Position numbers and translations under genes: made by a program
In this document: in pieces, positions 1-64,000 of the stretch
Layout of the letters: each line of letters begins with the position of its first letter
How positions within the stretch are numbered: the first letter of the stretch is position 1
Source: a virus
Taxonomy: Duplodnaviria > Heunggongvirae > Uroviricota > Caudoviricetes
Length of the DNA: 64,000 bases
Strand: one strand, 5' to 3'
IMG/VR virus record: IMGVR_UViG_3300012007_000007
Span: 99,434-163,433 of that record
The notes under the pieces: model-generated
Database searches by the model: none
Told to the model about the DNA's origin: nothing
What the model saw: the letters and a program-made list of their open reading frames with translations, nothing else

Positions 1-4
1 CCAG

Positions 5-40
5 CCCTCCCGTGGAACCACGGGAGGAATTCTTTTTTTC
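5..40 (+). terminator. intrinsic terminator (hairpin CCTCCCGTGGAACCACGGGAGG + T-run)
   Basis: GC hairpin followed by aattcttttttt; same architecture recurs after most early genes. Confidence 0.5.
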
Positions 41-80
41 TGAAGGCGGAGCAGCGGCACCTCCGCGGGGACTTCCCGGT

Positions 81-118
81 GTCTATCGGGTCAGGGATGG
101 GATGGCGGGTTATCCGAG
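81..118 (+). promoter_or_regulatory. class-I repeated early promoter/operator-like element (degenerate copy)
   Basis: GTCTATCGGG-tcag-GGATGGGATGG; ~40 nt upstream of RBS of CDS 155. Confidence 0.5.
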
Positions 119-154
119 AGATAGCCATATAGGGAGTGGATAAAGGAGGTTATT

Positions 155-511
155 ATGTTAGGTATTATGAAGACTATTCGGGACGATTTCCTGGACTTTG
201 TCCGTGTGATGTTCCCCGATGGACGGATTGTAAAGCCGTCCAACGACTCACTGTATGAAGCGGACGCAGAAGCCATCGGCCTTGCCGTCAGTTCCAACTG
301 TGTAGATGTGTTCGCAAGAGTGTTGGTGGGCACTACCCCCATCTACATTGAACGGAGCTACAGCCTGGGGCAGGAGAGCAAGGTTCTGTATTTCGCAAAG
401 CTCTACGAGAGTTCCGATGAGTCCGGGGATGTGTTCGGGAGTTACATTGCCGAGACCGAGAGCGAGGATGTCCGGGAGTTCCTGCGTGCCGTGCGTGCGT
501 GGGTGAAGTAG
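155..511 (+). CDS. hypothetical early protein (118 aa)
   Basis: ORF track; AAAGGAGG RBS 8 nt upstream; own upstream element and terminator. Confidence 0.6.
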   Translation: MLGIMKTIRDDFLDFVRVMFPDGRIVKPSNDSLYEADAEAIGLAVSSNCVDVFARVLVGTTPIYIERSYSLGQESKVLYFAKLYESSDESGDVFGSYIAETESEDVREFLRAVRAWVK

Positions 512-550
512 CCATAGACCCCATACCCTGCGGGGTCAGCCCGATGAGAA

Positions 551-586
551 CCTCCCGTGGGAACACGGGAGGGATTCTTTTTTCTC
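551..586 (+). terminator. intrinsic terminator
   Basis: CCTCCCGTGGGAACACGGGAGG hairpin + ttcttttttct. Confidence 0.55.
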
Positions 587-626
587 CGGAGGCCCGGGCA
601 GCGGCGTCCCCGCGGGACTTCCCGTC

Positions 627-668
627 ATCTAACGGGTGCGGGATGGGATGCCCGGGAGGTGCGGGAGT
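627..668 (+). promoter_or_regulatory. class-I element
   Basis: TCTAACGGGtgcGGGATGGGATGCCCGGGAggtgCGGGAG. Confidence 0.55.
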
Positions 669-714
669 TGCCTATCGGTGTATATGGCGAAATTGCCATA
701 AAAGGAGGTATGCT

Positions 715-1062
715 ATGGGATTGCGTGCGACTGTAATAAAGAAGTATGAGGTTTCCTACGGGGACACCCAGGGATTCAACTACGATTCGGAGGTCTTGGC
801 TGACCTGCTGAACCATTTCTGCGATTCGGCATATTGTGGCGGGGGCTATCACTCCACAAATGCCATCTGGGAAGTCCCCAGGGGGGAAATTCAGGGAATG
901 GTGGACAGGATTTCCTCTATGACCGACACCGAATTTGCCGAGGCTTGCGAGAAGGCCACGGGAACAGACAACTACACCCGGGAGGAAGTCCTGGACGTGT
1001 TCCGGGGCTGGCTTGCGGAAACGCCCGCCGACAGCCCGTATGTGCGATTCGGCTGGCTGTAA
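715..1062 (+). CDS. hypothetical early protein (115 aa)
   Basis: in-frame ATG (residue 73 of ORF 499..1062) 8 nt after AAAGGAGG. Confidence 0.6.
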   Translation: MGLRATVIKKYEVSYGDTQGFNYDSEVLADLLNHFCDSAYCGGGYHSTNAIWEVPRGEIQGMVDRISSMTDTEFAEACEKATGTDNYTREEVLDVFRGWLAETPADSPYVRFGWL

Positions 1063-1163
1063 GAGGCCTCCTGGCCTGGCGGAAGCTCCCGGTGAATGCC
1101 GGGGGCGTTCCTTTTTGCCCGGGTGGCGGGGCGACGGAGCCCTTCCCGGCGGGAACTCCCGGT

Positions 1164-1205
1164 GTCTATCGGGTTCGGGATGGGATTCCCGGGAGGGCGG
1201 GGCCG
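1164..1205 (+). promoter_or_regulatory. class-I element
   Basis: GTCTATCGGGttcGGGATGGGATTCCCGGGAGGGCGGGG. Confidence 0.55.
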
Positions 1206-1238
1206 TAGCCATTTTTTCTTTGGAAAAAGGAGGCCATT

Positions 1239-1637
1239 ATGCTGATAAGGATAGACCAGGATGTATTCAATGCACTGAAGGCAAAGCTTGACGGCAGCCG
1301 TGCGGCCGATGAATACGTGCAGGCGAAGGCTGCGGAGAGCGGCGAGGTCATCGGCTTGCCAATCCGAGCTGCCGAGGTTGCCGAAGCTGAAGGGCTAGTC
1401 GGGCATATCAAGACCACCGGGGAAATAGACCCGTGGCACGGCCCGAGAGACCCATACATTGTCGTGACCTACGACAGCGGGGACACCGAGCTGGACGCCG
1501 AGAGGTGCGAAACCCTGGCGGACGCCGTATGCTATATGGTGAACACGGTAAAGGCCGGGGGTTGTTCCTATGCGGAACTGTGCGTGGACAACAACACGGG
1601 CGAAGCCATATATGACGTTATGAAGTGGAGTAATTGA
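1239..1637 (+). CDS. hypothetical early protein (132 aa)
   Basis: ORF track; AAAAAGGAGG RBS. Confidence 0.6.
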   Translation: MLIRIDQDVFNALKAKLDGSRAADEYVQAKAAESGEVIGLPIRAAEVAEAEGLVGHIKTTGEIDPWHGPRDPYIVVTYDSGDTELDAERCETLADAVCYMVNTVKAGGCSYAELCVDNNTGEAIYDVMKWSN

Positions 1638-1653
1638 CCCTGCCGAGCACCTC

Positions 1654-1690
1654 CCGGGAATTCCCCGGGAGGCCTTCTTGTTTCCTGGCG
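1654..1690 (+). terminator. intrinsic terminator
   Basis: CCTCCCGGGAATTCCCCGGGAGG hairpin + ccttcttgtttcc. Confidence 0.55.
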
Positions 1691-1742
1691 GCCTGAAGCT
1701 CCAGATGGCGGCTTCCTGAGTCTTCCGCCGGGAGCTCCCGGT

Positions 1743-1775
1743 ATCTATCGGGTGCCGGATGGGATGCCCGGGAGG
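1743..1775 (+). promoter_or_regulatory. class-I element (truncated, palindrome missing)
   Basis: ATCTATCGGGtgccGGATGGGATGCCCGGGAGG with no gene directly downstream. Confidence 0.4.
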
Positions 1776-1807
1776 AGAGTTGTAAACAAACTTTTACAGA
1801 AATGGTA

Positions 1808-1836
1808 TTGACAATTACACAATTTTTATCTATATT
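1808..1836 (+). promoter_or_regulatory. near-consensus sigma70 promoter (TTGACA-17-TATATT)
   Basis: exact -35 TTGACA, 17-nt AT-rich spacer, TATATT; AT island in GC-rich DNA. Confidence 0.55.
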
Positions 1837-1937
1837 TATAAATACCTTCCCGGAGTCTCCCGTCAAATCCAATCCCGATACTTGGGAACTCCCGGGAAGA
1901 ATTCTTTACCGCGTATCGCCGCCCGTGTGGTATGCCA

Positions 1938-1975
1938 TCTATCGGGTCGGGGATGGGATAAGCGGCGGTTCGGGG
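1938..1975 (+). promoter_or_regulatory. class-I element (degenerate)
   Basis: TCTATCGGGtcgGGGATGGGATAAGCGGCGG. Confidence 0.45.
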
Positions 1976-2013
1976 GTATAGACCATATTATGGGTGAACT
2001 TATGGAGGTATCT

Positions 2014-2253
2014 ATGATAAAGGTTGCAGTAAGGGATTGGTTCGGGACTCCGTATCTCGTAAAGCTGAATTCCGTCCCCTCGGTCGGGGAGGACTTCCAG
2101 GTCGGGGGGAAGGGTGACAAGCACGTCCGTGGAATCGTTTCCCGCGTGGAGAGGACGGTTACGCGGGAGGGCGACTCCATCGAGGTGTACCTGAACGACG
2201 ACCGGAACGAGGTCAACGACGAATCCGACTTCAGGAGCGTGGATTGGTGGTAG
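2014..2253 (+). CDS. hypothetical early protein (79 aa)
   Basis: ATG 6 nt after GGAGGT (residue 45 of ORF 1882..2253). Confidence 0.55.
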   Translation: MIKVAVRDWFGTPYLVKLNSVPSVGEDFQVGGKGDKHVRGIVSRVERTVTREGDSIEVYLNDDRNEVNDESDFRSVDWW

Positions 2254-2301
2254 TCTAACGGTAACAGGATGGGTTTCCCGGGTGTTCCCGGGAGTTTCCC
2301 A
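2254..2301 (+). promoter_or_regulatory. class-I element (degenerate)
   Basis: TCTAACGGtaacaGGATGGGTTTCCCGGGtgTTCCCGGGAGTTTCCCA. Confidence 0.5.
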
Positions 2302-2332
2302 TTTTTCAATGGCAACAATAGGAGGTTACGAT

Positions 2333-2626
2333 ATGCCGGAAGCTGGATTTTCCACCACGTTCCGTATGGACTTCACGATAGCAGACCGCTTCGGGGTATC
2401 CGCCGTTAAGGATACCTTCAACCGGGCGTTTGCCGAATGGAAGGGCGACTACAGGTACCTGACCGACCTGGTGATTACCCTGAACCACAAGATTTGGGAG
2501 CACTACGAGGCTGGCCACGAGTCCCTGGCAGCTTTGTACGACAGCCTCTGGAAGCAGGCTGACGGATACGCCTGCGAGCACTTGACGGGTGACGAGCTGG
2601 CCTACTTCTACCGGGAAACCGACTAG
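2333..2626 (+). CDS. hypothetical early protein (97 aa)
   Basis: ATG after ATAGGAGGTTACGAT; residue 18 of ORF 2282..2626. Confidence 0.55.
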   Translation: MPEAGFSTTFRMDFTIADRFGVSAVKDTFNRAFAEWKGDYRYLTDLVITLNHKIWEHYEAGHESLAALYDSLWKQADGYACEHLTGDELAYFYRETD

Positions 2627-2720
2627 CTGTATGGCGATGGATTGCGGAGGGCCTCCCGGGAACCACCGGGAGGCCCTGCCGTATCTGCCGGGAGGCGGCT
2701 GCGGAAACCGGGCCCGAGTC

Positions 2721-2750
2721 CCAGCGGCCCGCTGGAAATTTTTTTATTCG
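2721..2750 (+). terminator. intrinsic terminator
   Basis: CCAGCGGCCCGCTGG hairpin + aaatttttttatt. Confidence 0.5.
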
Positions 2751-2795
2751 TCTATCGGGCCGGGGATGGGATGCCCGGGAGAACCGGGGGTATGC
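2751..2795 (+). promoter_or_regulatory. class-I element
   Basis: TCTATCGGGccgGGGATGGGATGCCCGGGAGAACCGGGGG. Confidence 0.55.
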
Positions 2796-2866
2796 CATAG
2801 GTTGAGTGTAAACGGGCGGCCCGTCTGGCCCTGGATAGGCGGAGATAGTTACCTAGGGGGTAAGCT

Positions 2867-3067
2867 ATGATTAGGACACTGATTGTCACCATCCTGGTGG
2901 CCTTTGTCGCAGGTCTCGTTGCCGAGACCGCAGTGGTTGCCGTCGGCCTGGCCGGTGGCGTTGTTCCCGCCATTCACACGGGTGTTGAACTCGTGGTATG
3001 CTGGGCGGTCTGCCTGGCCGGGTTCGTGGGGAGCGTGCTCCACACGGTGCTCGGCAGGCGGTTCTGA
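2867..3067 (+). CDS. small hydrophobic membrane protein (66 aa)
   Basis: ORF track; two predicted TM helices; GGGGGTAAGCT upstream. Confidence 0.5.
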   Translation: MIRTLIVTILVAFVAGLVAETAVVAVGLAGGVVPAIHTGVELVVCWAVCLAGFVGSVLHTVLGRRF

Positions 3068-3221
3068 CGCAGTAGCGTTTACCCGTGCCACAGGGAGCCC
3101 CGGTCACCCCGACCGGGGCTTTCCCGTATCCTCCCTGGGATACGCCTGGGAACTCCCTGGGAACTCCCGGGAGCAGTCCCAGATGGCGTCAGGCGAAGCC
3201 TTCCGGCCGGAACTCCCGGTG

Positions 3222-3268
3222 TCTAACGGGACGGGGATGGGATGCCCGGGAGAACCGGGAGTGTCCTA
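3222..3268 (+). promoter_or_regulatory. class-I element
   Basis: TCTAACGGGacgGGGATGGGATGCCCGGGAGAACCGGGAGtgTCCtATATT. Confidence 0.55.
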
Positions 3269-3295
3269 TATTGTAGGTAGCTTATGGAGGCTATT

Positions 3296-3694
3296 ATGGA
3301 AATGGTGGAAATGTGCGGTATGTTCAATGTCGTGGCTACAACAATGCCCGTTGACGATTTTTCAATGGATGACCCGGAAATCAGGTTCGTCCAGGCCGGG
3401 TGCGAGGTCATCCTGAAAGACCTCGGGAGTCTCGGCCCGAAGGCCGTTGTCACCGAGCAGGGCCCGAACGAATGCGACTTCGGCGAATGGGATTGCGACT
3501 TCCGCGTGGATGGGGACACAGATACCATCTACCGCCTCGTGGTAGTCCATACGGACGATACCGTAGGCATAGGTATCCAGGCCACCGTGAGCGAATGGGA
3601 TACCTGCTCCACCATTCATTCCCTGGGTGACGTGACGGAACTGGATGCCTCCCTCCCGGTGGTGAAGGCCGAGGCTGTGAAGGCGAGCCTCTAG
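3296..3694 (+). CDS. hypothetical early protein (132 aa)
   Basis: ATG 8 nt after conserved cTATGGAGG leader. Confidence 0.6.
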   Translation: MEMVEMCGMFNVVATTMPVDDFSMDDPEIRFVQAGCEVILKDLGSLGPKAVVTEQGPNECDFGEWDCDFRVDGDTDTIYRLVVVHTDDTVGIGIQATVSEWDTCSTIHSLGDVTELDASLPVVKAEAVKASL

Positions 3695-3711
3695 CCCGGG
3701 AGGCCCTCCCG

Positions 3712-3740
3712 GGGAACTCCCGGGAGTTTTCTTTTTCTAA
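3712..3740 (+). terminator. intrinsic terminator
   Basis: CTCCCGGGGAACTCCCGGGAG + ttttctttttct. Confidence 0.55.
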
Positions 3741-3785
3741 CGGGACGGGGATGGGATGCCCGGGAGAACCGGGAGTGTCCCATAT
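3736..3785 (+). promoter_or_regulatory. class-I element
   Basis: near-identical to copy at 3222 (tandem paralogous cassettes). Confidence 0.55.
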
Positions 3786-3809
3786 TGTAGGTAGCTTATG
3801 GAGGCTAAT

Positions 3810-4340
3810 ATGGCTATGAAATACCATTACAACGTTCACGTCATTCCTACTACCCCGGGGACTGACGCAACAATCTGGGTCGGGGTCACCATCAGCGAGA
3901 AGTATGTGTCCGATGACAGCTTCGTCACCCGGGACAGCGTGCTGTGGAACGCGGCCATCGCCCGTGCCAATGAGCTGTGCCCGGACATTGGCGAATGCGT
4001 CTGCGAGGAATGGAACGGCGGCGAGCCGGTGTATCCCTACACCCGCATTACCGAGGAACAGCGACTTCTCGCCCAGCGTCTGTGGAACGAATACAACGCA
4101 ACACTTGCCAAGAACGGGATGAAGCTCCACTATGACGTGGCTAACGGTGGCTTTTTCGTGGCAAGCACTGACCTTGAGAACGGTATGCTAAAGGACGGAA
4201 AGGGTGCTACTCCCGATGACCTTGATGCCGATGAGCTGGAACGTGTCGTAAACGATGGGGGTTTTGATGACGGTGCTGTAAATAACCCCCCTTGGTTCGT
4301 GGATTTCTACTCTTACACCCTAAAGGTGAAGAGGGCATAA
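3810..4340 (+). CDS. hypothetical early protein (176 aa)
   Basis: ATG after cTATGGAGGctaat; ORF track. Confidence 0.6.
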   Translation: MAMKYHYNVHVIPTTPGTDATIWVGVTISEKYVSDDSFVTRDSVLWNAAIARANELCPDIGECVCEEWNGGEPVYPYTRITEEQRLLAQRLWNEYNATLAKNGMKLHYDVANGGFFVASTDLENGMLKDGKGATPDDLDADELERVVNDGGFDDGAVNNPPWFVDFYSYTLKVKRA

Positions 4341-4348
4341 TTCAAGAA

Positions 4349-4385
4349 CCTCCCGGGGAACTCCCCGGGAATTTTTTCCTTTCCC
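4349..4385 (+). terminator. intrinsic terminator
   Basis: ACCTCCCGGGGAACTCCCCGGGAAT + tttttcctttcc. Confidence 0.55.
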
Positions 4386-4421
4386 GGGAGCTCCCGGGGC
4401 TGTTCCGGCCGGACTCCGGTG

Positions 4422-4468
4422 TCTATCGGAGCCGGGATGGGATGCCCGGGAGAACCGGGGGTCACCCA
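4422..4468 (+). promoter_or_regulatory. class-I element
   Basis: GTCTATCGGagccGGGATGGGATGCCCGGGAGAACCGGGGG. Confidence 0.55.
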
Positions 4469-4509
4469 GGAATATGACAGGACAACAACATTAACCTATG
4501 GAGGAAAGT

Positions 4510-4824
4510 ATGAAGAAGTTTTTTATCGCCCTTGCCGTAGCCGGGATTCTCGTCGGCTGTGGTGAACAGACCAAGGATGCGGCCAAGGAAACGGCACGCA
4601 GTGCGGGAAAGCTGGCCGTCACCGCGGTATCCGAGGCAGCCAGGGGCGTTGCCGATGTCACCGCTGACGCCGCGAAGGCGACCGCTGACGCCGCGAAGGC
4701 GAAAGCCGCCGAGCTGAAGGACTCCGCTGTCGCCAAGGCAACCGAAGCGAAGGACTCCGCTGTCGCCAAGGCCAAGGAAACGGTAAAGGCCGTGGCCGAC
4801 TCCGTTTCCAAGGGGGTGAAGTAA
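4510..4824 (+). CDS. putative lipoprotein with Ala/Lys-rich tandem repeats (104 aa)
   Basis: signal peptide + LVGC lipobox; repeated AKATADAAKAKAAELKDSAVAKA units. Confidence 0.55.
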   Translation: MKKFFIALAVAGILVGCGEQTKDAAKETARSAGKLAVTAVSEAARGVADVTADAAKATADAAKAKAAELKDSAVAKATEAKDSAVAKAKETVKAVADSVSKGVK

Positions 4825-4851
4825 TATGGGACGTATCGGAGGATACCACGG

Positions 4852-5016
4852 ATGACCATTGAGCAGATTATGGAAGCCCAGCGTCTCCTGAGACGCTCCC
4901 GGAAGTCCCTCCCGGCACTGAAGGGAAAGGTAAAGGAAGCCTGCCTCGCGTGGGCGGAAACCTCCCGCAAGTACGGGGTGATTCCGCTGAGTTCAACGTT
5001 CAGCCTCGGGAGGTAG
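4852..5016 (+). CDS. small basic protein (54 aa)
   Basis: ORF below track threshold; GGAGGA RBS 9 nt upstream of ATG. Confidence 0.3.
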   Translation: MTIEQIMEAQRLLRRSRKSLPALKGKVKEACLAWAETSRKYGVIPLSSTFSLGR

Positions 5017-5167
5017 GATATGCCGATTGAATGCTACAAGAGACCTTTCTAAAACAAAATTTTACAATATCCGCACTTGACTGCGGATATTTTTTTATCT
5101 ATCCGGTTTTGTGGAGTTGTCACTGGCAGCCTGGCGGAATTCCCGGGGAAGGCTGTTATGCCCGTTA

Positions 5168-5215
5168 TCTAACGGGTCCTGGATGGGAGAACCGGGAGAA
5201 CCGGGATACCCGCAT
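5168..5215 (+). promoter_or_regulatory. class-I element (degenerate)
   Basis: TCTAACGGGtcctGGATGGGAGAACCGGGAGAACCGGGATACCC. Confidence 0.45.
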
Positions 5216-5257
5216 TGGGACGATACACAGATACACATAAAAATGGAGGCAAATACT

Positions 5258-5614
5258 ATGGCACAGAACAACGAAATTTCCACCCTCGCAAAGGTCACCA
5301 TCGGACGCTACGATGTCTCCGAGGGGAGCAGCGGCCGCTTCTGCATTGAAGTGGAGTTCCCCGGCGAACCTTCCCTCGTCGTGACCGAGGAAGACCCCGT
5401 GGCTTCCCTGGAATCCCCGGACGATACCTTCGTCACCCCCGACCTCTGCGACGAGGTGTACGACGTCCTGGAAAAGTCCGGGCTGGCAACCTACCTGGGC
5501 GGGGAATACTGCGACCCGAACCAGAACGGGGGCTTCTCGTGTGCGGTGTACCGGGTGAAGGCGGGAGAGGGCACTTTCATCGTCCGCACGGACTACGGCG
5601 TAACCGCCGAATAG
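5258..5614 (+). CDS. hypothetical early protein (118 aa)
   Basis: ATG after aaaATGGAGGcaaatact. Confidence 0.6.
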   Translation: MAQNNEISTLAKVTIGRYDVSEGSSGRFCIEVEFPGEPSLVVTEEDPVASLESPDDTFVTPDLCDEVYDVLEKSGLATYLGGEYCDPNQNGGFSCAVYRVKAGEGTFIVRTDYGVTAE

Positions 5615-5630
5615 CCATTCGGCAACTCCA

Positions 5631-5668
5631 GGGCCTCCCGGGAAATCCCGGGAGGCTTTCTGTTTCCG
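5631..5668 (+). terminator. intrinsic terminator
   Basis: GGCCTCCCGGGAAATCCCGGGAGGC + tttctgtttcc. Confidence 0.55.
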
Positions 5669-5696
5669 GCCCGGGTTCTTTCGGGAGTTCCCGGTG

Positions 5697-5745
5697 TCTA
5701 TCGGGGCGGGGATGGGTTGTCCGGGAATACCGGGCATCCTTCATT
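5697..5745 (+). promoter_or_regulatory. class-I element
   Basis: TCTATCGGGgcgGGGATGGGTTGTCCGGGAATACCGGGCATCC. Confidence 0.5.
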
Positions 5746-5773
5746 GTATAACTGCGAACCATAGGAGGACATT

Positions 5774-6343
5774 ATGCAAGAATTCCGTGTAACTGCTACC
5801 ATTGACACCCGCAGGGCGACCGGAGACCGCACCACACAAATTCTCGGTGTCGTAGTCACGCTCGACTACCCGCAATCCGGCCACCACTTGACCGTCCATC
5901 TTTCCGGGGTGAGGCTGGAGAATTTCCACGCCTGCAACCCCTCGGTGAAGCTTCCGCCCGACATCATCTTTGAAGGCGAAGGCATACACGAGGCCATCTG
6001 CACTGCCATTCTGGAAGAGGTGGTGAAGGCTGCCAATTGGAGCATCCCGGAGGTTGACGTGGTGAACGAGGCACGTGCCCGCATGAAGGGGCTGATTGAC
6101 TTCCTTGCCGCCAACGGTCAGAGCCTCGGCTTTGACGATGACAGCGACACGCTGTTCATCGCCCCGAAGGGACTGCAATGGGATAACCAGGGTAAGGGCG
6201 GAAATGATTTAATCCCGGTAACGGCTGAGGAACTGGAATACCGTTCTGAACACTGCGACATCTGCTCGGAAAAGATTTGCTTCTGCCGTCCGAATGACGG
6301 GAGCGAATTCCTTGAGAAGAACGGCCTCCGCAAGGCAAGATAA
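5774..6343 (+). CDS. hypothetical early protein (189 aa)
   Basis: ORF track; ATAGGAGGACATT RBS. Confidence 0.6.
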   Translation: MQEFRVTATIDTRRATGDRTTQILGVVVTLDYPQSGHHLTVHLSGVRLENFHACNPSVKLPPDIIFEGEGIHEAICTAILEEVVKAANWSIPEVDVVNEARARMKGLIDFLAANGQSLGFDDDSDTLFIAPKGLQWDNQGKGGNDLIPVTAEELEYRSEHCDICSEKICFCRPNDGSEFLEKNGLRKAR

Positions 6344-6365
6344 TCTTTAACCCTCCCCACGGAGA

Positions 6366-6400
6366 CTCCCGGGAAACTCCCGGGGGTCTTTCTTTTTTCC
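6366..6400 (+). terminator. intrinsic terminator
   Basis: CTCCCGGGAAACTCCCGGGGG + tctttcttttttcc. Confidence 0.55.
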
Positions 6401-6461
6401 TCCCGGACTGTACCTGCCGACTCTGAAGCTTCTGGCGGCCGCCCGCGGGAACCTCCCGGTG

Positions 6462-6510
6462 TCTAACGGGTTACGGATGGGATGCCCGGGTTTCCCGGGA
6501 GTGGACCATA
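6462..6510 (+). promoter_or_regulatory. class-I element
   Basis: TCTAACGGGttacGGATGGGATGCCCGGGTTTCCCGGGAG. Confidence 0.55.
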
Positions 6511-6552
6511 TGCGAAGCAGGAATTCAACTTGAACCTATGGAGGATTGAACT

Positions 6553-7014
6553 ATGAGTATGGGATATGGTGCTAACTTTGCCGAAGTGGTAACTAAGGAA
6601 AGTCTGGCGAAGGTTATTGGCGACCGTGGCTGCCGCAGGGTAAACGCTTTCATTAAGGCGTTCAAGAACTATGAACTGGATGAAGGCGAATACGGCTGTC
6701 GGGATGAGCTGTGCGATGCCATTATGGGTATTGGCTGTACTCCGGCAGGTATTGACACTGACCGGAAGGAGTTTAAGGCACTGAAGGCAAAGTGGGATGC
6801 TATCGCCACGAAGTTTAAGGAAGCGACAAAGATTGCCCTCTGGTGCAACTGGCATTCCATTGATGAGGATGGCGACCGATACGATGAGGTGGACGGACTC
6901 TACTTTGATGTCGGCCTGAAGTCCATCTGGCAGCCAACGAAGGCTTACCGGGAGGCGATGGCAAAGTTCGGAAAGAACTTCATCACTCGTAAGTTTTTCG
7001 TAACATTTGGCTAA
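6553..7014 (+). CDS. hypothetical early protein (153 aa)
   Basis: ORF track; cTATGGAGGattgaact leader. Confidence 0.6.
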   Translation: MSMGYGANFAEVVTKESLAKVIGDRGCRRVNAFIKAFKNYELDEGEYGCRDELCDAIMGIGCTPAGIDTDRKEFKALKAKWDAIATKFKEATKIALWCNWHSIDEDGDRYDEVDGLYFDVGLKSIWQPTKAYREAMAKFGKNFITRKFFVTFG

Positions 7015-7023
7015 AAAAGTAAG

Positions 7024-7062
7024 GAAATCCCTCCCGCTACCCTCCGGGAGGGATTTTTTGTA
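7024..7062 (+). terminator. intrinsic terminator
   Basis: AATCCCTCCCGCTACCCTCCGGGAGGGATT + ttttgtat. Confidence 0.55.
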
Positions 7063-7099
7063 TAAACTGCGGAAAACAACCAGGAACATAGGTTACGAT

Positions 7100-7666
7100 A
7101 TGATGGGCGACATTATCCAGTTCCCGAACGCATACCAGGGGAACAACCAATACGCAATGCAGAAACGGCAGGAACTTGCCTGGCTGAGGGAACGCCTGGA
7201 CAACATCAAGCAGAAGCTGGCAATGGCGAATATTTCCGGGACAAGGGATGACATCTACGACCTGGAACTCCAGGCCCGCAACCTCCTGCGACGCAGGCGA
7301 TTTCTGCTGGGCGGGGGAGACCCTGCGGACAATTCCGTCCAGGAAGATAACCATTACCCGGACGAGCTCGTCATGCTGGACGATATGCTTGAGCTGAAGA
7401 TGGAGGAATACGAGGAATGCGAGGGGGACGAGAATACCAACCCCGAGAAGGCGAGGATTGGCCGGGAATACGAGGAGATTGACGGCCTCAAGAGCTCAAT
7501 GAAGAAGGCTTGGTTTGCGGACGAGGAGTTTTCCGATGCCGACCTTGACAAATACTACAAGCTCCTGGCGAAGTACGTCGTACCTCCCGGGTTCAATAAC
7601 GGGAACAGCGAAGGCCTCACCAACGAAGAATTCATCGCCAAGTACGGCAAGGACCTCCAGGACTAG
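7100..7666 (+). CDS. hypothetical acidic protein (188 aa), no class-I element of its own
   Basis: first ATG after terminator (residue 32 of ORF 7007..7666); weak RBS AGGTTACGAT. Confidence 0.5.
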   Translation: MMGDIIQFPNAYQGNNQYAMQKRQELAWLRERLDNIKQKLAMANISGTRDDIYDLELQARNLLRRRRFLLGGGDPADNSVQEDNHYPDELVMLDDMLELKMEEYEECEGDENTNPEKARIGREYEEIDGLKSSMKKAWFADEEFSDADLDKYYKLLAKYVVPPGFNNGNSEGLTNEEFIAKYGKDLQD

Positions 7667-7674
7667 CCCGGCTC

Positions 7675-7735
7675 TCTAACGGGTTACGGATGGCTTCCCC
7701 GGGATTTCCCGGGGATTTCCCATATATTGGGCGAG
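7675..7735 (+). promoter_or_regulatory. class-I element (variant with duplicated palindrome)
   Basis: TCTAACGGGttacGGATGGCTTCCCCGGGATTTCCCGGGGATTTCCCATATATT. Confidence 0.5.
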
Positions 7736-7792
7736 GGCTTTCCCAGGGCCCTACCGGGGGTTTCCCGGGAAACCGTAATATGGAGGTTAGAT

Positions 7793-8113
7793 ATGTTCGT
7801 TCTTATGTTCTCGAGTTCCGACCCGAACGAGATTGACTGCCAGCGGCCGAGCGTAATCGCCCACGGGGATACCGTGGATGACCTCATCCAGGCACTGACC
7901 GACGAGGTGGCGTCCGAGGCCTGCATCCACGACGGTGCGAAGCTGTACGCCTGGGGCTACAGTGCCGGGGACGAGATTGACGCGAATGACATCGCTGGGC
8001 TCTGCGACGCGGTGTCCGAGGGAGTCACCCACATCACACTGAAGATTCCCGAAGGCCCGTTCAACGCGGAATACTGCAACAACTGGGCCATTGACGAGAT
8101 TGACCTGGACTAG
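7793..8113 (+). CDS. hypothetical early protein (106 aa)
   Basis: ATG after aATATGGAGGttagat. Confidence 0.6.
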   Translation: MFVLMFSSSDPNEIDCQRPSVIAHGDTVDDLIQALTDEVASEACIHDGAKLYAWGYSAGDEIDANDIAGLCDAVSEGVTHITLKIPEGPFNAEYCNNWAIDEIDLD

Positions 8114-8261
8114 GCAAGACTTCTGCATAGCAACCTCCTAACACCTCCCGTAGCGATACGGGAGGTTCGTCGTATGGAGGAGGATTTTTTATTATATTTC
8201 CTGAAGCTTCCCCGCCGAGCAGTTCAGGAATTCCCCGGAGGCTTCCCGGTGTCTAACGGGA

Positions 8262-8300
8262 CGGGGATGGGATGCCCGGGAACTCCACGAGATAACCACC
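8262..8300 (+). promoter_or_regulatory. class-I element (palindrome half lost)
   Basis: TCTAACGGGacgGGGATGGGATGCCCGGGAACTCCACG. Confidence 0.5.
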
Positions 8301-8334
8301 TGACAGACAACGGATAATTAACCGAGGAGGCAAA

Positions 8335-8715
8335 ATGATTACCATTCCCAAGAACACATTACCGCAGGAACTCGCAGAGAAGGATTCCCGTTGCGATGAA
8401 AAGGTTGTCCAGCGTATCGTGGACGCATTCCTGCATGGCGGTGCGTGGAAGACTTTCCACCCGTTTTCCGACGGCCCGTACCGCAGGGTGAACAACTTTG
8501 TCGCCAAGGACTACTTCTGGGATGACTCGGACGACGGAAAGTGCGTGAAGTTCACCAACACAGAACTCGACCGTGCGGTAGAACTGCTGAAGGATGCGGG
8601 CTACTTCTTCTACCGCAAGTATGAATACGGCACTTGGCTCGCCTACTTCTGCTCCCCGCGTCCCTCGTGCGAGAACGCAGTGAGGGTGGACATCGTGGAG
8701 CACTTCAACCCGTAA
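8335..8715 (+). CDS. hypothetical early protein (126 aa)
   Basis: ORF track; GAGGAGG RBS. Confidence 0.6.
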   Translation: MITIPKNTLPQELAEKDSRCDEKVVQRIVDAFLHGGAWKTFHPFSDGPYRRVNNFVAKDYFWDDSDDGKCVKFTNTELDRAVELLKDAGYFFYRKYEYGTWLAYFCSPRPSCENAVRVDIVEHFNP

Positions 8716-8760
8716 CCCAACTACCTGTCCACCGTATCCCGCATCCCACCGCCCGTTATG

Positions 8761-8808
8761 TCTAACGGGCTACGGATGGGATGCCCGGGAGAACCGGGAA
8801 TCCTTCAT
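8761..8808 (+). promoter_or_regulatory. class-I element
   Basis: TCTAACGGGctacGGATGGGATGCCCGGGAGAACCGGGAATCC. Confidence 0.55.
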
Positions 8809-8895
8809 TGATACTATGCAACAAAAAATGTAGATTTACGCTATAAACCGTCATATAGCGAGACCATCAAAAGAACCTTTAATCGGAGAACAGAT

Positions 8896-9912
8896 ATGCC
8901 CAACGCAAACCTCAACAAGGCCAAGGCCGCCAAGAACGATGAATTTTATACCGTAATCGCGGACATTGAACGCGAAATGAACGCCTACTACGACCGCGAC
9001 CCGGATGTTTTCCGTGGCAAGACCATCCTCTGCCCGTGCGACGACCCGACTTGGAGCAACTTCACCAAGCACTTTACGCAGAACTTCGTCCGCTACGGCC
9101 TGAAGAAGCTCATCTGCACCGGCTACCACAAGGGCGGCAAGGGCATGAAGTATGTCCTTGAAGGCGACACGGACGGCAACGGCAAGGTCGAAGCAGCCGA
9201 CATCGTTGCTACCGAAATGGAAGGTGACGGCGATTTCCGTAGCGAGGAAGTCCAGGAACTGCTCGGAGAAGTGGACTTCATCATCACGAATCCCCCCTTC
9301 TCGCTCTTCCGCGAATTTATCGCTTGGATTATGGAACACGGGAAAAAGTTTGCAATTATCGGAACACAGAACGCCGTTTCTTGTTCCGAAGTGTTCAGTC
9401 TCATTAAGAGCAACCAAGTGTGGCTCGGTGCTACCGGGAACAACACCGACATGGTGTTCCGCGTTCCCGAAGGTGCCGAAATCAAGCCTTCCGACCGTGC
9501 CAAGGCAGAACGCCTGGGCTACAAGGGCAGCTATACCCGTCTCGGGAACAGCTGCTGGTTTACCAACATCGAACACGGCAAGCGTCATGAGTTCCTTGAC
9601 CTCTGCACCAAGGCACAGCTGAAGAAGCGCGGGGTGGAGTTCCCGAAGTATGACAACTACAGGGCCATCGAAGTGTCCAAGGGGGCATACATCCCCAAGG
9701 ACTACAAGGGGGTGATGGGCGTGCCCGTCACATGGCTGGACAAGTATAACCCGGAGCAGTTTGAAATTGTGGGCCTTGACGAAGCCCACGGCACCGGGAA
9801 CTCCAACGGGTTGTGGACGGGCGGCAACAAGAAGGCAACCATCAATGGAGAAGAAAAGTACGCCCGCCTCTTCATCAGGCACAAGCCCGCCACCGAAGAG
9901 GCCGACGCATAG
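8896..9912 (+). CDS. DNA N6-adenine (amino) methyltransferase, NPPF motif IV (338 aa)
   Basis: VDFIITNPPFSLFREF catalytic motif; paralog of CDS 12150..13115 (about 55-60% identity over the N-terminal 60 aa). Confidence 0.75.
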   Translation: MPNANLNKAKAAKNDEFYTVIADIEREMNAYYDRDPDVFRGKTILCPCDDPTWSNFTKHFTQNFVRYGLKKLICTGYHKGGKGMKYVLEGDTDGNGKVEAADIVATEMEGDGDFRSEEVQELLGEVDFIITNPPFSLFREFIAWIMEHGKKFAIIGTQNAVSCSEVFSLIKSNQVWLGATGNNTDMVFRVPEGAEIKPSDRAKAERLGYKGSYTRLGNSCWFTNIEHGKRHEFLDLCTKAQLKKRGVEFPKYDNYRAIEVSKGAYIPKDYKGVMGVPVTWLDKYNPEQFEIVGLDEAHGTGNSNGLWTGGNKKATINGEEKYARLFIRHKPATEEADA

Positions 9913-9986
9913 GAATCACGGAAAATTTTCTTAATTTTCCAAAACTATCACATAGAAGGACTATCAAACGGAAAGGAGACCCGACG

Positions 9987-11237
9987 ATGGAACCGACAAA
10001 ACTTTTTGAAATTTTTGAAGAAGTGGCCCACGCAGAACAGCGCCCGGGCGAAATGGTGTCCCGCTACGCCACAGTCAAAATCCGCGACCTCGTGGACGGG
10101 GCCATCTTCGATGCAGCCGAAAACAAGGGCCTCTATGCCCTTGACGGCCACATCATCGTTCAACCCAAATATCAGCGTTTCTACATCTACGGGGACGGCA
10201 AGCGCGATGTCAAGGTCATTGACTCCATCCTCAAGGGCCTCCCCATCGGCATGATTAGCCTCTATCTCCCCGGCGACCTCGCCCGTGACGGCAAGCCGAT
10301 GGCCGAAGTTTTGGATGGTCAACAGCGCCTCACCACAATCATCCGCTTCTGCACGGAGAAGTTCTCCGTGGATATTGACGGCAATCCGTTCAATTTCTAC
10401 GCCCTCCCGGAAGAAATCAAGGCCAAGATTCTTGACACGGAAATCCCGGTGAGCATCTGCGCCGGGGGCGAAAAGATGCGTAACGATTGGTTCAAGACCA
10501 TCAATATGCAGGGTGTCGCCCTCACGGACATGGAAATCCTCAACTGCGTCTATTCCGGCGAACAGGTGGAAGCCCTCAAGGAAAAGTTCTCCCATGTCAC
10601 CCCTTACCTTTCCAATGTTGCCCTGCAATACATCAAGGGCGACCCGATGCGCCAGGAAATCGAGGAAACCGCTATCAAGATGGTCTGCCCCGATGTGGAA
10701 GCCTACCTTGCCGAACACCGCCACGATGCCGATGTCTCCAAGGTGGAAGCCAAGTTCCACGCCGTCATTGACTGGGTGGACAGCATCTTCCCGGAATACT
10801 ACAAGGAAATGAAGGGATTGGAATGGGGTCGCCTCTATGACGAATACCACGAAAAATTCTTCAATTCCGAAGAATTGGGAAAGATTGTGGCCGACCTCAT
10901 GGCGGACGAGCATGTGACCGCCAAGAAGGGCGCATTTGAATACGCCTTGCAGAAGGCATCCGGGGCTGACCCCGACCTCTCCCTGCTCCATATCCGTCTG
11001 TTCGAGGAATCAACCAAGCGCACGGTATTCTCCCGCCAGACCCAAGAAGCCAAGGAAAAGGGCGAATCCAACTGCCCGATGTGCGTATTGGAGAACGGTG
11101 CTAACCGTGCCAAGCTCTACGGCATCAAGGAAATGGATGCCGACCACGCCTCCGCATGGTCGAAGGGTGGCGCTACGGACATTTCCAATTGCGTGATGCT
11201 TTGTGCCCATCACAACCGAATGAAGGGAAACCGCTAA
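9987..11237 (+). CDS. DUF262 (ParB-like nuclease N-domain) + C-terminal HNH endonuclease, GmrSD-like architecture (416 aa)
   Basis: DGQQRLTT motif; C-terminal CPMC...DHASAWSKGG...NCVMLCAHHN HNH motif; AAAGGAGA RBS. Confidence 0.7.
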   Translation: MEPTKLFEIFEEVAHAEQRPGEMVSRYATVKIRDLVDGAIFDAAENKGLYALDGHIIVQPKYQRFYIYGDGKRDVKVIDSILKGLPIGMISLYLPGDLARDGKPMAEVLDGQQRLTTIIRFCTEKFSVDIDGNPFNFYALPEEIKAKILDTEIPVSICAGGEKMRNDWFKTINMQGVALTDMEILNCVYSGEQVEALKEKFSHVTPYLSNVALQYIKGDPMRQEIEETAIKMVCPDVEAYLAEHRHDADVSKVEAKFHAVIDWVDSIFPEYYKEMKGLEWGRLYDEYHEKFFNSEELGKIVADLMADEHVTAKKGAFEYALQKASGADPDLSLLHIRLFEESTKRTVFSRQTQEAKEKGESNCPMCVLENGANRAKLYGIKEMDADHASAWSKGGATDISNCVMLCAHHNRMKGNR

Positions 11238-11285
11238 CATCAAATTGGGCTTCCTCAACAAGTAACAGCCAATGCCTCCACAGAG

Positions 11286-11322
11286 AACCTCCCGGGAAAT
11301 CCCGGGAGGCTTTCGTTTTCCC
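11286..11322 (+). terminator. intrinsic terminator
   Basis: GAACCTCCCGGGAAATCCCGGGAGGC + tttcgttttcc. Confidence 0.55.
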
Positions 11323-11373
11323 CTGAAGCTTCCAGACGACTTCCGACACTGAGCCCGCGGGCATCGCCCGTCC

Positions 11374-11420
11374 TCTAACGGGACGGGGATGGGATGCCCG
11401 GGAACTCCCGGGGTTCACCA
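11374..11420 (+). promoter_or_regulatory. class-I element
   Basis: TCTAACGGGacgGGGATGGGATGCCCGGGAACTCCCGGGG. Confidence 0.55.
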
Positions 11421-11451
11421 TCAGTCCAATACGCTTATGGAGGAAAAGACT

Positions 11452-12009
11452 ATGGCACACGAAACTATCCCCACCGATTCCTATGACGAGAAGGGCGAAT
11501 TTGTCATCCTCGACAGTATGGCCAGCCCGGACTACGACCGTATAAAGGAGGACTGCGAGGCCAACGACTGGGACATCCCGGAGGTTGACTCGGAGGAATA
11601 CTGGGAACACTGGCACTGTATTCTGGATAGCGACCTGGAGCTTTTCCGGGATTCCTTCGCAGACCTCGGCCTCGTGGTGATGCGCGGAAAGTCTGGGCTT
11701 TGGTACGGCGACCGCGACTGCGGCAACGTGGCCAGGGTGGAGAACGGCGACCAGTTCCTGGCCATCGCCATGCACGGGGACGGGGTGGACGACTGCCGGG
11801 TCTACTTCACGAAGGAACAGGGGCTTTGTTCCGACGGATACCACCACGACGGGACGAACTCCTACGCCTACCGCCAGCTCACCGAGAAGGGAAAGGAACT
11901 CTATACCGCGTGGGACAACTATGAAATTGAGATGAGTGAACGGGAACTCCACGAGAAGCTGTGGGAACCCGAATACTCCACGAAGATTGACTGGTTCCTC
12001 GACACATAA
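11452..12009 (+). CDS. hypothetical protein (185 aa)
   Basis: ATG after cTTATGGAGGaaaagact. Confidence 0.6.
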   Translation: MAHETIPTDSYDEKGEFVILDSMASPDYDRIKEDCEANDWDIPEVDSEEYWEHWHCILDSDLELFRDSFADLGLVVMRGKSGLWYGDRDCGNVARVENGDQFLAIAMHGDGVDDCRVYFTKEQGLCSDGYHHDGTNSYAYRQLTEKGKELYTAWDNYEIEMSERELHEKLWEPEYSTKIDWFLDT

Positions 12010-12062
12010 ATTTTCCGATTGCCTCCCAGCTCCTCCCGGGAAACCCCCGGGAGGTTGCCTGT

Positions 12063-12095
12063 ATCTAACGGGGCCTGGATGGCTACCCCGGCCCG
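12063..12095 (+). promoter_or_regulatory. class-I element (heavily degenerate)
   Basis: ATCTAACGGGgcctGGATGGCTACCCCGGCCC. Confidence 0.35.
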
Positions 12096-12124
12096 TTGAC
12101 CCGGAAATTATTTTTTATTATAAT
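12096..12124 (+). promoter_or_regulatory. consensus sigma70 promoter (TTGACC-17-TATAAT)
   Basis: -35 TTGACC, exact 17-nt spacer, perfect TATAAT; 26 nt upstream of methyltransferase ATG. Confidence 0.6.
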
Positions 12125-12149
12125 TTTTTCATAAAAAAGGAAACCCCGA

Positions 12150-13115
12150 ATGCCCAACGCAAACCTCAACCGGGCGAAATCAGCCAAGAACGACGAATTC
12201 TACACGCTTCCAGCCGATGTTTCCCTGGAAGTATCGGCATACCTCCGCAGGAACCCCGACCTTTTCCGGGGAAAGTCCGTGCTCTGCCCCTGCGACGACC
12301 CGGACGACAGCGCGTTCGCGAGCCACTTCGCGGAACACCTGGGCGAATACGGGATAACCCGCCTGGTCTGCTCCTGCTACAACCGGGAATCCCACGGGAA
12401 GGTACGGGTCATAGAGAACGGTACTACCGTAGACTCCGAGCTCGAGGGCGACGGGGACTTCCGGGGGGAGGAGGTGGGACGGCTCATCGACGGCGCGGAC
12501 TTCGTGGTGACCAACCCCCCGTTCAGCCTGTTCAGGGACATCGTGGCCGTCCTGACGGCGAAAAATAAATTCTTTTCCCTGATAGGGAACCTCAACGCGA
12601 TAGGGTACAGCGAGATTTTCCCCCTTATAATGGAGAACCGCCTCTGGACGGGGGCCACCCACTTCAACACCGGGATGTACTTCCGCGTTCCCGGGGACTA
12701 CGAGTACGCACCCACCTACAAGTTCGACCGGGAGCGGGACGGCGTGAAGGTGATGCGCGTCCCGGCGACCTGCTGGTTCACCAACATAGACTTCGACTCA
12801 AGGCACGACACCCTGGAGCTCTCCTCCCGGGAAGCCCTGGAGAAGAAGGGGGTGTCGTTCCCGGTATATGACGACTACGACGCGATAGAGGTGTCGAAGG
12901 CGGTCAACATCCCGGGCGACTTCCCGGGGATAATGGGAGTTCCCATATCCTGGCTGGGCAAGTACAACCCGGAACAGTTCGAGATAGTGGGCATAGCCAA
13001 CCACGGCAAGGACAGCGAGTACGACCTGTTCGCCCCGAGCGTCCACGGGGAGACCGTGTACAAGCGGCTGCTCATCAGGCACCGGCATGCGCCCCAGGAT
13101 TCCCCCGTCCTCTAA
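12150..13115 (+). CDS. DNA N6-adenine methyltransferase paralog (321 aa)
   Basis: FVVTNPPFSLFRDI motif; N-terminus near-identical to CDS 8896. Confidence 0.75.
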   Translation: MPNANLNRAKSAKNDEFYTLPADVSLEVSAYLRRNPDLFRGKSVLCPCDDPDDSAFASHFAEHLGEYGITRLVCSCYNRESHGKVRVIENGTTVDSELEGDGDFRGEEVGRLIDGADFVVTNPPFSLFRDIVAVLTAKNKFFSLIGNLNAIGYSEIFPLIMENRLWTGATHFNTGMYFRVPGDYEYAPTYKFDRERDGVKVMRVPATCWFTNIDFDSRHDTLELSSREALEKKGVSFPVYDDYDAIEVSKAVNIPGDFPGIMGVPISWLGKYNPEQFEIVGIANHGKDSEYDLFAPSVHGETVYKRLLIRHRHAPQDSPVL

Positions 13116-13158
13116 CGGGTACGGGATGGGATGCCCGGGAACTCCCGGGGATAACCAC
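13111..13158 (+). promoter_or_regulatory. class-I element
   Basis: TCTAACGGGtacGGGATGGGATGCCCGGGAACTCCCGGGG; overlaps the methyltransferase stop codon. Confidence 0.55.
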
Positions 13159-13184
13159 ACCAATGTAAAAATGGAGGACATTAA

Positions 13185-13403
13185 ATGCTAGCATTTCCCG
13201 AATCCAACCCGAAGCCGGTAATTTCCCGCGACGGGGGGAACGTCCCCTGCCGTCGCCCGGACAAGACGGGTACGAAGCCGCCCTGCATCAACTGCGGCCG
13301 CCCGACCTACCGCTACATCGGGTCCTACCCGGTATGTTCCTACTGCACGAAGCTCGTAAAGCTGGACAGGTACGGCCAGCCGATAAAGGAGGCGAAACAA
13401 TGA
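13185..13403 (+). CDS. zinc-ribbon protein (72 aa)
   Basis: CINCGRPTYRYIGSYPVCSYCTK (4 Cys); aaaATGGAGGacattaa leader. Confidence 0.55.
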   Translation: MLAFPESNPKPVISRDGGNVPCRRPDKTGTKPPCINCGRPTYRYIGSYPVCSYCTKLVKLDRYGQPIKEAKQ

Positions 13404-13579
13404 CAGCCAAGAAGTTCTGCTACGAAGTACACGCCGACACTCCCGCAGGGAGGAAGGTGACATTCCCGGTAGCCGATACCGACGAGGAGGCCGTGGACAC
13501 GGCGCTCGCCGTGTTCCCGAGGGGCTCCCGGGTGACCAAGGTGGTAAACCAGGATACCGGGAAGGTCTGGGTACCCTAA
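13400..13579 (+). CDS. hypothetical protein (59 aa), translationally coupled (ATGA overlap)
   Basis: AAGGAGG RBS inside the upstream gene's end; in-frame ATG of ORF 13334..13579. Confidence 0.5.
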   Translation: MTAKKFCYEVHADTPAGRKVTFPVADTDEEAVDTALAVFPRGSRVTKVVNQDTGKVWVP

Positions 13580-13622
13580 CGGGGCCGGGATGGGATGCCC
13601 GGGAGTTCCCGGGAATTTCCCA
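13575..13622 (+). promoter_or_regulatory. class-I element
   Basis: CCTAACGGGgccGGGATGGGATGCCCGGGAGTTCCCGGGAATTTCCCA. Confidence 0.55.
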
Positions 13623-13653
13623 CGTCATAACCAGTCAAACAATGGAGGAAACA

Positions 13654-13929
13654 ATGAGAAAGACAATCTACATCGTCCACACCGCGCAGTTCTACGAATC
13701 TTCCGGCGAACTGATAACCTTCGCCCGGGCATTCCCGACACTGAAGGCTGCGGCGAAGTTCGTCGTGGCTGACTACAACGCACAGTGCCGTATCTTCGGG
13801 GACCCCAACACCCTCTCCGATACCGCCTGGAAGGGAATCTCTCAAACCCGTCAAATCGAATCTCCCGGTGAAATCTGGTCTGGCTGGCTCATCTGGAACA
13901 TCACGAAGCAGGTGCTGTCTATCGGGTAA
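13654..13929 (+). CDS. hypothetical protein (91 aa)
   Basis: ATG after cAATGGAGGaaaca. Confidence 0.6.
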   Translation: MRKTIYIVHTAQFYESSGELITFARAFPTLKAAAKFVVADYNAQCRIFGDPNTLSDTAWKGISQTRQIESPGEIWSGWLIWNITKQVLSIG

Positions 13930-13965
13930 CGGATGGGATGCCCGGGAACTCCCGGGGTTTCCCAT
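13918..13965 (+). promoter_or_regulatory. class-I element (overlaps the upstream gene's 3' end)
   Basis: TCTATCGGGtaacGGATGGGATGCCCGGGAACTCCCGGGGTTTCCCA. Confidence 0.55.
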
Positions 13966-13998
13966 TGGAACAACAGATAGCACAACAACGGAGGCAAT

Positions 13999-14247
13999 AT
14001 GTATATTCTCAACGTAGACGGAAACGCAGTATCTACCCACAGCACCCTGGAGGAGGCTTTCAAGGCACGCAACGACAAGGTGCGGGAAATCTGTCTCGAA
14101 CTGTACGACAACGACATCATCGACAAGTACGCCGTAGAGGACTGGTGCTTTGACCTCGGCAACAACAAGGATATGTCCTTCTGCATCGACGAGGGTTGCG
14201 GTTACACCATCGACATCGTGAAATCCAAGGACGAAAGAGTAGCATAG
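13999..14247 (+). CDS. hypothetical protein (82 aa)
   Basis: ORF track; ACGGAGGCAAT RBS. Confidence 0.6.
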   Translation: MYILNVDGNAVSTHSTLEEAFKARNDKVREICLELYDNDIIDKYAVEDWCFDLGNNKDMSFCIDEGCGYTIDIVKSKDERVA

Positions 14248-14273
14248 TCAGTTTTTAGTTAAATGGGGGAATA

Positions 14274-14321
14274 TCTAACGGGCCCGGGATGGGATGCCCG
14301 GGATTCCCGGGAGTTTCCCAG
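14274..14321 (+). promoter_or_regulatory. class-I element
   Basis: TCTAACGGGcccGGGATGGGATGCCCGGGATTCCCGGGAGTTTCCCA. Confidence 0.55.
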
Positions 14322-14352
14322 CGGAACCGCATAACCTATGGAGGAAAGCATT

Positions 14353-14775
14353 ATGGCAAGAGAAGCAATCAGCAAGATTACCCACGAATGGCTGGCTGAC
14401 GTAATCGCCCGTCTCGACCGGGAGAACCCGGACGGAACCAAGAGCAACGCCGTATACTGGCACAAGGTCGCCGAGACGGAAATGGGAACCGGCCTCTACA
14501 TCGTGGTGGGCTGGGGAAACGGCTTCGACGAGGCCCCGGAGCACACCAAGTTCGCCGACGGCACTTGGCGTATCTGCGCGAAGATAGGGTACGCCAGCGG
14601 GACTGCCGGGATTACCGGGTACGAGGATTTCTACATGCCATACGACCTTGAGGACGGGGAGGTGTGCGATACCGACTCCGAGGTAAGACCGTACAAGTAC
14701 TGTGCCGTCCGCCTGAACCGGGAAGCCCGGGATGTGTGGAACGAATACAAGGACACGCTGGACGAGCTCGGGTAA
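14353..14775 (+). CDS. hypothetical protein (140 aa)
   Basis: ATG after cTATGGAGGaaagcatt. Confidence 0.6.
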   Translation: MAREAISKITHEWLADVIARLDRENPDGTKSNAVYWHKVAETEMGTGLYIVVGWGNGFDEAPEHTKFADGTWRICAKIGYASGTAGITGYEDFYMPYDLEDGEVCDTDSEVRPYKYCAVRLNREARDVWNEYKDTLDELG

Positions 14776-14805
14776 AAAATTTTTTATTAAATGGGGGATA
14801 GCATT

Positions 14806-15171
14806 ATGGCAGGACGGAAGGACGCAAGCCGGGCAAAAATCTACATCACCATCGTTCCCGTAGATGGCGAAATCTGCGACGCTGGCGTGGACATCTTCAC
14901 CGACCGCAAGGCCGCCGAGGACTACGCCAGCATGTTCGATGGGATGAAGGTAATCGAGAAGCGGATTTCCGTGGAACCCCCGGAACCGAAGAAGGTGCCC
15001 GTTACAGTAACCTGCTACGGCAACACGGAAAACTGGCCCTGCGCGGAGGACGCGATACGCTACTACCGAGAAGCCGCGAATTGCAGCGACGGCTGCGAGC
15101 GCGACCGCTACCTGACCATCGTCTCGAAGCTCCTCGACGGCCAGACCGTCGTTGACGACCAGTGGGGCTAG
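14806..15171 (+). CDS. hypothetical protein (121 aa), no element of its own
   Basis: ATG after AAATGGGGGATAGCATT; follows 14775 directly. Confidence 0.55.
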   Translation: MAGRKDASRAKIYITIVPVDGEICDAGVDIFTDRKAAEDYASMFDGMKVIEKRISVEPPEPKKVPVTVTCYGNTENWPCAEDAIRYYREAANCSDGCERDRYLTIVSKLLDGQTVVDDQWG

Positions 15172-15174
15172 CTG

Positions 15175-15222
15175 TCTATCGGGACAGGGATGGGATGCCC
15201 GGGATTCCCGGGAGTTCCGCAT
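15175..15222 (+). promoter_or_regulatory. class-I element
   Basis: TCTATCGGGacaGGGATGGGATGCCCGGGATTCCCGGGAGTTCCGCATAT. Confidence 0.55.
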
Positions 15223-15250
15223 ATACCCAATGTAACAAGTGGAGGAAACC

Positions 15251-15682
15251 ATGATACACACGGGAAAGCTGGGACTGTCCAGCGATGAAATCAGGGCCGA
15301 ACTCGAGGAAATCAACTCGGCCATCTGCCGCCGGAACCCCTCCGTCTGCCGTTCCGGCATAGGCTTCGCCCACCTGGCGACTCCCGGGGAAACCCACCGC
15401 CGCAACGTCCTCCGGGCGATGCAGATGGCGATTTCCTGCATCGCCTACAACGACAAGGAAGGATGGGCCAACTACTCCCTCAGCTTCCAGCAACCCATGC
15501 CCCAGGCGAACAACCCGGAATACGAATGCTCACCCGAGCAGAAGGCCGCATACCCCCTCTCCGACGCGGAACTCGCCGCCGTGTACGCCGCGCAGAAGCT
15601 CCGTATCTCCCAGGGAACCGTGGTCAGGAACCTGGCTGAAGATGACGACGGAAGCTTCAGGTACGCCGGTGTGCGCTGGTAG
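15251..15682 (+). CDS. hypothetical protein (143 aa)
   Basis: ATG after AGTGGAGGaaacc. Confidence 0.6.
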   Translation: MIHTGKLGLSSDEIRAELEEINSAICRRNPSVCRSGIGFAHLATPGETHRRNVLRAMQMAISCIAYNDKEGWANYSLSFQQPMPQANNPEYECSPEQKAAYPLSDAELAAVYAAQKLRISQGTVVRNLAEDDDGSFRYAGVRW

Positions 15683-15730
15683 TCTATCGGGGCCAGGATG
15701 GGATGCCCGGGAGAACCGGGAGTTTACCAC
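15683..15730 (+). promoter_or_regulatory. class-I element
   Basis: TCTATCGGGgccaGGATGGGATGCCCGGGAGAACCGGGAGTTTACCA. Confidence 0.55.
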
Positions 15731-15761
15731 CTATCGGCTATAACCTATGGAGGAAAGGACT

Positions 15762-16232
15762 ATGAACTATCAGACGGTAAAGAACATACTCACATGTGCA
15801 CGGGAGAACGGCGTGGCCGAAATCATCTACACGGGAACCAACAGCGGCGGACTCTATTCCAGCAGCTCGGCCCGTGTCTACGTATTCCTGACCCGCTACC
15901 CCGACCTCGGGGAAAGGGAGGCGAAGGACTTCGCCGAATGCCTGAAGAGCGTGGGAAAGGAGCCCGAGGACTTCCTCGACACCGTGGAAGTCATGGACGG
16001 GTACATCAAGGTGACCATCAACCACCTCGAGAACCAGCGCTCCGAGAACCAGCGCGCAGACGACCTCGACTGCACCTTCTCTACTTACGGCGGCCATGCC
16101 GCACACCGTCACTACCGCCGCGGCTGCGTATCGCGAAACACCTACGGATACACGGGCTACACCGAGCGCAACGGGGAGGAACTCCACACAATCATGATTC
16201 CCTTCGAGAACATCGTGGCCATCGTCTGCTAA
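15762..16232 (+). CDS. hypothetical protein (156 aa)
   Basis: ATG after cTATGGAGGaaaggact. Confidence 0.6.
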   Translation: MNYQTVKNILTCARENGVAEIIYTGTNSGGLYSSSSARVYVFLTRYPDLGEREAKDFAECLKSVGKEPEDFLDTVEVMDGYIKVTINHLENQRSENQRADDLDCTFSTYGGHAAHRHYRRGCVSRNTYGYTGYTERNGEELHTIMIPFENIVAIVC

Positions 16233-16235
16233 TCA

Positions 16236-16283
16236 CCTATCGGGGCCAGGATGGGATGCCCGGGAGAACCGGGGAATTCCCAC
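16236..16283 (+). promoter_or_regulatory. class-I element
   Basis: CCTATCGGGgccaGGATGGGATGCCCGGGAGAACCGGGGAATTCCCA. Confidence 0.55.
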
Positions 16284-16314
16284 CCGGCCTGCATAACCTA
16301 TGGAGGACATCGTT

Positions 16315-16875
16315 ATGGGCCAGTATTTCCGAATCATTACCCGCAACGCCAGCGGAACCACCGTCTACAACCGCGCCATCAAGGGAGAAGGCGAATACGT
16401 CGCCGCGAAGCTCATGGAACATTCCTGGTGGGAGAACTCCACCTGCAAGGCGCTCGCCGCTTCCATCGTGGACAACCCGACGAAGGTCTGCTGGTGCGGA
16501 GACTACGCCGAGGACGAAGAGTGCAAGGCGCTCGGATTCTCCTATGGGGAGGTCTGTGGCGACGACGCGGATGACAGGGAAATCGACCCGGCGCCAGCCG
16601 ACTTCTCCCTGGACAACTACAAGTACCTGGTGAACCACGACAAGAACCAGTTCGTGGACCTCGCCAAGTACCGCACGGCTTCCACCGACGGCGACGGCGA
16701 TTGCGTATTCCCGGTGTCAATCCTGACCGCCCTCGGCAACGGCCGTGGCGGTGGCGACTACCACGGGGATGACCCCCTCGTCGGCTCCTGGGCCTTCGAT
16801 ACCGTCGAAATCACCAACGACGCCGCAAAAATCGATGGATTCGAGGAAATCGAACCCGTGTTCGTGGACCGTTAA
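16315..16875 (+). CDS. hypothetical Cys/Asp-rich protein (186 aa)
   Basis: ATG after cTATGGAGGacatcgtt. Confidence 0.6.
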   Translation: MGQYFRIITRNASGTTVYNRAIKGEGEYVAAKLMEHSWWENSTCKALAASIVDNPTKVCWCGDYAEDEECKALGFSYGEVCGDDADDREIDPAPADFSLDNYKYLVNHDKNQFVDLAKYRTASTDGDGDCVFPVSILTALGNGRGGGDYHGDDPLVGSWAFDTVEITNDAAKIDGFEEIEPVFVDR

Positions 16876-16937
16876 CCCCGGCTTCCCGGGAAACTCCCGA
16901 AAAATTTTTTGTTTTCCCGTCCGGACCCCGGACGTAA

Positions 16938-16985
16938 CCTATCGGGGCTGGGATGGGATGCCCGGGAACCCCGGGGAATTCCCAA
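16938..16985 (+). promoter_or_regulatory. class-I element
   Basis: CCTATCGGGgctGGGATGGGATGCCCGGGAACCCCGGGGAATTCCCA. Confidence 0.55.
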
Positions 16986-17016
16986 GTAGGCAACAGACAA
17001 GCAAATGGAGACAAGC

Positions 17017-17598
17017 ATGAACCTCAACTACATCACCGAACCGCTGCCCCAGTACGTCACCCGGACCAAGGGAGAGGGCATGAAGCACACCCGCACATCC
17101 TACCACTGCCCCCTGTGCCGGACCGTAATCCCGAAGCGCAACTTCGAGGACCACGTCCTCACCGAGCACGCCGTGCGCGCCCAGGAATGCTTCGCCATGC
17201 TCTACGGCGTACCCTGGCCCGCCAAGTGCAAGGTCTGCAACCGCGACCTCCATTACTCCCCCGCCCACAAGGGCTTCCAGAGGGTCTGTGGGACGTGCAT
17301 CATGGGCAGCGCCGTTCCGACCGGCACCGAATACAAGAACGCAGACGACGCCAGGCAGCACATCGCCAAGCTGGAAGCGCTGCTCGCCAACGCCAAGGAA
17401 GAGGCCAAGAGGCTCGACCGCGAGGCCGAACTCGACAGGATTCCCCTCAAGGAACTCCCGTTCCCCTCCCGGAAGGACCCGAGATTCCTGATGCGGGTAT
17501 CCAAGCTGATGCGCATGTACGCCATCAACAGCGAGAAGGAACGCCTCGTGGACCTCGCGAACACCATCGACGCCAAGCTGAAGGAAGTCACCGCATAA
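17017..17598 (+). CDS. zinc-finger protein with C-terminal coiled-coil (193 aa)
   Basis: CPLCRT...HVLTEH and CKVCNRDLHY C2H2/C4-like motifs. Confidence 0.6.
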   Translation: MNLNYITEPLPQYVTRTKGEGMKHTRTSYHCPLCRTVIPKRNFEDHVLTEHAVRAQECFAMLYGVPWPAKCKVCNRDLHYSPAHKGFQRVCGTCIMGSAVPTGTEYKNADDARQHIAKLEALLANAKEEAKRLDREAELDRIPLKELPFPSRKDPRFLMRVSKLMRMYAINSEKERLVDLANTIDAKLKEVTA

Positions 17599-17609
17599 TT
17601 TTTTCCATA

Positions 17610-17655
17610 GGTCCAAGGGGCCTCCCGGGGTAACCCGGGGGGTCCTTTTTTTCCG
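17610..17655 (+). terminator. intrinsic terminator
   Basis: GGCCTCCCGGGGTAACCCGGGGGGTCC + tttttttcc. Confidence 0.55.
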
Positions 17656-17706
17656 CAAGGTGAGGACATACCCGGACCGAGGTACCTCCCGCAAGGTTCC
17701 CCGCCA

Positions 17707-17753
17707 TCTAACGGGTACAGGATGGGATGCCCGGGAGAACCGGGGAATTCCCA
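17707..17753 (+). promoter_or_regulatory. class-I element
   Basis: TCTAACGGGtacaGGATGGGATGCCCGGGAGAACCGGGGAATTCCCA. Confidence 0.55.
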
Positions 17754-17783
17754 ACAGGAAAGCGTAACCTATGGAGGAAACCT

Positions 17784-18470
17784 ATGAAGATTGAAACCTA
17801 CCTTGAGACCCTGGTCCAGGTCCCAGGACGCAGCAACTTCGACACGACGGAACTGAACCGCCAGCTCGATATCGTCAAGGAATGCGTCCTTGAAGCCTCC
17901 CGGCCCTACCGCATGGGAACTTGCTGGGCAAACTGTTCAGCAGAATGGATTGACTTCCGCTTCACCCTCGTGAGCGACGACATCCGTTCAGAGGACACCT
18001 TCCGTCTGGACATTTCCGTGGACGCTACCGACCCCAAGTGGTATGTCCACCTGTTCGTCGAGGACAGGAACGGAAACCAGGCCCTCCCGGTGGAAGCCGA
18101 GTTCAAGTCCTCCGACGGCTCGTTCAAGTCCCTTGAGCAGTGCCTCGCCGATTTCCGTGCAGAGTACGACCTGAAGGTAGCCGACCTTGCCCGGGAACTG
18201 ATTGAAAACAATTTTTCCGACAAGGAGGAAGCAATCGAACAGATTCGGGCTTACCTGAAGGTAGCGACCGACCTCGCCAGGGAAAACGGGTTCAGGCTCG
18301 CCCTGGACACATCAATCGCAAGCGTCTGCGTCTACATCGTACCCGCATCGGCCACAATCCGTGAAATCGGTACTCCCGGGGAAATCGACCGCGAATCCCT
18401 GCCTACACTGGACTTCGACTCCGTAAAGTTCAACTCCGACCACGACGCCTTCTGCCTCGAAAAGGAATAA
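17784..18470 (+). CDS. hypothetical protein (228 aa)
   Basis: ATG after cTATGGAGGaaacct. Confidence 0.6.
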   Translation: MKIETYLETLVQVPGRSNFDTTELNRQLDIVKECVLEASRPYRMGTCWANCSAEWIDFRFTLVSDDIRSEDTFRLDISVDATDPKWYVHLFVEDRNGNQALPVEAEFKSSDGSFKSLEQCLADFRAEYDLKVADLARELIENNFSDKEEAIEQIRAYLKVATDLARENGFRLALDTSIASVCVYIVPASATIREIGTPGEIDRESLPTLDFDSVKFNSDHDAFCLEKE

Positions 18471-18598
18471 CTCCCGGCACTCCCTGGCCGGGACCCGGGA
18501 GCCCCCGTACCACGACACAATGACACGCGGGGGTTCCCGGGAATTATTTTTTTATTTTTTGAATTTGGCCCCAGGCGGCATTCCGATAAACTGCTTGC

Positions 18599-18709
18599 AT
18601 GAAGAAAGACGGATACAACCCCTTCGCAATCACATGCACCGACATACTGGTCATGGTCGGCGTGCTGTTCGTACTGGGGGTACTAGCCGCCGCGCTCGTC
18701 CTGGAATAG
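18599..18709 (+). CDS. possible small membrane protein (36 aa)
   Basis: short hydrophobic ORF in an AT-rich gap; no SD. Confidence 0.2.
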   Translation: MKKDGYNPFAITCTDILVMVGVLFVLGVLAAALVLE

Positions 18710-18728
18710 ATTTTTTGCCTCCGTAATG

Positions 18729-18770
18729 AACCTCCCGGAATTTCCCGGGAGGTTTTCTTGTCTTTCCCGG
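18729..18770 (+). terminator. intrinsic terminator
   Basis: AACCTCCCGGAATTTCCCGGGAGGTT + ttcttgtctttcc. Confidence 0.55.
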
Positions 18771-18816
18771 GTTTTTTCCAACGTCAGCCCCCGGGCCCGG
18801 GGCACGGCTCCCGTCC

Positions 18817-18863
18817 TCTATCGGGACCGGGATGGGATGCCCGGGATTCCCGGGAGATTCCCA
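18817..18863 (+). promoter_or_regulatory. class-I element
   Basis: TCTATCGGGaccGGGATGGGATGCCCGGGATTCCCGGGAGATTCCCA. Confidence 0.55.
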
Positions 18864-18892
18864 GCATATCCCGGCAAATACGGAGGAACCCT

Positions 18893-19285
18893 ATGGACAG
18901 GCAAGTATACGTACTGTACGGGACGCTGTGGACGGCGACCTCGTGCACCCCGTGGGTTCCCGTGCTGTTCGACGACTACGGCAGGGCGCGGGAATACATG
19001 GTGGGGGAGTTCAGGAACTACCTGAAGTCATGCGGATACCTGGGCAAGGACGGTGATACCGTCGTCCCGACCCGGGAGGTCGACTCCATCACCGTGAACG
19101 GCGTGAGCGTGACCGACCCCATATTCGGCAGGTTCCGCGTGTCGGAGCTGCTCGACGTCCAGCTGGAGACCCTGCGCGCGGCGGAGGAGTTCTCCGGCAT
19201 CGAATGGAGGCTCCGCAGCCTCCCGGTACACGCCGGGTCCGAAAGCACCGAAGGCGCCCCCGGGAGGTTCCGCATCGACGCCTGA
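18893..19285 (+). CDS. hypothetical protein (130 aa)
   Basis: ATG after ACGGAGGaaccct. Confidence 0.6.
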   Translation: MDRQVYVLYGTLWTATSCTPWVPVLFDDYGRAREYMVGEFRNYLKSCGYLGKDGDTVVPTREVDSITVNGVSVTDPIFGRFRVSELLDVQLETLRAAEEFSGIEWRLRSLPVHAGSESTEGAPGRFRIDA

Positions 19286-19287
19286 CG

Positions 19288-19335
19288 TCTATCGGGTCCG
19301 GGATGGGATGCCCGGGAACCCCGGGAGATTCCCAT
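19288..19335 (+). promoter_or_regulatory. class-I element
   Basis: TCTATCGGGtccGGGATGGGATGCCCGGGAACCCCGGGAGATTCCCA. Confidence 0.55.
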
Positions 19336-19370
19336 AGCAAAATTACGTGATTCAACCTATGGAGGAAACC

Positions 19371-19805
19371 ATGTCATACGAGAACATCATCATTTCCAAG
19401 CTCACCCCGGCCCAGAAGGACGAGGTAATCGCCGAGCTCATCGCCGAGCTGAAGGCGAAGGACAGCCTGCTCGGCGACACCGGCGAGGCCGCCACCGCCA
19501 CCGCCGACATGCGCCCGAGCGACTTCGACTGCCTCGCGGTCACCAGGGTGTCCGTGTTCCCGTTCACCCAGTCAGGAACCTGCTCCCGCACCAAGGGCAT
19601 CGCCACCGTCACCCTGAACGACCAGCTGGTACTCCGCGGCGTGCGAATCGTCGAGAACGGCAATGAACTCTCCGTCGAAATGCCGCCCGACCCGTTCTTC
19701 AAGGGGGAAGGAATCCGCAGTATCGTAGCGCCAGTCACACGCCAGCTCCGCGAACATATCGAGAACTGTGTGCTGGAAATGTACCGCCACCAGAAGGAGA
19801 TTTAA
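19371..19805 (+). CDS. hypothetical protein (144 aa)
   Basis: ATG after cTATGGAGGaaacc. Confidence 0.6.
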   Translation: MSYENIIISKLTPAQKDEVIAELIAELKAKDSLLGDTGEAATATADMRPSDFDCLAVTRVSVFPFTQSGTCSRTKGIATVTLNDQLVLRGVRIVENGNELSVEMPPDPFFKGEGIRSIVAPVTRQLREHIENCVLEMYRHQKEI

Positions 19806-19907
19806 TATATGATGTACCAGGACTATTACTCCGCCCCGATGCTCGTCATCGTGGACGGCAAGCTCGTCGTAGCGAAGGTCCAGCGGGAATACCGATAGCG
19901 GGAGCCT

Positions 19908-19955
19908 TCTATCGGGCCCGGGATGGGATGCCCGGGATTCCCGGGAGATTCCCAT
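19908..19955 (+). promoter_or_regulatory. class-I element
   Basis: TCTATCGGGcccGGGATGGGATGCCCGGGATTCCCGGGAGATTCCCA. Confidence 0.55.
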
Positions 19956-19994
19956 TGCTGCCATACGAAATACAATTAGATGGAGGATAACACA

Positions 19995-20483
19995 ATGTCT
20001 TTTTCTACCACTACCCGGGTTTCGGACCACTACAGCCTCGCAGACCTGCTGAACGCAGACTGCCTCGACTCGGCCTACCACCCGGAGGTCCTGGAACTGC
20101 TCCGCCGCTACTACCCGGACCCGGACCTCGAAGACGAAATTGACGCGGACCTGTCCCTGTCCGACCCCGAATACGTAATCAAGACCTGCGAGAACCTCTC
20201 CTACGACGACGCTGTATGCGTGGTCAACTACTTCCACGTCCACCTCCCTGGCGACGAGGTCGCCGAGGAACTCGCCGCAATCATCAACGGGGACGTGGTG
20301 GAAGGACTCCACGACACCGGAACCAGGTCCTTCGTCGTCAGCTTCGTCGGGAGGGTCACCATCCAGGCCGACTCGGAAAACGACGCGGTCACCAAGCTCT
20401 CCGGCCTCGACCTCTTCACGAGGGAAGCGCAGGACCACGGGGCGGAATTCGTCGCAGTCGACCAGGTAACTGAAGACAACTAA
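19995..20483 (+). CDS. hypothetical acidic protein (162 aa)
   Basis: ATG after AGATGGAGGataacaca. Confidence 0.6.
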   Translation: MSFSTTTRVSDHYSLADLLNADCLDSAYHPEVLELLRRYYPDPDLEDEIDADLSLSDPEYVIKTCENLSYDDAVCVVNYFHVHLPGDEVAEELAAIINGDVVEGLHDTGTRSFVVSFVGRVTIQADSENDAVTKLSGLDLFTREAQDHGAEFVAVDQVTEDN

Positions 20484-20509
20484 TTTTTTAATTAACTGGA
20501 GGAAACATC

Positions 20510-20743
20510 ATGGCAAAAAACAAGGAAAAGACCGACGGCCAGGAACTTGACGAAATCCTGTTCGACACACTGGGTGAGTTCATCAGTCCCAACAGATGGA
20601 AAATCATGGAACGCCCCGACGGCCACTATAATGTCCTCTGTAACGAAACGCCCGAATGCAACGCGTTCCTGGAAGATGTGACCCGCGGCCTCCGTGGAAC
20701 CAAGTTCGAGAACAAGGTCCATCTATATTATCTCACCAAGTGA
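20510..20743 (+). CDS. hypothetical protein (77 aa)
   Basis: ORF track; CTGGAGGAAACATC RBS. Confidence 0.55.
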   Translation: MAKNKEKTDGQELDEILFDTLGEFISPNRWKIMERPDGHYNVLCNETPECNAFLEDVTRGLRGTKFENKVHLYYLTK

Positions 20744-21017
20744 AAAACTTTCCTTGACCTCACGAAATAATTTTTTATTTTATTTCCCATGGCTACGGGT
20801 GTAGCCACGGGAATTCCCGGGAAAACACATCTCTTTCCCATGTTGTTTGCTGGCACAGCCCGGGAATTCCCTCATCTCTTATACCACATATTTTTACTTC
20901 CTCCAAGCAGGGCCCTTCCCGGTATCTCCCGGGAGGGGCCTCTTGCTTTCCCGGGTTCCTTCCGGGAGTTCCCCCAAGTTCTCCCGGGAGGTACCTTCGC
21001 GTAACCGGGTCCCTCCC

Positions 21018-21065
21018 TCTATCGGGACAGGGATGGGATGCCCGGGATTCCCGGGGATTTCCCAT
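21018..21065 (+). promoter_or_regulatory. class-I element
   Basis: TCTATCGGGacaGGGATGGGATGCCCGGGATTCCCGGGGATTTCCCA. Confidence 0.55.
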
Positions 21066-21095
21066 GCCGACAGTACACTTGCAGGAGACATACCC

Positions 21096-21368
21096 ATGAA
21101 ATTCGTACACAGCGCAAACCCCAGGATGTCCAACCCCACCGAAGCACAGCTCGACACGCTCGAGAAGGCCGTCCAGACCGTGGACAGGAACCTCTTCGTT
21201 TCCGAGGTCGACTTCGAGAAGGGAACCGTGTCCCTGGGAATGGTCTACAACCCGGGAGAACCCTCCCAGTGGAAGCAGGAGGACTTCCTCGTCGTCAACG
21301 TCGCGTGCGACTCCGTAGCCGCGCTCTTCCACGACGTCTACTCCGCCGCATACGACCGCTGCATCTGA
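21096..21368 (+). CDS. hypothetical protein (90 aa)
   Basis: in-frame ATG (residue 84 of ORF 20847..21368) after CAGGAGACATACCC. Confidence 0.55.
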   Translation: MKFVHSANPRMSNPTEAQLDTLEKAVQTVDRNLFVSEVDFEKGTVSLGMVYNPGEPSQWKQEDFLVVNVACDSVAALFHDVYSAAYDRCI

Positions 21369-21393
21369 CACTCCCGGATACTCCCGGGCCTAT

Positions 21394-21440
21394 CCTATCG
21401 GGACCCGGATGGGATGCCCGGGAAACCCCGGGAATTCCCA
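21394..21440 (+). promoter_or_regulatory. class-I element
   Basis: CCTATCGGGaccCGGATGGGATGCCCGGGAAACCCCGGGAATTCCCA. Confidence 0.55.
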
Positions 21441-21529
21441 CCAGGGAACCACACAGCCCGGCCCCGGGAACTCCCGGGAAACCGAACGGAAACTTTTTTT
21501 CTTACAAGAAACTTACAGGAGATACCACC

Positions 21530-21919
21530 ATGGCAAAGACAGCAAAGACAGCCAAGACAGCCAAGACAACCGCACCCAAGTACACCGCCAAGGAAACCAA
21601 CCTGGTCCTCGAAAAGATGTCGGACTTCGCCGGATACTTCAACAGGATGGCGAAGCTCCTCGCCACCGGGGTCGACGCGGTTATCGCATCCGCGACGAAA
21701 TGCCGCCTCCGCGTCAACACCGAGCACGTGTCCTTCAGGTCCTTCCCGGACAACGCCGTCAGGTTCTCCCTCACGGTCCACAAGGACTCCTCCGTACCCG
21801 TTCTGGTATATGCCCACCTCCCCGTCGGGAAGAAGGCGTTCTTTACCGGGAACGGGACCGAATACCCCATGACCTCCGCGGGTATCCGCCGCATGGCAAA
21901 GGACATCCTCGCCCTGTAG
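21530..21919 (+). CDS. hypothetical protein with basic AKTAK-repeat N-terminus (129 aa), possibly DNA-binding
   Basis: MAKTAKTAKTAKTTAPKYTAKE N-terminus; CAGGAGATACCACC RBS. Confidence 0.55.
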   Translation: MAKTAKTAKTAKTTAPKYTAKETNLVLEKMSDFAGYFNRMAKLLATGVDAVIASATKCRLRVNTEHVSFRSFPDNAVRFSLTVHKDSSVPVLVYAHLPVGKKAFFTGNGTEYPMTSAGIRRMAKDILAL

Positions 21920-21920
21920 C

Positions 21921-21967
21921 CTAACGGGTCCAGGATGGGATGCCCGGGAACCCCGGGGATTTCCCAT
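21921..21967 (+). promoter_or_regulatory. class-I element
   Basis: CTAACGGGtccaGGATGGGATGCCCGGGAACCCCGGGGATTTCCCA. Confidence 0.55.
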
Positions 21968-22009
21968 GGGTCCAACAAGAACTTTAAAACTTCAACAGGA
22001 GACATTCCC

Positions 22010-22522
22010 ATGAACAAGCTGCTCATCTACATCGTGGCAACCGCCATCGTCATCCTCCTCGGCTTCGACGCGTACCTCGCGCTCACCGGGCAGGCAACCG
22101 CAACCTCCCTCGTCGAGCTCGCCGTAGGCGCCGGGGCAATCATCGCGTTCTCCGCGGCCGCCCTCGTGCGTACCGTCGGCGGGTTCCGAATCGGGACCGG
22201 CCGCACCAACCCCGTCGAATGCAAGCTCGACGAAATACTGGAAGAACTCTCGGCATGCCGCGACACCATCGGCGAAACAAACACCGCCGTCGAGAACGCA
22301 CGCGAGGACTTCGACTCCCGTCTCGGACTGAAGCCCGACGCATGGGAAGCGACAGTCAACACCGTCGACGAACACGGGAAGCTCGTCCCGGTATACGCCC
22401 TCGCCCCAGAGGATTCCCAGGAAGAGGCCGTCTGCGCCGCCCGTACCTCCCTCGAGGCGCGTGACGCGGAAGGCAACCCCGTCGAGAACGCCCGAATCAC
22501 GCTCCGTCCCGTATTCTACTGA
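22010..22522 (+). CDS. membrane protein (170 aa)
   Basis: two N-terminal TM helices; ATG after ACAGGAGACATTCCC. Confidence 0.55.
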   Translation: MNKLLIYIVATAIVILLGFDAYLALTGQATATSLVELAVGAGAIIAFSAAALVRTVGGFRIGTGRTNPVECKLDEILEELSACRDTIGETNTAVENAREDFDSRLGLKPDAWEATVNTVDEHGKLVPVYALAPEDSQEEAVCAARTSLEARDAEGNPVENARITLRPVFY

Positions 22523-22537
22523 TTTCCTCCATAACCC

Positions 22538-22580
22538 CCCATTGGGGAACCTCCCGGTACCTGCCGGGAGGTTTTTGTTT
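22538..22580 (+). terminator. intrinsic terminator
   Basis: AACCTCCCGGTACCTGCCGGGAGGTT + tttgtttttc. Confidence 0.55.
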
Positions 22581-22800
22581 TTCTCCCGGGAAACCTCCCC
22601 GGAACCTCCCGGGAATTCCCGGGATTTTTTTCTTGTTCCCCCCGGGAACCTCCCACGGAATTCCTGCTTTCCCCCCGGGAACATCTCACGTAATTCCTGC
22701 TTTCCCCCCGGGAATCTCCCACGGAATTCCCGGGGTTTCCACCGGGAAACTCCCGGAAACCTCCCCGGGGCTTCCCGGGAATCCCGCGAAAAAATATTTT
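22560..22800. repeat. GC-rich tandem repeat tract (~38-bp units TTCCCCCCGGGAAnnTCCCACGGAATTCCTGCT, ~3 copies plus CCCGGGAA-type simple repeats)
   Basis: visible direct repetition; no credible ORF. Confidence 0.6.
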
Positions 22801-22858
22801 ATTTTTAACCCCGTGAGCCCAGCTCGGGAACGGTACCGGAAGGAAATGCCCCGCCGTC

Positions 22859-22905
22859 CTCTATCGGGACCGGGATGGGATGTCCAGGATTTTCCAGGTT
22901 TCCGG
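22859..22905 (+). promoter_or_regulatory. class-I element (palindrome mutated, CCCGGG to TCCAGG on both arms)
   Basis: CTATCGGGaccGGGATGGGATGTCCAGGATTTTCCAGG; no gene downstream. Confidence 0.4.
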
Positions 22906-22988
22906 CCCGTTTTCGCCATTTCCACATACCGGTCAGAGCAGTGTCCCCCGGGAGGTCCAGATGCTGGGAAGAACTGACCCCCGCCGCC

Positions 22989-23040
22989 CTCTATCGGGAC
23001 CGGGATGGGATGCCCGGGAGGACCTCCCGGATTCCCCCGG
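22989..23040 (+). promoter_or_regulatory. class-I element followed by a repeat tract instead of a gene
   Basis: CTATCGGGaccGGGATGGGATGCCCGGGAGGACCTCCCGG. Confidence 0.5.
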
Positions 23041-23340
23041 GTTCTCCAGGATGTTCCCGGGTTGCTCCCGGAGGCTCCCAGGTTGCTCCCGGAGCATTCG
23101 GGTTGCCTCCCAGGTTCCCCCAGGTTGCTCCCGGATTCCCCCGGGTTGCTCCCGGAGGCTCCCGGATTCCCCGGGTTGCTCCCGGGTTGCTCCCGGGAGG
23201 TTCCCAGGTTGCCCCCGGGGCATTCGGGTTGCCCGACATCGGGCTCCCCAGGTTCCCCCGGGTTGCTCCCGGGAGGTTCCGGGGAGGTTCCGGGAGTTAT
23301 CCGGGGGGTTCCTGGGAGGTTTCACGGAGTCCCGGGATGT
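23030..23340. repeat. degenerate 12-bp tandem repeat tract (GGTTGCTCCCGG-like, >15 units)
   Basis: read directly; the Pro/Gly-rich ORFs here (22875..23538) are judged spurious. Confidence 0.6.
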
Positions 23341-23420
23341 TCCACGGGAGGTACGGGTGCCGTTTTTCGCGAAATTTCGGGGGTGCCTGCCGGGAAAAGT
23401 GGCGGAAAGTGGGGAATTTT

Positions 23421-23520
23421 CCCCGATTTTTATTACTTTCCGCTTACAGGATACTTACAGAATACTTATGGAAATATTATTGAAATATTAAATTTTACTT
23501 GGAAAATACTTGCAGAATCC
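23421..23520. repeat. AT-rich island with iteron-like direct repeats (ATACTTACAG / ATACTTATGG / ATACTTGCAG, plus GAAATATTA x2); candidate replication origin
   Basis: about 75% AT in a ~62% GC context; 4-5 direct ~10-bp repeats; FtsK-like and RadC genes immediately downstream. Confidence 0.4.
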
Positions 23521-23743
23521 GGGAAGTGCTGTTTTTGAGCGAAAAACGCCATTTTTGCCTCTCGTTGAACGAGGGTTTGACCTCCCGGGGAACCCTGTTT
23601 CTCCCGTGGAATCCGGGGCATCCCGGCGGGCCCGTCCGTTCCGGGGCCGCATCCCGCGGGTCGGGGGCTGGCGCCGGGGTACCAAGTTGGTTTCCGGTTC
23701 CCGTTTCCTTCCCCGTTCCCGGGGGAGGCGGGGCTGTCCGCCA

Positions 23744-23790
23744 CCTATCGGGTCGTGGATGGGATGCCCGGGAGGACCGGGGGATTCCCA
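23744..23790 (+). promoter_or_regulatory. class-I element
   Basis: CCTATCGGGtcgtGGATGGGATGCCCGGGAGGACCGGGGGATTCCCA. Confidence 0.55.
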
Positions 23791-23852
23791 TGTGCATGGC
23801 GGGAATGAAACATTTACGTGCGCGGGGCATGGCCTCGCGGGAGGATAGCCGC

Positions 23853-24488
23853 ATGATGGCGAGGGAATTTGCTTTGGGCGTACTGGTCCTGGCGGGGAGC
23901 GCCGTGTTCGGGGTGGAGCCGGGGCTTCCGGCGGGTTTCGACCTGAGCTGGAGGCCTATGGGAGCCAACACCGGGAAGCTGGTGGAGGACGTGGAGGCGG
24001 TATACGAGGACGGTGATGGCAAGGTGCGCTGCCAGTACATCAGGGGGGTGGACCTCCCGGCGGTCCGGGAGTACGGGGAGTGGGTGTGCCCGGCGGTGAC
24101 GCTGTGGCACATCCGGGAGGTGGACATAGAGCGTTTCGGGGGGAAGTGCGGCGGTCTGCTGTGCATGTACGACTACACGATGCCCGGGGACCTCCCGACC
24201 GCGACCACGGTGAAGCGGGTGGCGTGGTGCCCGGACGTGGTTGTGACCCGTCGGGAGGGGGGCTACCTGCGTATCCGTGGCGGGCTCCGATTCGGACGGG
24301 GTGACAGGCCCGAGCCGTACTACAACAGCGGGGTGATACCTATGAGTTTCCCCCTGGACCCGGAGCTTGCGGAGTGCGGCGGGGAGAACTACCGGGAGCA
24401 GCGGAGGTTCTGGCTGGAGGAGTTCAGCGCGCCGGGGTACGGCGTGAGGGAGGAGGCCGGGGAGACGGACAGCTGGGACGGGACCTAA
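23853..24488 (+). CDS. membrane-anchored protein (211 aa)
   Basis: ATGATG after GGGAGGATAGCCGC; N-terminal hydrophobic helix FALGVLVLAGSAVFG. Confidence 0.5.
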   Translation: MMAREFALGVLVLAGSAVFGVEPGLPAGFDLSWRPMGANTGKLVEDVEAVYEDGDGKVRCQYIRGVDLPAVREYGEWVCPAVTLWHIREVDIERFGGKCGGLLCMYDYTMPGDLPTATTVKRVAWCPDVVVTRREGGYLRIRGGLRFGRGDRPEPYYNSGVIPMSFPLDPELAECGGENYREQRRFWLEEFSAPGYGVREEAGETDSWDGT

Positions 24489-24530
24489 CGGGTCCGGGAT
24501 GGGATGCCCGGGAGGTCCGGGGAATTCCCA
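24483..24530 (+). promoter_or_regulatory. class-I element (last copy)
   Basis: CCTAACGGGtccGGGATGGGATGCCCGGGAGGTCCGGGGAATTCCCA. Confidence 0.55.
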
Positions 24531-24568
24531 GGGGTATGGGCGTGAACAGTAACAAGATGGAGGACATC

Positions 24569-25720
24569 ATGGTCAAGGAGATGGAAAGGCGTTACTTCCG
24601 GGGACTCGGCGGAGACAGCGTGTCCGTCCCCTCCGGGAGCGACCGCGGGGAGCGGATAGAGGGCTTCTTCGCCGAGAACGGTGTCTCCCTCCGCGTGGAC
24701 GGGGTGGAGCGCGGCCCGGTGGTGACGAAGTACGTGGTGTCGCTGGGAAGCGACCGTGACCACGTGGCTAGGGTGGAGAACCTCCGCAGGGACCTGGGCA
24801 TCCGTCTCGGGGTCGGCGCGGGGAGGGTCTACATCGGCGAGACCCCGTGGAAGGGCGGCGTATCGCTGGCGATAGAGGTCCCGAACGCGGAGAGGGCGGG
24901 CGTGCCGGCGGGAGCCGTGATTCCGTCCGTGAGCGGGGACATTGCCAGGGACGGGCTGCGCGTGTGCCTGGGGGTGGACACCTCGGGCCGTCCGTATTCG
25001 GTGGACCTGTCCGTCGCCCCGCACGTGCTGGTCGCGGGCCAGAGCGGGAGCGGGAAGAGCGTGTTCCTGGACAGCCTGATATGCGGCCTCCTGGACAACT
25101 ACGGGCTTGGGGACTGCGAGGTGTCGGTGGTTGACCCGAAGGGCACGGAATTTATTTCGTTTTCCGGGCATCCCGGGGTTGTCCGGTACGGTCTGGGGAT
25201 TCCCGAGGAGGGCGCGGTGGTGAGGTCCGAGGAGGCCGCGGAGCACCTGGAGGCCCTGGTCCGCGTCATGCGTTCCCGCATGGCGGCGTTCGCGGGCGTG
25301 GGTGCGGGGAACATCCGGGAGTACCGGGAGGTGACGGGGTCGGCGATGCCGTACCACGTTGCGGTGGTGGACGAGTTCTACGACCTGCTGGTTAACTACC
25401 CGGAGGCGGAGGGCCCGATGGGCATCCTGGCGGCGAAGGCGAGGAGCGCGGGCATCCACCTGGTGCTCGCCACGCAGCGTCCGTCGGCGGACGTGGTGCG
25501 CGGTGCGCTGAAGGCGAACCTGTCCACTAGGATAGCGCTGAAGGTCGCGTCGAGGACGGACTCCCAGGTCATCCTGGACCGCGGCGGGGCGGAGACCCTG
25601 TGCGGCCGAGGGGACATGCTCTACATGGGCCCGGACGGGGATGCCCCGGTGCGCCTGCACGGGTGCTACGTGAGCAACGCGGACATCAGGGGCTTCGTCG
25701 CGAGCTGCGCGGGCCGGTAA
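24569..25720 (+). CDS. FtsK/SpoIIIE-family P-loop DNA translocase-like ATPase (383 aa)
   Basis: Walker A VAGQSGSGKSVF, Walker B VAVVDEFYDL, LVLATQRPSADVV motif. Confidence 0.7.
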   Translation: MVKEMERRYFRGLGGDSVSVPSGSDRGERIEGFFAENGVSLRVDGVERGPVVTKYVVSLGSDRDHVARVENLRRDLGIRLGVGAGRVYIGETPWKGGVSLAIEVPNAERAGVPAGAVIPSVSGDIARDGLRVCLGVDTSGRPYSVDLSVAPHVLVAGQSGSGKSVFLDSLICGLLDNYGLGDCEVSVVDPKGTEFISFSGHPGVVRYGLGIPEEGAVVRSEEAAEHLEALVRVMRSRMAAFAGVGAGNIREYREVTGSAMPYHVAVVDEFYDLLVNYPEAEGPMGILAAKARSAGIHLVLATQRPSADVVRGALKANLSTRIALKVASRTDSQVILDRGGAETLCGRGDMLYMGPDGDAPVRLHGCYVSNADIRGFVASCAGR

Positions 25721-25781
25721 CGGATTTATTTTTTTGATTTTTCGGATTTTCGAATTTCTACCCTCAAAAAGGAGAACTACC

Positions 25782-26396
25782 ATGGACAAGGAAACCTTAG
25801 CACAAATCAGTACAATCGTCGGCTCCAAGCGCATCGCGGAGGGGGCAGTGGCCTACCTCAGCATGTGCCGGGAGATACCGGACGAGGGGAAGGTGTGCAG
25901 GGCCCTCCACGTGAGCCCCCTCACAGCGAGGAAGATATGCGCCGTCGCCGCTCTCTCGGGCAAGTTCCTGCTCGACACGGTCCCGGTGCACGTGAACAAC
26001 CCGGCCCTGGTGGCGGGCTACCTGAGCGACCTGAAGTTCGCCCCCACGGAGCACGTGGTCGTCCTCAGCGTCGCTTCCGACAACACGCTCATCAAGCGCC
26101 ACGAGTGCTCGTCCGGCGCGAGCAACCGGGCCACGGTCGACCCCTGCACGGTGTTCAGCGGCCCGGTCCAGGACAAGGCGCGCTCCATCATCGTGGCCCA
26201 CAACCACCCGAGCGGAAGCGTCGAGTTCAGCAACTCCGACTACGACTTCACGGAACAGCTCGTGAAGGCCGGCCGCCTGCTGAACATCAGGGTCCTCGAC
26301 AGCATCGTAATCAGCCACCGCGGAATCAAGTCGATGCGTGCCGAACGCCCCGAGATGTTCGCCGAGCCGAAGCCCTCCCAGGAACCCAAGGCGTAG
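25782..26396 (+). CDS. RadC-like JAB/MPN-domain protein (204 aa)
   Basis: IIVAHNHPSGSVEFSNSDYDFTEQL (JAMM motif HxH...S...D); AAAAGGAGAA RBS. Confidence 0.7.
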   Translation: MDKETLAQISTIVGSKRIAEGAVAYLSMCREIPDEGKVCRALHVSPLTARKICAVAALSGKFLLDTVPVHVNNPALVAGYLSDLKFAPTEHVVVLSVASDNTLIKRHECSSGASNRATVDPCTVFSGPVQDKARSIIVAHNHPSGSVEFSNSDYDFTEQLVKAGRLLNIRVLDSIVISHRGIKSMRAERPEMFAEPKPSQEPKA

Positions 26397-26440
26397 TCCT
26401 TGGAATTCCCGGGAAACCGGGGCTGCCCATCTCGAATCCT

Positions 26441-26469
26441 GTTGACGGAGTTTTCAATTTTTATATTTT
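26441..26469 (+). promoter_or_regulatory. possible sigma70-like promoter upstream of the sigma-factor gene (TTGACG-16/17-TATTTT)
   Basis: good -35, weak -10 inside an AT-rich gap. Confidence 0.3.
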
Positions 26470-26557
26470 ATTTTTTGATTTTTCAAACAAACGGACAACT
26501 GACAACAATACAATAAGCCCTCCCGGGTACGGGAGGCGAGAACGGAGGAAATGGACC

Positions 26558-27334
26558 ATGGAGTTCGCCAAGGAGATATTCAAGAACGAGGTTCGGGCGG
26601 CATACCTAAGGGCATGCGGGATAATCACGAGCCCGGAAGTCGAGAACGCGCTCATAGCGAGGGCGAAGAGGGGGGACAGGGCGGCCAGGAACCTGCTTTT
26701 CGAGAAGCAGCTCCCTGCGCTGCTGGACATGGCGAACCACAGCAAGTACGGGGTGTACGGCGGGAACGCGTCGGAGCTGGTGTCCTCCGTGATGGGGATA
26801 ATGGACCGTGCTATAGAGCTGTTCGACCCGACGAGGGGTCTGCGGTTCTGGACGTTCCTGAGGAACCACGCGTTCAACGCGATGAACAAGGAGTCCTACG
26901 AGGACAGCCTCATCCACGTCCCGGAGAACTACGTGAAGGCCAACCGCCGCGGCGAGGTCGCCTCGGTGGAGTCCGGGGATACCGCCGTGGGCAAGAAGGA
27001 CGGGGTGACCGTGACCAGGTTCGACCTGATGGCCGGGGACGACGGCAACGAGACGGTCTTCGGCCGCCTGGTCGAGCGGGAGCAGGAGGGCATCGCCGGT
27101 AGGCTCCTGACCGCACTCGACAGGGACGAGCAGTACGTGGTGGAGAAGTGCTACCTGGAGGACGAGCCGGACGAAGCCGGGAATCCCGGGAGCAGGCCGT
27201 GGAGCGCCGCGTCGGTGGCGCGGTTCACCGGGAGTTCGAAGGAATGCATCAACCGTATCCGGAAGGCCGCCCTGGCGAAGATGCGGAAGGCACTGGACGC
27301 GGACAGGGACTGGTGCATCGACCAGAGCGTATAG
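26558..27334 (+). CDS. sigma-70 family RNA polymerase sigma factor (258 aa; regions 2 and 4 only)
   Basis: region 2 (RGDRAARNLLFEKQLPALLDMANHSKYGVY) and region 4 HTH (SVARFTGSSKECINRIRKAALAKMRK); ACGGAGGAAATGGACC RBS. Confidence 0.65.
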   Translation: MEFAKEIFKNEVRAAYLRACGIITSPEVENALIARAKRGDRAARNLLFEKQLPALLDMANHSKYGVYGGNASELVSSVMGIMDRAIELFDPTRGLRFWTFLRNHAFNAMNKESYEDSLIHVPENYVKANRRGEVASVESGDTAVGKKDGVTVTRFDLMAGDDGNETVFGRLVEREQEGIAGRLLTALDRDEQYVVEKCYLEDEPDEAGNPGSRPWSAASVARFTGSSKECINRIRKAALAKMRKALDADRDWCIDQSV

Positions 27335-27356
27335 GCGGGATTTAATTTTTATTTTT

Positions 27357-27374
27357 GGTTTTAACCGTGCTTCC
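27357..27374 (+). promoter_or_regulatory. class-II motif GTTTTAACCGTGCTTCC
   Basis: 4 copies (27357, 27641, 28100, 29584), each 30-120 nt upstream of a plus-strand gene start. Confidence 0.45.
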
Positions 27375-27414
27375 AAAACGAGGACTTAAAACTTAACAGC
27401 TATGGAGCAACATC

Positions 27415-27612
27415 ATGCCAAACATTGCAAGGAAACGCGAGCGTAAGCGCGTGAAGAAGCTGCGCAGTATTGAAAAGGCCAGGAAGGCCCGGAACCGCCT
27501 GCTTAATTGCCGCGCCAAGTGGCCGGAAGGGATGGATGCGCTGATGTCCGCCGCGTGGGACCCGCAGGTGTCCCTGCTGTATCATCACATCCCGGAGGAT
27601 ATTAGGGAATGA
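27415..27612 (+). CDS. small basic protein (65 aa)
   Basis: ORF track; ATGGAGC leader. Confidence 0.5.
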   Translation: MPNIARKRERKRVKKLRSIEKARKARNRLLNCRAKWPEGMDALMSAAWDPQVSLLYHHIPEDIRE

Positions 27613-27640
27613 GCCAGTTCGACCTGGACAATAAGATTAA

Positions 27641-27656
27641 GGTTTAACCGGGCTTC
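27641..27656 (+). promoter_or_regulatory. class-II motif (GGTTTAACCGGGCTTCC)
   Basis: variant copy. Confidence 0.4.
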
Positions 27657-27797
27657 CAATGAGACGAGGTAAAGCCGAATACCCGGACCTTCCGCGGTTC
27701 GACCGCATCGCCAACTTTGAACCGGAAATCTTCGACAATGCAGAAACTCTTTACAACCTGAAAGGTGCACAGGAAGCACTTAAAAAGGAGCCCACCA

Positions 27798-28106
27798 ATG
27801 AAGACATTTAAGTTCATAAAAGCGCTATATATCGCCGCATACCTCGGAATCATCGCGCTTGCAATTTTCAAGATTGTAAGCAAGGTCAATGGTTGTCTCT
27901 GCGACAAGTGCAAGGAGAAGCGTCCGCTGTTCGAGTCTGCCGAGAAGAGCAATGAAGCTGACCGCATGCTGACTATACGTGGTGGCTCCGGTATACAATA
28001 TGACCACTCCGTCATCTTGACCTCGGAAAATTCAGGCTGGCGCCGCAAAGAATTGAACTTCTTCGTCGGCGAGCCCAACATCGGCAAGAAGGTGCTGGCG
28101 GTTTAA
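27798..28106 (+). CDS. membrane protein with CxxC pair (102 aa)
   Basis: AAAAAGGAGCCCACC RBS; TM helix; CDKCKEK. Confidence 0.5.
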   Translation: MKTFKFIKALYIAAYLGIIALAIFKIVSKVNGCLCDKCKEKRPLFESAEKSNEADRMLTIRGGSGIQYDHSVILTSENSGWRRKELNFFVGEPNIGKKVLAV

Positions 28107-28116
28107 CCGTGCTTCC
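28100..28116 (+). promoter_or_regulatory. class-II motif
   Basis: GGTTTAACCGTGCTTCC, overlaps the stop codon of the previous gene. Confidence 0.45.
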
Positions 28117-28146
28117 GGCACAATAATTTAAAAGGAGAAATGCCAT

Positions 28147-28404
28147 ATGACGTTCTTTGAGATGGAAGGATATAAAGAGGGCGAACGCTATCCAGAATGC
28201 ACCGTTCGTTATACCACGTTCAAGGGAGCTGTCGAACATTTGTCCCGCTCCGTTGGGGGTCTCGGACACCTGTCCAGAGTGGTTGTATACTACGTTGGCC
28301 AGGCGCATCCTAGCGCCAAGCTCATCAGGCTTTCTAAATGGATGGTGTCATCCCGAAAGCTGTGTAAATTTATCTTGAACAATTGCCCGTTTATTGAGGA
28401 ATAA
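28147..28404 (+). CDS. hypothetical protein (85 aa)
   Basis: AAAAGGAGAAATGCCAT RBS. Confidence 0.5.
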   Translation: MTFFEMEGYKEGERYPECTVRYTTFKGAVEHLSRSVGGLGHLSRVVVYYVGQAHPSAKLIRLSKWMVSSRKLCKFILNNCPFIEE

Positions 28405-28416
28405 GGAAAAATCCGT

Positions 28417-28776
28417 ATGTTAAAAGACGGCAGATTTGGTAATAATCACGAATTTCTCGATGCATTGGCCGAGTTGGACCCGACTACGAAAATCCGCAGT
28501 GAATGCGATTCGCTTCATTATGACTATGTGTTCAAGTTGAAATCTGGAAGGACGTATCTAGCGGGAGACTTCAACTTTACACCGGGATTGTCCGTGTGCG
28601 AAGTACAAAATCTGTGGGGTGACAGGAAGATTGGCGAACCTGTACCGTGTACCCTCGAAACCCTTAAAAAGATTACTTCCGAACCAGCAAATACCGTCAA
28701 ATATTATGGTCCTAAGATTGGTACGGTTATAACCCAGTTTGACCGCGACCAAGACAAGAATATTGCTGGATACTGA
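28417..28776 (+). CDS. hypothetical protein (119 aa)
   Basis: ORF track. Confidence 0.5.
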   Translation: MLKDGRFGNNHEFLDALAELDPTTKIRSECDSLHYDYVFKLKSGRTYLAGDFNFTPGLSVCEVQNLWGDRKIGEPVPCTLETLKKITSEPANTVKYYGPKIGTVITQFDRDQDKNIAGY

Positions 28777-28818
28777 TATGACCGAGAAGGAAATCCCAGA
28801 AACACAAGGAAATTAAAA

Positions 28819-29088
28819 ATGCTATTGGAAGCCGTGCGTCATGAAACATTTGAAAAAGAAGGCCTGGTCAAGTACTATGACCGCCAGGACCGCATCGTGG
28901 AAATTTCATTCGTTCAATCGGGAAACGGCTGTACTATCCAGTACATTGAGCCACCCGTGCACGTAGGGGCGCAAACAAAGGAACGAGTGGTTCGATGGAG
29001 TAACGGGCAAGTGTATCGAACCTGGGTTGATGACGAAGGCAAAACAAAGTTCGTGAGGCTGAAGGATGAACAAGACTGGCACTATTGA
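28819..29088 (+). CDS. hypothetical protein (89 aa)
   Basis: ORF track. Confidence 0.5.
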   Translation: MLLEAVRHETFEKEGLVKYYDRQDRIVEISFVQSGNGCTIQYIEPPVHVGAQTKERVVRWSNGQVYRTWVDDEGKTKFVRLKDEQDWHY

Positions 29089-29314
29089 TGACAACACCAA
29101 TTCGAGCTGGAACGCATTCGTGACATATAACATGGCCGATGTGATGATGCTGAAACGATTGGAAGAATTTGCATACATGCAATGGCTGGCCGAACTGAAG
29201 CGTCGCTGGGGTATCTTCTGGCGCATCCCGTACTGGTGGCACCACGGCAGACATCCCGTACAACATATAACAAAAATTAATATTGGGTTAAAAGAAAGAA
29301 GGGAAGTTATATGA
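29066..29314 (+). CDS. hypothetical Trp-rich protein (82 aa)
   Basis: ORF track; overlaps neighbours by a few codons. Confidence 0.4.
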   Translation: MNKTGTIDDNTNSSWNAFVTYNMADVMMLKRLEEFAYMQWLAELKRRWGIFWRIPYWWHHGRHPVQHITKINIGLKERREVI

Positions 29315-29589
29315 TTATTCGGGACAAGAATGGCACTGAGCGCATCGCGATGGCGTCCGATTTCCAGGATGCTACCATTACATTCACTCCAGCCGAATGG
29401 AATGAACTGCATGACATATTCTGCTTCTATAAAAAGAAAATAAAACCGAACGAGTTCGCCAAGATTAACCAGCCAATCCTGGAAAAACTGGAAGCCAACC
29501 AACCGGTGCTTAAAGACGGCTACGAAAAGGTCCGGGACGGATGGCCTTCAATATCAAACGAACAAATATCAAACGAACAGGATGTTTAA
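29311..29589 (+). CDS. hypothetical protein (92 aa)
   Basis: ORF track; AGAAGGGAAG RBS. Confidence 0.5.
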   Translation: MIIRDKNGTERIAMASDFQDATITFTPAEWNELHDIFCFYKKKIKPNEFAKINQPILEKLEANQPVLKDGYEKVRDGWPSISNEQISNEQDV

Positions 29590-29599
29590 CCGTGCTTCC
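29584..29599 (+). promoter_or_regulatory. class-II motif
   Basis: TGTTTAACCGTGCTTCC. Confidence 0.45.
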
Positions 29600-29640
29600 G
29601 AAACAATGCGTTAAAAGCAACAATAAATACAGGAGTAGAT

Positions 29641-29916
29641 ATGATTAAACTGAGAGAATGGACAGCCAGCGAGATTGAAGAATATGATGACGCAAGGCTA
29701 GAACGTGCGGAAGACGGCAAGATTGCCTGCACCAGAGTGTATATCAAACCCGAAGTAGATGAATTAATATCGACTATTATGGCAGAGAAAGACAAGGCGA
29801 TTGCGGACTTGAAAGAAAGTCACAGGCAGAAAGTCAATCAACTTCTTGTGCAGATTGAAGACCTTGAACGGCGAGTGTATCGGGCAAATCGCGATGCACG
29901 GCGTACCCGCTACTAG
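29641..29916 (+). CDS. hypothetical coiled-coil protein (91 aa)
   Basis: ACAGGAGTAGAT RBS. Confidence 0.5.
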   Translation: MIKLREWTASEIEEYDDARLERAEDGKIACTRVYIKPEVDELISTIMAEKDKAIADLKESHRQKVNQLLVQIEDLERRVYRANRDARRTRY

Positions 29917-29990
29917 AGTACGTGGGCCGAACACATGAAACTTATAATATAATTTTCCAAAGAGCCAAGATAAAACAAAGGTTAATCATC

Positions 29991-30212
29991 ATGGCAGAAA
30001 GAGAACATTTCACCAAGGAACAGCTCCTTGAACAGTGCAAGAACGCGAAGCCCACTCCGGGAAGCAACCTAATGGGCTGTAGCGAATCGTGGTACGACCC
30101 GTTCTTCTGCTTGCAGCAAATCTTTACCGAGGGCGAACTCGGCGCCATGACAGAACAGGAACTGAACAACCTGTACCGTCTGGCCGACGAATTGACCCGC
30201 ACATTTTACTAG
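29991..30212 (+). CDS. hypothetical protein (73 aa)
   Basis: in-frame ATG of ORF 29922..30212. Confidence 0.45.
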   Translation: MAEREHFTKEQLLEQCKNAKPTPGSNLMGCSESWYDPFFCLQQIFTEGELGAMTEQELNNLYRLADELTRTFY

Positions 30213-30220
30213 GAGGAAAT

Positions 30221-30511
30221 ATGGAAACCCGTGAACAGAACGTTGATTGTCCGCTGTGCAAAGGTGAAACAATTCAGCCGTACGAAACCGTGTATGACCA
30301 CCATGGGCATTCAATTGGATTGAGGTCTGAAGTGAAATGGCGGCTAGACGGAACTACCCTCAATCAACTGGTTCATGCCGAATATATAACCAACAATGAT
30401 TTGCACTATGATGAAGACTTCACGCCTGAGCTGAGCTATTGCATTCCGGTTCAGGTAAGCCATTGCCCATACTGCCAACGCAAGTTGACCGAGACACCGG
30501 GAGATAACTAA
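30221..30511 (+). CDS. zinc-ribbon protein (96 aa)
   Basis: CPLCKG ... CPYCQRK; AGGAGG RBS. Confidence 0.5.
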   Translation: METREQNVDCPLCKGETIQPYETVYDHHGHSIGLRSEVKWRLDGTTLNQLVHAEYITNNDLHYDEDFTPELSYCIPVQVSHCPYCQRKLTETPGDN

Positions 30512-31035
30512 TGACTGAGCCGTTCTCATTCAAGCAGAAACAGCTGATATGCGTCAACAAGCGGGACTTCGAGCGAATTTGCCGGGACGAGGGGTGGTCG
30601 GACGACAACCCGCCCACGGATGCCGCGCTCATCTCGATATGCTGCAACGCGGAGGTCGCGAAGTGGGTCCTGTCCGACGGCGACAGGCACTTCTTCTCGT
30701 CGGACCACGACAACGTCCTCAACGTCGAGTTCGACGACGTCACCGAGGACGTCAAGGTGTTCGACGGAGACGAGTACGGGTTTCCCGGGAAAATCACCGC
30801 TAGGGGGATAACCCCGGAGACTGCCGAGAAGGTGGTCAGGTTCATCGAAGGGCACAGGGGGATGGATTTCCTCATCCACTGCCGGGCGGGCAAGTCGAGG
30901 TCCCAGGCAGTGGTCCGGTACGTGCTGGACTTCTACGAAGGCCCATTCCAGACTAACCAGAGCAATCCGTGCCGGTTCTACAACACCCACACCTACACTG
31001 CGCTGAGGAAGGCCCGGGAGAGGCTCGGTCTGTAG
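30511..31035 (+). CDS. dual-specificity / protein-tyrosine phosphatase (CX5R P-loop) (174 aa)
   Basis: HCRAGKSRSQAVV signature (HC-X5-R-S). Confidence 0.65.
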   Translation: MTEPFSFKQKQLICVNKRDFERICRDEGWSDDNPPTDAALISICCNAEVAKWVLSDGDRHFFSSDHDNVLNVEFDDVTEDVKVFDGDEYGFPGKITARGITPETAEKVVRFIEGHRGMDFLIHCRAGKSRSQAVVRYVLDFYEGPFQTNQSNPCRFYNTHTYTALRKARERLGL

Positions 31036-31080
31036 CTGGCGTATAAACTGTCGTTGGCTGAAACATTCCGGGTGGAACAC

Positions 31081-31494
31081 ATGAAACTCACAGACTACTT
31101 GAAGACATTCATCGGGCGTCCCTACATCTGGGGAGGCAACGGGAGCGGCAAGACTTCCGGCGGATTCGACTGCAGCGGCCTTGTCCTGGAGGGCCTGTGG
31201 GCCTTCGGGCTGTACAGCGGGACCGACACGACGGCCCAGGTCCTCTACGACCATCTCACGAAGACCGCCCTGTGGAAGGATGGCCGCATCGACCACGCCG
31301 GCGACGGCGACCTCCTGTTCTTCGGCAAGTCCACCTCCAAGATTACCCATGTGGCTGTAGCGCTGGGCGACGGGCTGATGCTCGAGGCCGGCGGTGGCGG
31401 TTCCTCCTGCAAGACGGCCGCGACATCAACCGGGTTCGTGCGCATACGCCCCATCCGCAAGGACGTCGTAGCCTGCGTGTACCAGGCGAAATAA
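31081..31494 (+). CDS. NlpC/P60-family cell-wall peptidase (137 aa)
   Basis: YIWGG...GFDCSGLV (catalytic Cys) and ITHVAVALGDGLMLEA (His). Confidence 0.65.
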   Translation: MKLTDYLKTFIGRPYIWGGNGSGKTSGGFDCSGLVLEGLWAFGLYSGTDTTAQVLYDHLTKTALWKDGRIDHAGDGDLLFFGKSTSKITHVAVALGDGLMLEAGGGGSSCKTAATSTGFVRIRPIRKDVVACVYQAK

Positions 31495-31585
31495 TCTCCA
31501 CCTCCGTGCAAATTTGCTATATTTGGTGTACGGGCAATTCCGCCCGTACATTTACATTTACATTATACACACAAAGGAATACCGC

Positions 31586-32533
31586 ATGAACAGCAACATC
31601 AAGATATTCGGCATCAGCGCCGCCATCGTGGCAATATTCGCACTCGCCCTCGGTTCCTTCACCATCGTGGAACCGACCGAAGTCGGTGTCGTCAAGACGG
31701 CAGGAAGCATCTCTGGCACGATTCCTCGTGGCAACGGTTACACATTGAAAATTCCGTTCATCCAGTCAATCACCACCATCGAACTGGCTCCGCAGAAGGA
31801 CGACTTTACTTACAAAGTTGGCGATGACGGTGCAATCACGAAGGACATGCAGACGGTCGGTGTTTCCACCTCCATCATCTACGTATTCAATGAAGATGAA
31901 GCCGAAAACTTCGTCCGCAACTACACCAAGAACGCCTTGGACAACTTCTTCAAGTCAAACATGAAGACTTCATTGAAGGTTGTCATCGGCAAGTATTCCA
32001 TCTATGACCTGACCAAGGAAACCGACAAGATTGCAGAAGAAGTTAAGAAGTTGATGGAAAAGAAGTGTGCCAATATGCCTATCACAATCCAGGATGTCAA
32101 CATCACCAACTGGGACTGGACTGACGACTTTGACAGCCAGATTAAGGAAACGATGATTAAGACCCAGAAGGAAAAGACCGCAAAGGCTGACGTGGAAATC
32201 GAACGTGCTATCAACGAGAAGAAGGTTGTTGCCGCACAGGCCCAGTTGCAGGCTGACTCAGCCACCTACCGAAATGAACTCAACAAGGCTCAAAACGAAC
32301 TCGAAATAGCCAAGAAGAAGGCAGAGGCACTCATCGTGGCAGCAGAGGCAGAAGCCAAGGCCATTACTGCAAAGAACAAGGCTATCGCGGCCAACTACGC
32401 AATCCAGCAGAGCGCATGGAAGCACGAAGAGACGATGGCCCGTCTCGAAAAGTGGAACGGCAAGATGCCTGGTGCAGAAGCCAGCACAATCACCCCGAAC
32501 TTCTCGGGAATCAACTTGAGCAAGGTGGAGTAA
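31586..32533 (+). CDS. SPFH/band-7 (prohibitin/HflK-like) membrane protein (315 aa)
   Basis: N-terminal TM; TIVEPTEVGVV ... band-7 core; C-terminal coiled-coil. Confidence 0.7.
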   Translation: MNSNIKIFGISAAIVAIFALALGSFTIVEPTEVGVVKTAGSISGTIPRGNGYTLKIPFIQSITTIELAPQKDDFTYKVGDDGAITKDMQTVGVSTSIIYVFNEDEAENFVRNYTKNALDNFFKSNMKTSLKVVIGKYSIYDLTKETDKIAEEVKKLMEKKCANMPITIQDVNITNWDWTDDFDSQIKETMIKTQKEKTAKADVEIERAINEKKVVAAQAQLQADSATYRNELNKAQNELEIAKKKAEALIVAAEAEAKAITAKNKAIAANYAIQQSAWKHEETMARLEKWNGKMPGAEASTITPNFSGINLSKVE

Positions 32534-32535
32534 CA

Positions 32536-32658
32536 TGGTTCTACTTTTCGGTATCTGCCTGGGGTTCGCGTGCGGGGTGCTCACCTGCACGCTGGTCGGC
32601 ATCCTCAAGGAAAACAGCCGGCTCAAGAAAGAGAAGAAGATTTCGGAGGACACATGAG
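32536..32658 (+). CDS. small membrane protein (40 aa)
   Basis: hydrophobic ORF between two genes; start overlaps the upstream stop. Confidence 0.3.
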
Positions 32659-33346
32659 CGAACTGAAACTGAAGGACATACTGGAACTGCTGACGAAAGT
32701 TCCTGCGCAAGAGCTGGGCAAGTACACCGAGCTCATCAAGGGCTCGCTGGTGGACGGGAATAGCTGCCGTGTTAGGGGCACCCACAGGGTCGACGTGCGG
32801 CCGTTTGGGTACTGTTCACAGGTCAGCTGCAGCACCTACCACAAGTGGATATTCAGTGGCTCCATTGACACGGACCGCATCGTGGACATCAGTATCACCG
32901 TCGGAAAGCCGAACGACGTGACCCGCAGCCAGTACAATGTGGTGGTGGAACTTGTCCCGGCCTTTACCCCGGGCCGCGGCCGCCTGTACGTCATGGAGGA
33001 CGATGACGACCCTTGCGACGTAATCGACATGATGTTCGCTCTCGCCAAGAAGCTCCCGGAGAAGTCCGTGAAGAAGTTCACCCTGGACGAGAAGAAGCGG
33101 GAGAAGGTAGTCGCCTCGCTGAAGGACCTGCAGAAAGTCCTGAAGGAGACCGGCACCAGGCTGGTCCGCACGAGCGAGGGGACCGTCACCGTCGTGCCGA
33201 AGAAGGTCACCGTGGAAGATACTGACAAGACCGGCGAGTTCGACTTCGTTGACAGCGACTTCTATCCCGAATTCAAGATTCAGGAAATCCCGGAGCTTGG
33301 CTGGGGGTTCTCCTACGCCATAGCCAAGCGGAAGGAGGGAAGATGA
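32654..33346 (+). CDS. hypothetical protein (230 aa)
   Basis: in-frame ATG (residue 29 of ORF 32570..33346). Confidence 0.55.
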   Translation: MSELKLKDILELLTKVPAQELGKYTELIKGSLVDGNSCRVRGTHRVDVRPFGYCSQVSCSTYHKWIFSGSIDTDRIVDISITVGKPNDVTRSQYNVVVELVPAFTPGRGRLYVMEDDDDPCDVIDMMFALAKKLPEKSVKKFTLDEKKREKVVASLKDLQKVLKETGTRLVRTSEGTVTVVPKKVTVEDTDKTGEFDFVDSDFYPEFKIQEIPELGWGFSYAIAKRKEGR

Positions 33347-33624
33347 CTTTCGAAGAATACGCAGAAATGAACGAGCGCTGCATCCTGTACAAGATGGGCG
33401 CAATCCGGGCAATATGCGGGATTACCGGGCAGGGAGACTTCGAGTCGGCCGTCCATGGCCAGTCCTGGCTGAACCGCGTGGCCGACGACAAGCTGAGCTA
33501 CCACATCCACTTCTGCAACGGGTACAACCTGGAAGGCGAGATGGAAACAAGGATTCTCGAACTTGCCATGGAAGGCAACATGTACCTGGCGAAGCTGGAA
33601 TACGCCGAAAAGGAGGGAAAATGA
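33343..33624 (+). CDS. hypothetical protein (93 aa)
   Basis: ORF track; ATGA overlap coupling. Confidence 0.5.
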   Translation: MTFEEYAEMNERCILYKMGAIRAICGITGQGDFESAVHGQSWLNRVADDKLSYHIHFCNGYNLEGEMETRILELAMEGNMYLAKLEYAEKEGK

Positions 33625-33923
33625 ACAAGCGGCATTACTACATCGCAGTGAAGAACCAATTCGACGCGCCATGCACCGTCTACGAGGGGACGAACCTCCC
33701 GAAGATGGCCAAGGCATATTCCGAGCTCCAGGATGTTCTCGCCCCGCACATCGAGGTGATTCTGGACATAGACGAGAACTACGACCCGGACCTGGGCGCA
33801 TTCCCTACCGTAAGCCAGCTCTTCGACGGCGAGGCGCTGCGGCCATGGATGGAGCGCCTGCTCCCGGCTGCCGACCGCACGCTGGAGAGGATAAGGGAAC
33901 GCTACGGCAATACTGCCGAGTAG
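33621..33923 (+). CDS. hypothetical protein (100 aa)
   Basis: AAGGAGGGAAA RBS. Confidence 0.5.
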   Translation: MNKRHYYIAVKNQFDAPCTVYEGTNLPKMAKAYSELQDVLAPHIEVILDIDENYDPDLGAFPTVSQLFDGEALRPWMERLLPAADRTLERIRERYGNTAE

Positions 33924-33931
33924 GGGGAACC

Positions 33932-34183
33932 ATGGCGAAGAGCGAATCGATGGAAGAGATAGCCGCCGGAGTCGTCTGCGGGCTTGTCAGGCTGAAGTAC
34001 GGGGAGAACCTCCCGGTAAAGGAAGTGCTTCCCCTGGTGAATATTTTAGAGGACGACAGGAAGGCCGCGGTAAACCTCCTGGAGATTTCCAGGAAGCTCG
34101 GGGTGTCTCCCGGGGAACTGAAGGAAAGTCTCGACAGTGCGCTGGTGATGTACTGGCGGGAGGATGAACGACATGCTGAGTAG
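33932..34183 (+). CDS. hypothetical protein (83 aa)
   Basis: in-frame ATG after TAGGGGGAACC. Confidence 0.5.
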   Translation: MAKSESMEEIAAGVVCGLVRLKYGENLPVKEVLPLVNILEDDRKAAVNLLEISRKLGVSPGELKESLDSALVMYWREDERHAE

Positions 34184-34565
34184 GAAGACCCTGGACAAGT
34201 TCTCTTCGCTTCTGGCGGAGATTTACAGGCAGGAGGACTGCAAGGACTTCACCCGGTGCCTGGCACCCGAGGTCGTGGACCAGGCCCGCGTGCTAGAGAA
34301 GTGCCTGTACGGGCTCCTGGACCGCGTGGCCTACTGCCATACCGGGAAGGACGGGAAGCCCCTGCACATCGACGGGAGGACATACCGGTCCTACCGGGCG
34401 GTCGTCCGCAGCATCCGGGAGAACGAGGGGGAGGACGGCAATTCCGAGACCCGCTGGTTCAACCTGCTGGACAGGCACCCGGAGGGGACCCTGGACGGAA
34501 TCCTGAGGGTGGAGAAGGCGATGGCGAATGCCGTATCCGCGGGGAAGGATGGCCTTCCTGGTTGA
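34164..34565 (+). CDS. hypothetical protein (133 aa)
   Basis: ORF track. Confidence 0.5.
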   Translation: MNDMLSRKTLDKFSSLLAEIYRQEDCKDFTRCLAPEVVDQARVLEKCLYGLLDRVAYCHTGKDGKPLHIDGRTYRSYRAVVRSIRENEGEDGNSETRWFNLLDRHPEGTLDGILRVEKAMANAVSAGKDGLPG

Positions 34566-34744
34566 TTGCGCACTGAAGGCCGCATGTGCCGCGGTGGCGC
34601 TCGTGTGTGCCTGGGTTGTCGTCTCGGCAGCGGTTGCCACCTTCACGTGGGCCTGCGACAGTCCTCCCCGGGACAGCTGGTGGAGGCACTTCAAGGACGC
34701 TTTCCTGCTGGCCTTCGACCTGTGACTCGAACATTCACCGAAAA

Positions 34745-34790
34745 AAAAGGAGCCGTTCCTGGGGAACGGCTCCTTTGTTTTCCCGTTTCC
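34745..34790 (+). terminator. intrinsic terminator
   Basis: GGAGCCGTTCC-tgggg-GGAACGGCTCC + tttgttttcc. Confidence 0.6.
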
Positions 34791-34876
34791 GGTGCCTACC
34801 GGTGCAAAGATAGCCTTTTTCACCAGCTGCCGATGCTATAAACTAGATGCAAACGACTTTAGACTTGGAGTATCCA

Positions 34877-35887
34877 ATGAACAAGATGTTCGACACGTAT
34901 CTGGCCATGCTGGAAAGCAAGGCCCCCGCCTCCCAGAAGGCTGACTTCCATGCCGCCAGGGAACTCTACCGTAAGGAAGGACTTCCTAAATTCGAGGGTA
35001 TCTGGGATATGGTCACCGGCAAGTTCGGAAAGGCACCCTCGCAGAGCACGTTCGGCGACCACAAGGACCAGAACAATGCGAAGCGCACACCCGAACAGGT
35101 TGCTCAGGACAAGGAAAACGCGACCAAAATTAAAACGGCTATTGAAAACTTCCCAAAGGCGGCCGAAACAATCAATACAGTTGCCGCCCACGACCCGGGT
35201 AAGGTGCATGCATGGGTAGACTTCAGGCTTACACCAGCAATCAAGCGTGCAATGAACACGCCGACCCAATTCAACACCGTCGATGAAATCAAGGCCGGTG
35301 CCAAGGAAGCCTACAAGGAATCGGCTAGGCAGTTCAAGGATGAAGATGCCGAGGCAAAGGCCGCAGAAAAGCAGAAGATGCAGGACAGTCTAGCCAAGGC
35401 CGACGAGTTCGAGAAGGAAAAGAAGGCGAAGGAGCTCGCCGCCAATTCAGAGAAGAAACTTGACGAAGTTGGAAAGAATCGTGACTACAAGTGGGACAAC
35501 AGCATGTCTGTGGGTGCCACTGATACCGACGTTAACCAGAAGATTGCCACCCGTCGCTCCGAAGACATGCAGAACAAGGAAAAGGCCGATGCCGACATTG
35601 CTGCCGCCCAGAAGTGGTGGGATGAGCACGGGGAGACACCCGCATTCCACAAGGCAATGACCGGCGAAGAAATGAAGAAGAATGAGGATTCACGCCAGAA
35701 GGCCGAAGCCGCGAAGCAGGCCGACGATGTCAATGACTGGATTAACGGCTGGGGACTCGACGAGTCCGTGAGCATCAAGGGACTCCGCGCCGCGTTCGAA
35801 AGTGTGTACGGTGACTCCAAGGAATTCAGCGACAGCGAAATCCGCGCCATCTGCGCATCCTGCTACGCCCGCAGGAATGCACAATAG
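34877..35887 (+). CDS. Lys/Ala/Glu-rich hypothetical protein (336 aa)
   Basis: ATG after GGAGTATCCA; ORF track. Confidence 0.55.
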   Translation: MNKMFDTYLAMLESKAPASQKADFHAARELYRKEGLPKFEGIWDMVTGKFGKAPSQSTFGDHKDQNNAKRTPEQVAQDKENATKIKTAIENFPKAAETINTVAAHDPGKVHAWVDFRLTPAIKRAMNTPTQFNTVDEIKAGAKEAYKESARQFKDEDAEAKAAEKQKMQDSLAKADEFEKEKKAKELAANSEKKLDEVGKNRDYKWDNSMSVGATDTDVNQKIATRRSEDMQNKEKADADIAAAQKWWDEHGETPAFHKAMTGEEMKKNEDSRQKAEAAKQADDVNDWINGWGLDESVSIKGLRAAFESVYGDSKEFSDSEIRAICASCYARRNAQ

Positions 35888-35909
35888 CCATATCGATTCA
35901 TGAAACAAC

Positions 35910-35943
35910 AAGCGCCACCAAAAGGTGGCGCTTTTTCTTTGGC
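35910..35943 (+). terminator. intrinsic terminator
   Basis: AGCGCCACCaaaaGGTGGCGCT + ttttcttt. Confidence 0.6.
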
Positions 35944-35968
35944 TATGTCCACCCAAAGTGTTGCTAGT
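35941..35968 (+). repeat. 28-bp repeat GGCTATGTCCACCCAAAGTGTTGCTAGTT (copy A, direct)
   Basis: inverted partner at 36719..36747; third copy at 54508..54533. Confidence 0.6.
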
Positions 35969-36083
35969 TTGAAAAATCGCTGAAGTTAGTCCAATTTCGA
36001 CATCATTCCACTGTTCCTTCTTGATGGCAACCCGGTTTGTTCCTTCTTCGTCACCAAACACTTCGGCCATCTTCGCCTGGGCA

Positions 36084-36602
36084 TTAAGGTAAGCCAGGTT
36101 GCCCATATTGCCTAGACTTCGGGCAGGACGCGAGATATTCGTCCTGTGCCTTGACACGGGAATACTTGGTGTTCAGCTCCAGGGAGAGCCACGGTGCCGT
36201 CCCGCCATTCGCGTCGATTGCGCGTTCGAGAAACCTTTTTGCCTGCATAACGAGATGGTGCCTGGTCTGCATCATCCGTTCGGATGACTGGCGGCAGTCG
36301 ATTATGAGCTGTTGCCCGCGGACCCGTCTTTCCACCAAGGTCGTCCCGGTGCATTCGTCATACTGCTTCCCGTCCTTCAACTGATAATTGTACAACGCGC
36401 ACTGCATTGCTGTCATCTTCGCTATACCGCACATGTGAGCAGCAGTCTGTTCCCATAATCTAGCGCGTTCATTTGCGACGAGCGCCATGAGATATAGTTC
36501 CCTGGCCGAGAACCCGTGGTGTTTCTTCCTCATTTTCGCTCCGTCACAAGCGTTCTTCATTTTCGGGTGTGGTGTCGCGACTATTTCTTTCATGCCAGCC
36601 AT
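36084..36602 (-). CDS. hypothetical Cys/His-containing protein inside the inverted-repeat-flanked cassette (172 aa)
   Basis: AAGGAG RBS 8 nt upstream of ATG (residue 17 of ORF 36084..36650). Confidence 0.5.
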   Translation of the reverse strand: MAGMKEIVATPHPKMKNACDGAKMRKKHHGFSARELYLMALVANERARLWEQTAAHMCGIAKMTAMQCALYNYQLKDGKQYDECTGTTLVERRVRGQQLIIDCRQSSERMMQTRHHLVMQAKRFLERAIDANGGTAPWLSLELNTKYSRVKAQDEYLASCPKSRQYGQPGLP

Positions 36603-36652
36603 ACTTATCTCCTTGGCTAATTTACTCACCCAATAAATTATATTTTTCAATA

Positions 36653-36664
36653 CAAATATAGCAA
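36653..36664 (-). promoter_or_regulatory. class-III motif (minus strand TTGCTATATTTG)
   Basis: ~45 nt upstream of ATG 36602. Confidence 0.45.
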
Positions 36665-36718
36665 TTTATGGGGGCTGCTGGTTAAATGCTGTTTTAGCCA
36701 ATTTTGGACGTTTATATC

Positions 36719-36747
36719 AACCAGCAACACTTTGGGTGGACATAGCC
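36719..36747 (-). repeat. 28-bp repeat copy B (inverted)
   Basis: reverse complement reads GGCTATGTCCACCCAAAGTGTTGCTGGTT. Confidence 0.6.
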
Positions 36748-36753
36748 TTTTCT

Positions 36754-37008
36754 TTAGTCGAGCATACCAAGCTCAACTATTTCCGGAACAGTCAGTTCGT
36801 GGTAGGAGAGCATACCTGCAGCGGAAAGTTCCTGTTCCTCGAAGATGCATTCCGAATCCCTGTACCTGTCGCAGCAGTCCGGGCCCCACGTTATTTCCAG
36901 TATAAGCCTTTTGCGGCCATCGGGTACCTGCCTTACCTTGACGGCCTTACCCAAGTTAAGCATCGTTTTGTCGTTCTTGTTTTTCTTCTTAGTTAGTCGC
37001 AGATTCAT
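36754..37008 (-). CDS. hypothetical protein (84 aa)
   Basis: ORF track. Confidence 0.45.
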   Translation of the reverse strand: MNLRLTKKKNKNDKTMLNLGKAVKVRQVPDGRKRLILEITWGPDCCDRYRDSECIFEEQELSAAGMLSYHELTVPEIVELGMLD

Positions 37009-37025
37009 GTCCGCTACCCCCTTCG

Positions 37026-37556
37026 CTATCCTGCGAGCGCCTTGTACGCTTTCATGAGCTTTTCGACTTTCTTATCGTCGACACGCTTCTCCGGTTTCGT
37101 TTCGGCGCGGTACCTCTTCACGCGAGCGTATACGCACTGCTTCGACACCCCTATCCTGGCGGCAATCTCGTCGTAGGTCAGACCCTCGGCGTGCATCTGG
37201 AACAGCAGCGCATCGCGTGCCATGACCTTTTCATGCCTGAAAGTTCCCTTCTCCATCGGAACGCACCGGATATTCCCGGAATCATCCCGCATAACCCGGA
37301 TACCCATCATGTATCCACGGTGGAAACAGGCCGCGAAAGAGCGTCCTTCCGGGAGCTTCCCGCTGCGCAGGGTGTCCATTTCCTTCTTCGTCCATTTCTT
37401 CCTCCCGGTCGGCGGGTCCGGTGGCTCGATGCCGAGTGCATGCGCCTTCAGGTAGCACTGCCCGTACGTACGCTTTGCGGGTATCTTGCCGCGGCCGAGA
37501 AGTTCAAGTTCCTTGTCCGTCCAGCGACGGTACTTGCGTTTAGTGAATGTTGACAT
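37026..37556 (-). CDS. HTH DNA-binding protein with two SANT/Myb-like repeats (176 aa); putative transcription regulator
   Basis: duplicated W-x-(K/D)-E..L/R units; C-terminal LTYDEIAARIGVSKQCVYARVKRY (sigma region-4-like HTH). Confidence 0.5.
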   Translation of the reverse strand: MSTFTKRKYRRWTDKELELLGRGKIPAKRTYGQCYLKAHALGIEPPDPPTGRKKWTKKEMDTLRSGKLPEGRSFAACFHRGYMMGIRVMRDDSGNIRCVPMEKGTFRHEKVMARDALLFQMHAEGLTYDEIAARIGVSKQCVYARVKRYRAETKPEKRVDDKKVEKLMKAYKALAG

Positions 37557-37575
37557 AGTTAATTGTCTCCTGTTT

Positions 37576-37812
37576 TTAACATTGCCTGTTGCACTGTATC
37601 TCGTTTGAGTGTTCCGGGTAGTCGTAACCGAAACGGTCCTTCAAGTACTTAACCATCTGTTCGCGGAAACCGAGGTACTTCCCGGCATCAAGACGAGAGA
37701 TGACCTGTTCCTTTGTCGCGGGGGTGTAGTAATCATCACCATGTCCCGCGATGCACCCGCCACCGCAGCCACATACGCAGCAGTCGCCGCTGCAGTCGCT
37801 ACACATCTTCAT
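37576..37812 (-). CDS. Cys-rich small protein (78 aa)
   Basis: MKMCSDCSGDCCVCGCGGGC N-terminus; internal start of ORF 37576..37983. Confidence 0.4.
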   Translation of the reverse strand: MKMCSDCSGDCCVCGCGGGCIAGHGDDYYTPATKEQVISRLDAGKYLGFREQMVKYLKDRFGYDYPEHSNEIQCNRQC

Positions 37813-38467
37813 TCTCGGCCTCCTCGGAAATTGCCATAACCTCATCCAGGTCGCCAAATTCCATCTCGGTATCGAGCCTCTGGAGCTGGTCGATTGTGGC
37901 CACGTCGAATCGGACTTCGACAACGGTAGGCACGCCGTCGTGGTCGATACGCTCGATGAGACGGGTAATCTTGCCACGGTCACTCGGCTTGAAGGAGTTC
38001 ACCGGGATATACACGGGAGCGTCCGGCTGCTTGCCGGCTTCCCAGTCGATGCCGCTCATCTGCATGTAGTGAATGAATTTCTCGCGGACATCCCTGCGCA
38101 TTTTCTTGATTTCATCGGGGTCGTCGTTGCGGGTCTGTGGCCATACCTTGCGGTCCTTGCAGCGTGATGCGAAGTGGGCCTCGTGGTCGTCACTGCACAG
38201 GAAGTAGGCGAGGTCGAACTTTTTTCCAATGTAATGGTAATACGGCTCGGGGTCCGGCTTTCCGGTGCCGTCCTTGTATGAAAACATGATACTTTTGATG
38301 TTGGTTTCGCTGCCGTCACAGTCGCGAAGGGGCATATCGGACTTGTTGTCGCTGAACACCACGGAAACGTCGAAGTCCGTCTCGGGATACTTCTTCAGGA
38401 TGACGTCGATGTCGCTCTTGTCAATCCACTTGGCTCCGAACACCGAGAAGATGTTTCTGTAAGACAT
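37799..38467 (-). CDS. hypothetical acidic protein (222 aa)
   Basis: ORF track. Confidence 0.55.
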   Translation of the reverse strand: MSYRNIFSVFGAKWIDKSDIDVILKKYPETDFDVSVVFSDNKSDMPLRDCDGSETNIKSIMFSYKDGTGKPDPEPYYHYIGKKFDLAYFLCSDDHEAHFASRCKDRKVWPQTRNDDPDEIKKMRRDVREKFIHYMQMSGIDWEAGKQPDAPVYIPVNSFKPSDRGKITRLIERIDHDGVPTVVEVRFDVATIDQLQRLDTEMEFGDLDEVMAISEEAENEDV

Positions 38468-38604
38468 GGTAAGTTCTCCTTTAATTGTATTGTTCTTGTC
38501 TCTTATACCCTAAATATACATTAATTTCGGCAAAAAGTCAATACTTTTATTGTAAAATTTAGTTTACTTACCATTTCCGCATCATATTTATGGGATTCAT
38601 AATT

Positions 38605-38619
38605 AAATATAGCAAAAAA
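38605..38619 (-). promoter_or_regulatory. class-III motif
   Basis: TTTTTTGCTATATTT immediately after the terminator hairpin. Confidence 0.45.
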
Positions 38620-38643
38620 CTCCTGTTGCGGTCAACAGGAGTT
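38611..38643 (-). terminator. intrinsic terminator (minus strand)
   Basis: AACTCCTGTTGACCGCAACAGGAGTT + TTTTTT. Confidence 0.6.
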
Positions 38644-38665
38644 ACGAACATTTAATTGCGAAACG

Positions 38666-39082
38666 TTACTTGATTAGTTCGAACACGAGGTTCCTGAATA
38701 TTTCCCAGTTATTGTCCAGCTGCGTGTACACGTCTATCTTTTTCTCGACTTCCATGTCCGGCCATCCCGTAACTACGACCTCGTACTCGCATTTTGCCCA
38801 GAAATAATACTGGCACTTGTGGCGGAGTTCCATCTCTACAAGTTCATCGACAGTATATTTGCGCTTGCGCTTGCGCTCGGCCCATACCACGGTGTCTACA
38901 ATTTGCCGGTACTTGTCAGGGTCCTTTCCGTAGGCGGCATCAAGACGTTTCTTGAGTTTTTTAAGCCCTTTCAGTACGACGCCCATCTGGCTGAATTCGA
39001 ATATGTTTTCGAACACGATGCCACGGCCGAATGCGTTGTGTATGACAAAAAATTCAGGCTTCTTTTTTCCCTTTCGTTTCAT
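38666..39082 (-). CDS. hypothetical basic protein (138 aa)
   Basis: AAGGAGG RBS 5 nt upstream of ATG. Confidence 0.55.
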   Translation of the reverse strand: MKRKGKKKPEFFVIHNAFGRGIVFENIFEFSQMGVVLKGLKKLKKRLDAAYGKDPDKYRQIVDTVVWAERKRKRKYTVDELVEMELRHKCQYYFWAKCEYEVVVTGWPDMEVEKKIDVYTQLDNNWEIFRNLVFELIK

Positions 39083-39135
39083 AATGCCTCCTTGGCTCGG
39101 TTCAAAAAATACCACCACCTACCGGCGGTGGCCTA

Positions 39136-39876
39136 TCAAGGATAGTATCTCAACCCGTCGTAGTTGAACTTGGTCGTCGGGTAGTCCATGTTCCCCACGT
39201 CGACCAGGCGGTCAATCCACTCGGAAAGCGGTACGTCGTTCTTCAGGAGGACGTTCGCGTCACGCCAGAACTTGCATGTCTCGTCCACGATGGTCTGGTT
39301 CGGGACTCCCGGGAAACCGCACGCCCTCGCCTCGCCACTGTTCGAGATGAACATGGAGGACCAGAACCCGTACAGGTGGTTCGCCTCGGCGAACTCGGAT
39401 GCGTGGCACCATACAGCTATGACGCGCCTGGCGTGGATATCCTTTGTCATTGAGGAATTGACGACTGTATCCATGACGTGCCGCGTATATTTCCTTGGCT
39501 TGGGTTCTTCGGCCTTCTTTTCCGCCATCGGGCCGATTTCACCGGGCAAGGCCTCGTTCTGCTTCAGCTTGGCGTATTCCTCCGCCATGCTTAGCACCTT
39601 GCCGCCGCGCTTCATGCCGTAGTCGAACCCCCATGAGCTGTAGGGCCTTTCCTCGTATTCCTGCACGACGAAACCGAGCAAACCGCGCGGCGTCCCGTGG
39701 CCGCACATGATGAGCGTGTCGTCGGCTTCCTTGATTGCGTTGTGCACGTCTTCCTTGGTGTAGTTCGTGTCATCGGCCAGACGAAGTACGTCCACGTCCG
39801 GGATTCCTTTCCACAGAAGCGGGATGCTGGCACAGTCCACGTCACCCAGGTCAGAATATATAACTTTGATTGACAT
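39136..39876 (-). CDS. hypothetical protein (246 aa)
   Basis: ORF track. Confidence 0.55.
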   Translation of the reverse strand: MSIKVIYSDLGDVDCASIPLLWKGIPDVDVLRLADDTNYTKEDVHNAIKEADDTLIMCGHGTPRGLLGFVVQEYEERPYSSWGFDYGMKRGGKVLSMAEEYAKLKQNEALPGEIGPMAEKKAEEPKPRKYTRHVMDTVVNSSMTKDIHARRVIAVWCHASEFAEANHLYGFWSSMFISNSGEARACGFPGVPNQTIVDETCKFWRDANVLLKNDVPLSEWIDRLVDVGNMDYPTTKFNYDGLRYYP

Positions 39877-39908
39877 CGTGTCCTCCGATTCAATAGTTTA
39901 TGGCATAT

Positions 39909-40121
39909 TCAGTTGAATTCTTCGGCCAGATAGACACGTTGCTCGGCCGGAATCCACTTGACGAAGCCAGTTTCCACCTTCTCCAGTTTCACTATAAGCA
40001 GCCCGGTTTTTGTGGATACCACCGGATTGGCAACTTTCATATAGGTCCACTTGGACTTAGGAGTAAGCTTGATGTAAGTTCCGCATAATAGGTCGCCGAT
40101 TAGTGCTGTTCGGTGCGGCAT
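39909..40121 (-). CDS. hypothetical protein (70 aa)
   Basis: ORF track. Confidence 0.45.
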   Translation of the reverse strand: MPHRTALIGDLLCGTYIKLTPKSKWTYMKVANPVVSTKTGLLIVKLEKVETGFVKWIPAEQRVYLAEEFN

Positions 40122-40140
40122 GAAGTCATCCTCGAATATA

Positions 40141-40167
40141 AATTAAAAAGCAGCGGTTCCCGCTGCC
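40141..40167 (-). terminator. intrinsic terminator (minus strand)
   Basis: GCAGCGGGAACCGCTGC + TTTTTAATTT. Confidence 0.55.
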
Positions 40168-40173
40168 GGTAAT

Positions 40174-40314
40174 TCAGGTTTTCCTGGGAAGGTCCGCCAG
40201 GTCCGCCCGGAGCTTGTACATGATTTTGCGTTCCCGGGCAACCAGGGCCGACACTATGCCAACCCCGAACAGGGCGAGCAGCTTCCACAGTATCTTGCGT
40301 TTCTTTCCGCTCAT
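40174..40314 (-). CDS. small membrane protein (46 aa)
   Basis: MSGKKRKILWKLLALFGVGIVSAL; ATGA overlap with the upstream gene. Confidence 0.3.
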   Translation of the reverse strand: MSGKKRKILWKLLALFGVGIVSALVARERKIMYKLRADLADLPRKT

Positions 40315-40544
40315 CGGGTGGTAGCCCTCATGGCGCAGTCGCAGGCGCAGTCGCTGACTTCCTGTTTGCAGGCGTCCTGTTCGACGTGTCGAAAGCCGTG
40401 GTTCAGGTCGATGGACTGCTCGGAGCCGCAGTCCTTCTTCTGGTCGGGCTCCTTGGCCGTGATAAGTGTACGAATCTTGCGGAAAGCGAATACGCTCCCG
40501 GCTACTGCCAGTGCCGCGATGGCTACTTTTGTCTTTGTTGTCAT
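40311..40544 (-). CDS. small membrane/Cys protein (77 aa)
   Basis: AGAGAGG RBS; TM helix then DCGS...CACDC. Confidence 0.45.
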   Translation of the reverse strand: MTTKTKVAIAALAVAGSVFAFRKIRTLITAKEPDQKKDCGSEQSIDLNHGFRHVEQDACKQEVSDCACDCAMRATTR

Positions 40545-40574
40545 GTTGTGACCTCTCTTTTGGAATGTTTGACA

Positions 40575-40590
40575 CAAATATAGCAAAAAA
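40575..40590 (-). promoter_or_regulatory. class-III motif
   Basis: TTTTTTGCTATATTTG ~30 nt upstream of ATG 40544. Confidence 0.45.
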
Positions 40591-40641
40591 CTTCCGAAAC
40601 GATGCATAAACTGTTTGAAAATTACCGCCAGGAAACCGGAC

Positions 40642-41067
40642 ATGGACCAGAATCTTGAAACTACGCTCGCCGAGGGATATTCACGAATCGCAGGCAGGCC
40701 ACTCAGCGAGGGCATTTTCAGCTGGCTGTTCGGCAAGAAACTGAGCCCGTCGGACGAGCTATTCAACCGGGTGAGCGACCTCTTCGAGCGGTTCTACGAC
40801 CGCGAGGTAGCCCGTGACGGGCGCACCTACCGGGGAACGCCGGGGGAATACAGCACGCAGGCCCTGCTAGACCGCGTGGACACCCTGAAGAACTCCGTCC
40901 TGTCGGAAATCCGCAGATTTAGCAGCAAGTGCGACAAGGCGTTCAAGGAACGCGACAGGGCGTTCAAGATGCGCGACAGCTACAACGAAAAGCTGAACTA
41001 CATGCGCGACGCCCGGGACGACTACAGGAGCCGCCTGTACGAGCAGCGGAGGAACCGAAACAAGTAG
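40642..41067 (+). CDS. hypothetical basic coiled-coil protein (141 aa)
   Basis: in-frame ATG of ORF 40615..41067; the only plus-strand gene in this block. Confidence 0.5.
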   Translation: MDQNLETTLAEGYSRIAGRPLSEGIFSWLFGKKLSPSDELFNRVSDLFERFYDREVARDGRTYRGTPGEYSTQALLDRVDTLKNSVLSEIRRFSSKCDKAFKERDRAFKMRDSYNEKLNYMRDARDDYRSRLYEQRRNRNK

Positions 41068-41388
41068 CTACAGAAGGTCAAGGTTGCCTTCTATGTCGGC
41101 ATCGCCTATCCTTTCCGCCGTGCTGTCCGCCGGTTTTCCGTCCGCCACCCTCCCGGCGCACTTCAGGAACGTCTCCTTGGCCTCGCCGGAAACAGTCGCC
41201 GGCCCGGTGGACACCAGCACGGCCCCGACCAGGGCTTTGATGTCATCCGGCACCAGGGTGTAGTCCGGCCCTCCCGGCATATCCGGCGGCTGGATTCCCA
41301 TCGCAGCAATGACGTTGATTATCGGTGCCTCGCTGCCGTTGTCCTGGCAAGCGGACACCAGCTCGCTAAAAGCCTCGTTCGTAGTCAT
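41068..41388 (-). CDS. hypothetical protein (106 aa)
   Basis: ORF track. Confidence 0.5.
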   Translation of the reverse strand: MTTNEAFSELVSACQDNGSEAPIINVIAAMGIQPPDMPGGPDYTLVPDDIKALVGAVLVSTGPATVSGEAKETFLKCAGRVADGKPADSTAERIGDADIEGNLDLL

Positions 41389-41656
41389 ATCTCGCCCCCG
41401 TTTCCACTATCTTGGCGGACACCACTTCCCCGGGAACCCCGACGCCGTAGGAGTCTACCTTCCAGTCATGTACCAGCTCGATTACGTCGGCATTCTCGTG
41501 GTGGCCGCGTACGAACTTCACCTTGCGGTTCTTCTTCCCGTCGGCACGCACCGTCATCATGCGTCCGCGGATGAACCCGTCCTTTATTAACTCGCTCTCC
41601 ACGAACCCGTACGGTCTTCCCGGGAGGTGGTCGACGTAGTATTCGACATCAATCAT
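41366..41656 (-). CDS. hypothetical protein (96 aa)
   Basis: ORF track. Confidence 0.5.
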   Translation of the reverse strand: MIDVEYYVDHLPGRPYGFVESELIKDGFIRGRMMTVRADGKKNRKVKFVRGHHENADVIELVHDWKVDSYGVGVPGEVVSAKIVETGARYDYERGF

Positions 41657-41988
41657 CTTATCTCCTTCTTCAGCCTGCGTCTGTATCCTTTCAGCAGTTT
41701 AAGTTTTTCCCGGCTGGCGGCAACCCGTACCATCCTGGCCGTGGCCTCGGCAACCGTCAGGTAGTCCTCGTACCCGTCATCCGTCTCGGCCCGCTTGTCC
41801 CGGAGCCTCACCGGCAGTTCCCTTTCCTCCAGTTCCCTCTCGACTTCGCCAATCTGGCCGTCCACCCATTCTACAGCTCCATCAAGCTGTCCAGTTCCCT
41901 TCCGGTTTTCCGGTCGTCTATCTGGTCTATCTGACCCGTTATGCTGAGGGTGTACTTCATTAGGTTTCTTAAATCTGTGTATGCCCAC
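41653..41988 (-). CDS. hypothetical protein (111 aa as drawn; true start probably nearer 41880)
   Basis: ORF track; 5' third overlaps the next gene. Confidence 0.3.
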   Translation of the reverse strand: MGIHRFKKPNEVHPQHNGSDRPDRRPENRKGTGQLDGAVEWVDGQIGEVERELEERELPVRLRDKRAETDDGYEDYLTVAEATARMVRVAASREKLKLLKGYRRRLKKEIR

Positions 41989-42473
41989 GTTCCGCTCCTT
42001 GTCCTGTCGGAATACTTGACCACCTTGCAGTACTTGATTTCCGACGTGGTGACTTCTATCCTGCCGTACTCGCCCTTGTCGACCATGAGGCGCAGGTTGC
42101 CCGCCGAATCGGTAAGCACGGTAGGCCAGGTCCTCACCAGCGATTCCAGGTAGGCGACCTCCCCGCAGAACTTCCCGTACTTTTGCTGGCCCCTTTCCTC
42201 GTCCAGCATGCTGACCCCGGTCAGCCTAATCGTCGGGGGGTTTATCTCCCTGTTGTACGTGATGGCCACTTCCTTCACCCCTAGGGTAAGCGTGGCCATG
42301 CTGAACCCCCTCCACATCAGCACGGTGTTCCATTCGTCGCCCGCGGGGACCTCCGCGGTGCATACCGGGGAAATGTCCCGCCACATCTTCAGCGCGTCGT
42401 CAAGTATCTTCCTGGCCCCGTCGGTGGAACCCTTGGGTTCGCGCTTGTTTTCCTTTTTCTTCCTGCCGAACAT
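41871..42473 (-). CDS. hypothetical protein (200 aa)
   Basis: internal ATG (residue 33) of ORF 41871..42569, tightly packed with the neighbour. Confidence 0.5.
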   Translation of the reverse strand: MFGRKKKENKREPKGSTDGARKILDDALKMWRDISPVCTAEVPAGDEWNTVLMWRGFSMATLTLGVKEVAITYNREINPPTIRLTGVSMLDEERGQQKYGKFCGEVAYLESLVRTWPTVLTDSAGNLRLMVDKGEYGRIEVTTSEIKYCKVVKYSDRTRSGTWAYTDLRNLMKYTLSITGQIDQIDDRKTGRELDSLMEL

Positions 42474-42477
42474 CAGC

Positions 42478-42780
42478 CTACCTGTCGTGATTGTACCAGG
42501 CGAAATACTCTTCCCTGTCGGGTGACTTGGCGAAGGAATTGTACTCGCCGTACACCTTCTCCATGTCATTGAACGACGCTCCTATGTCCTCGAGCATGTC
42601 CAGGAAGATTTCCCTGGATATGGTAACGAGCCTTTCCTGCATACGGTTCCTGATTGCGGAAATGTGCTCGTTCTTGACTGTGTTTCCCGAGACATGCATG
42701 AACACGGACGTGCCGTGTATCCCGTCGCACATCTGCATCATCGCGTCGCCCAGTACCATGTCGGAATGTTCTACTGGCAT
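42478..42780 (-). CDS. hypothetical protein (100 aa)
   Basis: internal ATG (residue 74) of ORF 42478..42999; the N-terminal extension is Pro/Gln junk. Confidence 0.45.
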   Translation of the reverse strand: MPVEHSDMVLGDAMMQMCDGIHGTSVFMHVSGNTVKNEHISAIRNRMQERLVTISREIFLDMLEDIGASFNDMEKVYGEYNSFAKSPDREEYFAWYNHDR

Positions 42781-43322
42781 GGCTGGGCCTCGTCGATATC
42801 CAGCTCGTCGAGCTTCACTAGTTCGTACTTTTTCGGACGCGCGAAGCCGTACGGGATGAGACGGTCCGTTACGAGTTCCGGCTCGGATGTTTCCGGTATC
42901 GGCAGGAAACCCGTTACTAGGTTGTACGTAAGGTTGGGGCTGTTGCGGCGGTTGTAACGGTCGACACGGGCAAGCAAAGGCACTCCCAGGAAGTCGCATT
43001 CGTCGAACACGCCGTCCTTGAAGTACTCATTGCGTTCCAGCCACTTGTACAGTTCGTCGCAGTCATTGCTCTCGGTGAGCCCGCACAGCAGCTTGCACAG
43101 CGGGCTGCCCTCGTTGATTGACACGTCGAACGGCTTGGTGCTGACGTAGCACACGCTGTCACCGCGGTGCACCTGCAGCAGGTACTCGCCGTACGTCCGG
43201 CGGGAAACCCCGCCCGATTCCTTCGGGTACACCATGCCTACGATGTGGGCGGGATATACGCCCGGGGCGAGGTCCAGCCTGGGAGTACCCAGCTTTTTAA
43301 GTCTTGAAATTGATACTGGCAT
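42771..43322 (-). CDS. hypothetical protein (183 aa)
   Basis: ORF track. Confidence 0.55.
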   Translation of the reverse strand: MPVSISRLKKLGTPRLDLAPGVYPAHIVGMVYPKESGGVSRRTYGEYLLQVHRGDSVCYVSTKPFDVSINEGSPLCKLLCGLTESNDCDELYKWLERNEYFKDGVFDECDFLGVPLLARVDRYNRRNSPNLTYNLVTGFLPIPETSEPELVTDRLIPYGFARPKKYELVKLDELDIDEAQPCQ

Positions 43323-43333
43323 TGAATTTTCTC

Positions 43334-43708
43334 CTATACAACCTTGATTCTTGTCACGAGGCCGCTGAAAGTGGCCCCGTCGTTCCTAGTATGGGTAAGC
43401 TCGACGGTTCCAGGGCTCAGCTGCACCTGCCGCGCCGATTGCTTGCCCTTCACCGTCTGGTCCCCGGTCTCGGCGAAGAATTGCTCCATGCTCCAGTTGA
43501 GGTCGTGCACCGCGTCCTTCTTGGAATGGTAGAAAGTTCGAGTGGTACTGGCAAGGGTCGACATGTCGTCGCTCCTGTATGTCGTCACGGTGAGCATGTA
43601 TATGTCGTTGTTCTTGCGCACGGCGGACAGGGAGGACTCAAGCTCGCGCACCTTCTTGCGGAGCTCATCCACTTCCTTGGTTTTCTTGTTAGTTACTGTT
43701 CTTGTCAT
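43334..43708 (-). CDS. hypothetical protein (124 aa)
   Basis: ORF track. Confidence 0.5.
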   Translation of the reverse strand: MTRTVTNKKTKEVDELRKKVRELESSLSAVRKNNDIYMLTVTTYRSDDMSTLASTTRTFYHSKKDAVHDLNWSMEQFFAETGDQTVKGKQSARQVQLSPGTVELTHTRNDGATFSGLVTRIKVV

Positions 43709-44670
43709 TATGCGGCAATCCTGGAGAATGCGAGGTCGAACGCGGGAGTGCTGGTCTTCTCGTAGCCACGGTCGACCATGTCCACGATATTGTTGAGGGC
43801 CATGCGGCTGCGACCGGCGATGTTGCCACAGAGAACGGAGCGTGGCTTGTTGGCAGTGTTCCGCGTGTCGTGCTGGTAGGTTCCCTGGATTGCGTTGTAC
43901 AGGTTCCAGGCAGTCATCTTCTCGGAATTGCCGTGGTCGGCGGACTCGAAGCGGTTGACCATTCCGGTGAGCAGGTTGACAAAGTGAGTACTCGGCTCCT
44001 GCGGGTCGTCATCGGAAGCCTTGTATGTCAGGCAACGGGCAATACCCTCGCGGACGAAGTCCATGTCGATTACATTGTCGGCAAGCCGGCTATAGATTTC
44101 GGAAGTCTTCTTGAACACGCCGTCGCAGATTCGCATCGTCTCGCCGAGGATGCGGAGGCGGCTTTCGGCCATGGAATCGTGGCGCACACGGAAAAGGCTG
44201 GCCTGGTCAGCATGGCTGAGCGCGGGTGCAATCTGGTTCTCGCACCAGAAACGGTACGGGGTGATGAGGATGGCGCAACCGCGTGTCCCGTCGTGGGAAT
44301 TGACCACCGAGATGTACCTACCCACGTGGTCGTCGCCACCGCCTACGACCATGTCGTCACCGATTGCAATCTGGGCGAACACGCCGGCACCGTTTCCCCA
44401 GCTGCCCACGTTGCGGAACTCGATATCGGCAACGTTGGCAATGTCGGCAATCACCTTGAAAGCGTCGCGGTTCTGTATTGGCCGGTAAGCCCTTGTGAAC
44501 GTATGCTCGGAAATGATTGTCCCGTCGTCGCTACGGACGGGGGCGAACATCTTGGTGCCGTGGAATTCCCCGTCGGCTCCCATGAAGGACACGGGTCTCA
44601 TCTCGGTGTCGAAGTCGAGGCGGTTGGCGCGGAGCGCGTCCATTACGGATTCATAGGCTGTATTGGGCAT
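43708..44670 (-). CDS. conserved phage/plasmid-type protein of unknown function (320 aa)
   Basis: long, well-formed ORF; AAAGGAACAATCACC upstream; no motif recognised with confidence. Confidence 0.55.
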   Translation of the reverse strand: MPNTAYESVMDALRANRLDFDTEMRPVSFMGADGEFHGTKMFAPVRSDDGTIISEHTFTRAYRPIQNRDAFKVIADIANVADIEFRNVGSWGNGAGVFAQIAIGDDMVVGGGDDHVGRYISVVNSHDGTRGCAILITPYRFWCENQIAPALSHADQASLFRVRHDSMAESRLRILGETMRICDGVFKKTSEIYSRLADNVIDMDFVREGIARCLTYKASDDDPQEPSTHFVNLLTGMVNRFESADHGNSEKMTAWNLYNAIQGTYQHDTRNTANKPRSVLCGNIAGRSRMALNNIVDMVDRGYEKTSTPAFDLAFSRIAA

Positions 44671-44717
44671 GGTGATTGTTCCTTTTATTAAGTTTTAATT
44701 GTATTGAAATTGTATTC

Positions 44718-44733
44718 CAAATATAGCAAAAAA
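44718..44733 (-). promoter_or_regulatory. class-III motif
   Basis: TTTTTTGCTATATTTGG right after terminator 44726..44754. Confidence 0.45.
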
Positions 44734-44754
44734 CCGCGCCGGTGACGCGGTTTC
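44726..44754 (-). terminator. intrinsic terminator (minus strand)
   Basis: AAACCGCGTCACCGGCGCGGTTT + TTTT. Confidence 0.55.
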
Positions 44755-44776
44755 CTGGAAAATGCACAATTTTGGA

Positions 44777-45274
44777 CTAAATTTGGGTATTCTTTCCCGC
44801 GCCGGCCACCTTTTCCAGCTTCCTGTCCATCAGCCAGAGGTATATCTTCCACCACAGCCAGGAGAACGTGCTGTTCACCCGGAACGGAACCGAATGGTCG
44901 TCCAGGTACACGTCGGCGCATATTTTCCTCCCGAACCTCCCGGAGCCTTCCTGGTATTCCCCGGGAGTCTCCCCTATGTTCCGGTTGACCGCGTCGAAGA
45001 ACATCTGGTGCCGGGTGCAGTACTGTACCGCCATGTTCAGGTATTCCCGGTCCTCGTAATCCCTCCCGCCGTAGTTCTCCCGGCATGTCCAGAGCACTAT
45101 GCGGTCGCCCATGAGCCTGCGCTTCCTGAGCCACCCGGCCACGACCTGGTTCCAGACTGCGTCATCCCCTATGTCGGGCCACGTGCCGGTTGCCAGCGTG
45201 CCGTCGAAATCAACGGCTATGGTGAGCGGCCTTCCGCCCTTTTGGATTCTTACCGCGTTTCCTCTTTTGGCCAT
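44777..45274 (-). CDS. HAD-superfamily phosphatase (165 aa)
   Basis: motif I IAVDFDGTL near the N-terminus. Confidence 0.6.
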   Translation of the reverse strand: MAKRGNAVRIQKGGRPLTIAVDFDGTLATGTWPDIGDDAVWNQVVAGWLRKRRLMGDRIVLWTCRENYGGRDYEDREYLNMAVQYCTRHQMFFDAVNRNIGETPGEYQEGSGRFGRKICADVYLDDHSVPFRVNSTFSWLWWKIYLWLMDRKLEKVAGAGKNTQI

Positions 45275-45803
45275 TCTTGCCCCCTGAGTGCATTACGCCT
45301 ACGACGGCCTCGCCGGATGCGAGCCTAATCTGCGATATCTCGTGTTCGGCCGTCTCCTTGAACGTGGCGAGGAGTTCGCCGAGCTTGTCCATTGTGGCCT
45401 TCCCGGTACATACCAGGCTGGCGATGTAGTCGTGGTCTACGCCGAACAGCGCGGAGCCGTCCACGACGTAGTAGAACTTCTTGTCCTGCTCGTCGTATGT
45501 CATGCCGAACTTGGCGCATGCCTCGTTTATCTTCCTGATGTTCGACTCGTCCTTCAGGAACCTGTACACCTGCTCGTCCATCCTGGCGGACTTCATCATC
45601 GCATTGAGCTGGTTACCGACCTGGTCGGCCGGGTATACGCCGTCCCGGTTGAGCCATGGCAGTGAAAACTCCATCGAGAACCCCACCGGAGAAGCGTACA
45701 CTAGCGACTCGCCGCCCACCTTATTCTTCTCGTACCGGAAGCCCATGCGGGTCGCCGCGGCTATTACTCCTTCGTAATCAATTAGCGGCTGGCTACTCAT
45801 CAA
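45210..45803 (-). CDS. hypothetical protein with basic C-terminal tail (197 aa)
   Basis: ORF track; C-terminal 20 codons overlap the HAD gene. Confidence 0.5.
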   Translation of the reverse strand: MMSSQPLIDYEGVIAAATRMGFRYEKNKVGGESLVYASPVGFSMEFSLPWLNRDGVYPADQVGNQLNAMMKSARMDEQVYRFLKDESNIRKINEACAKFGMTYDEQDKKFYYVVDGSALFGVDHDYIASLVCTGKATMDKLGELLATFKETAEHEISQIRLASGEAVVGVMHSGGKNGQKRKRGKNPKGRKAAHHSR

Positions 45804-46257
45804 GGAACCCCCTCCACCTGTCGCTGTCCACCATGAACCCGCTGATAATCACGGGGGCGTTCTTCCCTATGTACGGGAGAGTCCGCAGAGTGTTGTACTC
45901 GAACCACTCCAGGGCGGCCTCGTAGGCCTCGTCGTAGTCCTTGTACTCGTCGCTCTTGACGAACCTGTTGGCTATCGCCTTTACGCACAGTTCCCTCTCG
46001 TATACCGCCACGACGATGCCGTCCGCGTTCTCCATGGTCCCGACCATCGCATCCTCCATGTCGTGGAGCATCACTATGTTGGCACCCCGTTCATCGTCAG
46101 TGTCGCACGCCTCGTCGTAGCGCTCCTTCACAGTGTCGCTGTAGTCCGCCTTTATCCTCTCGCGGTCGGCGAGGATTTCGGCGTCGGTCATGCTACTCCC
46201 TGGAGATACGGTATTCTCCTCCTCAGACACCCCTCCTGACAGGTTCTCGTTTTCCAT
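45793..46257 (-). CDS. acidic hypothetical protein (154 aa)
   Basis: ORF track. Confidence 0.5.
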   Translation of the reverse strand: MENENLSGGVSEEENTVSPGSSMTDAEILADRERIKADYSDTVKERYDEACDTDDERGANIVMLHDMEDAMVGTMENADGIVVAVYERELCVKAIANRFVKSDEYKDYDEAYEAALEWFEYNTLRTLPYIGKNAPVIISGFMVDSDRWRGFLDE

Positions 46258-46302
46258 AGTTCCTTCCTAGTTAATAGATTTTCCCTTCCGTGGCTAGCTT
46301 CG

Positions 46303-47562
46303 TTAATCTGTCCTCACGGTATTGTCGAACAGTTCCTTTATCTTCGGTACGGCCAGGCACATGAGTTTTTCCCATTTCGGCCCGTCGTCCTTCCCGAATC
46401 CCTTCTTCGCCTGTTCCTTCCTGCGCTCCGCCTCGGCATTGGCCGGGCGCACCTTCGTGTAGTACAGGCTGCTCACAACCTCTTCCGGACACAGGTACAG
46501 GAACTTGTAGATGTTCAGCCCGTATGCCTTCGCCTTGTCCGACGGCCCGCTGTGGAACTCGTTCCACATGACATCCTCGTTCCTCGCCGTCAGGTCCATC
46601 AGTTCCTCGCCCAGGGCGGTCAGGCCGGGTATGTCCACCTTCGCCATGCGTTTCAGCTCGGCGACCATCTTCCCCTTGGTGGACCAGTCGGCATCGGAGC
46701 CGAACAACAACTTGTCGGCAGTAATACCGCTCAGGTTGTTCTTGAAGTTATAGTAGAAACGCACGAACCTCCCGGCGACCCCGACTCCCACCCGTCCGGC
46801 GACCAGCGCGTACAGGAAGTTCTCGGCATCGTCGTACAGCCTCATGTCGAACCGGGACTTGCCGGTCCCGCGGAAGTTCTCCCCGCGGGTGATGTGTTTC
46901 CCGAGAATATGGAACTGCCTGCGGCATGGCAGGACGTGGTGGTAGTACTGTCCCTTGGCCTCGTTAACGTTCGACTCGTTCTTGAAGGTATCGAGGTCAT
47001 CCGGGTGCTGCCTGATGTATTCGCGTATCACCGCGGGAACTCCTTCCTCGGCGGCATACGCAAGCCATTCGTCCACGGTGGGCTCCAGCTGCATCACCTG
47101 GAACCTGGCCCGGTGGGCCGGGTCCATCTCGATTACCTGGTAGAGGTTTCCGAACTCCGGGTTTATCGCAGCCATCACGTAGCTGCCGTCCGGGAGAACC
47201 AGGTCGCCCACGCGGTGGTCGGTCGCGAGTCGCATCAGCCCCTTCATCACGGTCTTGTTCCTGTTCACCTCGTCGAGAAGCAGGACGCACTTCGTATCCG
47301 GCCCGAGATACCAGGATGGCGGCTTGTACACCGTCCTCCCGCTGTCGAAGTCGGGAAGCCCGAACACGTCGACCATGTCCGTGTTCTCGGACACCTGTAT
47401 CACGCAGAACGGCAGCTTCACTATGTCGTCCGCGAAGTGCCTGGATATCGTAGTCTTTCCTATGCCGGTGTCGCCCTCGAGCAGCACCGCCGATTCCGAC
47501 CCGCACACTTCCATCATGTCATAGAACTGTGCGAAACTGATTCCCTTTCTTTCAGTAATCAT
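46303..47562 (-). CDS. MoxR/CobS-like AAA+ ATPase (419 aa)
   Basis: Walker A LLEGDTGIGKTT, Walker B CVLLLDEVNR, sensor AAINP. Confidence 0.7.
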   Translation of the reverse strand: MITERKGISFAQFYDMMEVCGSESAVLLEGDTGIGKTTISRHFADDIVKLPFCVIQVSENTDMVDVFGLPDFDSGRTVYKPPSWYLGPDTKCVLLLDEVNRNKTVMKGLMRLATDHRVGDLVLPDGSYVMAAINPEFGNLYQVIEMDPAHRARFQVMQLEPTVDEWLAYAAEEGVPAVIREYIRQHPDDLDTFKNESNVNEAKGQYYHHVLPCRRQFHILGKHITRGENFRGTGKSRFDMRLYDDAENFLYALVAGRVGVGVAGRFVRFYYNFKNNLSGITADKLLFGSDADWSTKGKMVAELKRMAKVDIPGLTALGEELMDLTARNEDVMWNEFHSGPSDKAKAYGLNIYKFLYLCPEEVVSSLYYTKVRPANAEAERRKEQAKKGFGKDDGPKWEKLMCLAVPKIKELFDNTVRTD

Positions 47563-47570
47563 ACCAAAAA

Positions 47571-47586
47571 CAAATGTAGCAAAATG
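47571..47586 (-). promoter_or_regulatory. class-III motif variant (TTTTGCTACATTTG)
   Basis: only ~10 nt upstream of ATG 47562. Confidence 0.35.
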
Positions 47587-47622
47587 AAGATGCCCCGGAA
47601 CCGGTCCGGGGCGTTTTCGCCG

Positions 47623-47907
47623 CTATTTCTTGTATATCCGTCGCATCACCAGCAGCCCCGTCGTCAGTATCGTCGCTACCGTGTAGTTGAAGTACAGCGG
47701 CCACTGCCATTCCCCGGTCACGCAGTTGGTGTACAGGACGAAAGCGCAGCTTCCGAGGTTACCTACGTAGGCCAGCGCGAAGAACCCGTACGATAGCCCG
47801 GTATCCTTCTTCTTCCACGCCTTGCGGACCTGAGGGGCCAGGTTGAATGCGAATGCCACCGCACCCGCACCTCCCAGAAGCCAGAACAGAATCCCTACCG
47901 CGTCCAT
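47623..47907 (-). CDS. PQ-loop / SemiSWEET-like small membrane protein (94 aa)
   Basis: 3 TM helices; PQVRKAWKKKDTGLS motif. Confidence 0.4.
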   Translation of the reverse strand: MDAVGILFWLLGGAGAVAFAFNLAPQVRKAWKKKDTGLSYGFFALAYVGNLGSCAFVLYTNCVTGEWQWPLYFNYTVATILTTGLLVMRRIYKK

Positions 47908-49154
47908 CAGCCCGCCTTGATTTCCCCCACGAGTTTATCGAACCACTCCCGCGTCATCTGCCGCCTGTCCTTGCGATGGCGGTACACGGCCAGCCGGAGC
48001 TTTCTGAGCGTATGTCCAAACTCCTTGCCCTGCTTCACGCCGGCATCGAGCAACGCCCTCGTCATGTCCTTCATTGTGGGCCACTCGGTCGCGTGCTCCC
48101 GCAGCTTTATCTCGTCCGTCCGAGAAATTACCAGGTAGCCCTGTCTCGAGAACACGTAGGCCCTGAACAGTTCCCATCGGTCGTCGGTAACCAGGTCGAC
48201 AAGGTCTACAAGGTCGAGCGTACCGGCGAGGTACTTCTTGAATCTTTCGGTAATATACTCGACGTTCCTCGCGTCCTCCCTGGTGCACTTCAGGGCCTGC
48301 ATCGAGTACTTGTCCGGGAGTATCAGCGGGAACAGGTATTCGGGCTTCCACTGCACGTCACTACCCAATGTCGCGCACGCCGTAGCCAATCTTGCAATGC
48401 ACTGTCTGGCAAAGTCCCAGTCGATATTCAGGCCAGTTCCCTTCCCGATGTCCCATGACGCCATCCAGCCGAGCATCGCGGCGACCTGCTGCACTCCGTA
48501 CTCGGCACACTTGGCAAGCTCGTCGTGAATCCTTTCCTTCGATATGTTGGCCAGCCTCGGCGCAAGCACCCTCGCGGCATTCAGCGTGGCAACATCTATC
48601 TTCATGCCGAAACGAGCGGCGAACCGGCACATCCTCACTATCCTTAGCGCGTCCTCGGTGAACCGCTCGGTAGCATCGCCGACGGTCCGCAGGTGGTTCT
48701 TCGTAATTGATTCAACGCCGCCGTGGTAGTCGACCACACGGTAATCGCCGTCCAGTCCCATTGCATTGGCGGTGAAGTCCCTTCTCGCCGAATCCTCCTC
48801 AAAGCTCCCGGCCCACTCTACGCTATCCGGGTGCCGTCCGTCGGTATAGTCCCCGTCCTTCCTGAACTGGGTCACCTCGAACATCGTGTCCTTCCACTCG
48901 ACCAGCACGGTACCGTGCGCCTCGCCGTTGTTGCTCTCGCACCTGAACGCCTTCTTCAGCTCCTCGATTGGCATGTTGGTCGCTATGTCCACGTCGTGTA
49001 TGCCGGGATGCTTCTCCAGCCCCAGCTCCCAGCGGACAAGGTCCCTCACGCAGCCCCCGGCAAGGAGTGCGTCATATCCGTGTTTACCAATCTCCCTGAC
49101 TAAACCGAGCCCCTTCTCGACGAGGGGGATGGTCCTTGCGTTCAATATAATCAT
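47907..49154 (-). CDS. tRNA nucleotidyltransferase (CCA-adding enzyme / poly(A) polymerase head + HD domain) (415 aa)
   Basis: GGCVRDLV ... HDVDIAT nucleotidyltransferase motif; C-terminal HD-like LRIVRMCRFAARFG. Confidence 0.7.
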   Translation of the reverse strand: MIILNARTIPLVEKGLGLVREIGKHGYDALLAGGCVRDLVRWELGLEKHPGIHDVDIATNMPIEELKKAFRCESNNGEAHGTVLVEWKDTMFEVTQFRKDGDYTDGRHPDSVEWAGSFEEDSARRDFTANAMGLDGDYRVVDYHGGVESITKNHLRTVGDATERFTEDALRIVRMCRFAARFGMKIDVATLNAARVLAPRLANISKERIHDELAKCAEYGVQQVAAMLGWMASWDIGKGTGLNIDWDFARQCIARLATACATLGSDVQWKPEYLFPLILPDKYSMQALKCTREDARNVEYITERFKKYLAGTLDLVDLVDLVTDDRWELFRAYVFSRQGYLVISRTDEIKLREHATEWPTMKDMTRALLDAGVKQGKEFGHTLRKLRLAVYRHRKDRRQMTREWFDKLVGEIKAG

Positions 49155-49168
49155 TTGGCCAGAATCCT

Positions 49169-49184
49169 TTCGAGTTGCGCAAAT
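49169..49184 (-). promoter_or_regulatory. class-III motif variant (TAAGCTAGATTTGCGC)
   Basis: ~30 nt upstream of ATG 49154. Confidence 0.35.
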
Positions 49185-49189
49185 CTAGC

Positions 49190-50974
49190 TTATTTCCCGA
49201 TAAAAGTGTCAAGGTCCTCCTTGAACACGCACCAGTCGGGGAACGCGTAATCCCCGTGCGACCGAAGTATCATTATCTGCCTCGGCCTCGGAGGCTCCGG
49301 CCAGTTGAATATGCAGTCCGTCAGGTATATCAGACCGTCATACTTGTAGCGCTCCGGACCCAGCTTCCGCAGGACGCAGTCGGGGTCGGTCCGGCCGCCA
49401 CCGTATATCGCCATGTCCCTTATCGACCTCGGGGTGTCGAATACCGGGCTGCACACGGCGTCCCAGTACACTATGTCTACCGAGAGCCCGTTCACGATGT
49501 TCTCCATCACCGTCAGACAGTTGAGTATCGCGTCGCCCTGGTACATCGAGCCGCTCACGTCTATGCAGAACAGTATCCTCTGCGTCTCCTCGTACAGGTT
49601 TCCCGGGGCAATCATCCCGTACCTCAGGTACTTCCTGTTGCGGCGGCTCCAGCTCGGGTTGAACTCCTCGTCCTGCACGCTCGTCATGAACCGGCGGAAC
49701 ATGGCCTCCCGGTCGACCTTCACACGGTTCGCGTTCCTCAGCATCAGTGGCAGGGGGCCGCGCATCCTGTCGAACATTCCCTTGTCCAGCGCATCCAGCA
49801 CCTTCGCCGTGGTGTTGTCGCTCGCCACCGAGTCGTTGTCCCACCTGGCCAGGTCGCCCGCCGCGTTGGACAGCGAGAAGTACTGCGACATTCTCTCCAT
49901 GTCGTCCTTTGGAGAATCTCCCCGTCCTTCGCCGGAAGACCCGTCGTCGACCGGCTCGCCGCCTTCACCCTCCTCGGTACCGCCGTCGGAATCGCCACCT
50001 TCCGTAGAGTCGCTGCCGCCGTCCGAATCACCCTCGCCGGAATCTCCCGGGGAACCGTCGGGAACCGAGCCACCGTCCTGGCCCTCGCCGGATGAACCGT
50101 CCGCGTCTTCACCGGGAGAACCTTCGCCGCCATCGTCGAATGGTTCGCTGCCGGACTCTTCACCGGGTTCTTCCTGGCTTTCACCGCCTTCATCGGGTGA
50201 ACCTTCGCCGTCGCCATCGCCGCCGGACTCCCCTTCGCCGGAATCACCCTCGTCGCCTCCCTTGCCCTTCTCCTCCCGGCTCTTGCCCTCTCCGCCGGGC
50301 TCGTCGCCGGTTTCCTCTGAGTCGTCCCCGTGCTCGCCGGATTCGCCATGGCTTCCGCCCGACTCTTCCTGCTTCTGCTCGGTCTTCTTCCCGGATTTCC
50401 CCGGGCTGTCCGAGGTTTCCTTCCGGGTTTCCCGGGAGGTTTCCCGGGAATTCTCCTCCCGCTCCTCGTCGTCGGACTCCTCGGGTTCCTGGGAGGCGTA
50501 CTCCTCCTTCAGAATCTCGAACAGCTTTTCCAGCGTAAGGTCGGTTTCCGGGTGGAACCCGTGCTTCTTCAGCACCGGCCAGTGGTTCCAGTAGCTCGGG
50601 AATATGCGGTTGACTATCTCCAGGTTGTTTCCTATCGAAGTATCGACTACCTTCCTGGCATACTCGGCGACGACTATGTCGCTGGCCAGCTTCAGCATGG
50701 ACAGCGGTTCCTGCTTGCGCTTGTCGCAGTGGTGCAGCGCAATCTTCAGGCACTGCATGTACACCACCGCCCCGAGCAGGGAAGGTTCCAGGCGGGTGAC
50801 GAAGTCCACGTTGTACTCGAGCACCGGCATTCCGCCGTCAACGCCGGTACGGACGGTAACGGAAGTGTCCTCGGTAGGTATGCAGTTCGCCGACATGTAC
50901 ACCGGGAGAAGCCCCGGTGCCGTCTTCGACATCAGCAGCACTGCCTGTCTCATCGCGGCGTTGGCCGCTTCCAT
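49190..50974 (-). CDS. CobT-like von Willebrand factor A domain protein with long acidic linker (594 aa)
   Basis: C-terminal vWA MIDAS motif FCIDVSGSMY; ~200-aa D/E/G/S-rich linker; start set at MEAANAAM, since the upstream 87 codons are Arg/Gly junk. Confidence 0.6.
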   Translation of the reverse strand: MEAANAAMRQAVLLMSKTAPGLLPVYMSANCIPTEDTSVTVRTGVDGGMPVLEYNVDFVTRLEPSLLGAVVYMQCLKIALHHCDKRKQEPLSMLKLASDIVVAEYARKVVDTSIGNNLEIVNRIFPSYWNHWPVLKKHGFHPETDLTLEKLFEILKEEYASQEPEESDDEEREENSRETSRETRKETSDSPGKSGKKTEQKQEESGGSHGESGEHGDDSEETGDEPGGEGKSREEKGKGGDEGDSGEGESGGDGDGEGSPDEGGESQEEPGEESGSEPFDDGGEGSPGEDADGSSGEGQDGGSVPDGSPGDSGEGDSDGGSDSTEGGDSDGGTEEGEGGEPVDDGSSGEGRGDSPKDDMERMSQYFSLSNAAGDLARWDNDSVASDNTTAKVLDALDKGMFDRMRGPLPLMLRNANRVKVDREAMFRRFMTSVQDEEFNPSWSRRNRKYLRYGMIAPGNLYEETQRILFCIDVSGSMYQGDAILNCLTVMENIVNGLSVDIVYWDAVCSPVFDTPRSIRDMAIYGGGRTDPDCVLRKLGPERYKYDGLIYLTDCIFNWPEPPRPRQIMILRSHGDYAFPDWCVFKEDLDTFIGK

Positions 50975-50988
50975 TCTGCGGGAATCAA

Positions 50989-51306
50989 TCAAAACACTTT
51001 CCTGTATGGCTGAATTGTGTACTGCACCCTGCGTGTTCCGATTCCCGGCCGTCCGCCGGAATAGTATACCTCGCTCTCGATTGCGGCCACCCTTCCCGGA
51101 TACAATTTCTTGTTTCCCCTGACGGCCCTCACGGCGCGCTCGAACATCGGCTCGTAGTCGTAATCCTTGTATCCCGGGTATGTCTTGACCGGCTGGTACC
51201 AGATTGTAACCCCGCGCCTGCGGTGGCATTTCCATCCGAAAGTAATCTGGCGCAGCCTATTGCTTATAGCATTATGGAAAAGTATTCTCTTTATCTTGTT
51301 CAGCAT
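50989..51306 (-). CDS. hypothetical protein (105 aa)
   Basis: AAGGAAAGACTAT RBS; internal ATG (residue 20) of ORF 50989..51363. Confidence 0.45.
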   Translation of the reverse strand: MLNKIKRILFHNAISNRLRQITFGWKCHRRRGVTIWYQPVKTYPGYKDYDYEPMFERAVRAVRGNKKLYPGRVAAIESEVYYSGGRPGIGTRRVQYTIQPYRKVF

Positions 51307-51351
51307 ATAGTCTTTCCTTGCAACAAAAAATGTGGCCTCGGTGGCCACATT

Positions 51352-51364
51352 CAAATATAGCAAA
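51352..51364 (-). promoter_or_regulatory. class-III motif
   Basis: TTTGCTATATTTGAA; here the hairpin TGTGGCCACCGAGGCCACA follows the motif. Confidence 0.4.
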
Positions 51365-51378
51365 TTTGCAAGGTTCCG

Positions 51379-51678
51379 TTAGAATATGTATGCCTTGCTG
51401 AGTCCGAGCTTGTCGCAGCCTTTCGCCACGTATTCCTTCATGAAGAGCACGTCGCCCAGGTAGACCTTCTCGCCCAGGTACTTGCGGAGCATGTGCTCGA
51501 TGCACTCGTCGACGGTTCCTATCTGTCTCACGCGTGGACCGGTGAAGCCCCACTCGGCGAACTCGCTCACGCCCAGCTGGACAAGCCCTTCCTTCAGGCA
51601 GTCCGACATTGTCATTATTTCACCTACGCTCGCATTTCTTCCGATAATGCAGGCTGCCGCTTCTTCTACGCACATCAT
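51379..51678 (-). CDS. hypothetical protein (99 aa)
   Basis: ORF track. Confidence 0.5.
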   Translation of the reverse strand: MMCVEEAAACIIGRNASVGEIMTMSDCLKEGLVQLGVSEFAEWGFTGPRVRQIGTVDECIEHMLRKYLGEKVYLGDVLFMKEYVAKGCDKLGLSKAYIF

Positions 51679-51682
51679 ATCT

Positions 51683-52042
51683 CTACCCCTTTATATAGTC
51701 TGCTGGAACAGCACCCGCTTTCTCTGGCGGCCATTCAGTTGTTCTTGTTGCCGTAACCACCGGCGTGTCCACCGACCAGTGGTCTCCTAGCCAGACAGGG
51801 TTCTGCGCCGGTTTCCCGGTACCGCCGTCTCCTGATGGAATCACCCTGGTAAAATCCACCACGCCCCCATTGCTCGCCTGCTTACCGGAAAGCTCATCGA
51901 GAACGGCCAGCTTCGCCTTTGCCTCGATTAGTCCATTGGTGAAAGAGTCAGGACAAGTCCCAATCCTGGTCATCGGCTCGGCAACCGCTATCAAGTCCTC
52001 CAGCGCATCCCTGGCGCACTTGAACATCAAATTGTATTCCAT
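51683..52042 (-). CDS. hypothetical protein (119 aa)
   Basis: ORF track. Confidence 0.5.
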   Translation of the reverse strand: MEYNLMFKCARDALEDLIAVAEPMTRIGTCPDSFTNGLIEAKAKLAVLDELSGKQASNGGVVDFTRVIPSGDGGTGKPAQNPVWLGDHWSVDTPVVTATRTTEWPPEKAGAVPADYIKG

Positions 52043-52073
52043 ATGTCCAAATATCCCATGTTAAGTTATGCCA

Positions 52074-52088
52074 CAAATATAGCAAAAA
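52074..52088 (-). promoter_or_regulatory. class-III motif
   Basis: TTTTTGCTATATTTG ~30 nt upstream of ATG 52042. Confidence 0.45.
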
Positions 52089-52178
52089 CCACCTACCGTG
52101 AATTGCCAGATGCAACCTGTCAGAAGAAGGAGCATGAGCACCATCCCCGCTACCAGTATCGCATACGCTATCTTACTT

Positions 52179-53024
52179 TCAGGCATCCGGCACCTCCACC
52201 AAGTAAGTTCCCGCTTCCCTGTTCAGCATGAACGCGTTCCTTTCCTCGGGATAGCCGAGCGGGTTGCACACTATCCTGACGCGGTTCCCGGTAGGAGCGG
52301 TGTACACCGTGTCGAACTGGTTGTGCGTGTGGCCACACTGCCATACCGTACCGTCGTCCAGCATGTCGAGGAACCTCTGCGCGTCGAAATAGAACATCGC
52401 CGTCACCGGGTCATCCCGGTACACCTCGGCAACCCCCATCTGCAACGGGCAGAAGTGCGTCATGACTATCCGGGGCCTCGCCTTGCATACAACCTCGAGA
52501 TTCTCCAGCTCCCTCGCCAGGATGTCCGGGAACACCTGGTTCCTGTAGTTCCACAGCCTGCCGTCGAACCACCGGTTGCTCCAGAAGTCGAGCGCGTTGA
52601 ACGGCTCTCCGTTGTCTACGCGGTAGCCCAGGTCGCATACGCCCATCGTTCCTCCGAACAGCCCTGACTCATCGACCTGTCCGTCAAGGATATGGACGTT
52701 GGGGCAGCTTTCCGAGATGCTCTCCCGGACATACTCCATCCTCTCCTCGCTGGTGTCGAACAGCCTTCCCGGGAAATCCCGCTTCACCACCAGGTCATGA
52801 TTGCCGAACACCACGTAGACCTCCCGGTACTTCCGGGAGATGAACCGCAGGAACGAAAGCTGTACCCCCTCGTAGTTGGCGACATCGCCGGCTATGCATA
52901 CCGCGTCGGCAGGGGTGAAGTAGTTGCCGTACAGTGCTTCGAACATAGGGTGGAGAACGGCATCGCTGTCGCTCAGTGCCGAATAGAAATCTACATGTAT
53001 ATCCGAAATGAGGAATACTTTCAT
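52179..53024 (-). CDS. calcineurin-like metallophosphoesterase (281 aa)
   Basis: ISDIHVD, GDVANY, GNHD, GHTH motifs; GGAGG RBS 9 nt upstream. Confidence 0.7.
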   Translation of the reverse strand: MKVFLISDIHVDFYSALSDSDAVLHPMFEALYGNYFTPADAVCIAGDVANYEGVQLSFLRFISRKYREVYVVFGNHDLVVKRDFPGRLFDTSEERMEYVRESISESCPNVHILDGQVDESGLFGGTMGVCDLGYRVDNGEPFNALDFWSNRWFDGRLWNYRNQVFPDILARELENLEVVCKARPRIVMTHFCPLQMGVAEVYRDDPVTAMFYFDAQRFLDMLDDGTVWQCGHTHNQFDTVYTAPTGNRVRIVCNPLGYPEERNAFMLNREAGTYLVEVPDA

Positions 53025-53060
53025 GGATGCGCCTCCGGGAACATTGCTTGCCCCAGGATG

Positions 53061-53076
53061 CAAATATAGCATTTTT
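53061..53076 (-). promoter_or_regulatory. class-III motif
   Basis: AAAAATGCTATATTTG ~40 nt upstream of ATG 53024. Confidence 0.45.
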
Positions 53077-53080
53077 CTGG

Positions 53081-54184
53081 CTAGAGGCTCTTCAAGGGAG
53101 TCAAAATTCCGTCCTGGACCCAGTCGTTCAGGTAATTGGCATCGATGACATTGTACGGGAGGCTCCCGGATACGGAATTGACTGCCGGCTTTCCCCAGTC
53201 AGGGAAGTATTTCACGATGTTGTATACGGCGATATCGGAATCGAGCGACATGCTCTCCAGCTTCCAGGAAATCACCTCGGTGGCATCGGGAATTGCGTTG
53301 TCCGATACCAGACAGTATCCAATCTTGTTTCCCGGTAGGTGCCAGGCGAGTAGCTTGCCGGCCTGCGGAGTGCGGGCCTCTTCGACCAGTCCGTTGTCCT
53401 CCACGAGTATGCCGCCCTCCAGCATGTCCTCTATCATGGAGTTGGGGAACAGCTGCGCACTGAGCCTGCTCCTGTTCAAGGTCAGTCTGCGCTTGAAGTT
53501 GGCGTCGTTGCACTTGCAGCACTTCGGCTCTATGCCGAACCACCGGGAGAACCCGTAAAGCGCCCACTGGAGGTTGTCCTTGTGTACACGGGATACCGCG
53601 GTAACTCCCGGCTTGGCGTTCGGTGCAAGCAGCAGGACGGAACCGTCGTTGTCGATACGGTTCTTCATGCCGTTGTTCAGTGTCAGCGGAGTGTCGTTAA
53701 CGACGGTAATCTTGTAGTTGGAACTCGAGTTGATGCGGTCGCACCACCTGGTGAACCTCGGGCCGTGTGTCTCCTCGTTGTCCTCCCGCTCGGGGGAGTA
53801 GGCGAGGTAGGCGTGAATCATCTCGTGGATGAGCACCTCGTCGAGTGTCTTCGGAGTATAGTCGAAGGCGTTGGACAGCTTGATGCCGCAATCCACCAGT
53901 GATGACTGGTTGAATGGCCCACGCCTCCAGGTGGTGGCACAGTATCCGAGCTTCTTGGTGGAATTGCAGAATCCTATCGGCATTGTCCTGGGAAGATACC
54001 CCTGGTCGCCCCCGAAGAATTGATTGCGGAACTCGGTATACTTCCGGTCCAGGTAGTCCTTGCCGTACTCGGCGGGTGTCTTGGCAATTTCGGGTTCAGC
54101 CATTTCGAGCAGGGTAAATTCCCTGCATTCCATGTAGCCCTTCCTGAGGGCCTCCATCAGCGATGTGTCGATTGTATTGGCCAT
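53081..54184 (-). CDS. SprT-like zinc metalloprotease domain protein (367 aa)
   Basis: LIHEMIHAY (HExxH) followed by ETHGPRF, typical SprT spacing. Confidence 0.6.
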   Translation of the reverse strand: MANTIDTSLMEALRKGYMECREFTLLEMAEPEIAKTPAEYGKDYLDRKYTEFRNQFFGGDQGYLPRTMPIGFCNSTKKLGYCATTWRRGPFNQSSLVDCGIKLSNAFDYTPKTLDEVLIHEMIHAYLAYSPEREDNEETHGPRFTRWCDRINSSSNYKITVVNDTPLTLNNGMKNRIDNDGSVLLLAPNAKPGVTAVSRVHKDNLQWALYGFSRWFGIEPKCCKCNDANFKRRLTLNRSRLSAQLFPNSMIEDMLEGGILVEDNGLVEEARTPQAGKLLAWHLPGNKIGYCLVSDNAIPDATEVISWKLESMSLDSDIAVYNIVKYFPDWGKPAVNSVSGSLPYNVIDANYLNDWVQDGILTPLKSL

Positions 54185-54223
54185 TTCTAGCCAGTTTATC
54201 TGTATGCACCATACGTATGGTAC

Positions 54224-54481
54224 TTACACGTCGATTATTGTGCCGTATGCACCTACGGCCTGCATACGCTGCTCGGGACAGCGAGTATTTACTGTCTTGT
54301 CGCAGGAATAGCCGCAATGCGGGCACCTGCATGTATAGTTCACATAGTCAAACGAGCCGTGACCTTGACGGGTGACCTTGGCCTCCCCGAGGTCGGCATC
54401 GAAAATGCAGTCGCATTCCATGCACACGAAACGAATTTTCTTGGTAATACCTTCGCGAACGATTTCCATGTGTTGTTTCAT
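54224..54481 (-). CDS. zinc-ribbon protein (85 aa)
   Basis: CMECDC ... CRCPHCGYSC; internal ATG of ORF 54224..54523. Confidence 0.45.
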   Translation of the reverse strand: MKQHMEIVREGITKKIRFVCMECDCIFDADLGEAKVTRQGHGSFDYVNYTCRCPHCGYSCDKTVNTRCPEQRMQAVGAYGTIIDV

Positions 54482-54507
54482 CCTTTTGGACACACCGTTA
54501 AACAATA

Positions 54508-54533
54508 GGCTATGTCCACCCAAAGAGTTGCTT
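54508..54533 (+). repeat. 28-bp repeat copy C (GGCTATGTCCACCCAAAGAGTTGCT)
   Basis: 24/25 identical to 35941 copy; direct orientation. Confidence 0.55.
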
Positions 54534-54561
54534 GCAGGATTATTGCAGCCCCGTTACACCT

Positions 54562-54852
54562 TTATTTCTTTTTCCAATGGTCTTGACCTACTTCATGATA
54601 TCCAAGAGATTCCAAAACCTGTCTGTGTTCGGGGCTACTAACGTGCATAATAATACCATTGACATGTCCCCTGCGTGAAGCATTAGTAATAGTCTCCGAT
54701 GCTTCCCTAACACACTGCAATATACTTTTCTTCTTCACTGCATCTACAATGGCATTAACGATGCCATCATACTTGAAATTGGACTTGTCTACACGCTTTC
54801 CAGATTTCAATTCCTCTAAGATTTCATTATCAACGGCATCTGCGCTAGTCAT
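54562..54852 (-). CDS. hypothetical protein (96 aa)
   Basis: ORF track. Confidence 0.5.
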   Translation of the reverse strand: MTSADAVDNEILEELKSGKRVDKSNFKYDGIVNAIVDAVKKKSILQCVREASETITNASRRGHVNGIIMHVSSPEHRQVLESLGYHEVGQDHWKKK

Positions 54853-54946
54853 TTGTTACTCCGATGTATTGAAGTTGATAGATTTCATTTTTCAGCAGCA
54901 CGTTGGGTTAACATACCCAAACAATATCTATTCCGGATGCGTGTAG

Positions 54947-55029
54947 CGGAAGGCGAGGGACTCGAACCCCCAAGCGTTTTACCGCGGCGGATTTCAAGTC
55001 CGCTGACTTACCAGTTAGCCTAGCCTTCC
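54947..55029 (-). tRNA. tRNA-Ser (anticodon UGA), long variable arm
   Basis: hand-folded cloverleaf; acceptor GGAAGGC/GCCTTCC; anticodon loop CTTGAAA; T-loop GGTTCGAGTCC. Confidence 0.65.
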
Positions 55030-55036
55030 TGTTTCC

Positions 55037-55225
55037 CTAGTAGTGGGCGTGCGAAGAGAGAAGTTCAGCCTTCTCCCTCTCCATGCGCTCCCTCTGCCGG
55101 GCAAGCTTCTTGATGTCTATTCCGCAGGACTTGGCCATGCTCCTGGCCTTCTTCTGCTGCTTGGCCCAGCGGGCCTGCTTCTGCTCCTCGGTTTCCTCCG
55201 GGAGCTCTTCCCTGTGCTTCTTCAT
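55037..55225 (-). CDS. small Lys/Glu-rich protein (62 aa)
   Basis: ORF track. Confidence 0.4.
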   Translation of the reverse strand: MKKHREELPEETEEQKQARWAKQQKKARSMAKSCGIDIKKLARQRERMEREKAELLSSHAHY

Positions 55226-55233
55226 ATGTCCCC

Positions 55234-55701
55234 CTAGTCGTTCACCCCGACGACCACAATCTCGTCTTCGGTAAAATACTCGTTAAGTTTGTCCCTGTTG
55301 GCCTGCATAGTGTTCCACATGCGCTCGACCACGTCAATAGGAACCTTGCGCTCCCTGCCTTCCATTCTCCGCATGGCGACCTCGGGCGGAATGTCGAACC
55401 AGTAGGCCCTGGACATTGAGCCGGCCGGGCAAAGGCCCAGGTAGGTCCTCCAGTCCCTCACGTGGATATTGGTGGCGTCGCACACCACGTCGCCGCGCAG
55501 CATGCCCTCCGATACCCTAGAACGGAATATGGCGAATACCTTGGAATCCAGCTCCGGGTAGAGGTATTCCTCCGTACCGGTCAGTTCCTTCCGGATTCCA
55601 TCGGACGACACTACGGTAGCCCCGGTAGATTCCGCGAGCTTCCTCCCGTACGTAGACTTGCCGCACCCGGGAATGCCTATGAGAAGATGCAGAGTATTCA
55701 T
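55234..55701 (-). CDS. polynucleotide 5'-kinase (T4 Pnk kinase-domain-like P-loop kinase) (155 aa)
   Basis: GIPGCGKST Walker A; RKVPIDVVERMWNTM closely resembles T4 Pnk KAVPIDVLRSMYKSM. Confidence 0.65.
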   Translation of the reverse strand: MNTLHLLIGIPGCGKSTYGRKLAESTGATVVSSDGIRKELTGTEEYLYPELDSKVFAIFRSRVSEGMLRGDVVCDATNIHVRDWRTYLGLCPAGSMSRAYWFDIPPEVAMRRMEGRERKVPIDVVERMWNTMQANRDKLNEYFTEDEIVVVGVND

Positions 55702-55719
55702 CTGATTGTTCCTTTTTAG

Positions 55720-55792
55720 TAGTCCTACCCGGATTCGAACCGGAGTTACCGGAATGAGAATCCGGCGTCCTGGGCCTCTAGACGATAGGACC
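55720..55792 (-). tRNA. tRNA-Glu (anticodon CUC)
   Basis: hand-folded; strong similarity to bacterial tRNA-Glu backbone; loop TTCTCAT. Confidence 0.6.
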
Positions 55793-55807
55793 GTGTGTTA
55801 AATTTAG

Positions 55808-55881
55808 CTCCGGTGGACAGACTCGAACTGCCGAATCTCCTGATTACAAATCAGGCGCTCTACCAACTGAGCTACACCGGA
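55808..55881 (-). tRNA. tRNA-Thr (anticodon UGU)
   Basis: hand-folded; loop TTTGTAA; T-loop TTCGAGT. Confidence 0.6.
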
Positions 55882-55887
55882 ATGGAA

Positions 55888-55961
55888 TCGGGGTAGCCGG
55901 ATTCGAACCGACGACATCCTGCTCCCAAAGCAGACGCTCTACCAGGCTGAGCTACACCCCG
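55888..55961 (-). tRNA. tRNA-Pro (anticodon UGG)
   Basis: hand-folded; loop TTTGGGA. Confidence 0.6.
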
Positions 55962-55967
55962 GGAACC

Positions 55968-56228
55968 CTAGTCTTCTTCGACTGGTTCCGTCAGCTTGGT
56001 AGCGATTACCTTCGCGTAGTCGGCCACCGTGCGGATACGTTCGAGCTCGGAATCGAGAATCTCAATCTCGAACTCGTCTTCCATCGCCATCACGATTTCC
56101 ACGATGTCGAGAGAGTCCGCGCCGAGGTCGGCAGCGATTTCGGAATCGTCGTCGATGTCGGAAACGTCAAGTTCCAGCTTGGCGGAAATTACGTTCTTCA
56201 CGCGTCCGAGAAGTTCATTGCTTGTCAT
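55968..56228 (-). CDS. acyl carrier protein (86 aa)
   Basis: GADSLDIVEIVMAMEDEF phosphopantetheine-attachment motif; AGGAGA RBS. Confidence 0.65.
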   Translation of the reverse strand: MTSNELLGRVKNVISAKLELDVSDIDDDSEIAADLGADSLDIVEIVMAMEDEFEIEILDSELERIRTVADYAKVIATKLTEPVEED

Positions 56229-56244
56229 ATACTCTCCTTGTAAA

Positions 56245-56541
56245 TCACTTGACTTCTTCGACTTTCTGCGGTCCGGCCAGGCGGTGCATGTCCGCATACA
56301 GTCTTTCCCGGTATAGTCCGAGGTCCTTCAATGTCTTTTCCAGTTCGTCGAACCTGCATTCGACGACACGGTCTCCGGATTCGATGCGGGCCTTCTCCTT
56401 ATCCATGTCGTACCGTATCCATGTTACGGCCAGGTCCTTCGGGTTGACGTACTTGGTCGTCGTAACGTCGTACGAGTGCATGTTTTGGAGGTAACCTTCG
56501 ATGAACCGGAATTTCCAAAGAGCAAAGTTTGTCAAGTCCAT
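56245..56541 (-). CDS. hypothetical protein (98 aa)
   Basis: ORF track. Confidence 0.5.
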   Translation of the reverse strand: MDLTNFALWKFRFIEGYLQNMHSYDVTTTKYVNPKDLAVTWIRYDMDKEKARIESGDRVVECRFDELEKTLKDLGLYRERLYADMHRLAGPQKVEEVK

Positions 56542-56562
56542 TGTTCATTATCCCCAAATTGC

Positions 56563-56651
56563 CAGTTTATGTAGAAGAGGGAGCAGGATTCGAACCTGCG
56601 AGGGCCCGTGAGGGCCCCACCGGCTTAGCAAGCCGGCGCCTTTAGCCTCTC
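56563..56651 (-). tRNA. tRNA-Ser (anticodon GCU), long variable arm
   Basis: hand-folded; loop TTGCTAA; 89 nt. Confidence 0.6.
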
Positions 56652-56670
56652 GGCCACCCCTCCGATGAAA

Positions 56671-57450
56671 TTAGTTCAGCGACAGGTCGGGAACTACCCT
56701 TTCCACGGAGCGGCTGTCGTTGAACTCGCTGCCACGATAGCGGTGAGTGTCGTACTTCGGGTCCTGCCCTATGATGCCGTAAGTCATGGAATCGGCCATG
56801 CCGGATGTCTTGCACACGCTGAACAGCGCGTCGCTCATGAACGGGTACCGCTTCAGCTCGTTGAGGAGACCGTCGAGTATGAAGTCGGCGAACCTGGTGT
56901 AAGCGCCGCTGTAGCACAGCAGACCCTTGTTCAGCCCGACCAGGAACAGCTTCATCTCGGAATGGTGGGCGAGGTACTCGTAAACTCCCTCCGTAATCTG
57001 CGGATAGGTCGGGGAATACATGTCGTCGAGCACCACTACACCGTCCGGCTGCAGTACCTTCGACGCGATGTCGAGGTCGCACTTCACCCCTTCCAGGGAA
57101 TGGGCCCCGTCGATGTGGATGAACTGCATGCACTTTCCGTATTCGCGGGTGAACGGGGTGTAGCATGAAAGGTTGAGGTATCCCTTCACGTGCTCCCCGT
57201 CCAGCGTGGTATGCGAAAGCACGTTCTCCCTGGTGGTCTGGTAGTGTCCGGCGTCGCATTCGACGTAGTGGAACGTGTCGGAAGTGCTGCTCGCTATGAT
57301 GACGGCCGTCTTCCCGTCCCACGTCCCTATCTCCATCGTGTTCGCCGGCTCGATGAAGCGTAGAAAACAGTCCATCAGGACCATGGCCTCGTAGTTGTTG
57401 AAGCCCTCTATGTCCGCGACAGTGTACATGTTGAATATATCGTTCTTCAT
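56671..57450 (-). CDS. class I SAM-dependent methyltransferase (TylF/MycF-like fold) (259 aa)
   Basis: EIGTWDGKTAVIIA (motif I-like), IHIDGAHSLEG, DGVVVLDDM. Confidence 0.5.
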   Translation of the reverse strand: MKNDIFNMYTVADIEGFNNYEAMVLMDCFLRFIEPANTMEIGTWDGKTAVIIASSTSDTFHYVECDAGHYQTTRENVLSHTTLDGEHVKGYLNLSCYTPFTREYGKCMQFIHIDGAHSLEGVKCDLDIASKVLQPDGVVVLDDMYSPTYPQITEGVYEYLAHHSEMKLFLVGLNKGLLCYSGAYTRFADFILDGLLNELKRYPFMSDALFSVCKTSGMADSMTYGIIGQDPKYDTHRYRGSEFNDSRSVERVVPDLSLN

Positions 57451-57484
57451 CGGGAATCTCCGGGAGATTGGTTGTTTTTGCTAG

Positions 57485-57557
57485 TATCCCCACCAAGACT
57501 CGAACTTGAATCGGCGGTTTAGGAAACCGTGGCTCTATCCTGTTGAGCTATGGGGAC
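57485..57557 (-). tRNA. tRNA-Arg (anticodon CCU)
   Basis: hand-folded; loop TTCCTAA. Confidence 0.55.
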
Positions 57558-57582
57558 TCATACTCGTACTTACGGAAGTGGA

Positions 57583-57666
57583 GGGACTCGAACCCCCAAG
57601 CCGGTAAAGGCTCGCGGTTTTCGAAACCGCTCCGCCACCACTTGCGGGACACTTCCTGTATAGGGT
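57583..57666 (-). tRNA. tRNA-Ser (anticodon CGA), long variable arm
   Basis: hand-folded; perfect acceptor GGAAGTG/CACTTCC; loop TTCGAAA. Confidence 0.6.
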
Positions 57667-57673
57667 GGAAGAC

Positions 57674-57747
57674 AGGGCTTGAACCTGCAACAGCCGGCTC
57701 CACAAGCCGGGGCTCTACCAGTTGAGCTACTTCCACCGTAAATGGCC
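57674..57747 (-). tRNA. tRNA-His (anticodon GUG) with genomically encoded G-1
   Basis: hand-folded; loop TTGTGGA; extra 5' G pairing with C73. Confidence 0.6.
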
Positions 57748-57864
57748 ATGCGGCCCGGGAGCGCCGGGATATCCCGCGGCGTTTTCCCGGTTGCCCCGGG
57801 AGCATACCGCCGGCATGCTGAGCATCCCGGGTATTGGCCGGGACTCACTTACATCACCGCATAG

Positions 57865-57939
57865 TGCCCCTGGATGGGCTCGAACCACCGACCACTCCCA
57901 CCAATGGCGGGAGATGCTCTACCGCTGAGCTACAAGGAC
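57865..57939 (-). tRNA. tRNA-like gene with non-canonical anticodon arm (8-bp stem / 3-nt loop, or 9-nt loop)
   Basis: acceptor, D-arm and T-arm (GGTGG-TTCGAGC-CCATC) fold; anticodon region CTCCCGCCATTGGTGGGAG does not give a 7-nt loop. Confidence 0.4.
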
Positions 57940-58184
57940 ATGGACCGGGGTACTAGCTAGCTCTCCCCCGGCGATTGAAGCAGCCGGCTGCCATGCAGGC
58001 TGACGGGCCCACATGGCCCGCCTTCACGATTTCCCTCCAATCAATTGGAAACCGGGAACGGTAGGCGGGCGCAGTCCGGTATCCCGGATGGCTGGCCCCT
58101 GGGCTGTTCCATGCCCGCCATGACTTTGTGCCTCATGGTGGCGACCATCGCATTTCCCGCGGTCGACGGGGCATGCGGTAGTAG

Positions 58185-58260
58185 TGGACGGTCTGGGGCT
58201 CGAACCCAGGGCCTAGTGGTTATGAGTCACCTGCTCGCATACCAACCGAGCTCACCGTCC
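58185..58260 (-). tRNA. tRNA-Met (anticodon CAU; elongator, or Ile2 lysidine type)
   Basis: hand-folded; perfect acceptor GGACGGT/ACCGTCC; loop CTCATAA. Confidence 0.55.
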
Positions 58261-58266
58261 GTAAAC

Positions 58267-59025
58267 TTATGCTTCAATTAACACATCATCTGATTCAATA
58301 TATCGATAGAACGTGCAACCTAGCAGCTCTTTGATGATACGTGTTCGTTCGATATCCTTGTCCTGACATACGCCATTAGTGTAATGGTGCCTGTGTTCAT
58401 CGTATTCAACGACTATATTACGTTCTTTATCATAAGCATCCAATGAATAACGGCCAACTCGAATCTCACCACCATTCATTGCATGCTGTAAATTCCAGCC
58501 ACGCTCAGCATTGAGCCTATCGAAATATTCACACGCTTTGATGCTGTATCGCGGACCAGCATTGGTTGCGTTTATATATTGCCGCGTCGATTCGCTAATT
58601 TTCTTCTTGGTTTCATCAGAATGGGTTCTTCCAGTGAATGTTCCCTTCAACTCTCCGCTAGCATATCGGTTTTCTAATGTAGTCACATACTGTTTGACCC
58701 TGGCATCAGTGAATTGTGTCAATCCCTTGTTCCATGCACTTCCAATCAGCTTTCGCTTTCCATCAACTACAACGAATCTAATCGCCTTATCGGGGTGAAC
58801 ACTCTTCTTATGTGCATCGAGAAGCCGTCTGGTTTCCATTACGCAATCACAGAATGGACACTTCCAGTCATTAGACCTGCGCCGACGAGTTGCTGGAGGA
58901 TGTCCTGTCAGTTTACCGTTCTTGTTTGATTGCTTGCCAATATTGCGATATTGGCAAGCTCTCGAGCAGAACCTCCCAGACCCGTACGAACCATCATGCT
59001 CAGCACCACATTCTTCGCATATCAT
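58267..59025 (-). CDS. putative freestanding homing endonuclease (N-terminal zinc fingers + NUMOD3-like motif) (252 aa)
   Basis: CEECG...CSRAC and CPFCDC...H..H fingers; FTGRTHSDETKKKISESTRQY NUMOD3-like; embedded in the tRNA cluster like T4 segB. Confidence 0.45.
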   Translation of the reverse strand: MICEECGAEHDGSYGSGRFCSRACQYRNIGKQSNKNGKLTGHPPATRRRRSNDWKCPFCDCVMETRRLLDAHKKSVHPDKAIRFVVVDGKRKLIGSAWNKGLTQFTDARVKQYVTTLENRYASGELKGTFTGRTHSDETKKKISESTRQYINATNAGPRYSIKACEYFDRLNAERGWNLQHAMNGGEIRVGRYSLDAYDKERNIVVEYDEHRHHYTNGVCQDKDIERTRIIKELLGCTFYRYIESDDVLIEA

Positions 59026-59042
59026 ATCTTTTATCCTTTTAG

Positions 59043-59119
59043 TGCCACGGGGTGGATTCGAACCACCATCTCACCTGGTCGCGAACCAAGGATGCGCTCT
59101 GCCGTTAAACTACCGCGAC
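59043..59119 (-). tRNA. tRNA-like gene with insertion between D- and anticodon stems
   Basis: T-arm GGTGG-TTCGAAT-CCACC and acceptor fold (2 G-U pairs); the standard anticodon stem does not pair. Confidence 0.35.
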
Positions 59120-59120
59120 A

Positions 59121-59774
59121 TGGTGGGAACAGCGGTATCCTAGCTTCTAGAAAGCGTCACCGCCCGGTTCCCTCTCGGTGTCCTTGCAGGGACTGTACTC
59201 ATTCCGCCGATGCGGAAACCATCCGGCTATCTGCCAACCGGCTAGGCCACTGTAACCAGTGTGGCCAACGGGCCCTTAATGCTCCACGTTACCAGGACGT
59301 GGCCGCACTCTGTCTTGTTTTACGTCGTTTCGACGGGCGCACCCGACGGCCGGACTTGCGAGAGCATACCTCGCTCGTCCATATTTGGCTTCCCCGCAAT
59401 TTACACCTAGGCTAATCACGGTTACCCAAAATCATAATCTCGCTGGCGCATTACCGGGCTTCCCCGAACGGTACCCCGGCCATTATTCCGCCACTTATGC
59501 TACGGCACAGCCCCATAGGATATACCTGCGGGCATCTTCCATCATCTCCGTCGAGACTTTTCAAACACACTGGGCCTATTAGCGGGCCCTTACCGCTTTA
59601 CGCTCGCGTGGCCGGTACGCGGCTGCACGCATGCAACCTTTCCCTGAACGGGATTGGCATTATGGCACTTGGCCAAGCTCATCAAATGCATGACCCCAGA
59701 TTCCTGTCGGGCCAAGAAACTTACCGCACGAATATCCAGGAATCTCAGTCGGGCGGCAGCAATCCAATGTCCTA
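59121..59774 (-). ncRNA. candidate structured ncRNA (GC-rich, ORF-free, ~650 nt) with RNase P RNA P3/P4-like motifs
   Basis: minus-strand hairpin GCGAG-guaugcu-CUCGC followed by AAGUCCGGCC; later ACAGAGUGCGGCC, CCUGGUAACG; near the 3' end GGGAACCGGGCGG complementary to GUCCGG; ends ...CCCACCA. Confidence 0.3.
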
Positions 59775-59847
59775 CTCCGGCTGCCGGACTCGAACCAGCG
59801 ACCCCGTCATTACGAATGACGCGCTCTACCAGCTGAGCTAAGCCGGA
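59775..59847 (-). tRNA. tRNA-Thr (anticodon CGU)
   Basis: hand-folded; perfect acceptor TCCGGCT/AGCCGGA; loop TTCGTAA. Confidence 0.6.
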
Positions 59848-60135
59848 AAAATGGTGGAACGCCCCGGTCTCGATTGTTCACAGGAAGTACCAGAGCCTTG
59901 ATAATGCCGAGCGGCCTTGCGTCCACCAAATGGTTTCCCGGCGGGGCGTAATATCTTCAATGTAAAAATAGGAACGCCGTTTGCCGGGAATAAAGGGGGC
60001 ACCTCCCGGGGAGTAATAATTTAACCCGTAAGAAGGAACTCCGTATGGGAGGTGCTAATGTCTTGGCGCGGGCCCAACCGGAGGAGAAAGGGCCCGCGCC
60101 GTCGCCGCGGCATGGAGGGACCGCGGACTTGTTCG

Positions 60136-60208
60136 TAGCGGGAGGCGGATTCGAACCGCCGACCTCGAGGTTATGGGCCTCGCGAGCTACCAACTGCTCC
60201 ATCCCGCG
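60136..60208 (-). tRNA. initiator tRNA-fMet (anticodon CAU)
   Basis: C1 x U72 mismatch, A11:U24, GGAGCAGTTGGTAGCTCG closely matches bacterial tRNA-fMet; loop CCCATAA. Confidence 0.6.
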
Positions 60209-60439
60209 TCGTAAAAAGGTTGGTACGGGACTGGCAAGGAGTTTTCGTCGAATCAACCAAATAAGGAGTATCATGGCAATGAATGAACCATGATGTATGG
60301 CACCTCGCCCGTCCCGTACCGAAAAGGTATTGCCTGGATATCGTATCCAGGAACGCACGGCTTAACCTGAGCCGTGTGAGAAAAAACGCATCCGGACTGT
60401 CAATCTGCTTGGGAAACTCTGGGATTTCCCGGTATGCCA

Positions 60440-60455
60440 TAAATATAGCAAAAAA
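60440..60455 (-). promoter_or_regulatory. class-III motif, likely promoter of the tRNA operon
   Basis: TTTTTTGCTATATTTA ~230 nt upstream of tRNA-fMet on the minus strand. Confidence 0.4.
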
Positions 60456-60604
60456 TGACGAGCGTGACAATAAATTGAGTAATATTTCAGAAAAATATGG
60501 CTCAAACACTTGTCAATACGCTCATTACGCAGAGTGAGCTTGGTGAATCAGCACTGTTTAATGAATGCGGAATCACCTTGCTCGTGCTGTTGACGATTAC
60601 TTAA

Positions 60605-61565
60605 ATGTCACATGTCCACTGAATGGGGCACGGTTCATCCCGGTAATGTTCACTTTTAACTACCCTGAAGTGTTGCCATTCCTCTGAATGGGAACGGGTC
60701 CACTAACATATTGCCCGTATCGGGGGCCGGACTGGTGTTGCTACCTCACAAAATGGAGGTAGGACCACCTATTTAATGTTGCTGGCTCAATCTTGTGCTG
60801 GTGTAGTCACCCCTCAAAATGGGGGTGGGTCCACCCTGGGCTTTCTCGCCGCTGGCGCCCTTGTCGGTGTAGCCACCCCTCAAAATGGGGGTGGGTCCAC
60901 CAGAGAGAGTAATTGCCGTATGAATTTGTACGGTGTAGTCACCCCTCAAAATGGGGGTGGGTCCACCAACATCGGTACGCTGAACGTAACGAGCGAGGGG
61001 TGTAGTCACCCCTCAAAATGGGGGTGGGTCCACCATCCTACAATAACGGGGCAATTACCGTCAAGGTGTAGTCACCCCTCAAAATGGGGGTGGGTCCACC
61101 GGTTATCCAGCCATTTATCCATGCCCTTCTGGTGTAGTCACCCCTCAAAATGGGGGTGGGTCCACCCGCAGGTGAAATAGTATTCTTTTCCTGGTTGGTG
61201 TAGTCACCCCTCAAAATGGGGGTGGGTCCACCCGACACAGCAGCCGTTGTAGGCGCCGTCATGGTGTAGTCACCCCTCAAAATGGGGGTGGGTCCACCAA
61301 GCCGGGGGTCATTAAAAACCTTACTAGAGGTGTAGTCACCCCTCAAAATGGGGGTGGGTCCACCTATGACTTCCTTGGTATAGTCTTCGATGCCGGTGTA
61401 GTCACCCCTCAAAATGGGGGTGGGTCCACCACTTACACGAGAAGATGCGTTCAAGCTCCTGGTGTAGTCACCCCTCAAAATGGGGGTGGGTCCACCCGGG
61501 GGCGAGTACAATTACTATGGCCTCTAGGTGTAGTCACCCCTCAAAATGGGGGTGGGTCCACCTTG
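60605..61565 (-). CRISPR. CRISPR array: 12 intact 36-bp repeats (GGTGTAGTCACCCCTCAAAATGGGGGTGGGTCCACC as read on the plus strand) + ~3 decayed repeats at the low-coordinate end; 11 spacers of 30-31 bp
   Basis: exact 66-bp periodicity from 60803 to 61565; repeat 2 has a T-to-C variant; decayed units at ~60611, 60677, 60743 keep the 66-bp phase; internal hairpin CACCCC-TCAAAAT-GGGGGTG in the repeat. Confidence 0.9.
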
Positions 61566-61575
61566 GTTTTCATAA

Positions 61576-64000
61576 TTACTTGCACTTCAATGCGTTAACG
61601 AACTCTGTGTCCTTAAATTTTACCCTATTCCTGATACAAAAGGCTGCATTGACATCGGCATTTTGAAGCTTACCATGCAAGGAACATTCCGGATTTCCAC
61701 ATACAAACTTTCGTCCGTCACGGAAATTCACCTTCTTAGTTAGGCACTGTTCCTGGGTCAGTTTTACATCCTTCTTTGCACATTTACCATATCCACATGC
61801 ATGACATGTTTGAGATGTCTTTTTAGCGGATACTTCCTTGTACAGGGTTCCTCGACGAGTTACGATACGTTCGACATCATGCTTTAATAGGGCAAGGTGC
61901 ATAGCGTTCTTGGTATAATGGTCGGACCATTCGCTGTCGCGTCGACGCAAACCTTCCTTAGTCGGTTCACAGTACAATGTAACGATTGAGCCGTTAATAG
62001 AGATTTCCTTTGGAGCATGCCAATCAGTCGTATCCTTGCAATTCGACATGATTTCCTGCTTCGTTACCGTTCGACCAAAGTCAATGACAGCCGTATTGCT
62101 GTTCTTGGAAGCAGTTAACTTGTAACCTTCATTAGGACCCATGTGCCATGTCTTAGAAACCGTTGTATACAGCGTTGTGAACTTCCCGGTCTTCTCCAAT
62201 TCATTGAGGTTAAGATTTTCCATGGAAACAATATCGGCCTTGGAGAATGTCTTGGTGTTGAGCAACTCGCATGACAGGATGAAGGTGCTTTCCGAGCGAA
62301 TCTTTTTGGTCAGTTTAGCGTATTCATCATTCAGTTCAGCCGCAATCTTGGACCGCTTTGCGAAGATTTCCGTCATGGTATCGTGCTTGCGGTCCCACCT
62401 GGCCTGCTCATAGAAATAATGTCGACGATTCGCAATGAGCTGACGGTGGAACTTGCGCCACAGCTTGGTGTGACCGATAATGGCAATCTGCCGGTCCGTA
62501 TAGAAAGGAGTGCCGTCGGCATTGGTCCTGTGGATAAGCCAGGCGAACATGGGGGCACATGGGTCGCTTACCGGAATCCAGTCGTGCTTCGCATCAGTCG
62601 GGGAGCCATCACGCATAGCAATAGACAGCATGGCGATAAAGTTGTAATCACCACTCTCGTATTCGTCTACGAGACGCTTCAGGTCATCCCGGGTCGACAC
62701 AGTTGATGTCGTGGTGAACAGTTTCGTCTCCGAATGGTCCTGATAGTAGGCGTGCACTGCTTCGTGCCAGTCTACCATGTCTGGCCCGATGTCCTTAGCC
62801 TTGATTGTAGTAATGAGGCCAGCGACTGCGATGCCGGCGTCAATGCCTACCGTCTTGGCCAGGTCAATATCCTGGATATGTTCCTTGTCGAGCGAAGGTA
62901 CCTTGCGAGGTACATCGTATGGTATGTTCAGTGTCATCGGAGGAATCCCCGGATGGTGCATATCAGTGCACACCATTTTAGACACATTCACGTCACCATT
63001 GAACACGATAGTGCCTTTCGGACACACTTTCGATAGGGCGAACAGATTTTCGGGGTAATAGTTGGTACCCTTATCCGAATGAGCCCTGATTAGAATGTCA
63101 ACAGTTCCTCCCGGTAAACCGCGGGCAGTCACTTTCCAGTCGAAGTAGGTACTGTCAAGCGTGGAGCCACGGTCGACCACAAGTTCAGGGAGGGTGATGG
63201 GAATGACTTTGTTCGGGTTTGGTACGTTCTCGATTACTGCCTTCTTGAATTCGGAATAGGCATCGAGATAGATTTCGAGCGCCTTGTCAGCTAGCTTTTC
63301 GAATTCGTCAAACGTAATATCGAGTGCTTCACCTTCAACCTTAGTTTTTAGTGTTTTCTTGTTGTCCTTCCCGAACGCCTTCTTCAATTCCGGCATCTCG
63401 CCATTGATTGCTTTCAGTGTCTGCGGACCGCATACAGTCAATACTTTAACTATCTTTCCGTAGTTAAAAACATCCAGGCAACTTTTCTTGGCTACAGACC
63501 GTACAGCAAACGCCCACTTCGTATCGGCATGACCGTTGACTGCCTTGGACAGCATGGAAACTCGCTGAGTATAGCCCTTCATCATGCCGTCGACCTTGGC
63601 ACAGACACATTCATTCCAGTATGTGGCAGGTGTTTCTACCGTGATTCCGGTCTCTTCGGAAATAGCATTGTCAATCATGGAGATGAATTCGGCGCGGTCA
63701 CCGAGTATAGGGGAATTCGGGTTGAACAATTCCCTGGTCGGGCGTGCATTGGGACCGTTTCCGATAGAAGCATTCACCGTATATTCAGTGGTACCGCGAA
63801 TAATAGTATATTTTTTCTCGGCATTCAGGTATTCTTCGGGAATGCCCTCACAGTAGATATCGAACACGGTCATATTCACTGTGCCGTCGTTTGTAATGAC
63901 GGTGAGCTGGTCGAAGAGTCTTTCCTTGATGCGTTCGAATGCAGCCTTGATTGCCTTGTTTGCACCGATAACACAGGATGCCAGACGCTTGGCTCCCCGT
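61576..64000 (-). CDS. cas12: type V CRISPR effector, Cas12/TnpB-like RuvC nuclease (at least 807 aa; 5' end beyond window)
   Basis: RuvC-I TVGIDAGIAVAG, RuvC-II IVSMENLNLNEL, zinc finger CHACGYGKC...CGNPEC, RuvC-III NADVNAAFCIRNR (D-x-NAA-x-N-I class); reading frame stays open to the window edge (no stop upstream of the GTG at 63879); the array starts 10 bp after the stop. Confidence 0.8.
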   Translation of the reverse strand, partial: RGAKRLASCVIGANKAIKAAFERIKERLFDQLTVITNDGTVNMTVFDIYCEGIPEEYLNAEKKYTIIRGTTEYTVNASIGNGPNARPTRELFNPNSPILGDRAEFISMIDNAISEETGITVETPATYWNECVCAKVDGMMKGYTQRVSMLSKAVNGHADTKWAFAVRSVAKKSCLDVFNYGKIVKVLTVCGPQTLKAINGEMPELKKAFGKDNKKTLKTKVEGEALDITFDEFEKLADKALEIYLDAYSEFKKAVIENVPNPNKVIPITLPELVVDRGSTLDSTYFDWKVTARGLPGGTVDILIRAHSDKGTNYYPENLFALSKVCPKGTIVFNGDVNVSKMVCTDMHHPGIPPMTLNIPYDVPRKVPSLDKEHIQDIDLAKTVGIDAGIAVAGLITTIKAKDIGPDMVDWHEAVHAYYQDHSETKLFTTTSTVSTRDDLKRLVDEYESGDYNFIAMLSIAMRDGSPTDAKHDWIPVSDPCAPMFAWLIHRTNADGTPFYTDRQIAIIGHTKLWRKFHRQLIANRRHYFYEQARWDRKHDTMTEIFAKRSKIAAELNDEYAKLTKKIRSESTFILSCELLNTKTFSKADIVSMENLNLNELEKTGKFTTLYTTVSKTWHMGPNEGYKLTASKNSNTAVIDFGRTVTKQEIMSNCKDTTDWHAPKEISINGSIVTLYCEPTKEGLRRRDSEWSDHYTKNAMHLALLKHDVERIVTRRGTLYKEVSAKKTSQTCHACGYGKCAKKDVKLTQEQCLTKKVNFRDGRKFVCGNPECSLHGKLQNADVNAAFCIRNRVKFKDTEFVNALKCK

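Follow-up and report, generated by a model that had tools for sequence, protein, structure and literature searches.

We propose that a repeated element of about 48 bp forms a set of phage-specific promoters, probably read by a phage-encoded factor, and that its near-identical copies double as recombination substrates. The original prediction already saw in the element a promoter for a dedicated factor, and its position and orientation, its fixed three-box geometry, the terminators found upstream and the comparison with relatives all argue for this. In a variable block of 27 kb, nearly all small genes would be transcribed from the element; we infer this promoter activity, together with the place of transcription start, the reading factor and the timing, from sequence. 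Its sites are also where closely related genomes differ by gained, lost and swapped genes.

To define the family, a profile was built from 33 copies and searched against the window, the whole stretch of 64 kb that was analysed. With a cut-off of E<1e-5 we obtained 36 matches, all of them full class-I copies on the plus strand within 82-24530, in addition to one half copy at 12063-12082, in agreement with the roughly 37 copies predicted. Every element row of Table 1 is a match of that profile (36 full copies and the half copy), and neither the minus strand nor the window beyond 24530 gave a match at E<1e-5. The copies are intergenic throughout the window. With at most one mismatch, GGATGGGATG occurs 38 times in the window, versus 6.8 ± 2.8 in shuffles, of which 0 of 100 reached 38; 35 of these occurrences are on the plus strand, from 95 to 24506. 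Two matches of GGATGGGATG were rejected as separate elements, the one at 14937, which is inside a gene, and the one at 16946, which overlaps 16951. A plain scan with GGATGGGATG misses three copies found by the profile (2254-2300, 5168-5215 and 7675-7721). The copies at 1743, 22860 and 12063, predicted to be decayed orphans, are indeed truncated or decayed. Confinement to the first 24.5 kb, also predicted, is true inside the window, but the array continues about 2.5 kb past its left edge: at least nine further variant copies are present in the left flank (L014), where four tandem copies occupy a 900-bp region without genes. The source is an uncultivated giant gut phage, in which the elements occupy a 24-kb block of small genes.

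Table 1. Copies of the class-I element and the candidate sigma factor gene in the window
Feature	Positions	Strand	Gene after	Remarks
Class-I, weak hairpin	82-128	+	155-511	nhmmer E=5.9e-9; terminator-like hairpin 6-27 upstream
Class-I	627-675	+	715-1062	nhmmer E=3e-12; terminator 551-572; indel breakpoint at element
Class-I	1165-1212	+	1239-1637	terminator 1085-1106; breakpoint 1195
Truncated orphan ending after CCCGGGAG	1743-1774	+		terminator 1650-1672 upstream; sigma70-like TTGACA-N17-TATATT 3' of it (1808-1836)
Class-I, degenerate hairpin	1937-1983	+	2014-2253	element and gene at a different location in relative L009
Variant (GGATGGGTTT)	2254-2300	+	2333-2626	nhmmer E=2e-7; breakpoint 2267
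Class-I	2751-2798	+	2867-3067 (possible small gene)	terminator 2721-2735
Class-I	3222-3269	+	3296-3694	near-identical duplicate of 3736 copy, including leader
Class-I	3736-3783	+	3810-4340	terminator 3706-3726 directly upstream; 3299-3736 missing from relative
Class-I	4422-4468	+	4510-4824	terminator 4351-4370; additional 718-bp cassette in relative
Variant	5168-5215	+	5258-5614	nhmmer E=1.6e-8; terminator 5066-5091
Variant (GGATGGGTTG, T.G in stem)	5697-5744	+	5774-6343	
Class-I	6462-6509	+	6553-7014	terminator 6361-6391; breakpoint 6500
Variant (GGATGGCTTC)	7675-7721	+	7793-8113	nhmmer E=7.6e-7
Class-I, broken hairpin	8251-8299	+	8335-8715	
Class-I	8761-8808	+	8896-9912 (EcoRI-like methylase)	breakpoint 8798; sigma70-like TTGATA-N17-TAGATT after; inverted partial copy 8742-8758
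Class-I	11374-11421	+	11452-12009	terminator 11288-11309; breakpoint 11374
Half copy (ATCTAACGGGGCCTGGATGG)	12063-12082	+	12150-13115 (second methylase)	joined to sigma70-like TTGACC-N17-TATAAT (12096-12124)
Class-I	13111-13158	+	13185-13403	over upstream gene's stop codon
Class-I	13576-13621	+	13654-13929	additional 394-bp cassette in relative
Class-I	13918-13965	+	13999-14247	over last 12 nt of upstream gene
Class-I	14273-14320	+	14353-14775	
Class-I	15175-15222	+	15251-15682	
Class-I	15683-15730	+	15762-16232	cassette missing from relative L006; crossover inside element
Class-I	16236-16283	+	16315-16875	
Class-I	16938-16985	+	~17005-17598	hairpin and T-run 16887-16899
Class-I	17707-17754	+	17784-18470	
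Class-I	18817-18863	+	18893-19285	terminator 18728-18755
Class-I	19288-19335	+	19371-19805 (SpoVG domain)	
Class-I	19908-19955	+	19995-20483	
Class-I	21018-21065	+	21092-21368	
Orphan	21395-21441	+		hairpin and T-run after; 412 bp extra directly 3' in relative L005
Class-I	21920-21967	+	22010-22522	
Decayed orphan (TCCAGG...TCCAGG)	22860-22901	+		tandem-repeat region without convincing gene
Truncated copy	22990-23024	+		same tandem-repeat region; inside ORF 22961-23491, low-complexity with PGCSR repeats and probably not a gene
Class-I	23744-23791	+	23853-24488	
Class-I, last of array	24484-24530	+	24569-25720 (FtsK/SpoIIIE-like)	
Divergent sigma70-family factor	26558-27334	+		leading candidate reader of the class-I element

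The consensus reads CTAWCGGG-N4-GGATGGGATG-CCCGGG(loop)CCCGGG-N2-3-TTCCCA/CCATA and corresponds to the one predicted: CTAWCGGG, GGATGGGATG and CCCGGGA are near-invariant, and the palindrome forms a stable hairpin (-10 to -13 kcal/mol) in 31 of the 36 copies. The distance from the G-box to TTCCCA is fixed at 18 nt. TTCCCA, the predicted downstream box, is found only in the right half of the array (13.5-24.5 kb), and the left 8 kb carry CCATA or CCTAT instead. With the downstream box taken as the -10, a promoter would be composed of the upstream box CTAWCGGG with four variable nucleotides after it, the invariant 17-nt block GGATGGGATGCCCGGGA at about -45 to -29, the GC hairpin occupying the spacer and, as the weaker -10-like sequence, CCATA or TTCCCA; next would come 15-45 nt of variable leader and a strong GGAGG ribosome-binding site. 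The element has no match to the sigma70 consensus and a few separate TTGACA-N17-TATAAT-like sites are found elsewhere in the array; the reader would be a phage-encoded factor and not the host housekeeping holoenzyme.

We observed that 31 of the 36 copies are followed, 54-110 nt on, by a start codon that has a strong GGAGG ribosome-binding site, and that 32 of the 42 array genes have an element 55-130 nt upstream. A conserved leader about 25 nt after the palindrome had also been predicted; in fact, measured from the first nucleotide of the G-box, the ATG lies 54-122 nt away (median 67), and only about half of the genes carry ATGGAGG upstream. A fixed internal spacing, combined with a varying distance to the ribosome-binding site, is more in keeping with a promoter than with a translation signal. 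In addition, 12 copies are located within about 100 nt 3' of a terminator-like GC hairpin followed by a T-run, so that the downstream gene needs a new promoter, and no shared sequence other than the element would be able to restart transcription there. We consider it highly improbable, in part because the gaps at these 12 copies hold no other promoter candidate, that the element acts mainly as RNA, be it a stabilising hairpin, an RNase-processing site like the RNase III sites of T7 or a site for a translational regulator, with transcription starting elsewhere. Such a role would agree with the stability of the hairpin, with one copy whose T.G pair is tolerated on the sense strand only, and with the region from 13.5 to 22 kb, where terminators are absent between most neighbouring genes and read-through transcripts would include the element. 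Against it, RNAalifold gave no co-varying structure, CTAWCGGG and GGATGGGATG being mostly unpaired, Rfam gave no match for the element, four copies stand in tandem in the gene-free stretch of L014, and the distance to the ribosome-binding site varies. An RNA role of the 3' half could nevertheless exist alongside promoter function.

Five related giant-phage lineages, on contigs of up to 235-472 kb (only 30 kb for one lineage), have kept the gene order small genes - FtsK - RadC - sigma, with sigma factors 48-59% identical. In each of them we found repeated upstream elements with the same plan and a different sequence: a CCACCGGG-like box, a G-run box, a spacer of about 18-21 nt, often hairpin-forming, and a -10-like ATA/ACA/TAGAAA box. 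These are again intergenic and oriented with the genes, and the possibility of a MITE-type repeat thereby fails. A second promoter-like motif, class II (TTGCTATATTTG), is identical in all these lineages; since the class-I sequence differs among them, class I is probably read by a phage factor that co-evolves with the lineage.

The likeliest reader would be the divergent, SigK/SigE-like sigma factor encoded at 26558-27334, bound to the host core RNA polymerase, an assignment that we hold tentatively, at a little below an even chance. This protein is a sigma70-family member from end to end; SigK and SigE give the best full-length NCBIfam alignments, and its top Foldseek matches are sigma32, sigmaS, sigmaB and sigmaA. 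SigK and SigE recognise CATA-type -10 sequences, and CATA-like boxes are present as CCATA in the left-hand copies and as (C/T)ATA in L020 and L022. The gene itself would be under a different, AT-rich promoter (TTGACG-N16-TATTTT at 26442-26469), and a class-I element never stands ahead of it. Its region-4 recognition helix differs among lineages, while regions 2.4-3.0 are invariant, which would be equally compatible with the invariant class-II motif; the sigma factor thus fits class II as well, and class I could have another reader. The sigma factor shows no faster divergence than the adjacent FtsK and RadC. Its co-variation with the element is inseparable from shared ancestry. Three features of the element count against a sigma reading: TTCCCA is unusually GC-rich for a -10 of the sigma70 family, conservation is lowest in the putative -10, and the most conserved 29 bp lie upstream of the usual main sigma contacts. 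The hairpin stems, in addition, never co-vary within the family, so that the palindrome could serve protein binding instead of folding.

Conservation is strongest in one block of about 29 bp in the upstream part of the element, not in two hexamers, and exceeds that of typical sigma promoters, as would be expected for a sigma-independent phage RNA polymerase, either single-subunit (T7- or N4-type) or multisubunit as in jumbo phages. This polymerase would be carried in the virion or made early, its gene being outside the roughly 84 kb examined (the genome has at least 222 kb); it would bind the 29-bp block and initiate at the hairpin or close to it, so that every mRNA would bear a protective 5' stem-loop. 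The stable hairpin begins at an identical nucleotide in 31 of 36 copies, the block end GCCC|GGGAGA is similar to a T7-like initiating sequence, an injected polymerase would, if the genes are truly early, account for the absence of host-type promoters, and the sigma factor could serve the class-II motif instead. We nevertheless consider it unlikely. In the roughly 84 kb covered of this phage, neither the window nor the genes called in the left flank include a polymerase-like gene, and none is among the genes called in the 20-kb loci of the relatives. The N4-like enzyme, one of the options first put forward, is a poor fit, because the loops vary in size (3-7 nt) and sequence, unlike N4 promoters. 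The downstream box at a fixed 18 nt and the -10-like (C/T)ATA boxes of the left-hand copies, L020 and L022 suit a two-part sigma-type promoter.

The same weak -10-like box, which is TATAAT-like in some lineages (TATAAATA, CATATT, and GATAAT in L022), could also be read by the host primary sigma if a phage DNA-binding protein on the conserved upstream block replaced the -35, as in the MotA- and AsiA-dependent middle promoters of T4. The block is placed where an activator would sit, and a 176-aa HTH protein (37026-37556, minus strand) is found in the same gene order across related lineages. We regard this as quite improbable: TTCCCA of the right-hand copies would serve a primary sigma poorly as a -10, no MotA or AsiA homologue was detected, and a dedicated sigma gene adjoins the array.

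Besides its proposed promoter function, the element marks the sites of gene exchange. When the window was aligned with its 85-94% identical relatives, 14 of 28 block ends fell at most 10 nt from an element, versus 2.8 expected (P<1e-5). The elements are thus breakpoints of cassette gain, loss and relocation, a new finding that the original prediction had overlooked, as it had the array past the window and the lineage-specific versions. The 40-odd copies are near-identical direct repeats and therefore substrates for homologous recombination, which would delete, insert or relocate cassettes made of an element and its gene.

These breaks could also be expected if the element were mainly a protein-binding or recombination site, namely an operator at which a dimeric protein, repressor or silencer, recognises TCCCGGGA, or an attC-like site at which a site-specific recombinase moves gene cassettes. 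CCCGGG is strongly enriched, with 131 of 165 copies in the first 24 kb, and CTCCCGG-type motifs repeated in tandem every 11 or 21 bp, in stretches without genes (22546-23352 in the window, 7340-7420 in L014), suggest a protein binding that motif. GTCTAAC matches the RYYYAAC inverse core of attC sites. We judge this reading very improbable. For an operator, the distance between the half-sites differs by 9-10 bp among copies, and the stem found at this place in other lineages has another sequence, which points to a structure more than to a fixed operator; for an attC-like site, half of the copies have CTATC and not CTAAC, and no integrase or recombinase domain was found among the proteins scanned. 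The two invariant boxes also have no inverted partner. An operator overlapping the promoter is compatible with the promoter reading that we prefer. The one junction that was resolved lies inside the element core, within identical sequence, as homologous recombination predicts. The breakpoints at elements resemble the PeSL promoter-terminator cassettes of T4-type phages.

With at most one mismatch, the window has 38 occurrences of the motif GGATGGGATG, where dinucleotide-preserving shuffles give 6.8 ± 2.8; 35 of the 38 are on the plus strand, between 95 and 24506. Alignment of the flanks gave the full class-I element, CTAWCGGG-4 variable nt-GGATGGGATG-CCCGGG-loop-CCCGGG-2-3 nt-TTCCCA, in which positions 1-29 are nearly invariant. 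A profile HMM trained on 33 copies (cut-off E<1e-5) returned 36 matches in the window, every one on the plus strand and inside 82-24530, together with one half copy; there was no match on the minus strand and none past 24530. The number of copies, the coordinates and the three "orphan" copies of the original prediction are borne out by this search. Its statement that the element is confined to 0-24.5 kb holds inside the window but not beyond, since the left flank, taken from another assembly (locus L014), has at least nine further variant copies of the form CTAYCGGG-N4-GGATGGGTTCCCCGGG. Four of these stand in tandem within a gene-free stretch of about 900 bp, and to the left of this stretch the genes are tightly packed and without the element.

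In nearly all copies the distance from the G-box (part of the invariant block between CTAWCGGG and the hairpin) to the downstream box is 18 nt, a fixed spacing within the 16-19 bp or so typical of sigma70-family promoters. No TTGACA- or TATAAT-like hexamers are present inside the element. The downstream box, a putative -10, varies along the array: TTCCCA, the sequence first proposed for it, is correct only from 13.5 kb on, and in the left 8 kb it is replaced by CCATA or CCTAT. It is the least conserved part of the element, "CCA" alone being common to left and right copies. A sigma54 promoter with -24/-12 spacing was considered and rejected, as the G-box does not fit.

In 31 of the 36 copies, the first C behind the G-box opens a stable hairpin (median -10.4 kcal/mol), while 15% of random 20-mers of the same region reach -5 kcal/mol. 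The stem has 4-7 bp and the loop 3, 4, 5 or 7 nt, with at least ten different sequences; because the loops vary in length, the 3' arm shifts by 0-1 nt. This shift defeats the column-based test of RNAalifold, which on 40 copies gave only a 3-bp invariant CGG/CCG pairing and zero covariation, and the hairpin was therefore measured copy by copy. Many left-hand copies also have a second hairpin (CCGGGAnnTCCCGG) immediately upstream of CTAWCGGG.

All 36 copies in the window are intergenic or overlap just the last few codons of the upstream gene. In 31 cases a start codon follows, 54-110 nt from the start of the G-box (median 67), and a GGAGG ribosome-binding site is almost always present in between; the distance from the element to this leader, previously thought to be constant, was found to vary. 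Seen from the genes, 32 of the 42 in the block have an element 55-130 nt upstream. Their products are almost all of unknown function, with one of the 20 proteins scanned containing a Pfam domain above threshold (SpoVG). Twelve copies have a terminator-like hairpin (CCTCCCGGG-loop-CCCGGGAGG followed by a T-run) 10-100 nt upstream of them; they belong to the left 12 kb, with a few farther right. Between these terminators and the ribosome-binding site the class-I element is the only shared sequence, which is our strongest internal argument that it contains a promoter. We consider it very probable that the class-I element is a promoter, as originally predicted; this interpretation rests on the anatomy of the element and on comparison with relatives, and is well supported by both.

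Other functions were weighed against the same observations. It is unlikely that the element acts as RNA only: terminators lie upstream of it, its invariant boxes are unpaired, tandem copies occur without genes, covariation is absent, and Rfam gave no match to it, only the 13 tRNAs of the window reaching the gathering score. The hairpin could nevertheless act in the transcript as well. A MITE or other small mobile repeat, the alternative initially raised, was rejected, as all 36 copies point in the same direction and lie between genes, and in the related genomes examined the element is again intergenic and in the same orientation. We also rejected an attC site, given that the invariant boxes have no inverted partner, that the profile has no minus-strand matches and that the element is 5' of the genes; no integrase domain was detected among the proteins scanned. 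KOPS-like sequences orienting FtsK were considered, since the array ends at an FtsK-like gene and its copies are uniformly oriented, and were rejected for an element of 48 bp, strictly intergenic and tied to start codons.

In addition to belonging to a promoter, the palindrome may be an operator: CCCGGG is about tenfold enriched in the array, and CTCCCGG-type motifs form arrays of 11- or 21-bp period in two gene-free stretches. These stretches, one in the window and one in L014, are filled with tandem CTCCCGG(G/A)-type repeats, whose periods of 11, 21, 33 and 63 bp are close to the helical repeat. They could be a binding array for a TCCCGG-recognising protein, for example a centromere-like or origin-like site. 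The ORF spanning the window stretch translates into PGCSR repeats and is probably no gene. The left limit of the array is the 900-bp gene-free region, some 2.1-3.0 kb outside the window. Besides its tandem elements it holds CCCCCATACCCCCCATACCCCC, an AT-rich patch and repeated CCGGGAGCACCCGGGAGGAAC units, and it may be a genome end or origin.

Smaller features were also seen in the array. Two near-perfect sigma70-type promoters are present; the second of them is fused to the half element and lies shortly before the gene of the second EcoRI-like methylase. The sole minus-strand fragment seen is an inverted partial element that faces the copy at 8761 head-to-head. There is a mild enrichment of GAATTC, which several elements contain as GGGGAATTCCCA.

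We then compared the window with its relatives. Two metagenome contigs (L005/L006 and L008/L009) are 85-94% identical to it and carry the same class-I element in the same arrangement. In five distant lineages (L017, L018, L020, L022 and L023) the gene order small genes - FtsK - RadC - sigma is kept, and each lineage has its own repeated upstream element with analogous boxes 18-21 nt apart. The upstream box is recognisably related across the six lineages (CcAcCgGG versus CTAWCGGG); the G-run box and the -10-like box are particular to each, the latter being (C/T)ATA in L020 and L022. A GC hairpin with another stem sequence is usually found at the same place. A second promoter-like motif, class II (TTGCTATATTTG), is identical in the window, in the left flank and in all five distant lineages. 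Its ten copies in the window lie at 31-60 kb and have no conserved -35; they are on the same strand as the gene that follows, and many come directly behind a terminator. Class II contains TGnTATATT, which we take to be an extended -10, and TAnnTTTG, presumably a -7 box of the Bacteroidota type; it may simply be a host-type promoter. As class I differs by lineage and class II is identical, the class-I reader would evolve with the phage and the class-II reader would be invariant.

A candidate reader of class I is encoded just beyond the array. The protein 26558-27334 is a sigma70-family member throughout its length. It matches PHROG 351 (3e-14), SigK and SigE give its best full-length NCBIfam alignments, at scores well under the curated cut-offs, and its relatives match Pfam regions 2 and 4. 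Its AlphaFold model (pLDDT 67) matches the whole chains of sigma32, sigmaS, sigmaB and sigmaA. SigK and SigE read a -10 of the CATA type, which seems to echo the CCATA and (C/T)ATA boxes. Upstream of the sigma gene, all four lineages checked have an AT-rich region and none has a class-I element. In a simple cascade that would fit, a host-type promoter would drive the sigma gene and sigma would in turn drive the class-I block. Within sigma, the recognition helix of region 4 differs among lineages and regions 2.3-3.0 are nearly invariant.

That this sigma factor reads the class-I promoter is a tentative reading, to which we give slightly less than even credence. Four points count against a firmer link. 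A quicker divergence of sigma than of the adjoining FtsK and RadC, which would have hinted at co-evolution between sigma and the element, was not seen (identities of 59/55/50% for sigma, versus 64/65/56% and 61/58/49%, respectively); its invariant region 2 suits the invariant class II equally well; the putative -10 is the weakest part of class I; and about 84 kb of a genome of at least 222 kb were read. Alternatively, class I could be read by a phage RNA polymerase encoded elsewhere in the genome, of which no gene was found in those 84 kb, or by the host polymerase with a phage activator. For the latter, a helix-turn-helix (HTH) protein whose gene order is kept across related lineages is a candidate; next to sigma, it is the other protein that might bind one of the two promoter classes.

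The elements also coincide with sites of genome rearrangement. Chained alignments of the window with its two close relatives gave 28 block ends in the array region. Fourteen of them are within 10 nt of an element, against 2.8 for random placement, and 17 are within 30 nt, against 4.5 (P<1e-5). Gains, losses, replacements and one relocation were observed between these relatives. In the 15.7-16.2 kb event, the single element of the relative combines the left flank of copy 15683 with the right flank of copy 16236, the crossover being inside the identical element core. Such cassette shuffling accounts for orphan and half copies, for example the one at 21395, whose gene was lost, and the one at 12063, now joined to another promoter. 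The element core shows 91.9% identity between orthologous copies, versus 83.9% for third codon positions and 86.7% for other intergenic DNA.

Positions of the features discussed (window coordinates unless a locus is named)
Feature	Position	Strand	Remarks
Half copy of class-I element	12063-12082		Profile HMM
Inverted partial element	8742-8758	minus	CATCCCA..CCCGTTA
Near-perfect sigma70-type promoter	1808-1836		TTGACA-N17-TATATT
Near-perfect sigma70-type promoter	12096-12124		TTGACC-N17-TATAAT
Tandem repeat stretches	22546-23352; L014 7340-7420		Gene-free
ORF across window repeats	22961-23491
Gene-free region at left edge of array	L014 6840-7745
AT-rich region before sigma gene	26434-26518		TTGACG-N16-TATTTT; TTATATTT common to window, L017, L018 and L020
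Sigma70-family protein	26558-27334	plus
HTH protein, 176 aa	37026-37556	minus	Weak matches to transcriptional regulators and sigma region 4
Class II, window	31514, 36653, 38604, 40575, 44718, 47571, 51352, 52074, 53061, 60440
Class II, left flank and relatives	L014 1809, 1889, 4034		Also in L017, L018, L020, L022, L023
L020 element			CCACCGGG-N7-CGGGGGATGCC-N19-ATAnnn
L022 element			CCACCTGGT-N3-GACGGGGGGAG-N~21-(C/T)ATAAn
L018 element			CCACCGTG-N5-CAGGGCGGGACGG-N18-(G/C)ACA
L017 element			CCACCACCGTGT-N5-GCAGGGAGGT...TTTGGGACACCT
L023 element			CACCCCCGGACGGTCCGGGGGA...GCCCGGGGGACNCCCGGGGT(A/G)GAAAAA
Element + gene units missing from relative	1195-1722, 3299-3736, 15720-16237
Extra units in relative	about 620-648, 4350-4461, 13576-13653
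Segments replaced between elements	8798-11374, 6500-7792		First: methylase + GmrSD
Relocated unit	1934-2252		Elsewhere in relative
EcoRI-like adenine methylases	8896-9912, 12150-13115		Paralogous; flank the nuclease gene
GmrSD-N/HNH nuclease gene	9987-11237
CCA-adding enzyme	47907-49154		Beside tRNA cluster
tRNA cluster	54946-60208	minus	13 genes
Polynucleotide kinase-like protein	55234-55701		Beside tRNA cluster
767-aa protein	61576-63879	minus	Cas12f/TnpB-type TNB domain
Match to Fibrobacter contig	23806-24599; L011 767-1560		About 800 bp, 92% identical

The closest known counterpart is the PeSL cassette of T4-type phages, in which a stem-loop, a promoter and a ribosome-binding site precede small genes (Arbiol et al. 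2010, PMC2839356; Comeau et al. 2014, PMC4122927). The PeSL promoters are host sigma70 consensus, TTGACA-N17-TATAAT or close variants, with the stem-loop upstream of the -35, and the breakpoints of the indels, replacements and relocations that distinguish close relatives fall at the PeSL motifs (PMC2839356, PMC4122927). Like PeSLs, the class-I elements are composite, well conserved and placed ahead of small co-oriented genes of unknown function in a variable region (presumably early here); decayed or half copies exist in both, and indels and relocations break at the motif in both. Unlike them, the class-I promoter is not of the host type and differs by lineage, its invariant block extends over 17-29 bp, its hairpin lies within the spacer, many copies have a second hairpin upstream, and it belongs to an unrelated, uncultivated giant phage. 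The class-I element is therefore an analogue of PeSLs but no member of this group, as its promoter is without the host sigma70 consensus.

Promoters read by a phage-encoded sigma factor are known from the gp28 middle promoters of Bacillus phage SPO1. The likeness is that a sigma70-family gene adjoins genes sharing a conserved non-host promoter with boxes at fixed spacing; class I differs in its far greater length, in its third box upstream, in the hairpin within its spacer and in a -10 that is weak and GC-rich, and the pairing of sigma with promoter is here a predicted one. In phage N4, the three early promoters of the virion RNA polymerase are DNA hairpins with 3-nt loops conserved in sequence. 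Class I resembles them in its small-looped GC stem of 5-7 bp, set in a conserved promoter-like element, and in its location at one genome end, but there are about 46 copies of it, and their loops are 3-7 nt long and differ in sequence. Such loops fit an N4-type hairpin promoter poorly, and no N4-like polymerase was seen in the 84 kb read. With phages of the T7 group the window shares many near-identical long signals between genes, in one orientation, and possibly a 5'-proximal stem-loop. T7 promoters are contiguous 23 bp without internal palindrome, unlike class I, and no such polymerase gene was found in the sequence read; the RNase III sites of the T7 early region are long RNA hairpins without the invariant unpaired boxes that class I has. 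As in integrons, small co-oriented genes of unknown function are parted by a conserved repeat and cassette content varies between relatives, but the class-I repeat is 5' of the genes at promoter distance and lacks the inverted R''-L''/L'-R' architecture, and the junctions resemble homologous recombination.

Compared with these systems, what is new is the length of the promoter, its plan of three boxes plus a hairpin, its lineage-specific versions within a clade of giant phages, and a PeSL-like shuffling of cassettes on a promoter not of the host type. One could go further and suppose that the GC hairpin of the spacer is obligatory, is extruded as a DNA hairpin or cruciform and is read together with the flanking boxes by the phage sigma factor or a new phage polymerase, the 48-bp module being at the same time a promoter-borne unit of cassette exchange. 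We think this joint reading improbable. If true, it would place an N4-like principle in an unrelated lineage of giant phages, which would trade host-takeover and anti-defence genes through a phage counterpart of the integron without integrase.

Giant phages seen only in metagenomes have almost no experimentally grounded regulatory annotation. For one such lineage there is now a predicted regulatory map: class I stands ahead of some 45 genes without known function, class II is invariant, and a sigma factor is a candidate reader. The element comes in six versions, one per lineage, which are natural co-varying pairs for studying how a divergent sigma or other factor reads DNA. The breakpoints extend the PeSL idea past T4-type phages, in that conserved promoters double as recombination handles for accessory genes, and anti-defence and host-takeover genes are well worth seeking in the cassettes that the element marks.

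The window sequence comes from a gut metagenome (ENA ERZ28658117, scaffolds 186 and 92; SRR948090). It most probably represents a giant phage lineage, because homologues of its sigma factor (48-59% identical) are on contigs of up to 235-472 kb and the sigma's own cluster reaches a 222-kb contig. "Phage" is itself an inference, because no capsid or terminase gene is present in the 84 kb read of this genome of at least 222 kb. Among INPHARED phages neither megablast of the array nor tblastn of sigma gave a match, and a 17-mer scan of IMG/VR gave four single matches, indistinguishable from chance, and no sigma relative. A look-up of the window's last gene, intended to extend the sequence past the right end, gave no record. 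In the literature, a search for GGATGGGATG returned only unrelated primer sequences, and nothing usable was found on Fibrobacter promoters and giant phages.

Besides the sigma-like protein and the 13 tRNA genes, the window encodes two EcoRI-like methylases, a GmrSD/HNH nuclease, an FtsK/SpoIIIE-like ATPase, RadC, a CCA-adding enzyme, a MoxR-type ATPase, SprT, a polynucleotide kinase and a TnpB/Cas12-like protein. The tRNA cluster, the CCA-adding enzyme and the polynucleotide kinase-like protein look like a module for tRNA supply and repair. Not one GATC occurs in the 64-kb window, against an expectation of about 240, and the 20-kb loci of L017, L018, L020, L022 and L023 lack it as well; this lineage-wide avoidance points to strong selection by a GATC-specific restriction or a Dam-dependent system. 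A 46-kb contig of a Fibrobacter sp. UBA4375 MAG (DGRZ01000002.1, locus L011) has a stretch 92% identical to the window that includes the last class-I element, beyond which it switches abruptly to GATC-containing DNA. This is either a hint of Fibrobacter as host or a chimeric assembly. A protein of L014 has a weak Fib_succ_major match, and another small fragment, L010, is binned with a Bacillota MAG. In L020, an OrfB_IS605/TnpB gene is located at the edge of the array.

Follow-up and report, generated by a model that had tools for sequence, protein, structure and literature searches.

Two conserved, probable sigma70-type promoters within the class-I gene array of a rumen phage-like genome

Two sites in a rumen phage-like genome of roughly 222 kb, one of a family of such genomes, are very probably working −35/−10 promoters, judging from their sequence and its conservation. 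Both lie in the window, which is the whole 64-kb stretch of DNA that was analyzed. Site 1 (1808 to 1836) consists of TTGACA (1808 to 1813; 6/6 consensus positions), a 17-nt spacer, and TATATT (1831 to 1836; 5/6), and site 2 (12096 to 12124) consists of TTGACC (12096 to 12101; 5/6), a 17-nt spacer, and TATAAT (12119 to 12124; 6/6). Both are on the + strand and match at 11/12 positions, scored against the TTGACA/TATAAT consensus, which the host may not share. The motif sequences, positions, and spacers are those given by an earlier, sequence-only reading, and both sites do lie in short AT-rich islands (1778 to 1854 and 12094 to 12151), as it had claimed. That reading had also called them near-perfect sigma70-type promoters, a description that is borne out by comparison with diverged relatives, in which the hexamers and their spacing are invariant while the spacer and flanks vary. 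This combination, invariant hexamers and spacing beside changing spacer bases and flanks, is the signature of a working −35/−10 promoter. We consider it likely that both sites are working sigma70/sigmaA-type promoters under purifying selection, most likely read by the host housekeeping holoenzyme. That RNA polymerase holoenzyme would read both sites without a phage factor; we infer the reading polymerase, the timing, and the strength of the two sites from sequence.

Sites 1 and 2 are the only matches of ≥11/12 on either strand of the window. Two such sites in positions 1 to 24600 compare with an expectation of 0.09 when dinucleotides are shuffled and 0.16 when shuffling is local over 30 nt, which corresponds to a P value of 0.007 to 0.017. 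Sites of ≥10/12 are not enriched in the first 24.6 kb (2 observed versus 1.6 to 2.5 expected) and are enriched over the whole window (14 versus 5.5 to 8.3), while the number of sites of ≥9/12 in positions 1 to 20000 is not above chance (12 versus 8.2). The islands that hold the two sites are among 19 AT-rich islands in positions 1 to 24600 (30-nt window with ≤27% GC). The statement that these are the only canonical host-type promoters is correct for 11/12 sites in the window but does not extend to weaker candidates, which are present at 20754, 8808, and 26442, all on the + strand. The first of these, TTGACC-16-TATTTT (20754 to 20781), is followed by a highly conserved noncoding stretch (about 20786 to 20876) and then by a strong terminator (20910 to 20941; z = −5.97); its −35 hexamer is kept in lineage L095 and lost in the JAEEGL relative. 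The second, TTGATA-17-TAGATT (8808 to 8836; 9/12), lies in the AT-rich leader of methyltransferase 1. The third, TTGACG-16-TATTTT (26442 to 26469), lies just past the left-hand gene block in an AT-rich island ahead of a sigma-factor gene, and it reads TTGACA-16-TATTTT in a relative. Gene-proximal −35/−10 sites elsewhere, which lend indirect support to a host that uses the TTGACA/TATAAT code, include TTGACT-17-TATATT at 38541 and TTGCTA-16-TATAAT at 36664, and a further 11/12 site is found 3 kb to the left of the window (L092:6810).

Conservation of site 1 was assessed in five lineages, the window and four others. All 12 hexamer positions are invariant, compared with a background of 68% (P of about 0.009), and the spacer has 5 variable positions but a fixed length of 17 nt. 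The site 1 cassette is kept although its gene neighbors differ among these lineages. For site 2, five sequences representing three sequence types (that of the window and two others) were compared. The core is invariant at 28/29 positions, with all 12 hexamer positions unchanged and a single substitution in the spacer, whose length is again fixed at 17 bp. The flanks are invariant at 33/59 positions (20/34 in the 34 nt upstream and 13/25 in the leader, which also has indels), and the first base of the −35 hexamer is precisely where conservation sets in. Taken alone, the whole-alignment conservation test for site 2 gives a P value of about 0.06. Since all relatives are fairly close, at 82 to 92% DNA identity around the two sites, the statistical power of conservation is moderate. 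L098 and L099, which are more distantly related, have no comparable promoter before the methyltransferase or the sigma gene.

The two sites stand within an array of 35 units of a longer element, class I, that extends from 83 to 24512 on the + strand and has the form tCTAnCGGG-N4-GGATGGGATGCCCGGGA-N3-CCgGG..ttccCA. Units are 46 nt long and GC-rich, and each is located 71 to 135 nt before a start codon, with most at 72 to 90 nt. Membership was defined by a 28-nt core, CTAWCGGG-N4-GGATGGGATGCCCGGG, within 3 mismatches, and the 3′ half was defined as CCGGG, 3 to 4 nt, and TTCCCA. There is no covariation, so class I is a sequence-level signal, and we infer that this unit, which most left-block genes carry, is a phage-specific promoter module. 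In a distant relative, short gaps in a gene array of the same kind contain exact sigma-54-type promoters (TGGCAC-N5-TTGC; 17 copies), which supports class I being a swappable promoter module. At sites 1 and 2 the class-I 3′ half is absent and AT-rich promoter sequence is in its place. Neither promoter can therefore be counted as class I; instead, each is linked to what is left of such a unit. Upstream of site 1 (1745 to 1775, + strand) the remnant is a 5′ part with 0 mismatches to the core, and in the alignment the CCGGG..TTCCCA half is missing. At site 2 the aligned 5′ part (12067 to 12095, + strand) directly adjoins the −35 hexamer and is better kept in the L095 lineage, in which it has GGGATGGGATGCC.

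The earlier view that site 2 replaces a heavily decayed class-I element agrees with what we find: the copy at 12067 has 5 core mismatches, is missed at ≤3 mismatches, and lacks its 3′ half, and it starts 83 nt before the ATG, within the 72- to 90-nt norm. What site 2 appears to have replaced is the 3′ half of this unit. Farther upstream, a 185-aa gene is closed by a CCTCCCGGG..CCCGGGAGG hairpin (family D7; 12032 to 12054, + strand), with 26/27 positions invariant from 12028 to 12054. As had been claimed, site 2 points directly into the second methyltransferase gene: the two are co-oriented, and a gap of 25 nt with an AAGGA ribosome-binding site separates the end of the promoter from the ATG at 12150. 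Transcription would begin some 18 nt upstream of the ATG of this EcoRI-family N6-adenine methyltransferase. The earlier reading saw in this a DNA-protection gene expressed immediate early by host RNA polymerase; that timing and that role are putative. Methyltransferase 2 (12150 to 13115, + strand; 321 aa) matches PF13651 EcoRI_methylase over its full length (3.3e-93; 313 bits versus a curated cut-off of 26.4), and its translation contains the NPPF catalytic motif. It is 48% identical to the first copy, methyltransferase 1 (8896 to 9912, + strand), which has an intact class-I unit at 8762 and an AT-rich leader, with an unusually long class-I-to-ATG distance of 134 nt. Methyltransferase 2 adjoins a GmrSD/HNH gene, and its stop codon falls inside the next class-I unit. 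No terminator is found behind it, so site 2 would also read into the downstream genes. As an orphan methyltransferase and a defense-related accessory gene that, unlike its neighbors, has its own host-type promoter, it resembles phage morons and orphan methyltransferase cassettes. In contrast to these, methyltransferase 2 is not an insulated unit, since no terminator follows it; its promoter took over part of a promoter module that was already in place, instead of being inserted between genes; and its GC content matches that of the genome.

Site 1 has the parts of a strong promoter, although its strength is predicted from those parts: an UP-element-like A/T tract (AAACAAACTTTTACAGAAATGG; 1784 to 1805, + strand, −59 to −38 of site 1), a perfect −35 hexamer, 17 bp, and TATATT. 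The tract matches 11 of the 14 specified positions of the UP consensus, as reportedly derived by Estrem in 1998, in the correct register, and only 0.055% of window positions score as high. The stretch that contains it (1776 to 1807) is invariant at 26/32 positions. What site 1 would directly drive is not a protein gene but a conserved hairpin (1846 to 1899) with a T-rich, terminator-like tail (to 1912, + strand). The hairpin has a minimum free energy of −34.7 kcal/mol (z = −4.07), and 49 of its 54 positions are invariant. All stem pairs are intact in the consensus fold (−24 kcal/mol), and a single lineage has C-A at one apical-loop pair. The tail is T7 in L107, L102, and L101, 1 to 3 non-T bases after the hairpin, and TTCTTT in the window and the JAEEGL relative. 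The hairpin is absent from the list produced by a simple terminator scan. Transcription from site 1 would give a short RNA of ~60 to 70 nt that folds into the conserved hairpin and ends at the terminator-like T run, and by its sequence this product appears to be a small RNA or else a leader terminated at that length. Beyond it are a degenerate class-I copy (1939 to 1985, + strand), which is more complete in relatives and decayed in the window, and a 79-aa ORF (2014 to 2253, + strand). The JAEEGL relative has a different gene downstream of the site 1 cassette.

This arrangement is similar to lambda PR′-tR′ (6S RNA) and HK022 put, in which a strong constitutive sigma70 promoter has a structured RNA and a terminator only tens of nucleotides downstream, and in which the genes beyond the module form a long array in the same orientation, punctuated by terminators. 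The lambda transcript is 194 nt, longer than the predicted site 1 product. No Q-like or N-like gene has been identified in the rumen phage, and read-through control there is pure speculation. It is possible, if doubtful, that site 1 is a very strong host-type promoter and the entry point of a control module and that the family re-times genes by swapping promoter modules. The nascent hairpin could then be a trans-acting phage small RNA or a put/Q-like device. A put/Q-like device would decide between stopping after about 65 nt and reading through the many terminators of the block, and module swapping would mean that class-I units, host −35/−10 promoters, and, in relatives, sigma-54-type promoters are exchanged at a fixed slot before the start codon.

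The right-hand part of the window (31.5 to 60.5 kb) appears to be served by another signal. Ten TGCTATATTTG motifs (31515 to 60450; nine on the − strand and one on the + strand) are each located upstream of a co-oriented gene or of the tRNA cluster, compared with 0.27 expected. We read these motifs, from their sequence, as extended −10 promoters with a perfect TGnTATATT. They have TG where sites 1 and 2 have a −35 hexamer, and TG versus −35 is a classic trade-off for sigma70-type holoenzymes. A T tract followed by TATAWT is common to 7/10 TGCTATATTTG motifs and site 2, and in site 1 the T tract is offset by one base; the T5-N2-TATWWT pattern has 7 hits, site 2 included, versus 0.05 expected.

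The TGCTATATTTG motifs also bear on an unlikely alternative, which is that the host reads sites 1 and 2 through a Bacteroidota-like code (TTG near −33 and TAnnTTTG near −7), so that their sigma70 look is partly coincidental and TGCTATATTTG is the true host-type class. TGCTATATTTG contains TAnnTTTG, with 10 occurrences before genes, and TTG-N20-TATAWTTT is a possible reading of both sites. The earlier reading had itself named noncanonical promoter recognition, for example in Bacteroidota, as a case against it, and two weak hints in sequence point to Fibrobacter, of the same superphylum, as the possible host. A contig of a Fibrobacter sp. UBA4375 MAG has 794 bp in common, one class-I unit among them, at 92% identity, and a neighboring gene has a weak Fib_succ_major match. 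In addition, Fibrobacter is abundant in the sample, which is from sheep rumen. However, the two sites read TATATTTA and TATAATTT, without the final G of TAnnTTTG, and neither is in the list of TAnnTTTG matches. The full TTGACA/TTGACC hexamers are conserved from the hexamer edge, not just TTG, a pattern that a TTGACA-type −35 fits better than a bare TTG. TGCTATATTTG can also be read as a perfect extended −10 element, and the Fibrobacter-labeled contig itself has an 11/12 TTGACA-17-TATATT directly before an ATG, upstream of hipA. Finally, strong GGAGG ribosome-binding sites precede almost all genes, which is unlike Bacteroidota and is further indirect support for a TTGACA/TATAAT code.

The window encodes a sigma70-family sigma factor of 258 aa (26558 to 27334, + strand; phrog_351, 1.6e-13), and this makes the phage-specific transcription layer proposed earlier plausible. 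The window protein alone falls under the Pfam and NCBIfam cut-offs, its NCBIfam matches being RpoS, SigK, and ECF at 1e-8 to 1e-5. The family profile matches RpoS, SigA, and RpoD chains at 1e-36 to 1e-22 over regions 2 and 4 (profile positions 24 to 236), and among the 18 family members, 15 match Sigma70_r4 and 12 match Sigma70_r2. It is quite improbable that this factor is what reads sites 1 and 2, which would then be middle-class or autoregulated rather than immediate-early. The nearest counterparts of the factor are RpoS and SigA, both regions 2 and 4 are recognizable in it, and RpoS-type factors read near-consensus −35/−10 promoters; the site of the same build before the sigma gene would permit autoregulation. 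Yet the aromatic and polar residues of region 2.3/2.4 are replaced in the window protein, as are residues of region 4.2 (SSKECINRIRK versus TRERIRQIE), at what we take to be the equivalents of sigma70 W433, W434, and Q437 and of R584, R586, and R588, respectively. These replacements point to a different promoter specificity. In addition, initial synthesis of the factor cannot depend on the factor itself, and the 26442 site must therefore first be read by something else.

A host-type site before the sigma gene suggests a cascade in which the weaker site at 26442 lets the host polymerase act first, with transcription directed by the phage sigma factor next. This would be like Bacillus phage SPO1 (gp28, gp33/34) and T4 (gp55), in which host sigmaA/sigma70 promoters are used first and a phage sigma70-family factor then redirects the host core polymerase to promoters of another consensus. 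The target of the sigma factor in the rumen phage could be class I, TGCTATATTTG, or GTTTAACCGTGCTTCC; class I, at 46 nt, is far longer than known sigma-dependent promoters.

It is very improbable that the motifs are chance matches in AT-rich islands, conserved for some other reason (as a protein-binding site, as a DNA-unwinding element or origin, or as the A/T tracts that bidirectional terminators have). In favor of this reading, such islands raise the chance of hexamers resembling a −10, with an expectation from local shuffles about 70% above that from dinucleotide shuffles; the TATATTTATAAATA stretch at site 1 could be an A tract that partners the T run downstream; the site 1 cassette is conserved beyond its hexamers; and ≥9/12 sites are not enriched. 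Against it, two intergenic 11/12 sites on the coding strand with exact 17-bp spacers have a P of about 0.01; AT-richness does not explain GC-containing −35 hexamers that are invariant beside changing bases; the spacer varies in sequence and not in length; and the UP-like tract is in exact register.

A few host-type promoters in a phage are textbook biology, and sites 1 and 2, as probable sigma70-type promoters, are real, conserved, and ordinary. As with the early promoters A1/A2/A3 of coliphage T7, a few strong host-type promoters are set among genes most of which have a long, highly conserved phage-specific promoter, putatively class I in the rumen phage. The early genes that T7 expresses through the host include the one for the anti-restriction function Ocr. 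In the rumen phage, unlike T7, the host-type sites lie inside the block and not at an end of the genome, they would drive a methyltransferase and a short RNA, and the phage-specific layer seems to be sigma based rather than dependent on a single-subunit polymerase; no such polymerase was found in the window. At least three promoter codes, plus a sigma factor of its own, seem to be in use in the window. One of its two methyltransferase copies appears to have moved from the phage-specific to the host-type code, a clean natural example of how an accessory gene is rewired, and the two sites provide concrete anchors for the transcription program of an uncultured, ~222-kb rumen phage-like genome.

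Both motifs are present exactly as the sequence-only reading had claimed, TTGACA-17-TATATT at 1808 to 1836 (site 1) and TTGACC-17-TATAAT at 12096 to 12124 (site 2), both on the plus strand, and both lie in the AT-rich islands it had described (1778 to 1854 and 12094 to 12151, respectively). They are the only sites on either strand of the whole 64-kb window that match at least 11 of the 12 hexamer positions. For the first 24.6 kb, the expected number of such sites is 0.09 with dinucleotide composition kept and 0.16 with local composition kept, against the 2 observed (P = 0.007 to 0.017). When sites of at least 10/12 are counted, the first 24.6 kb is not enriched; the window as a whole is (14 versus 5.5 to 8.3 expected). 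The statement that these are the only canonical host-type promoters therefore holds at 11/12 or better, but sites of the same build, which consists of TTGAC(A/C/G), a spacer with a T run at its end, and TAT(A/T)(A/T)T, are found on the plus strand at 20754 (TTGACC-16-TATTTT) and 26442 (TTGACG-16-TATTTT), with a weaker one at 8808 (plus strand; TTGATA-17-TAGATT) before methyltransferase 1. The site at 26442 stands before a sigma factor gene, and its -35 is TTGACA in a relative. Another 11/12 site, TGGACA-16-TATAAT, is found 3 kb beyond the left edge of the window, and good -35/-10 sites also occur outside the block before minus-strand genes, at 38541 and 36664. Downstream of the former (TTGACT-17-TATATT) is an operon that includes the gene for a 176-aa protein (37026 to 37556, minus strand) with a C-terminal helix-turn-helix similar to HTH_23 and Sigma70_r4_2.

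Behind the site at 20754, whose -35 one lineage keeps and another has lost, lie a highly conserved, structured non-coding stretch and then a strong terminator. This non-coding stretch (20786 to 20941, plus strand) shows strong structure (z = -5.97), its last part is a 13-bp terminator, and ~20786 to 20876 is nearly invariant in three lineages, exceeding the neighboring genes. We consider it a candidate phage non-coding RNA. Rfam searches at permissive E-values gave nothing credible around 20754 or around site 1, and at the gathering threshold they found only tRNAs in the whole window.

Megablast of positions 1 to 20000 against the phage collection gave no match, and no close relative was found in that collection or in IMG/VR. 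The sigma gene open reading frame (ORF) had no relative in IMG/VR, and the methyltransferase had only homologues of ≤50% identity there, which are useless for promoter comparison. Searching with the pattern of the class-I unit, the repeated element of the left-hand gene array, yielded two contigs that belong to a single related genome, JAEEGL01 (85 to 93% identity), and other rumen assemblies contributed several more lineages through protein-based look-ups. At site 1, none of the 12 hexamer positions varies across five lineages (background, 68% invariant; P ~0.009), and the spacer keeps its length of 17 bp despite variation at 5 of these bases. The site 1 cassette is kept even as the flanking genes differ among lineages. 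At site 2, 28 of the 29 core positions are invariant in five sequences of three types, all informative relatives being 82 to 92% identical around the sites. Conservation there starts precisely at the 5' edge of TTGACC, and the flanks drift (20 of 34 nt invariant upstream and 13 of 25 in the leader, with indels). The more distant relatives L098 and L099 have a different layout and no comparable promoter. Conserved hexamers and spacing with a free spacer sequence are the pattern predicted by selection on a -35/-10 promoter, and we judge it likely that sites 1 and 2 are functional promoters of this type.

Judged by its sequence, site 1 has every element expected of a strong promoter: TATATT as its -10, 17 bp behind a perfect -35, and an A/T tract at -59 to -38 in the correct register. 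This tract matches 11 of 14 positions of the UP-element consensus, a score within the top 0.055% for the window. The predicted transcript would fold immediately into a 54-nt hairpin at 1846 to 1899 (-34.7 kcal/mol; z = -4.07), after which the sequence reads TTCTTT; the three relatives L107, L102, and L101 have a T7 run behind this hairpin. Next come a second class-I unit, decayed here and complete in relatives, and a 79-aa ORF. The product of site 1 is thus most likely a short RNA or terminated leader of ~60 to 70 nt rather than an mRNA directly. A search of the window for complementary targets of the hairpin loop returned only the locus itself.

Site 2, in contrast, faces a gene directly. Only 25 nt separate the end of its -10 hexamer from the ATG at 12150, which bears out the proposal that it fires straight into the second methyltransferase, a 321-aa EcoRI-family N6-adenine enzyme (313 bits; NPPF motif) with 48% identity to copy 1 (8896 to 9912). 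Between the two copies, at 9987 to 11237 (plus strand), is a GmrSD_N plus HNH protein that resembles a type IV restriction enzyme; the same arrangement is seen in the relatives L095 and L099. The idea that site 2 replaces part of a decayed class-I unit also holds. The 5' part of such a unit, with five core mismatches, abuts the -35 hexamer upstream, and its 3' half is absent. Since the start of this remnant is still 83 nt from the ATG, a normal spacing, the host-type promoter occupies the slot of the missing half. The methyltransferase stop codon falls within the next class-I unit with no terminator between, so transcripts from site 2 would continue into downstream genes. We rejected on the same grounds the possibility that methyltransferase 2 is a moron with its own terminator.

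The left 24.5 kb of the window is an array of small, mostly unknown genes that all run in one direction. The class-I unit of this array is GC-rich and 46 nt long, with the consensus tCTAnCGGG-N4-GGATGGGATGCCCGGGA-N3-CCgGG..ttccCA. There are 35 copies at 83 to 24512, all on the plus strand, and ~9 more leftward, where the array reaches position 7339 of L092, a sequence that includes DNA left of the window. The units lie 71 to 135 nt (mostly 72 to 90 nt) before start codons that have a strong GGAGG ribosome-binding site, and many are preceded by a hairpin plus T-run terminator (CCTCCCGGG..CCCGGGAGG). The start of the array, 2.5 kb outside the left edge of the window, is preceded by a non-coding repeat-rich stretch. 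That 900-nt boundary region (L092, 6840 to 7740; ~2.1 to 3.0 kb left of the window) contains ATACCCCCC repeats, GGTCTCCC repeats, an AT-rich core, and four variant class-I copies, and it may be a genome end, an origin, or an entry region. Within the array, 10- to 11-nt periodic repeats resembling CCCGGGTTGCTCCCGG occur at 23026 to 23323 (plus strand), inside the ORF at 22961 to 23491.

RNAalifold analysis of 29 class-I copies found fixed sequence blocks, a weak fold, and no covariation. We therefore dropped the possibilities of an RNA structure and of a covariation-supported N4-type hairpin promoter; the unit behaves like a protein-binding or promoter module, and it is probably a phage-specific promoter module. 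The class-I core gave just four single hits in IMG/VR, which is chance level. A distant relative, L110 (positions 1 to 20360; ERZ28656914, WOLF17-1 scaffold_118), has the same kind of small-gene array, and the repeat in its short intergenic gaps is an exact sigma-54 promoter consensus, TTTGGCACGG-N3-TTGCA, its position in the gaps being judged overall. Exact matches to TGGCAC-N5-TTGC number 17 in 20 kb of L110 and 7 in the IMG/VR contig L080; the sigma-54 consensus does not occur above chance in the window. The L110 repeats again mark the intergenic slot of these arrays, which suggests that it is a promoter slot. L110 also encodes an S-AdoMet lyase.

The gene at 26558 to 27334 (plus strand), which follows the host-type site at 26442, encodes a 258-aa protein that matches phrog_351 "sigma factor" (1.6e-13). 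Matches to RpoS, SigK, RpoH, and ECF models (1e-8 to 1e-5) are all below the cut-off. When a family profile is used, structures of RpoS, SigA, and RpoD are matched in regions 2 and 4 (1e-36 to 1e-22), and 15 of 18 family members have a Sigma70_r4 match. These comparisons identify the protein as a divergent sigma70-family factor encoded by the phage, in which region 3 is shortened and regions 2 and 4 are present. A longer ORF call (25865 to 27334) is an artifact that runs through an AT-rich intergenic island. The residues equivalent to those that read the -10 and -35 in sigma70 are replaced, and we infer that the target of the phage factor differs from TTGACA/TATAAT and is plausibly class-I. 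The earlier picture of host-type sites beside a phage-specific layer is thereby supported. Just downstream of the gene, a third small repeated motif, GTTTAACCGTGCTTCC, occurs at 27359, 27642, 28101, and 29584 (plus strand), three of the four copies being ~40 to 55 nt before start codons.

A second conserved motif, TGCTATATTTG, is present in 10 copies (0.27 expected) between 31.5 and 60.5 kb, at 31515 on the plus strand and at 36663, 38614, 40585, 44728, 47581, 51362, 52084, 53071, and 60450 on the minus strand, always upstream of co-oriented genes or a tRNA cluster. The motif can be taken as an extended -10 (TGnTATATT) and in most copies follows a T run; the core T5-N2-TATWWT is common to seven copies and site 2, and the T run of site 1 is offset by one base. 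The motif has TG where sites 1 and 2 have a -35, a trade-off typical of sigma70-type holoenzymes, so a single polymerase form may read both kinds.

The reader of sites 1 and 2 is most likely the host housekeeping holoenzyme. The alternative, a host with Bacteroidota-like non-canonical promoter recognition, is less likely but keeps some weight: TGCTATATTTG also contains the Bacteroidota TAnnTTTG box, and there are two weak hints of a Fibrobacter host. One is a 794-bp stretch with 92% identity to 23806 to 24599, including one class-I unit, on a contig labeled Fibrobacter sp. UBA4375 (L091; DGRZ01000002.1), where it adjoins Cas1 and HipA genes; this match either hints at the host or reflects a phage contig that was mis-binned or is mosaic. 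The other is a weak Fib_succ_major match in a neighboring phage gene, and a look-up of that protein for Fibrobacter chromosomal DNA found only phage relatives. Our literature search found no Fibrobacter promoter consensus. Fibrobacter is in the same superphylum as Bacteroidota, and the non-canonical host that the sequence-only reading had named as a refutation thus remains relevant. However, the final G of the TAnnTTTG box is absent at both sites, and the box is not enriched overall in the window (23 versus 21.4 expected). Conservation spans the full TTGACA and TTGACC hexamers, beyond TTG, and strong ribosome-binding sites precede almost all genes. Moreover, the Fibrobacter-labeled contig itself has an 11/12 site, TTGACA-17-TATATT, directly before an ATG, upstream of hipA.

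The source of the DNA is a sheep rumen metagenome (SRR948090; PRJNA214227). Proteins identical to those of the window are present on a 222,157-bp contig, and a relative is on a 222,990-bp contig. The window has 13 tRNA genes, a CCA-adding enzyme, FtsK-, RadC-, and SprT-like proteins, a DUF932 protein, and polynucleotide kinase and RNA ligase PHROG matches, a content consistent with a jumbo phage, although structural genes are absent from the window. At the window edge, an ORF at 61576 to 63879 (minus strand; 767 aa, or 765 aa from the first ATG) has a C-terminal Cas12f1-like TNB domain (1.5e-8) and may encode a TnpB or compact Cas12-like nuclease; an exact look-up of the 765-aa protein returned no record.

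Overall, the observation of two host-type promoters is confirmed and its interpretation partly supported, immediate-early timing and DNA protection being hypotheses, and the window is a new example of the well-known arrangement of T7, SPO1, and T4. In the most unusual reading, a less likely one, the promoter-hairpin at site 1 would be a regulatory RNA or a read-through switch, and this phage family would change the timing of its genes by exchanging promoter modules in one fixed slot.
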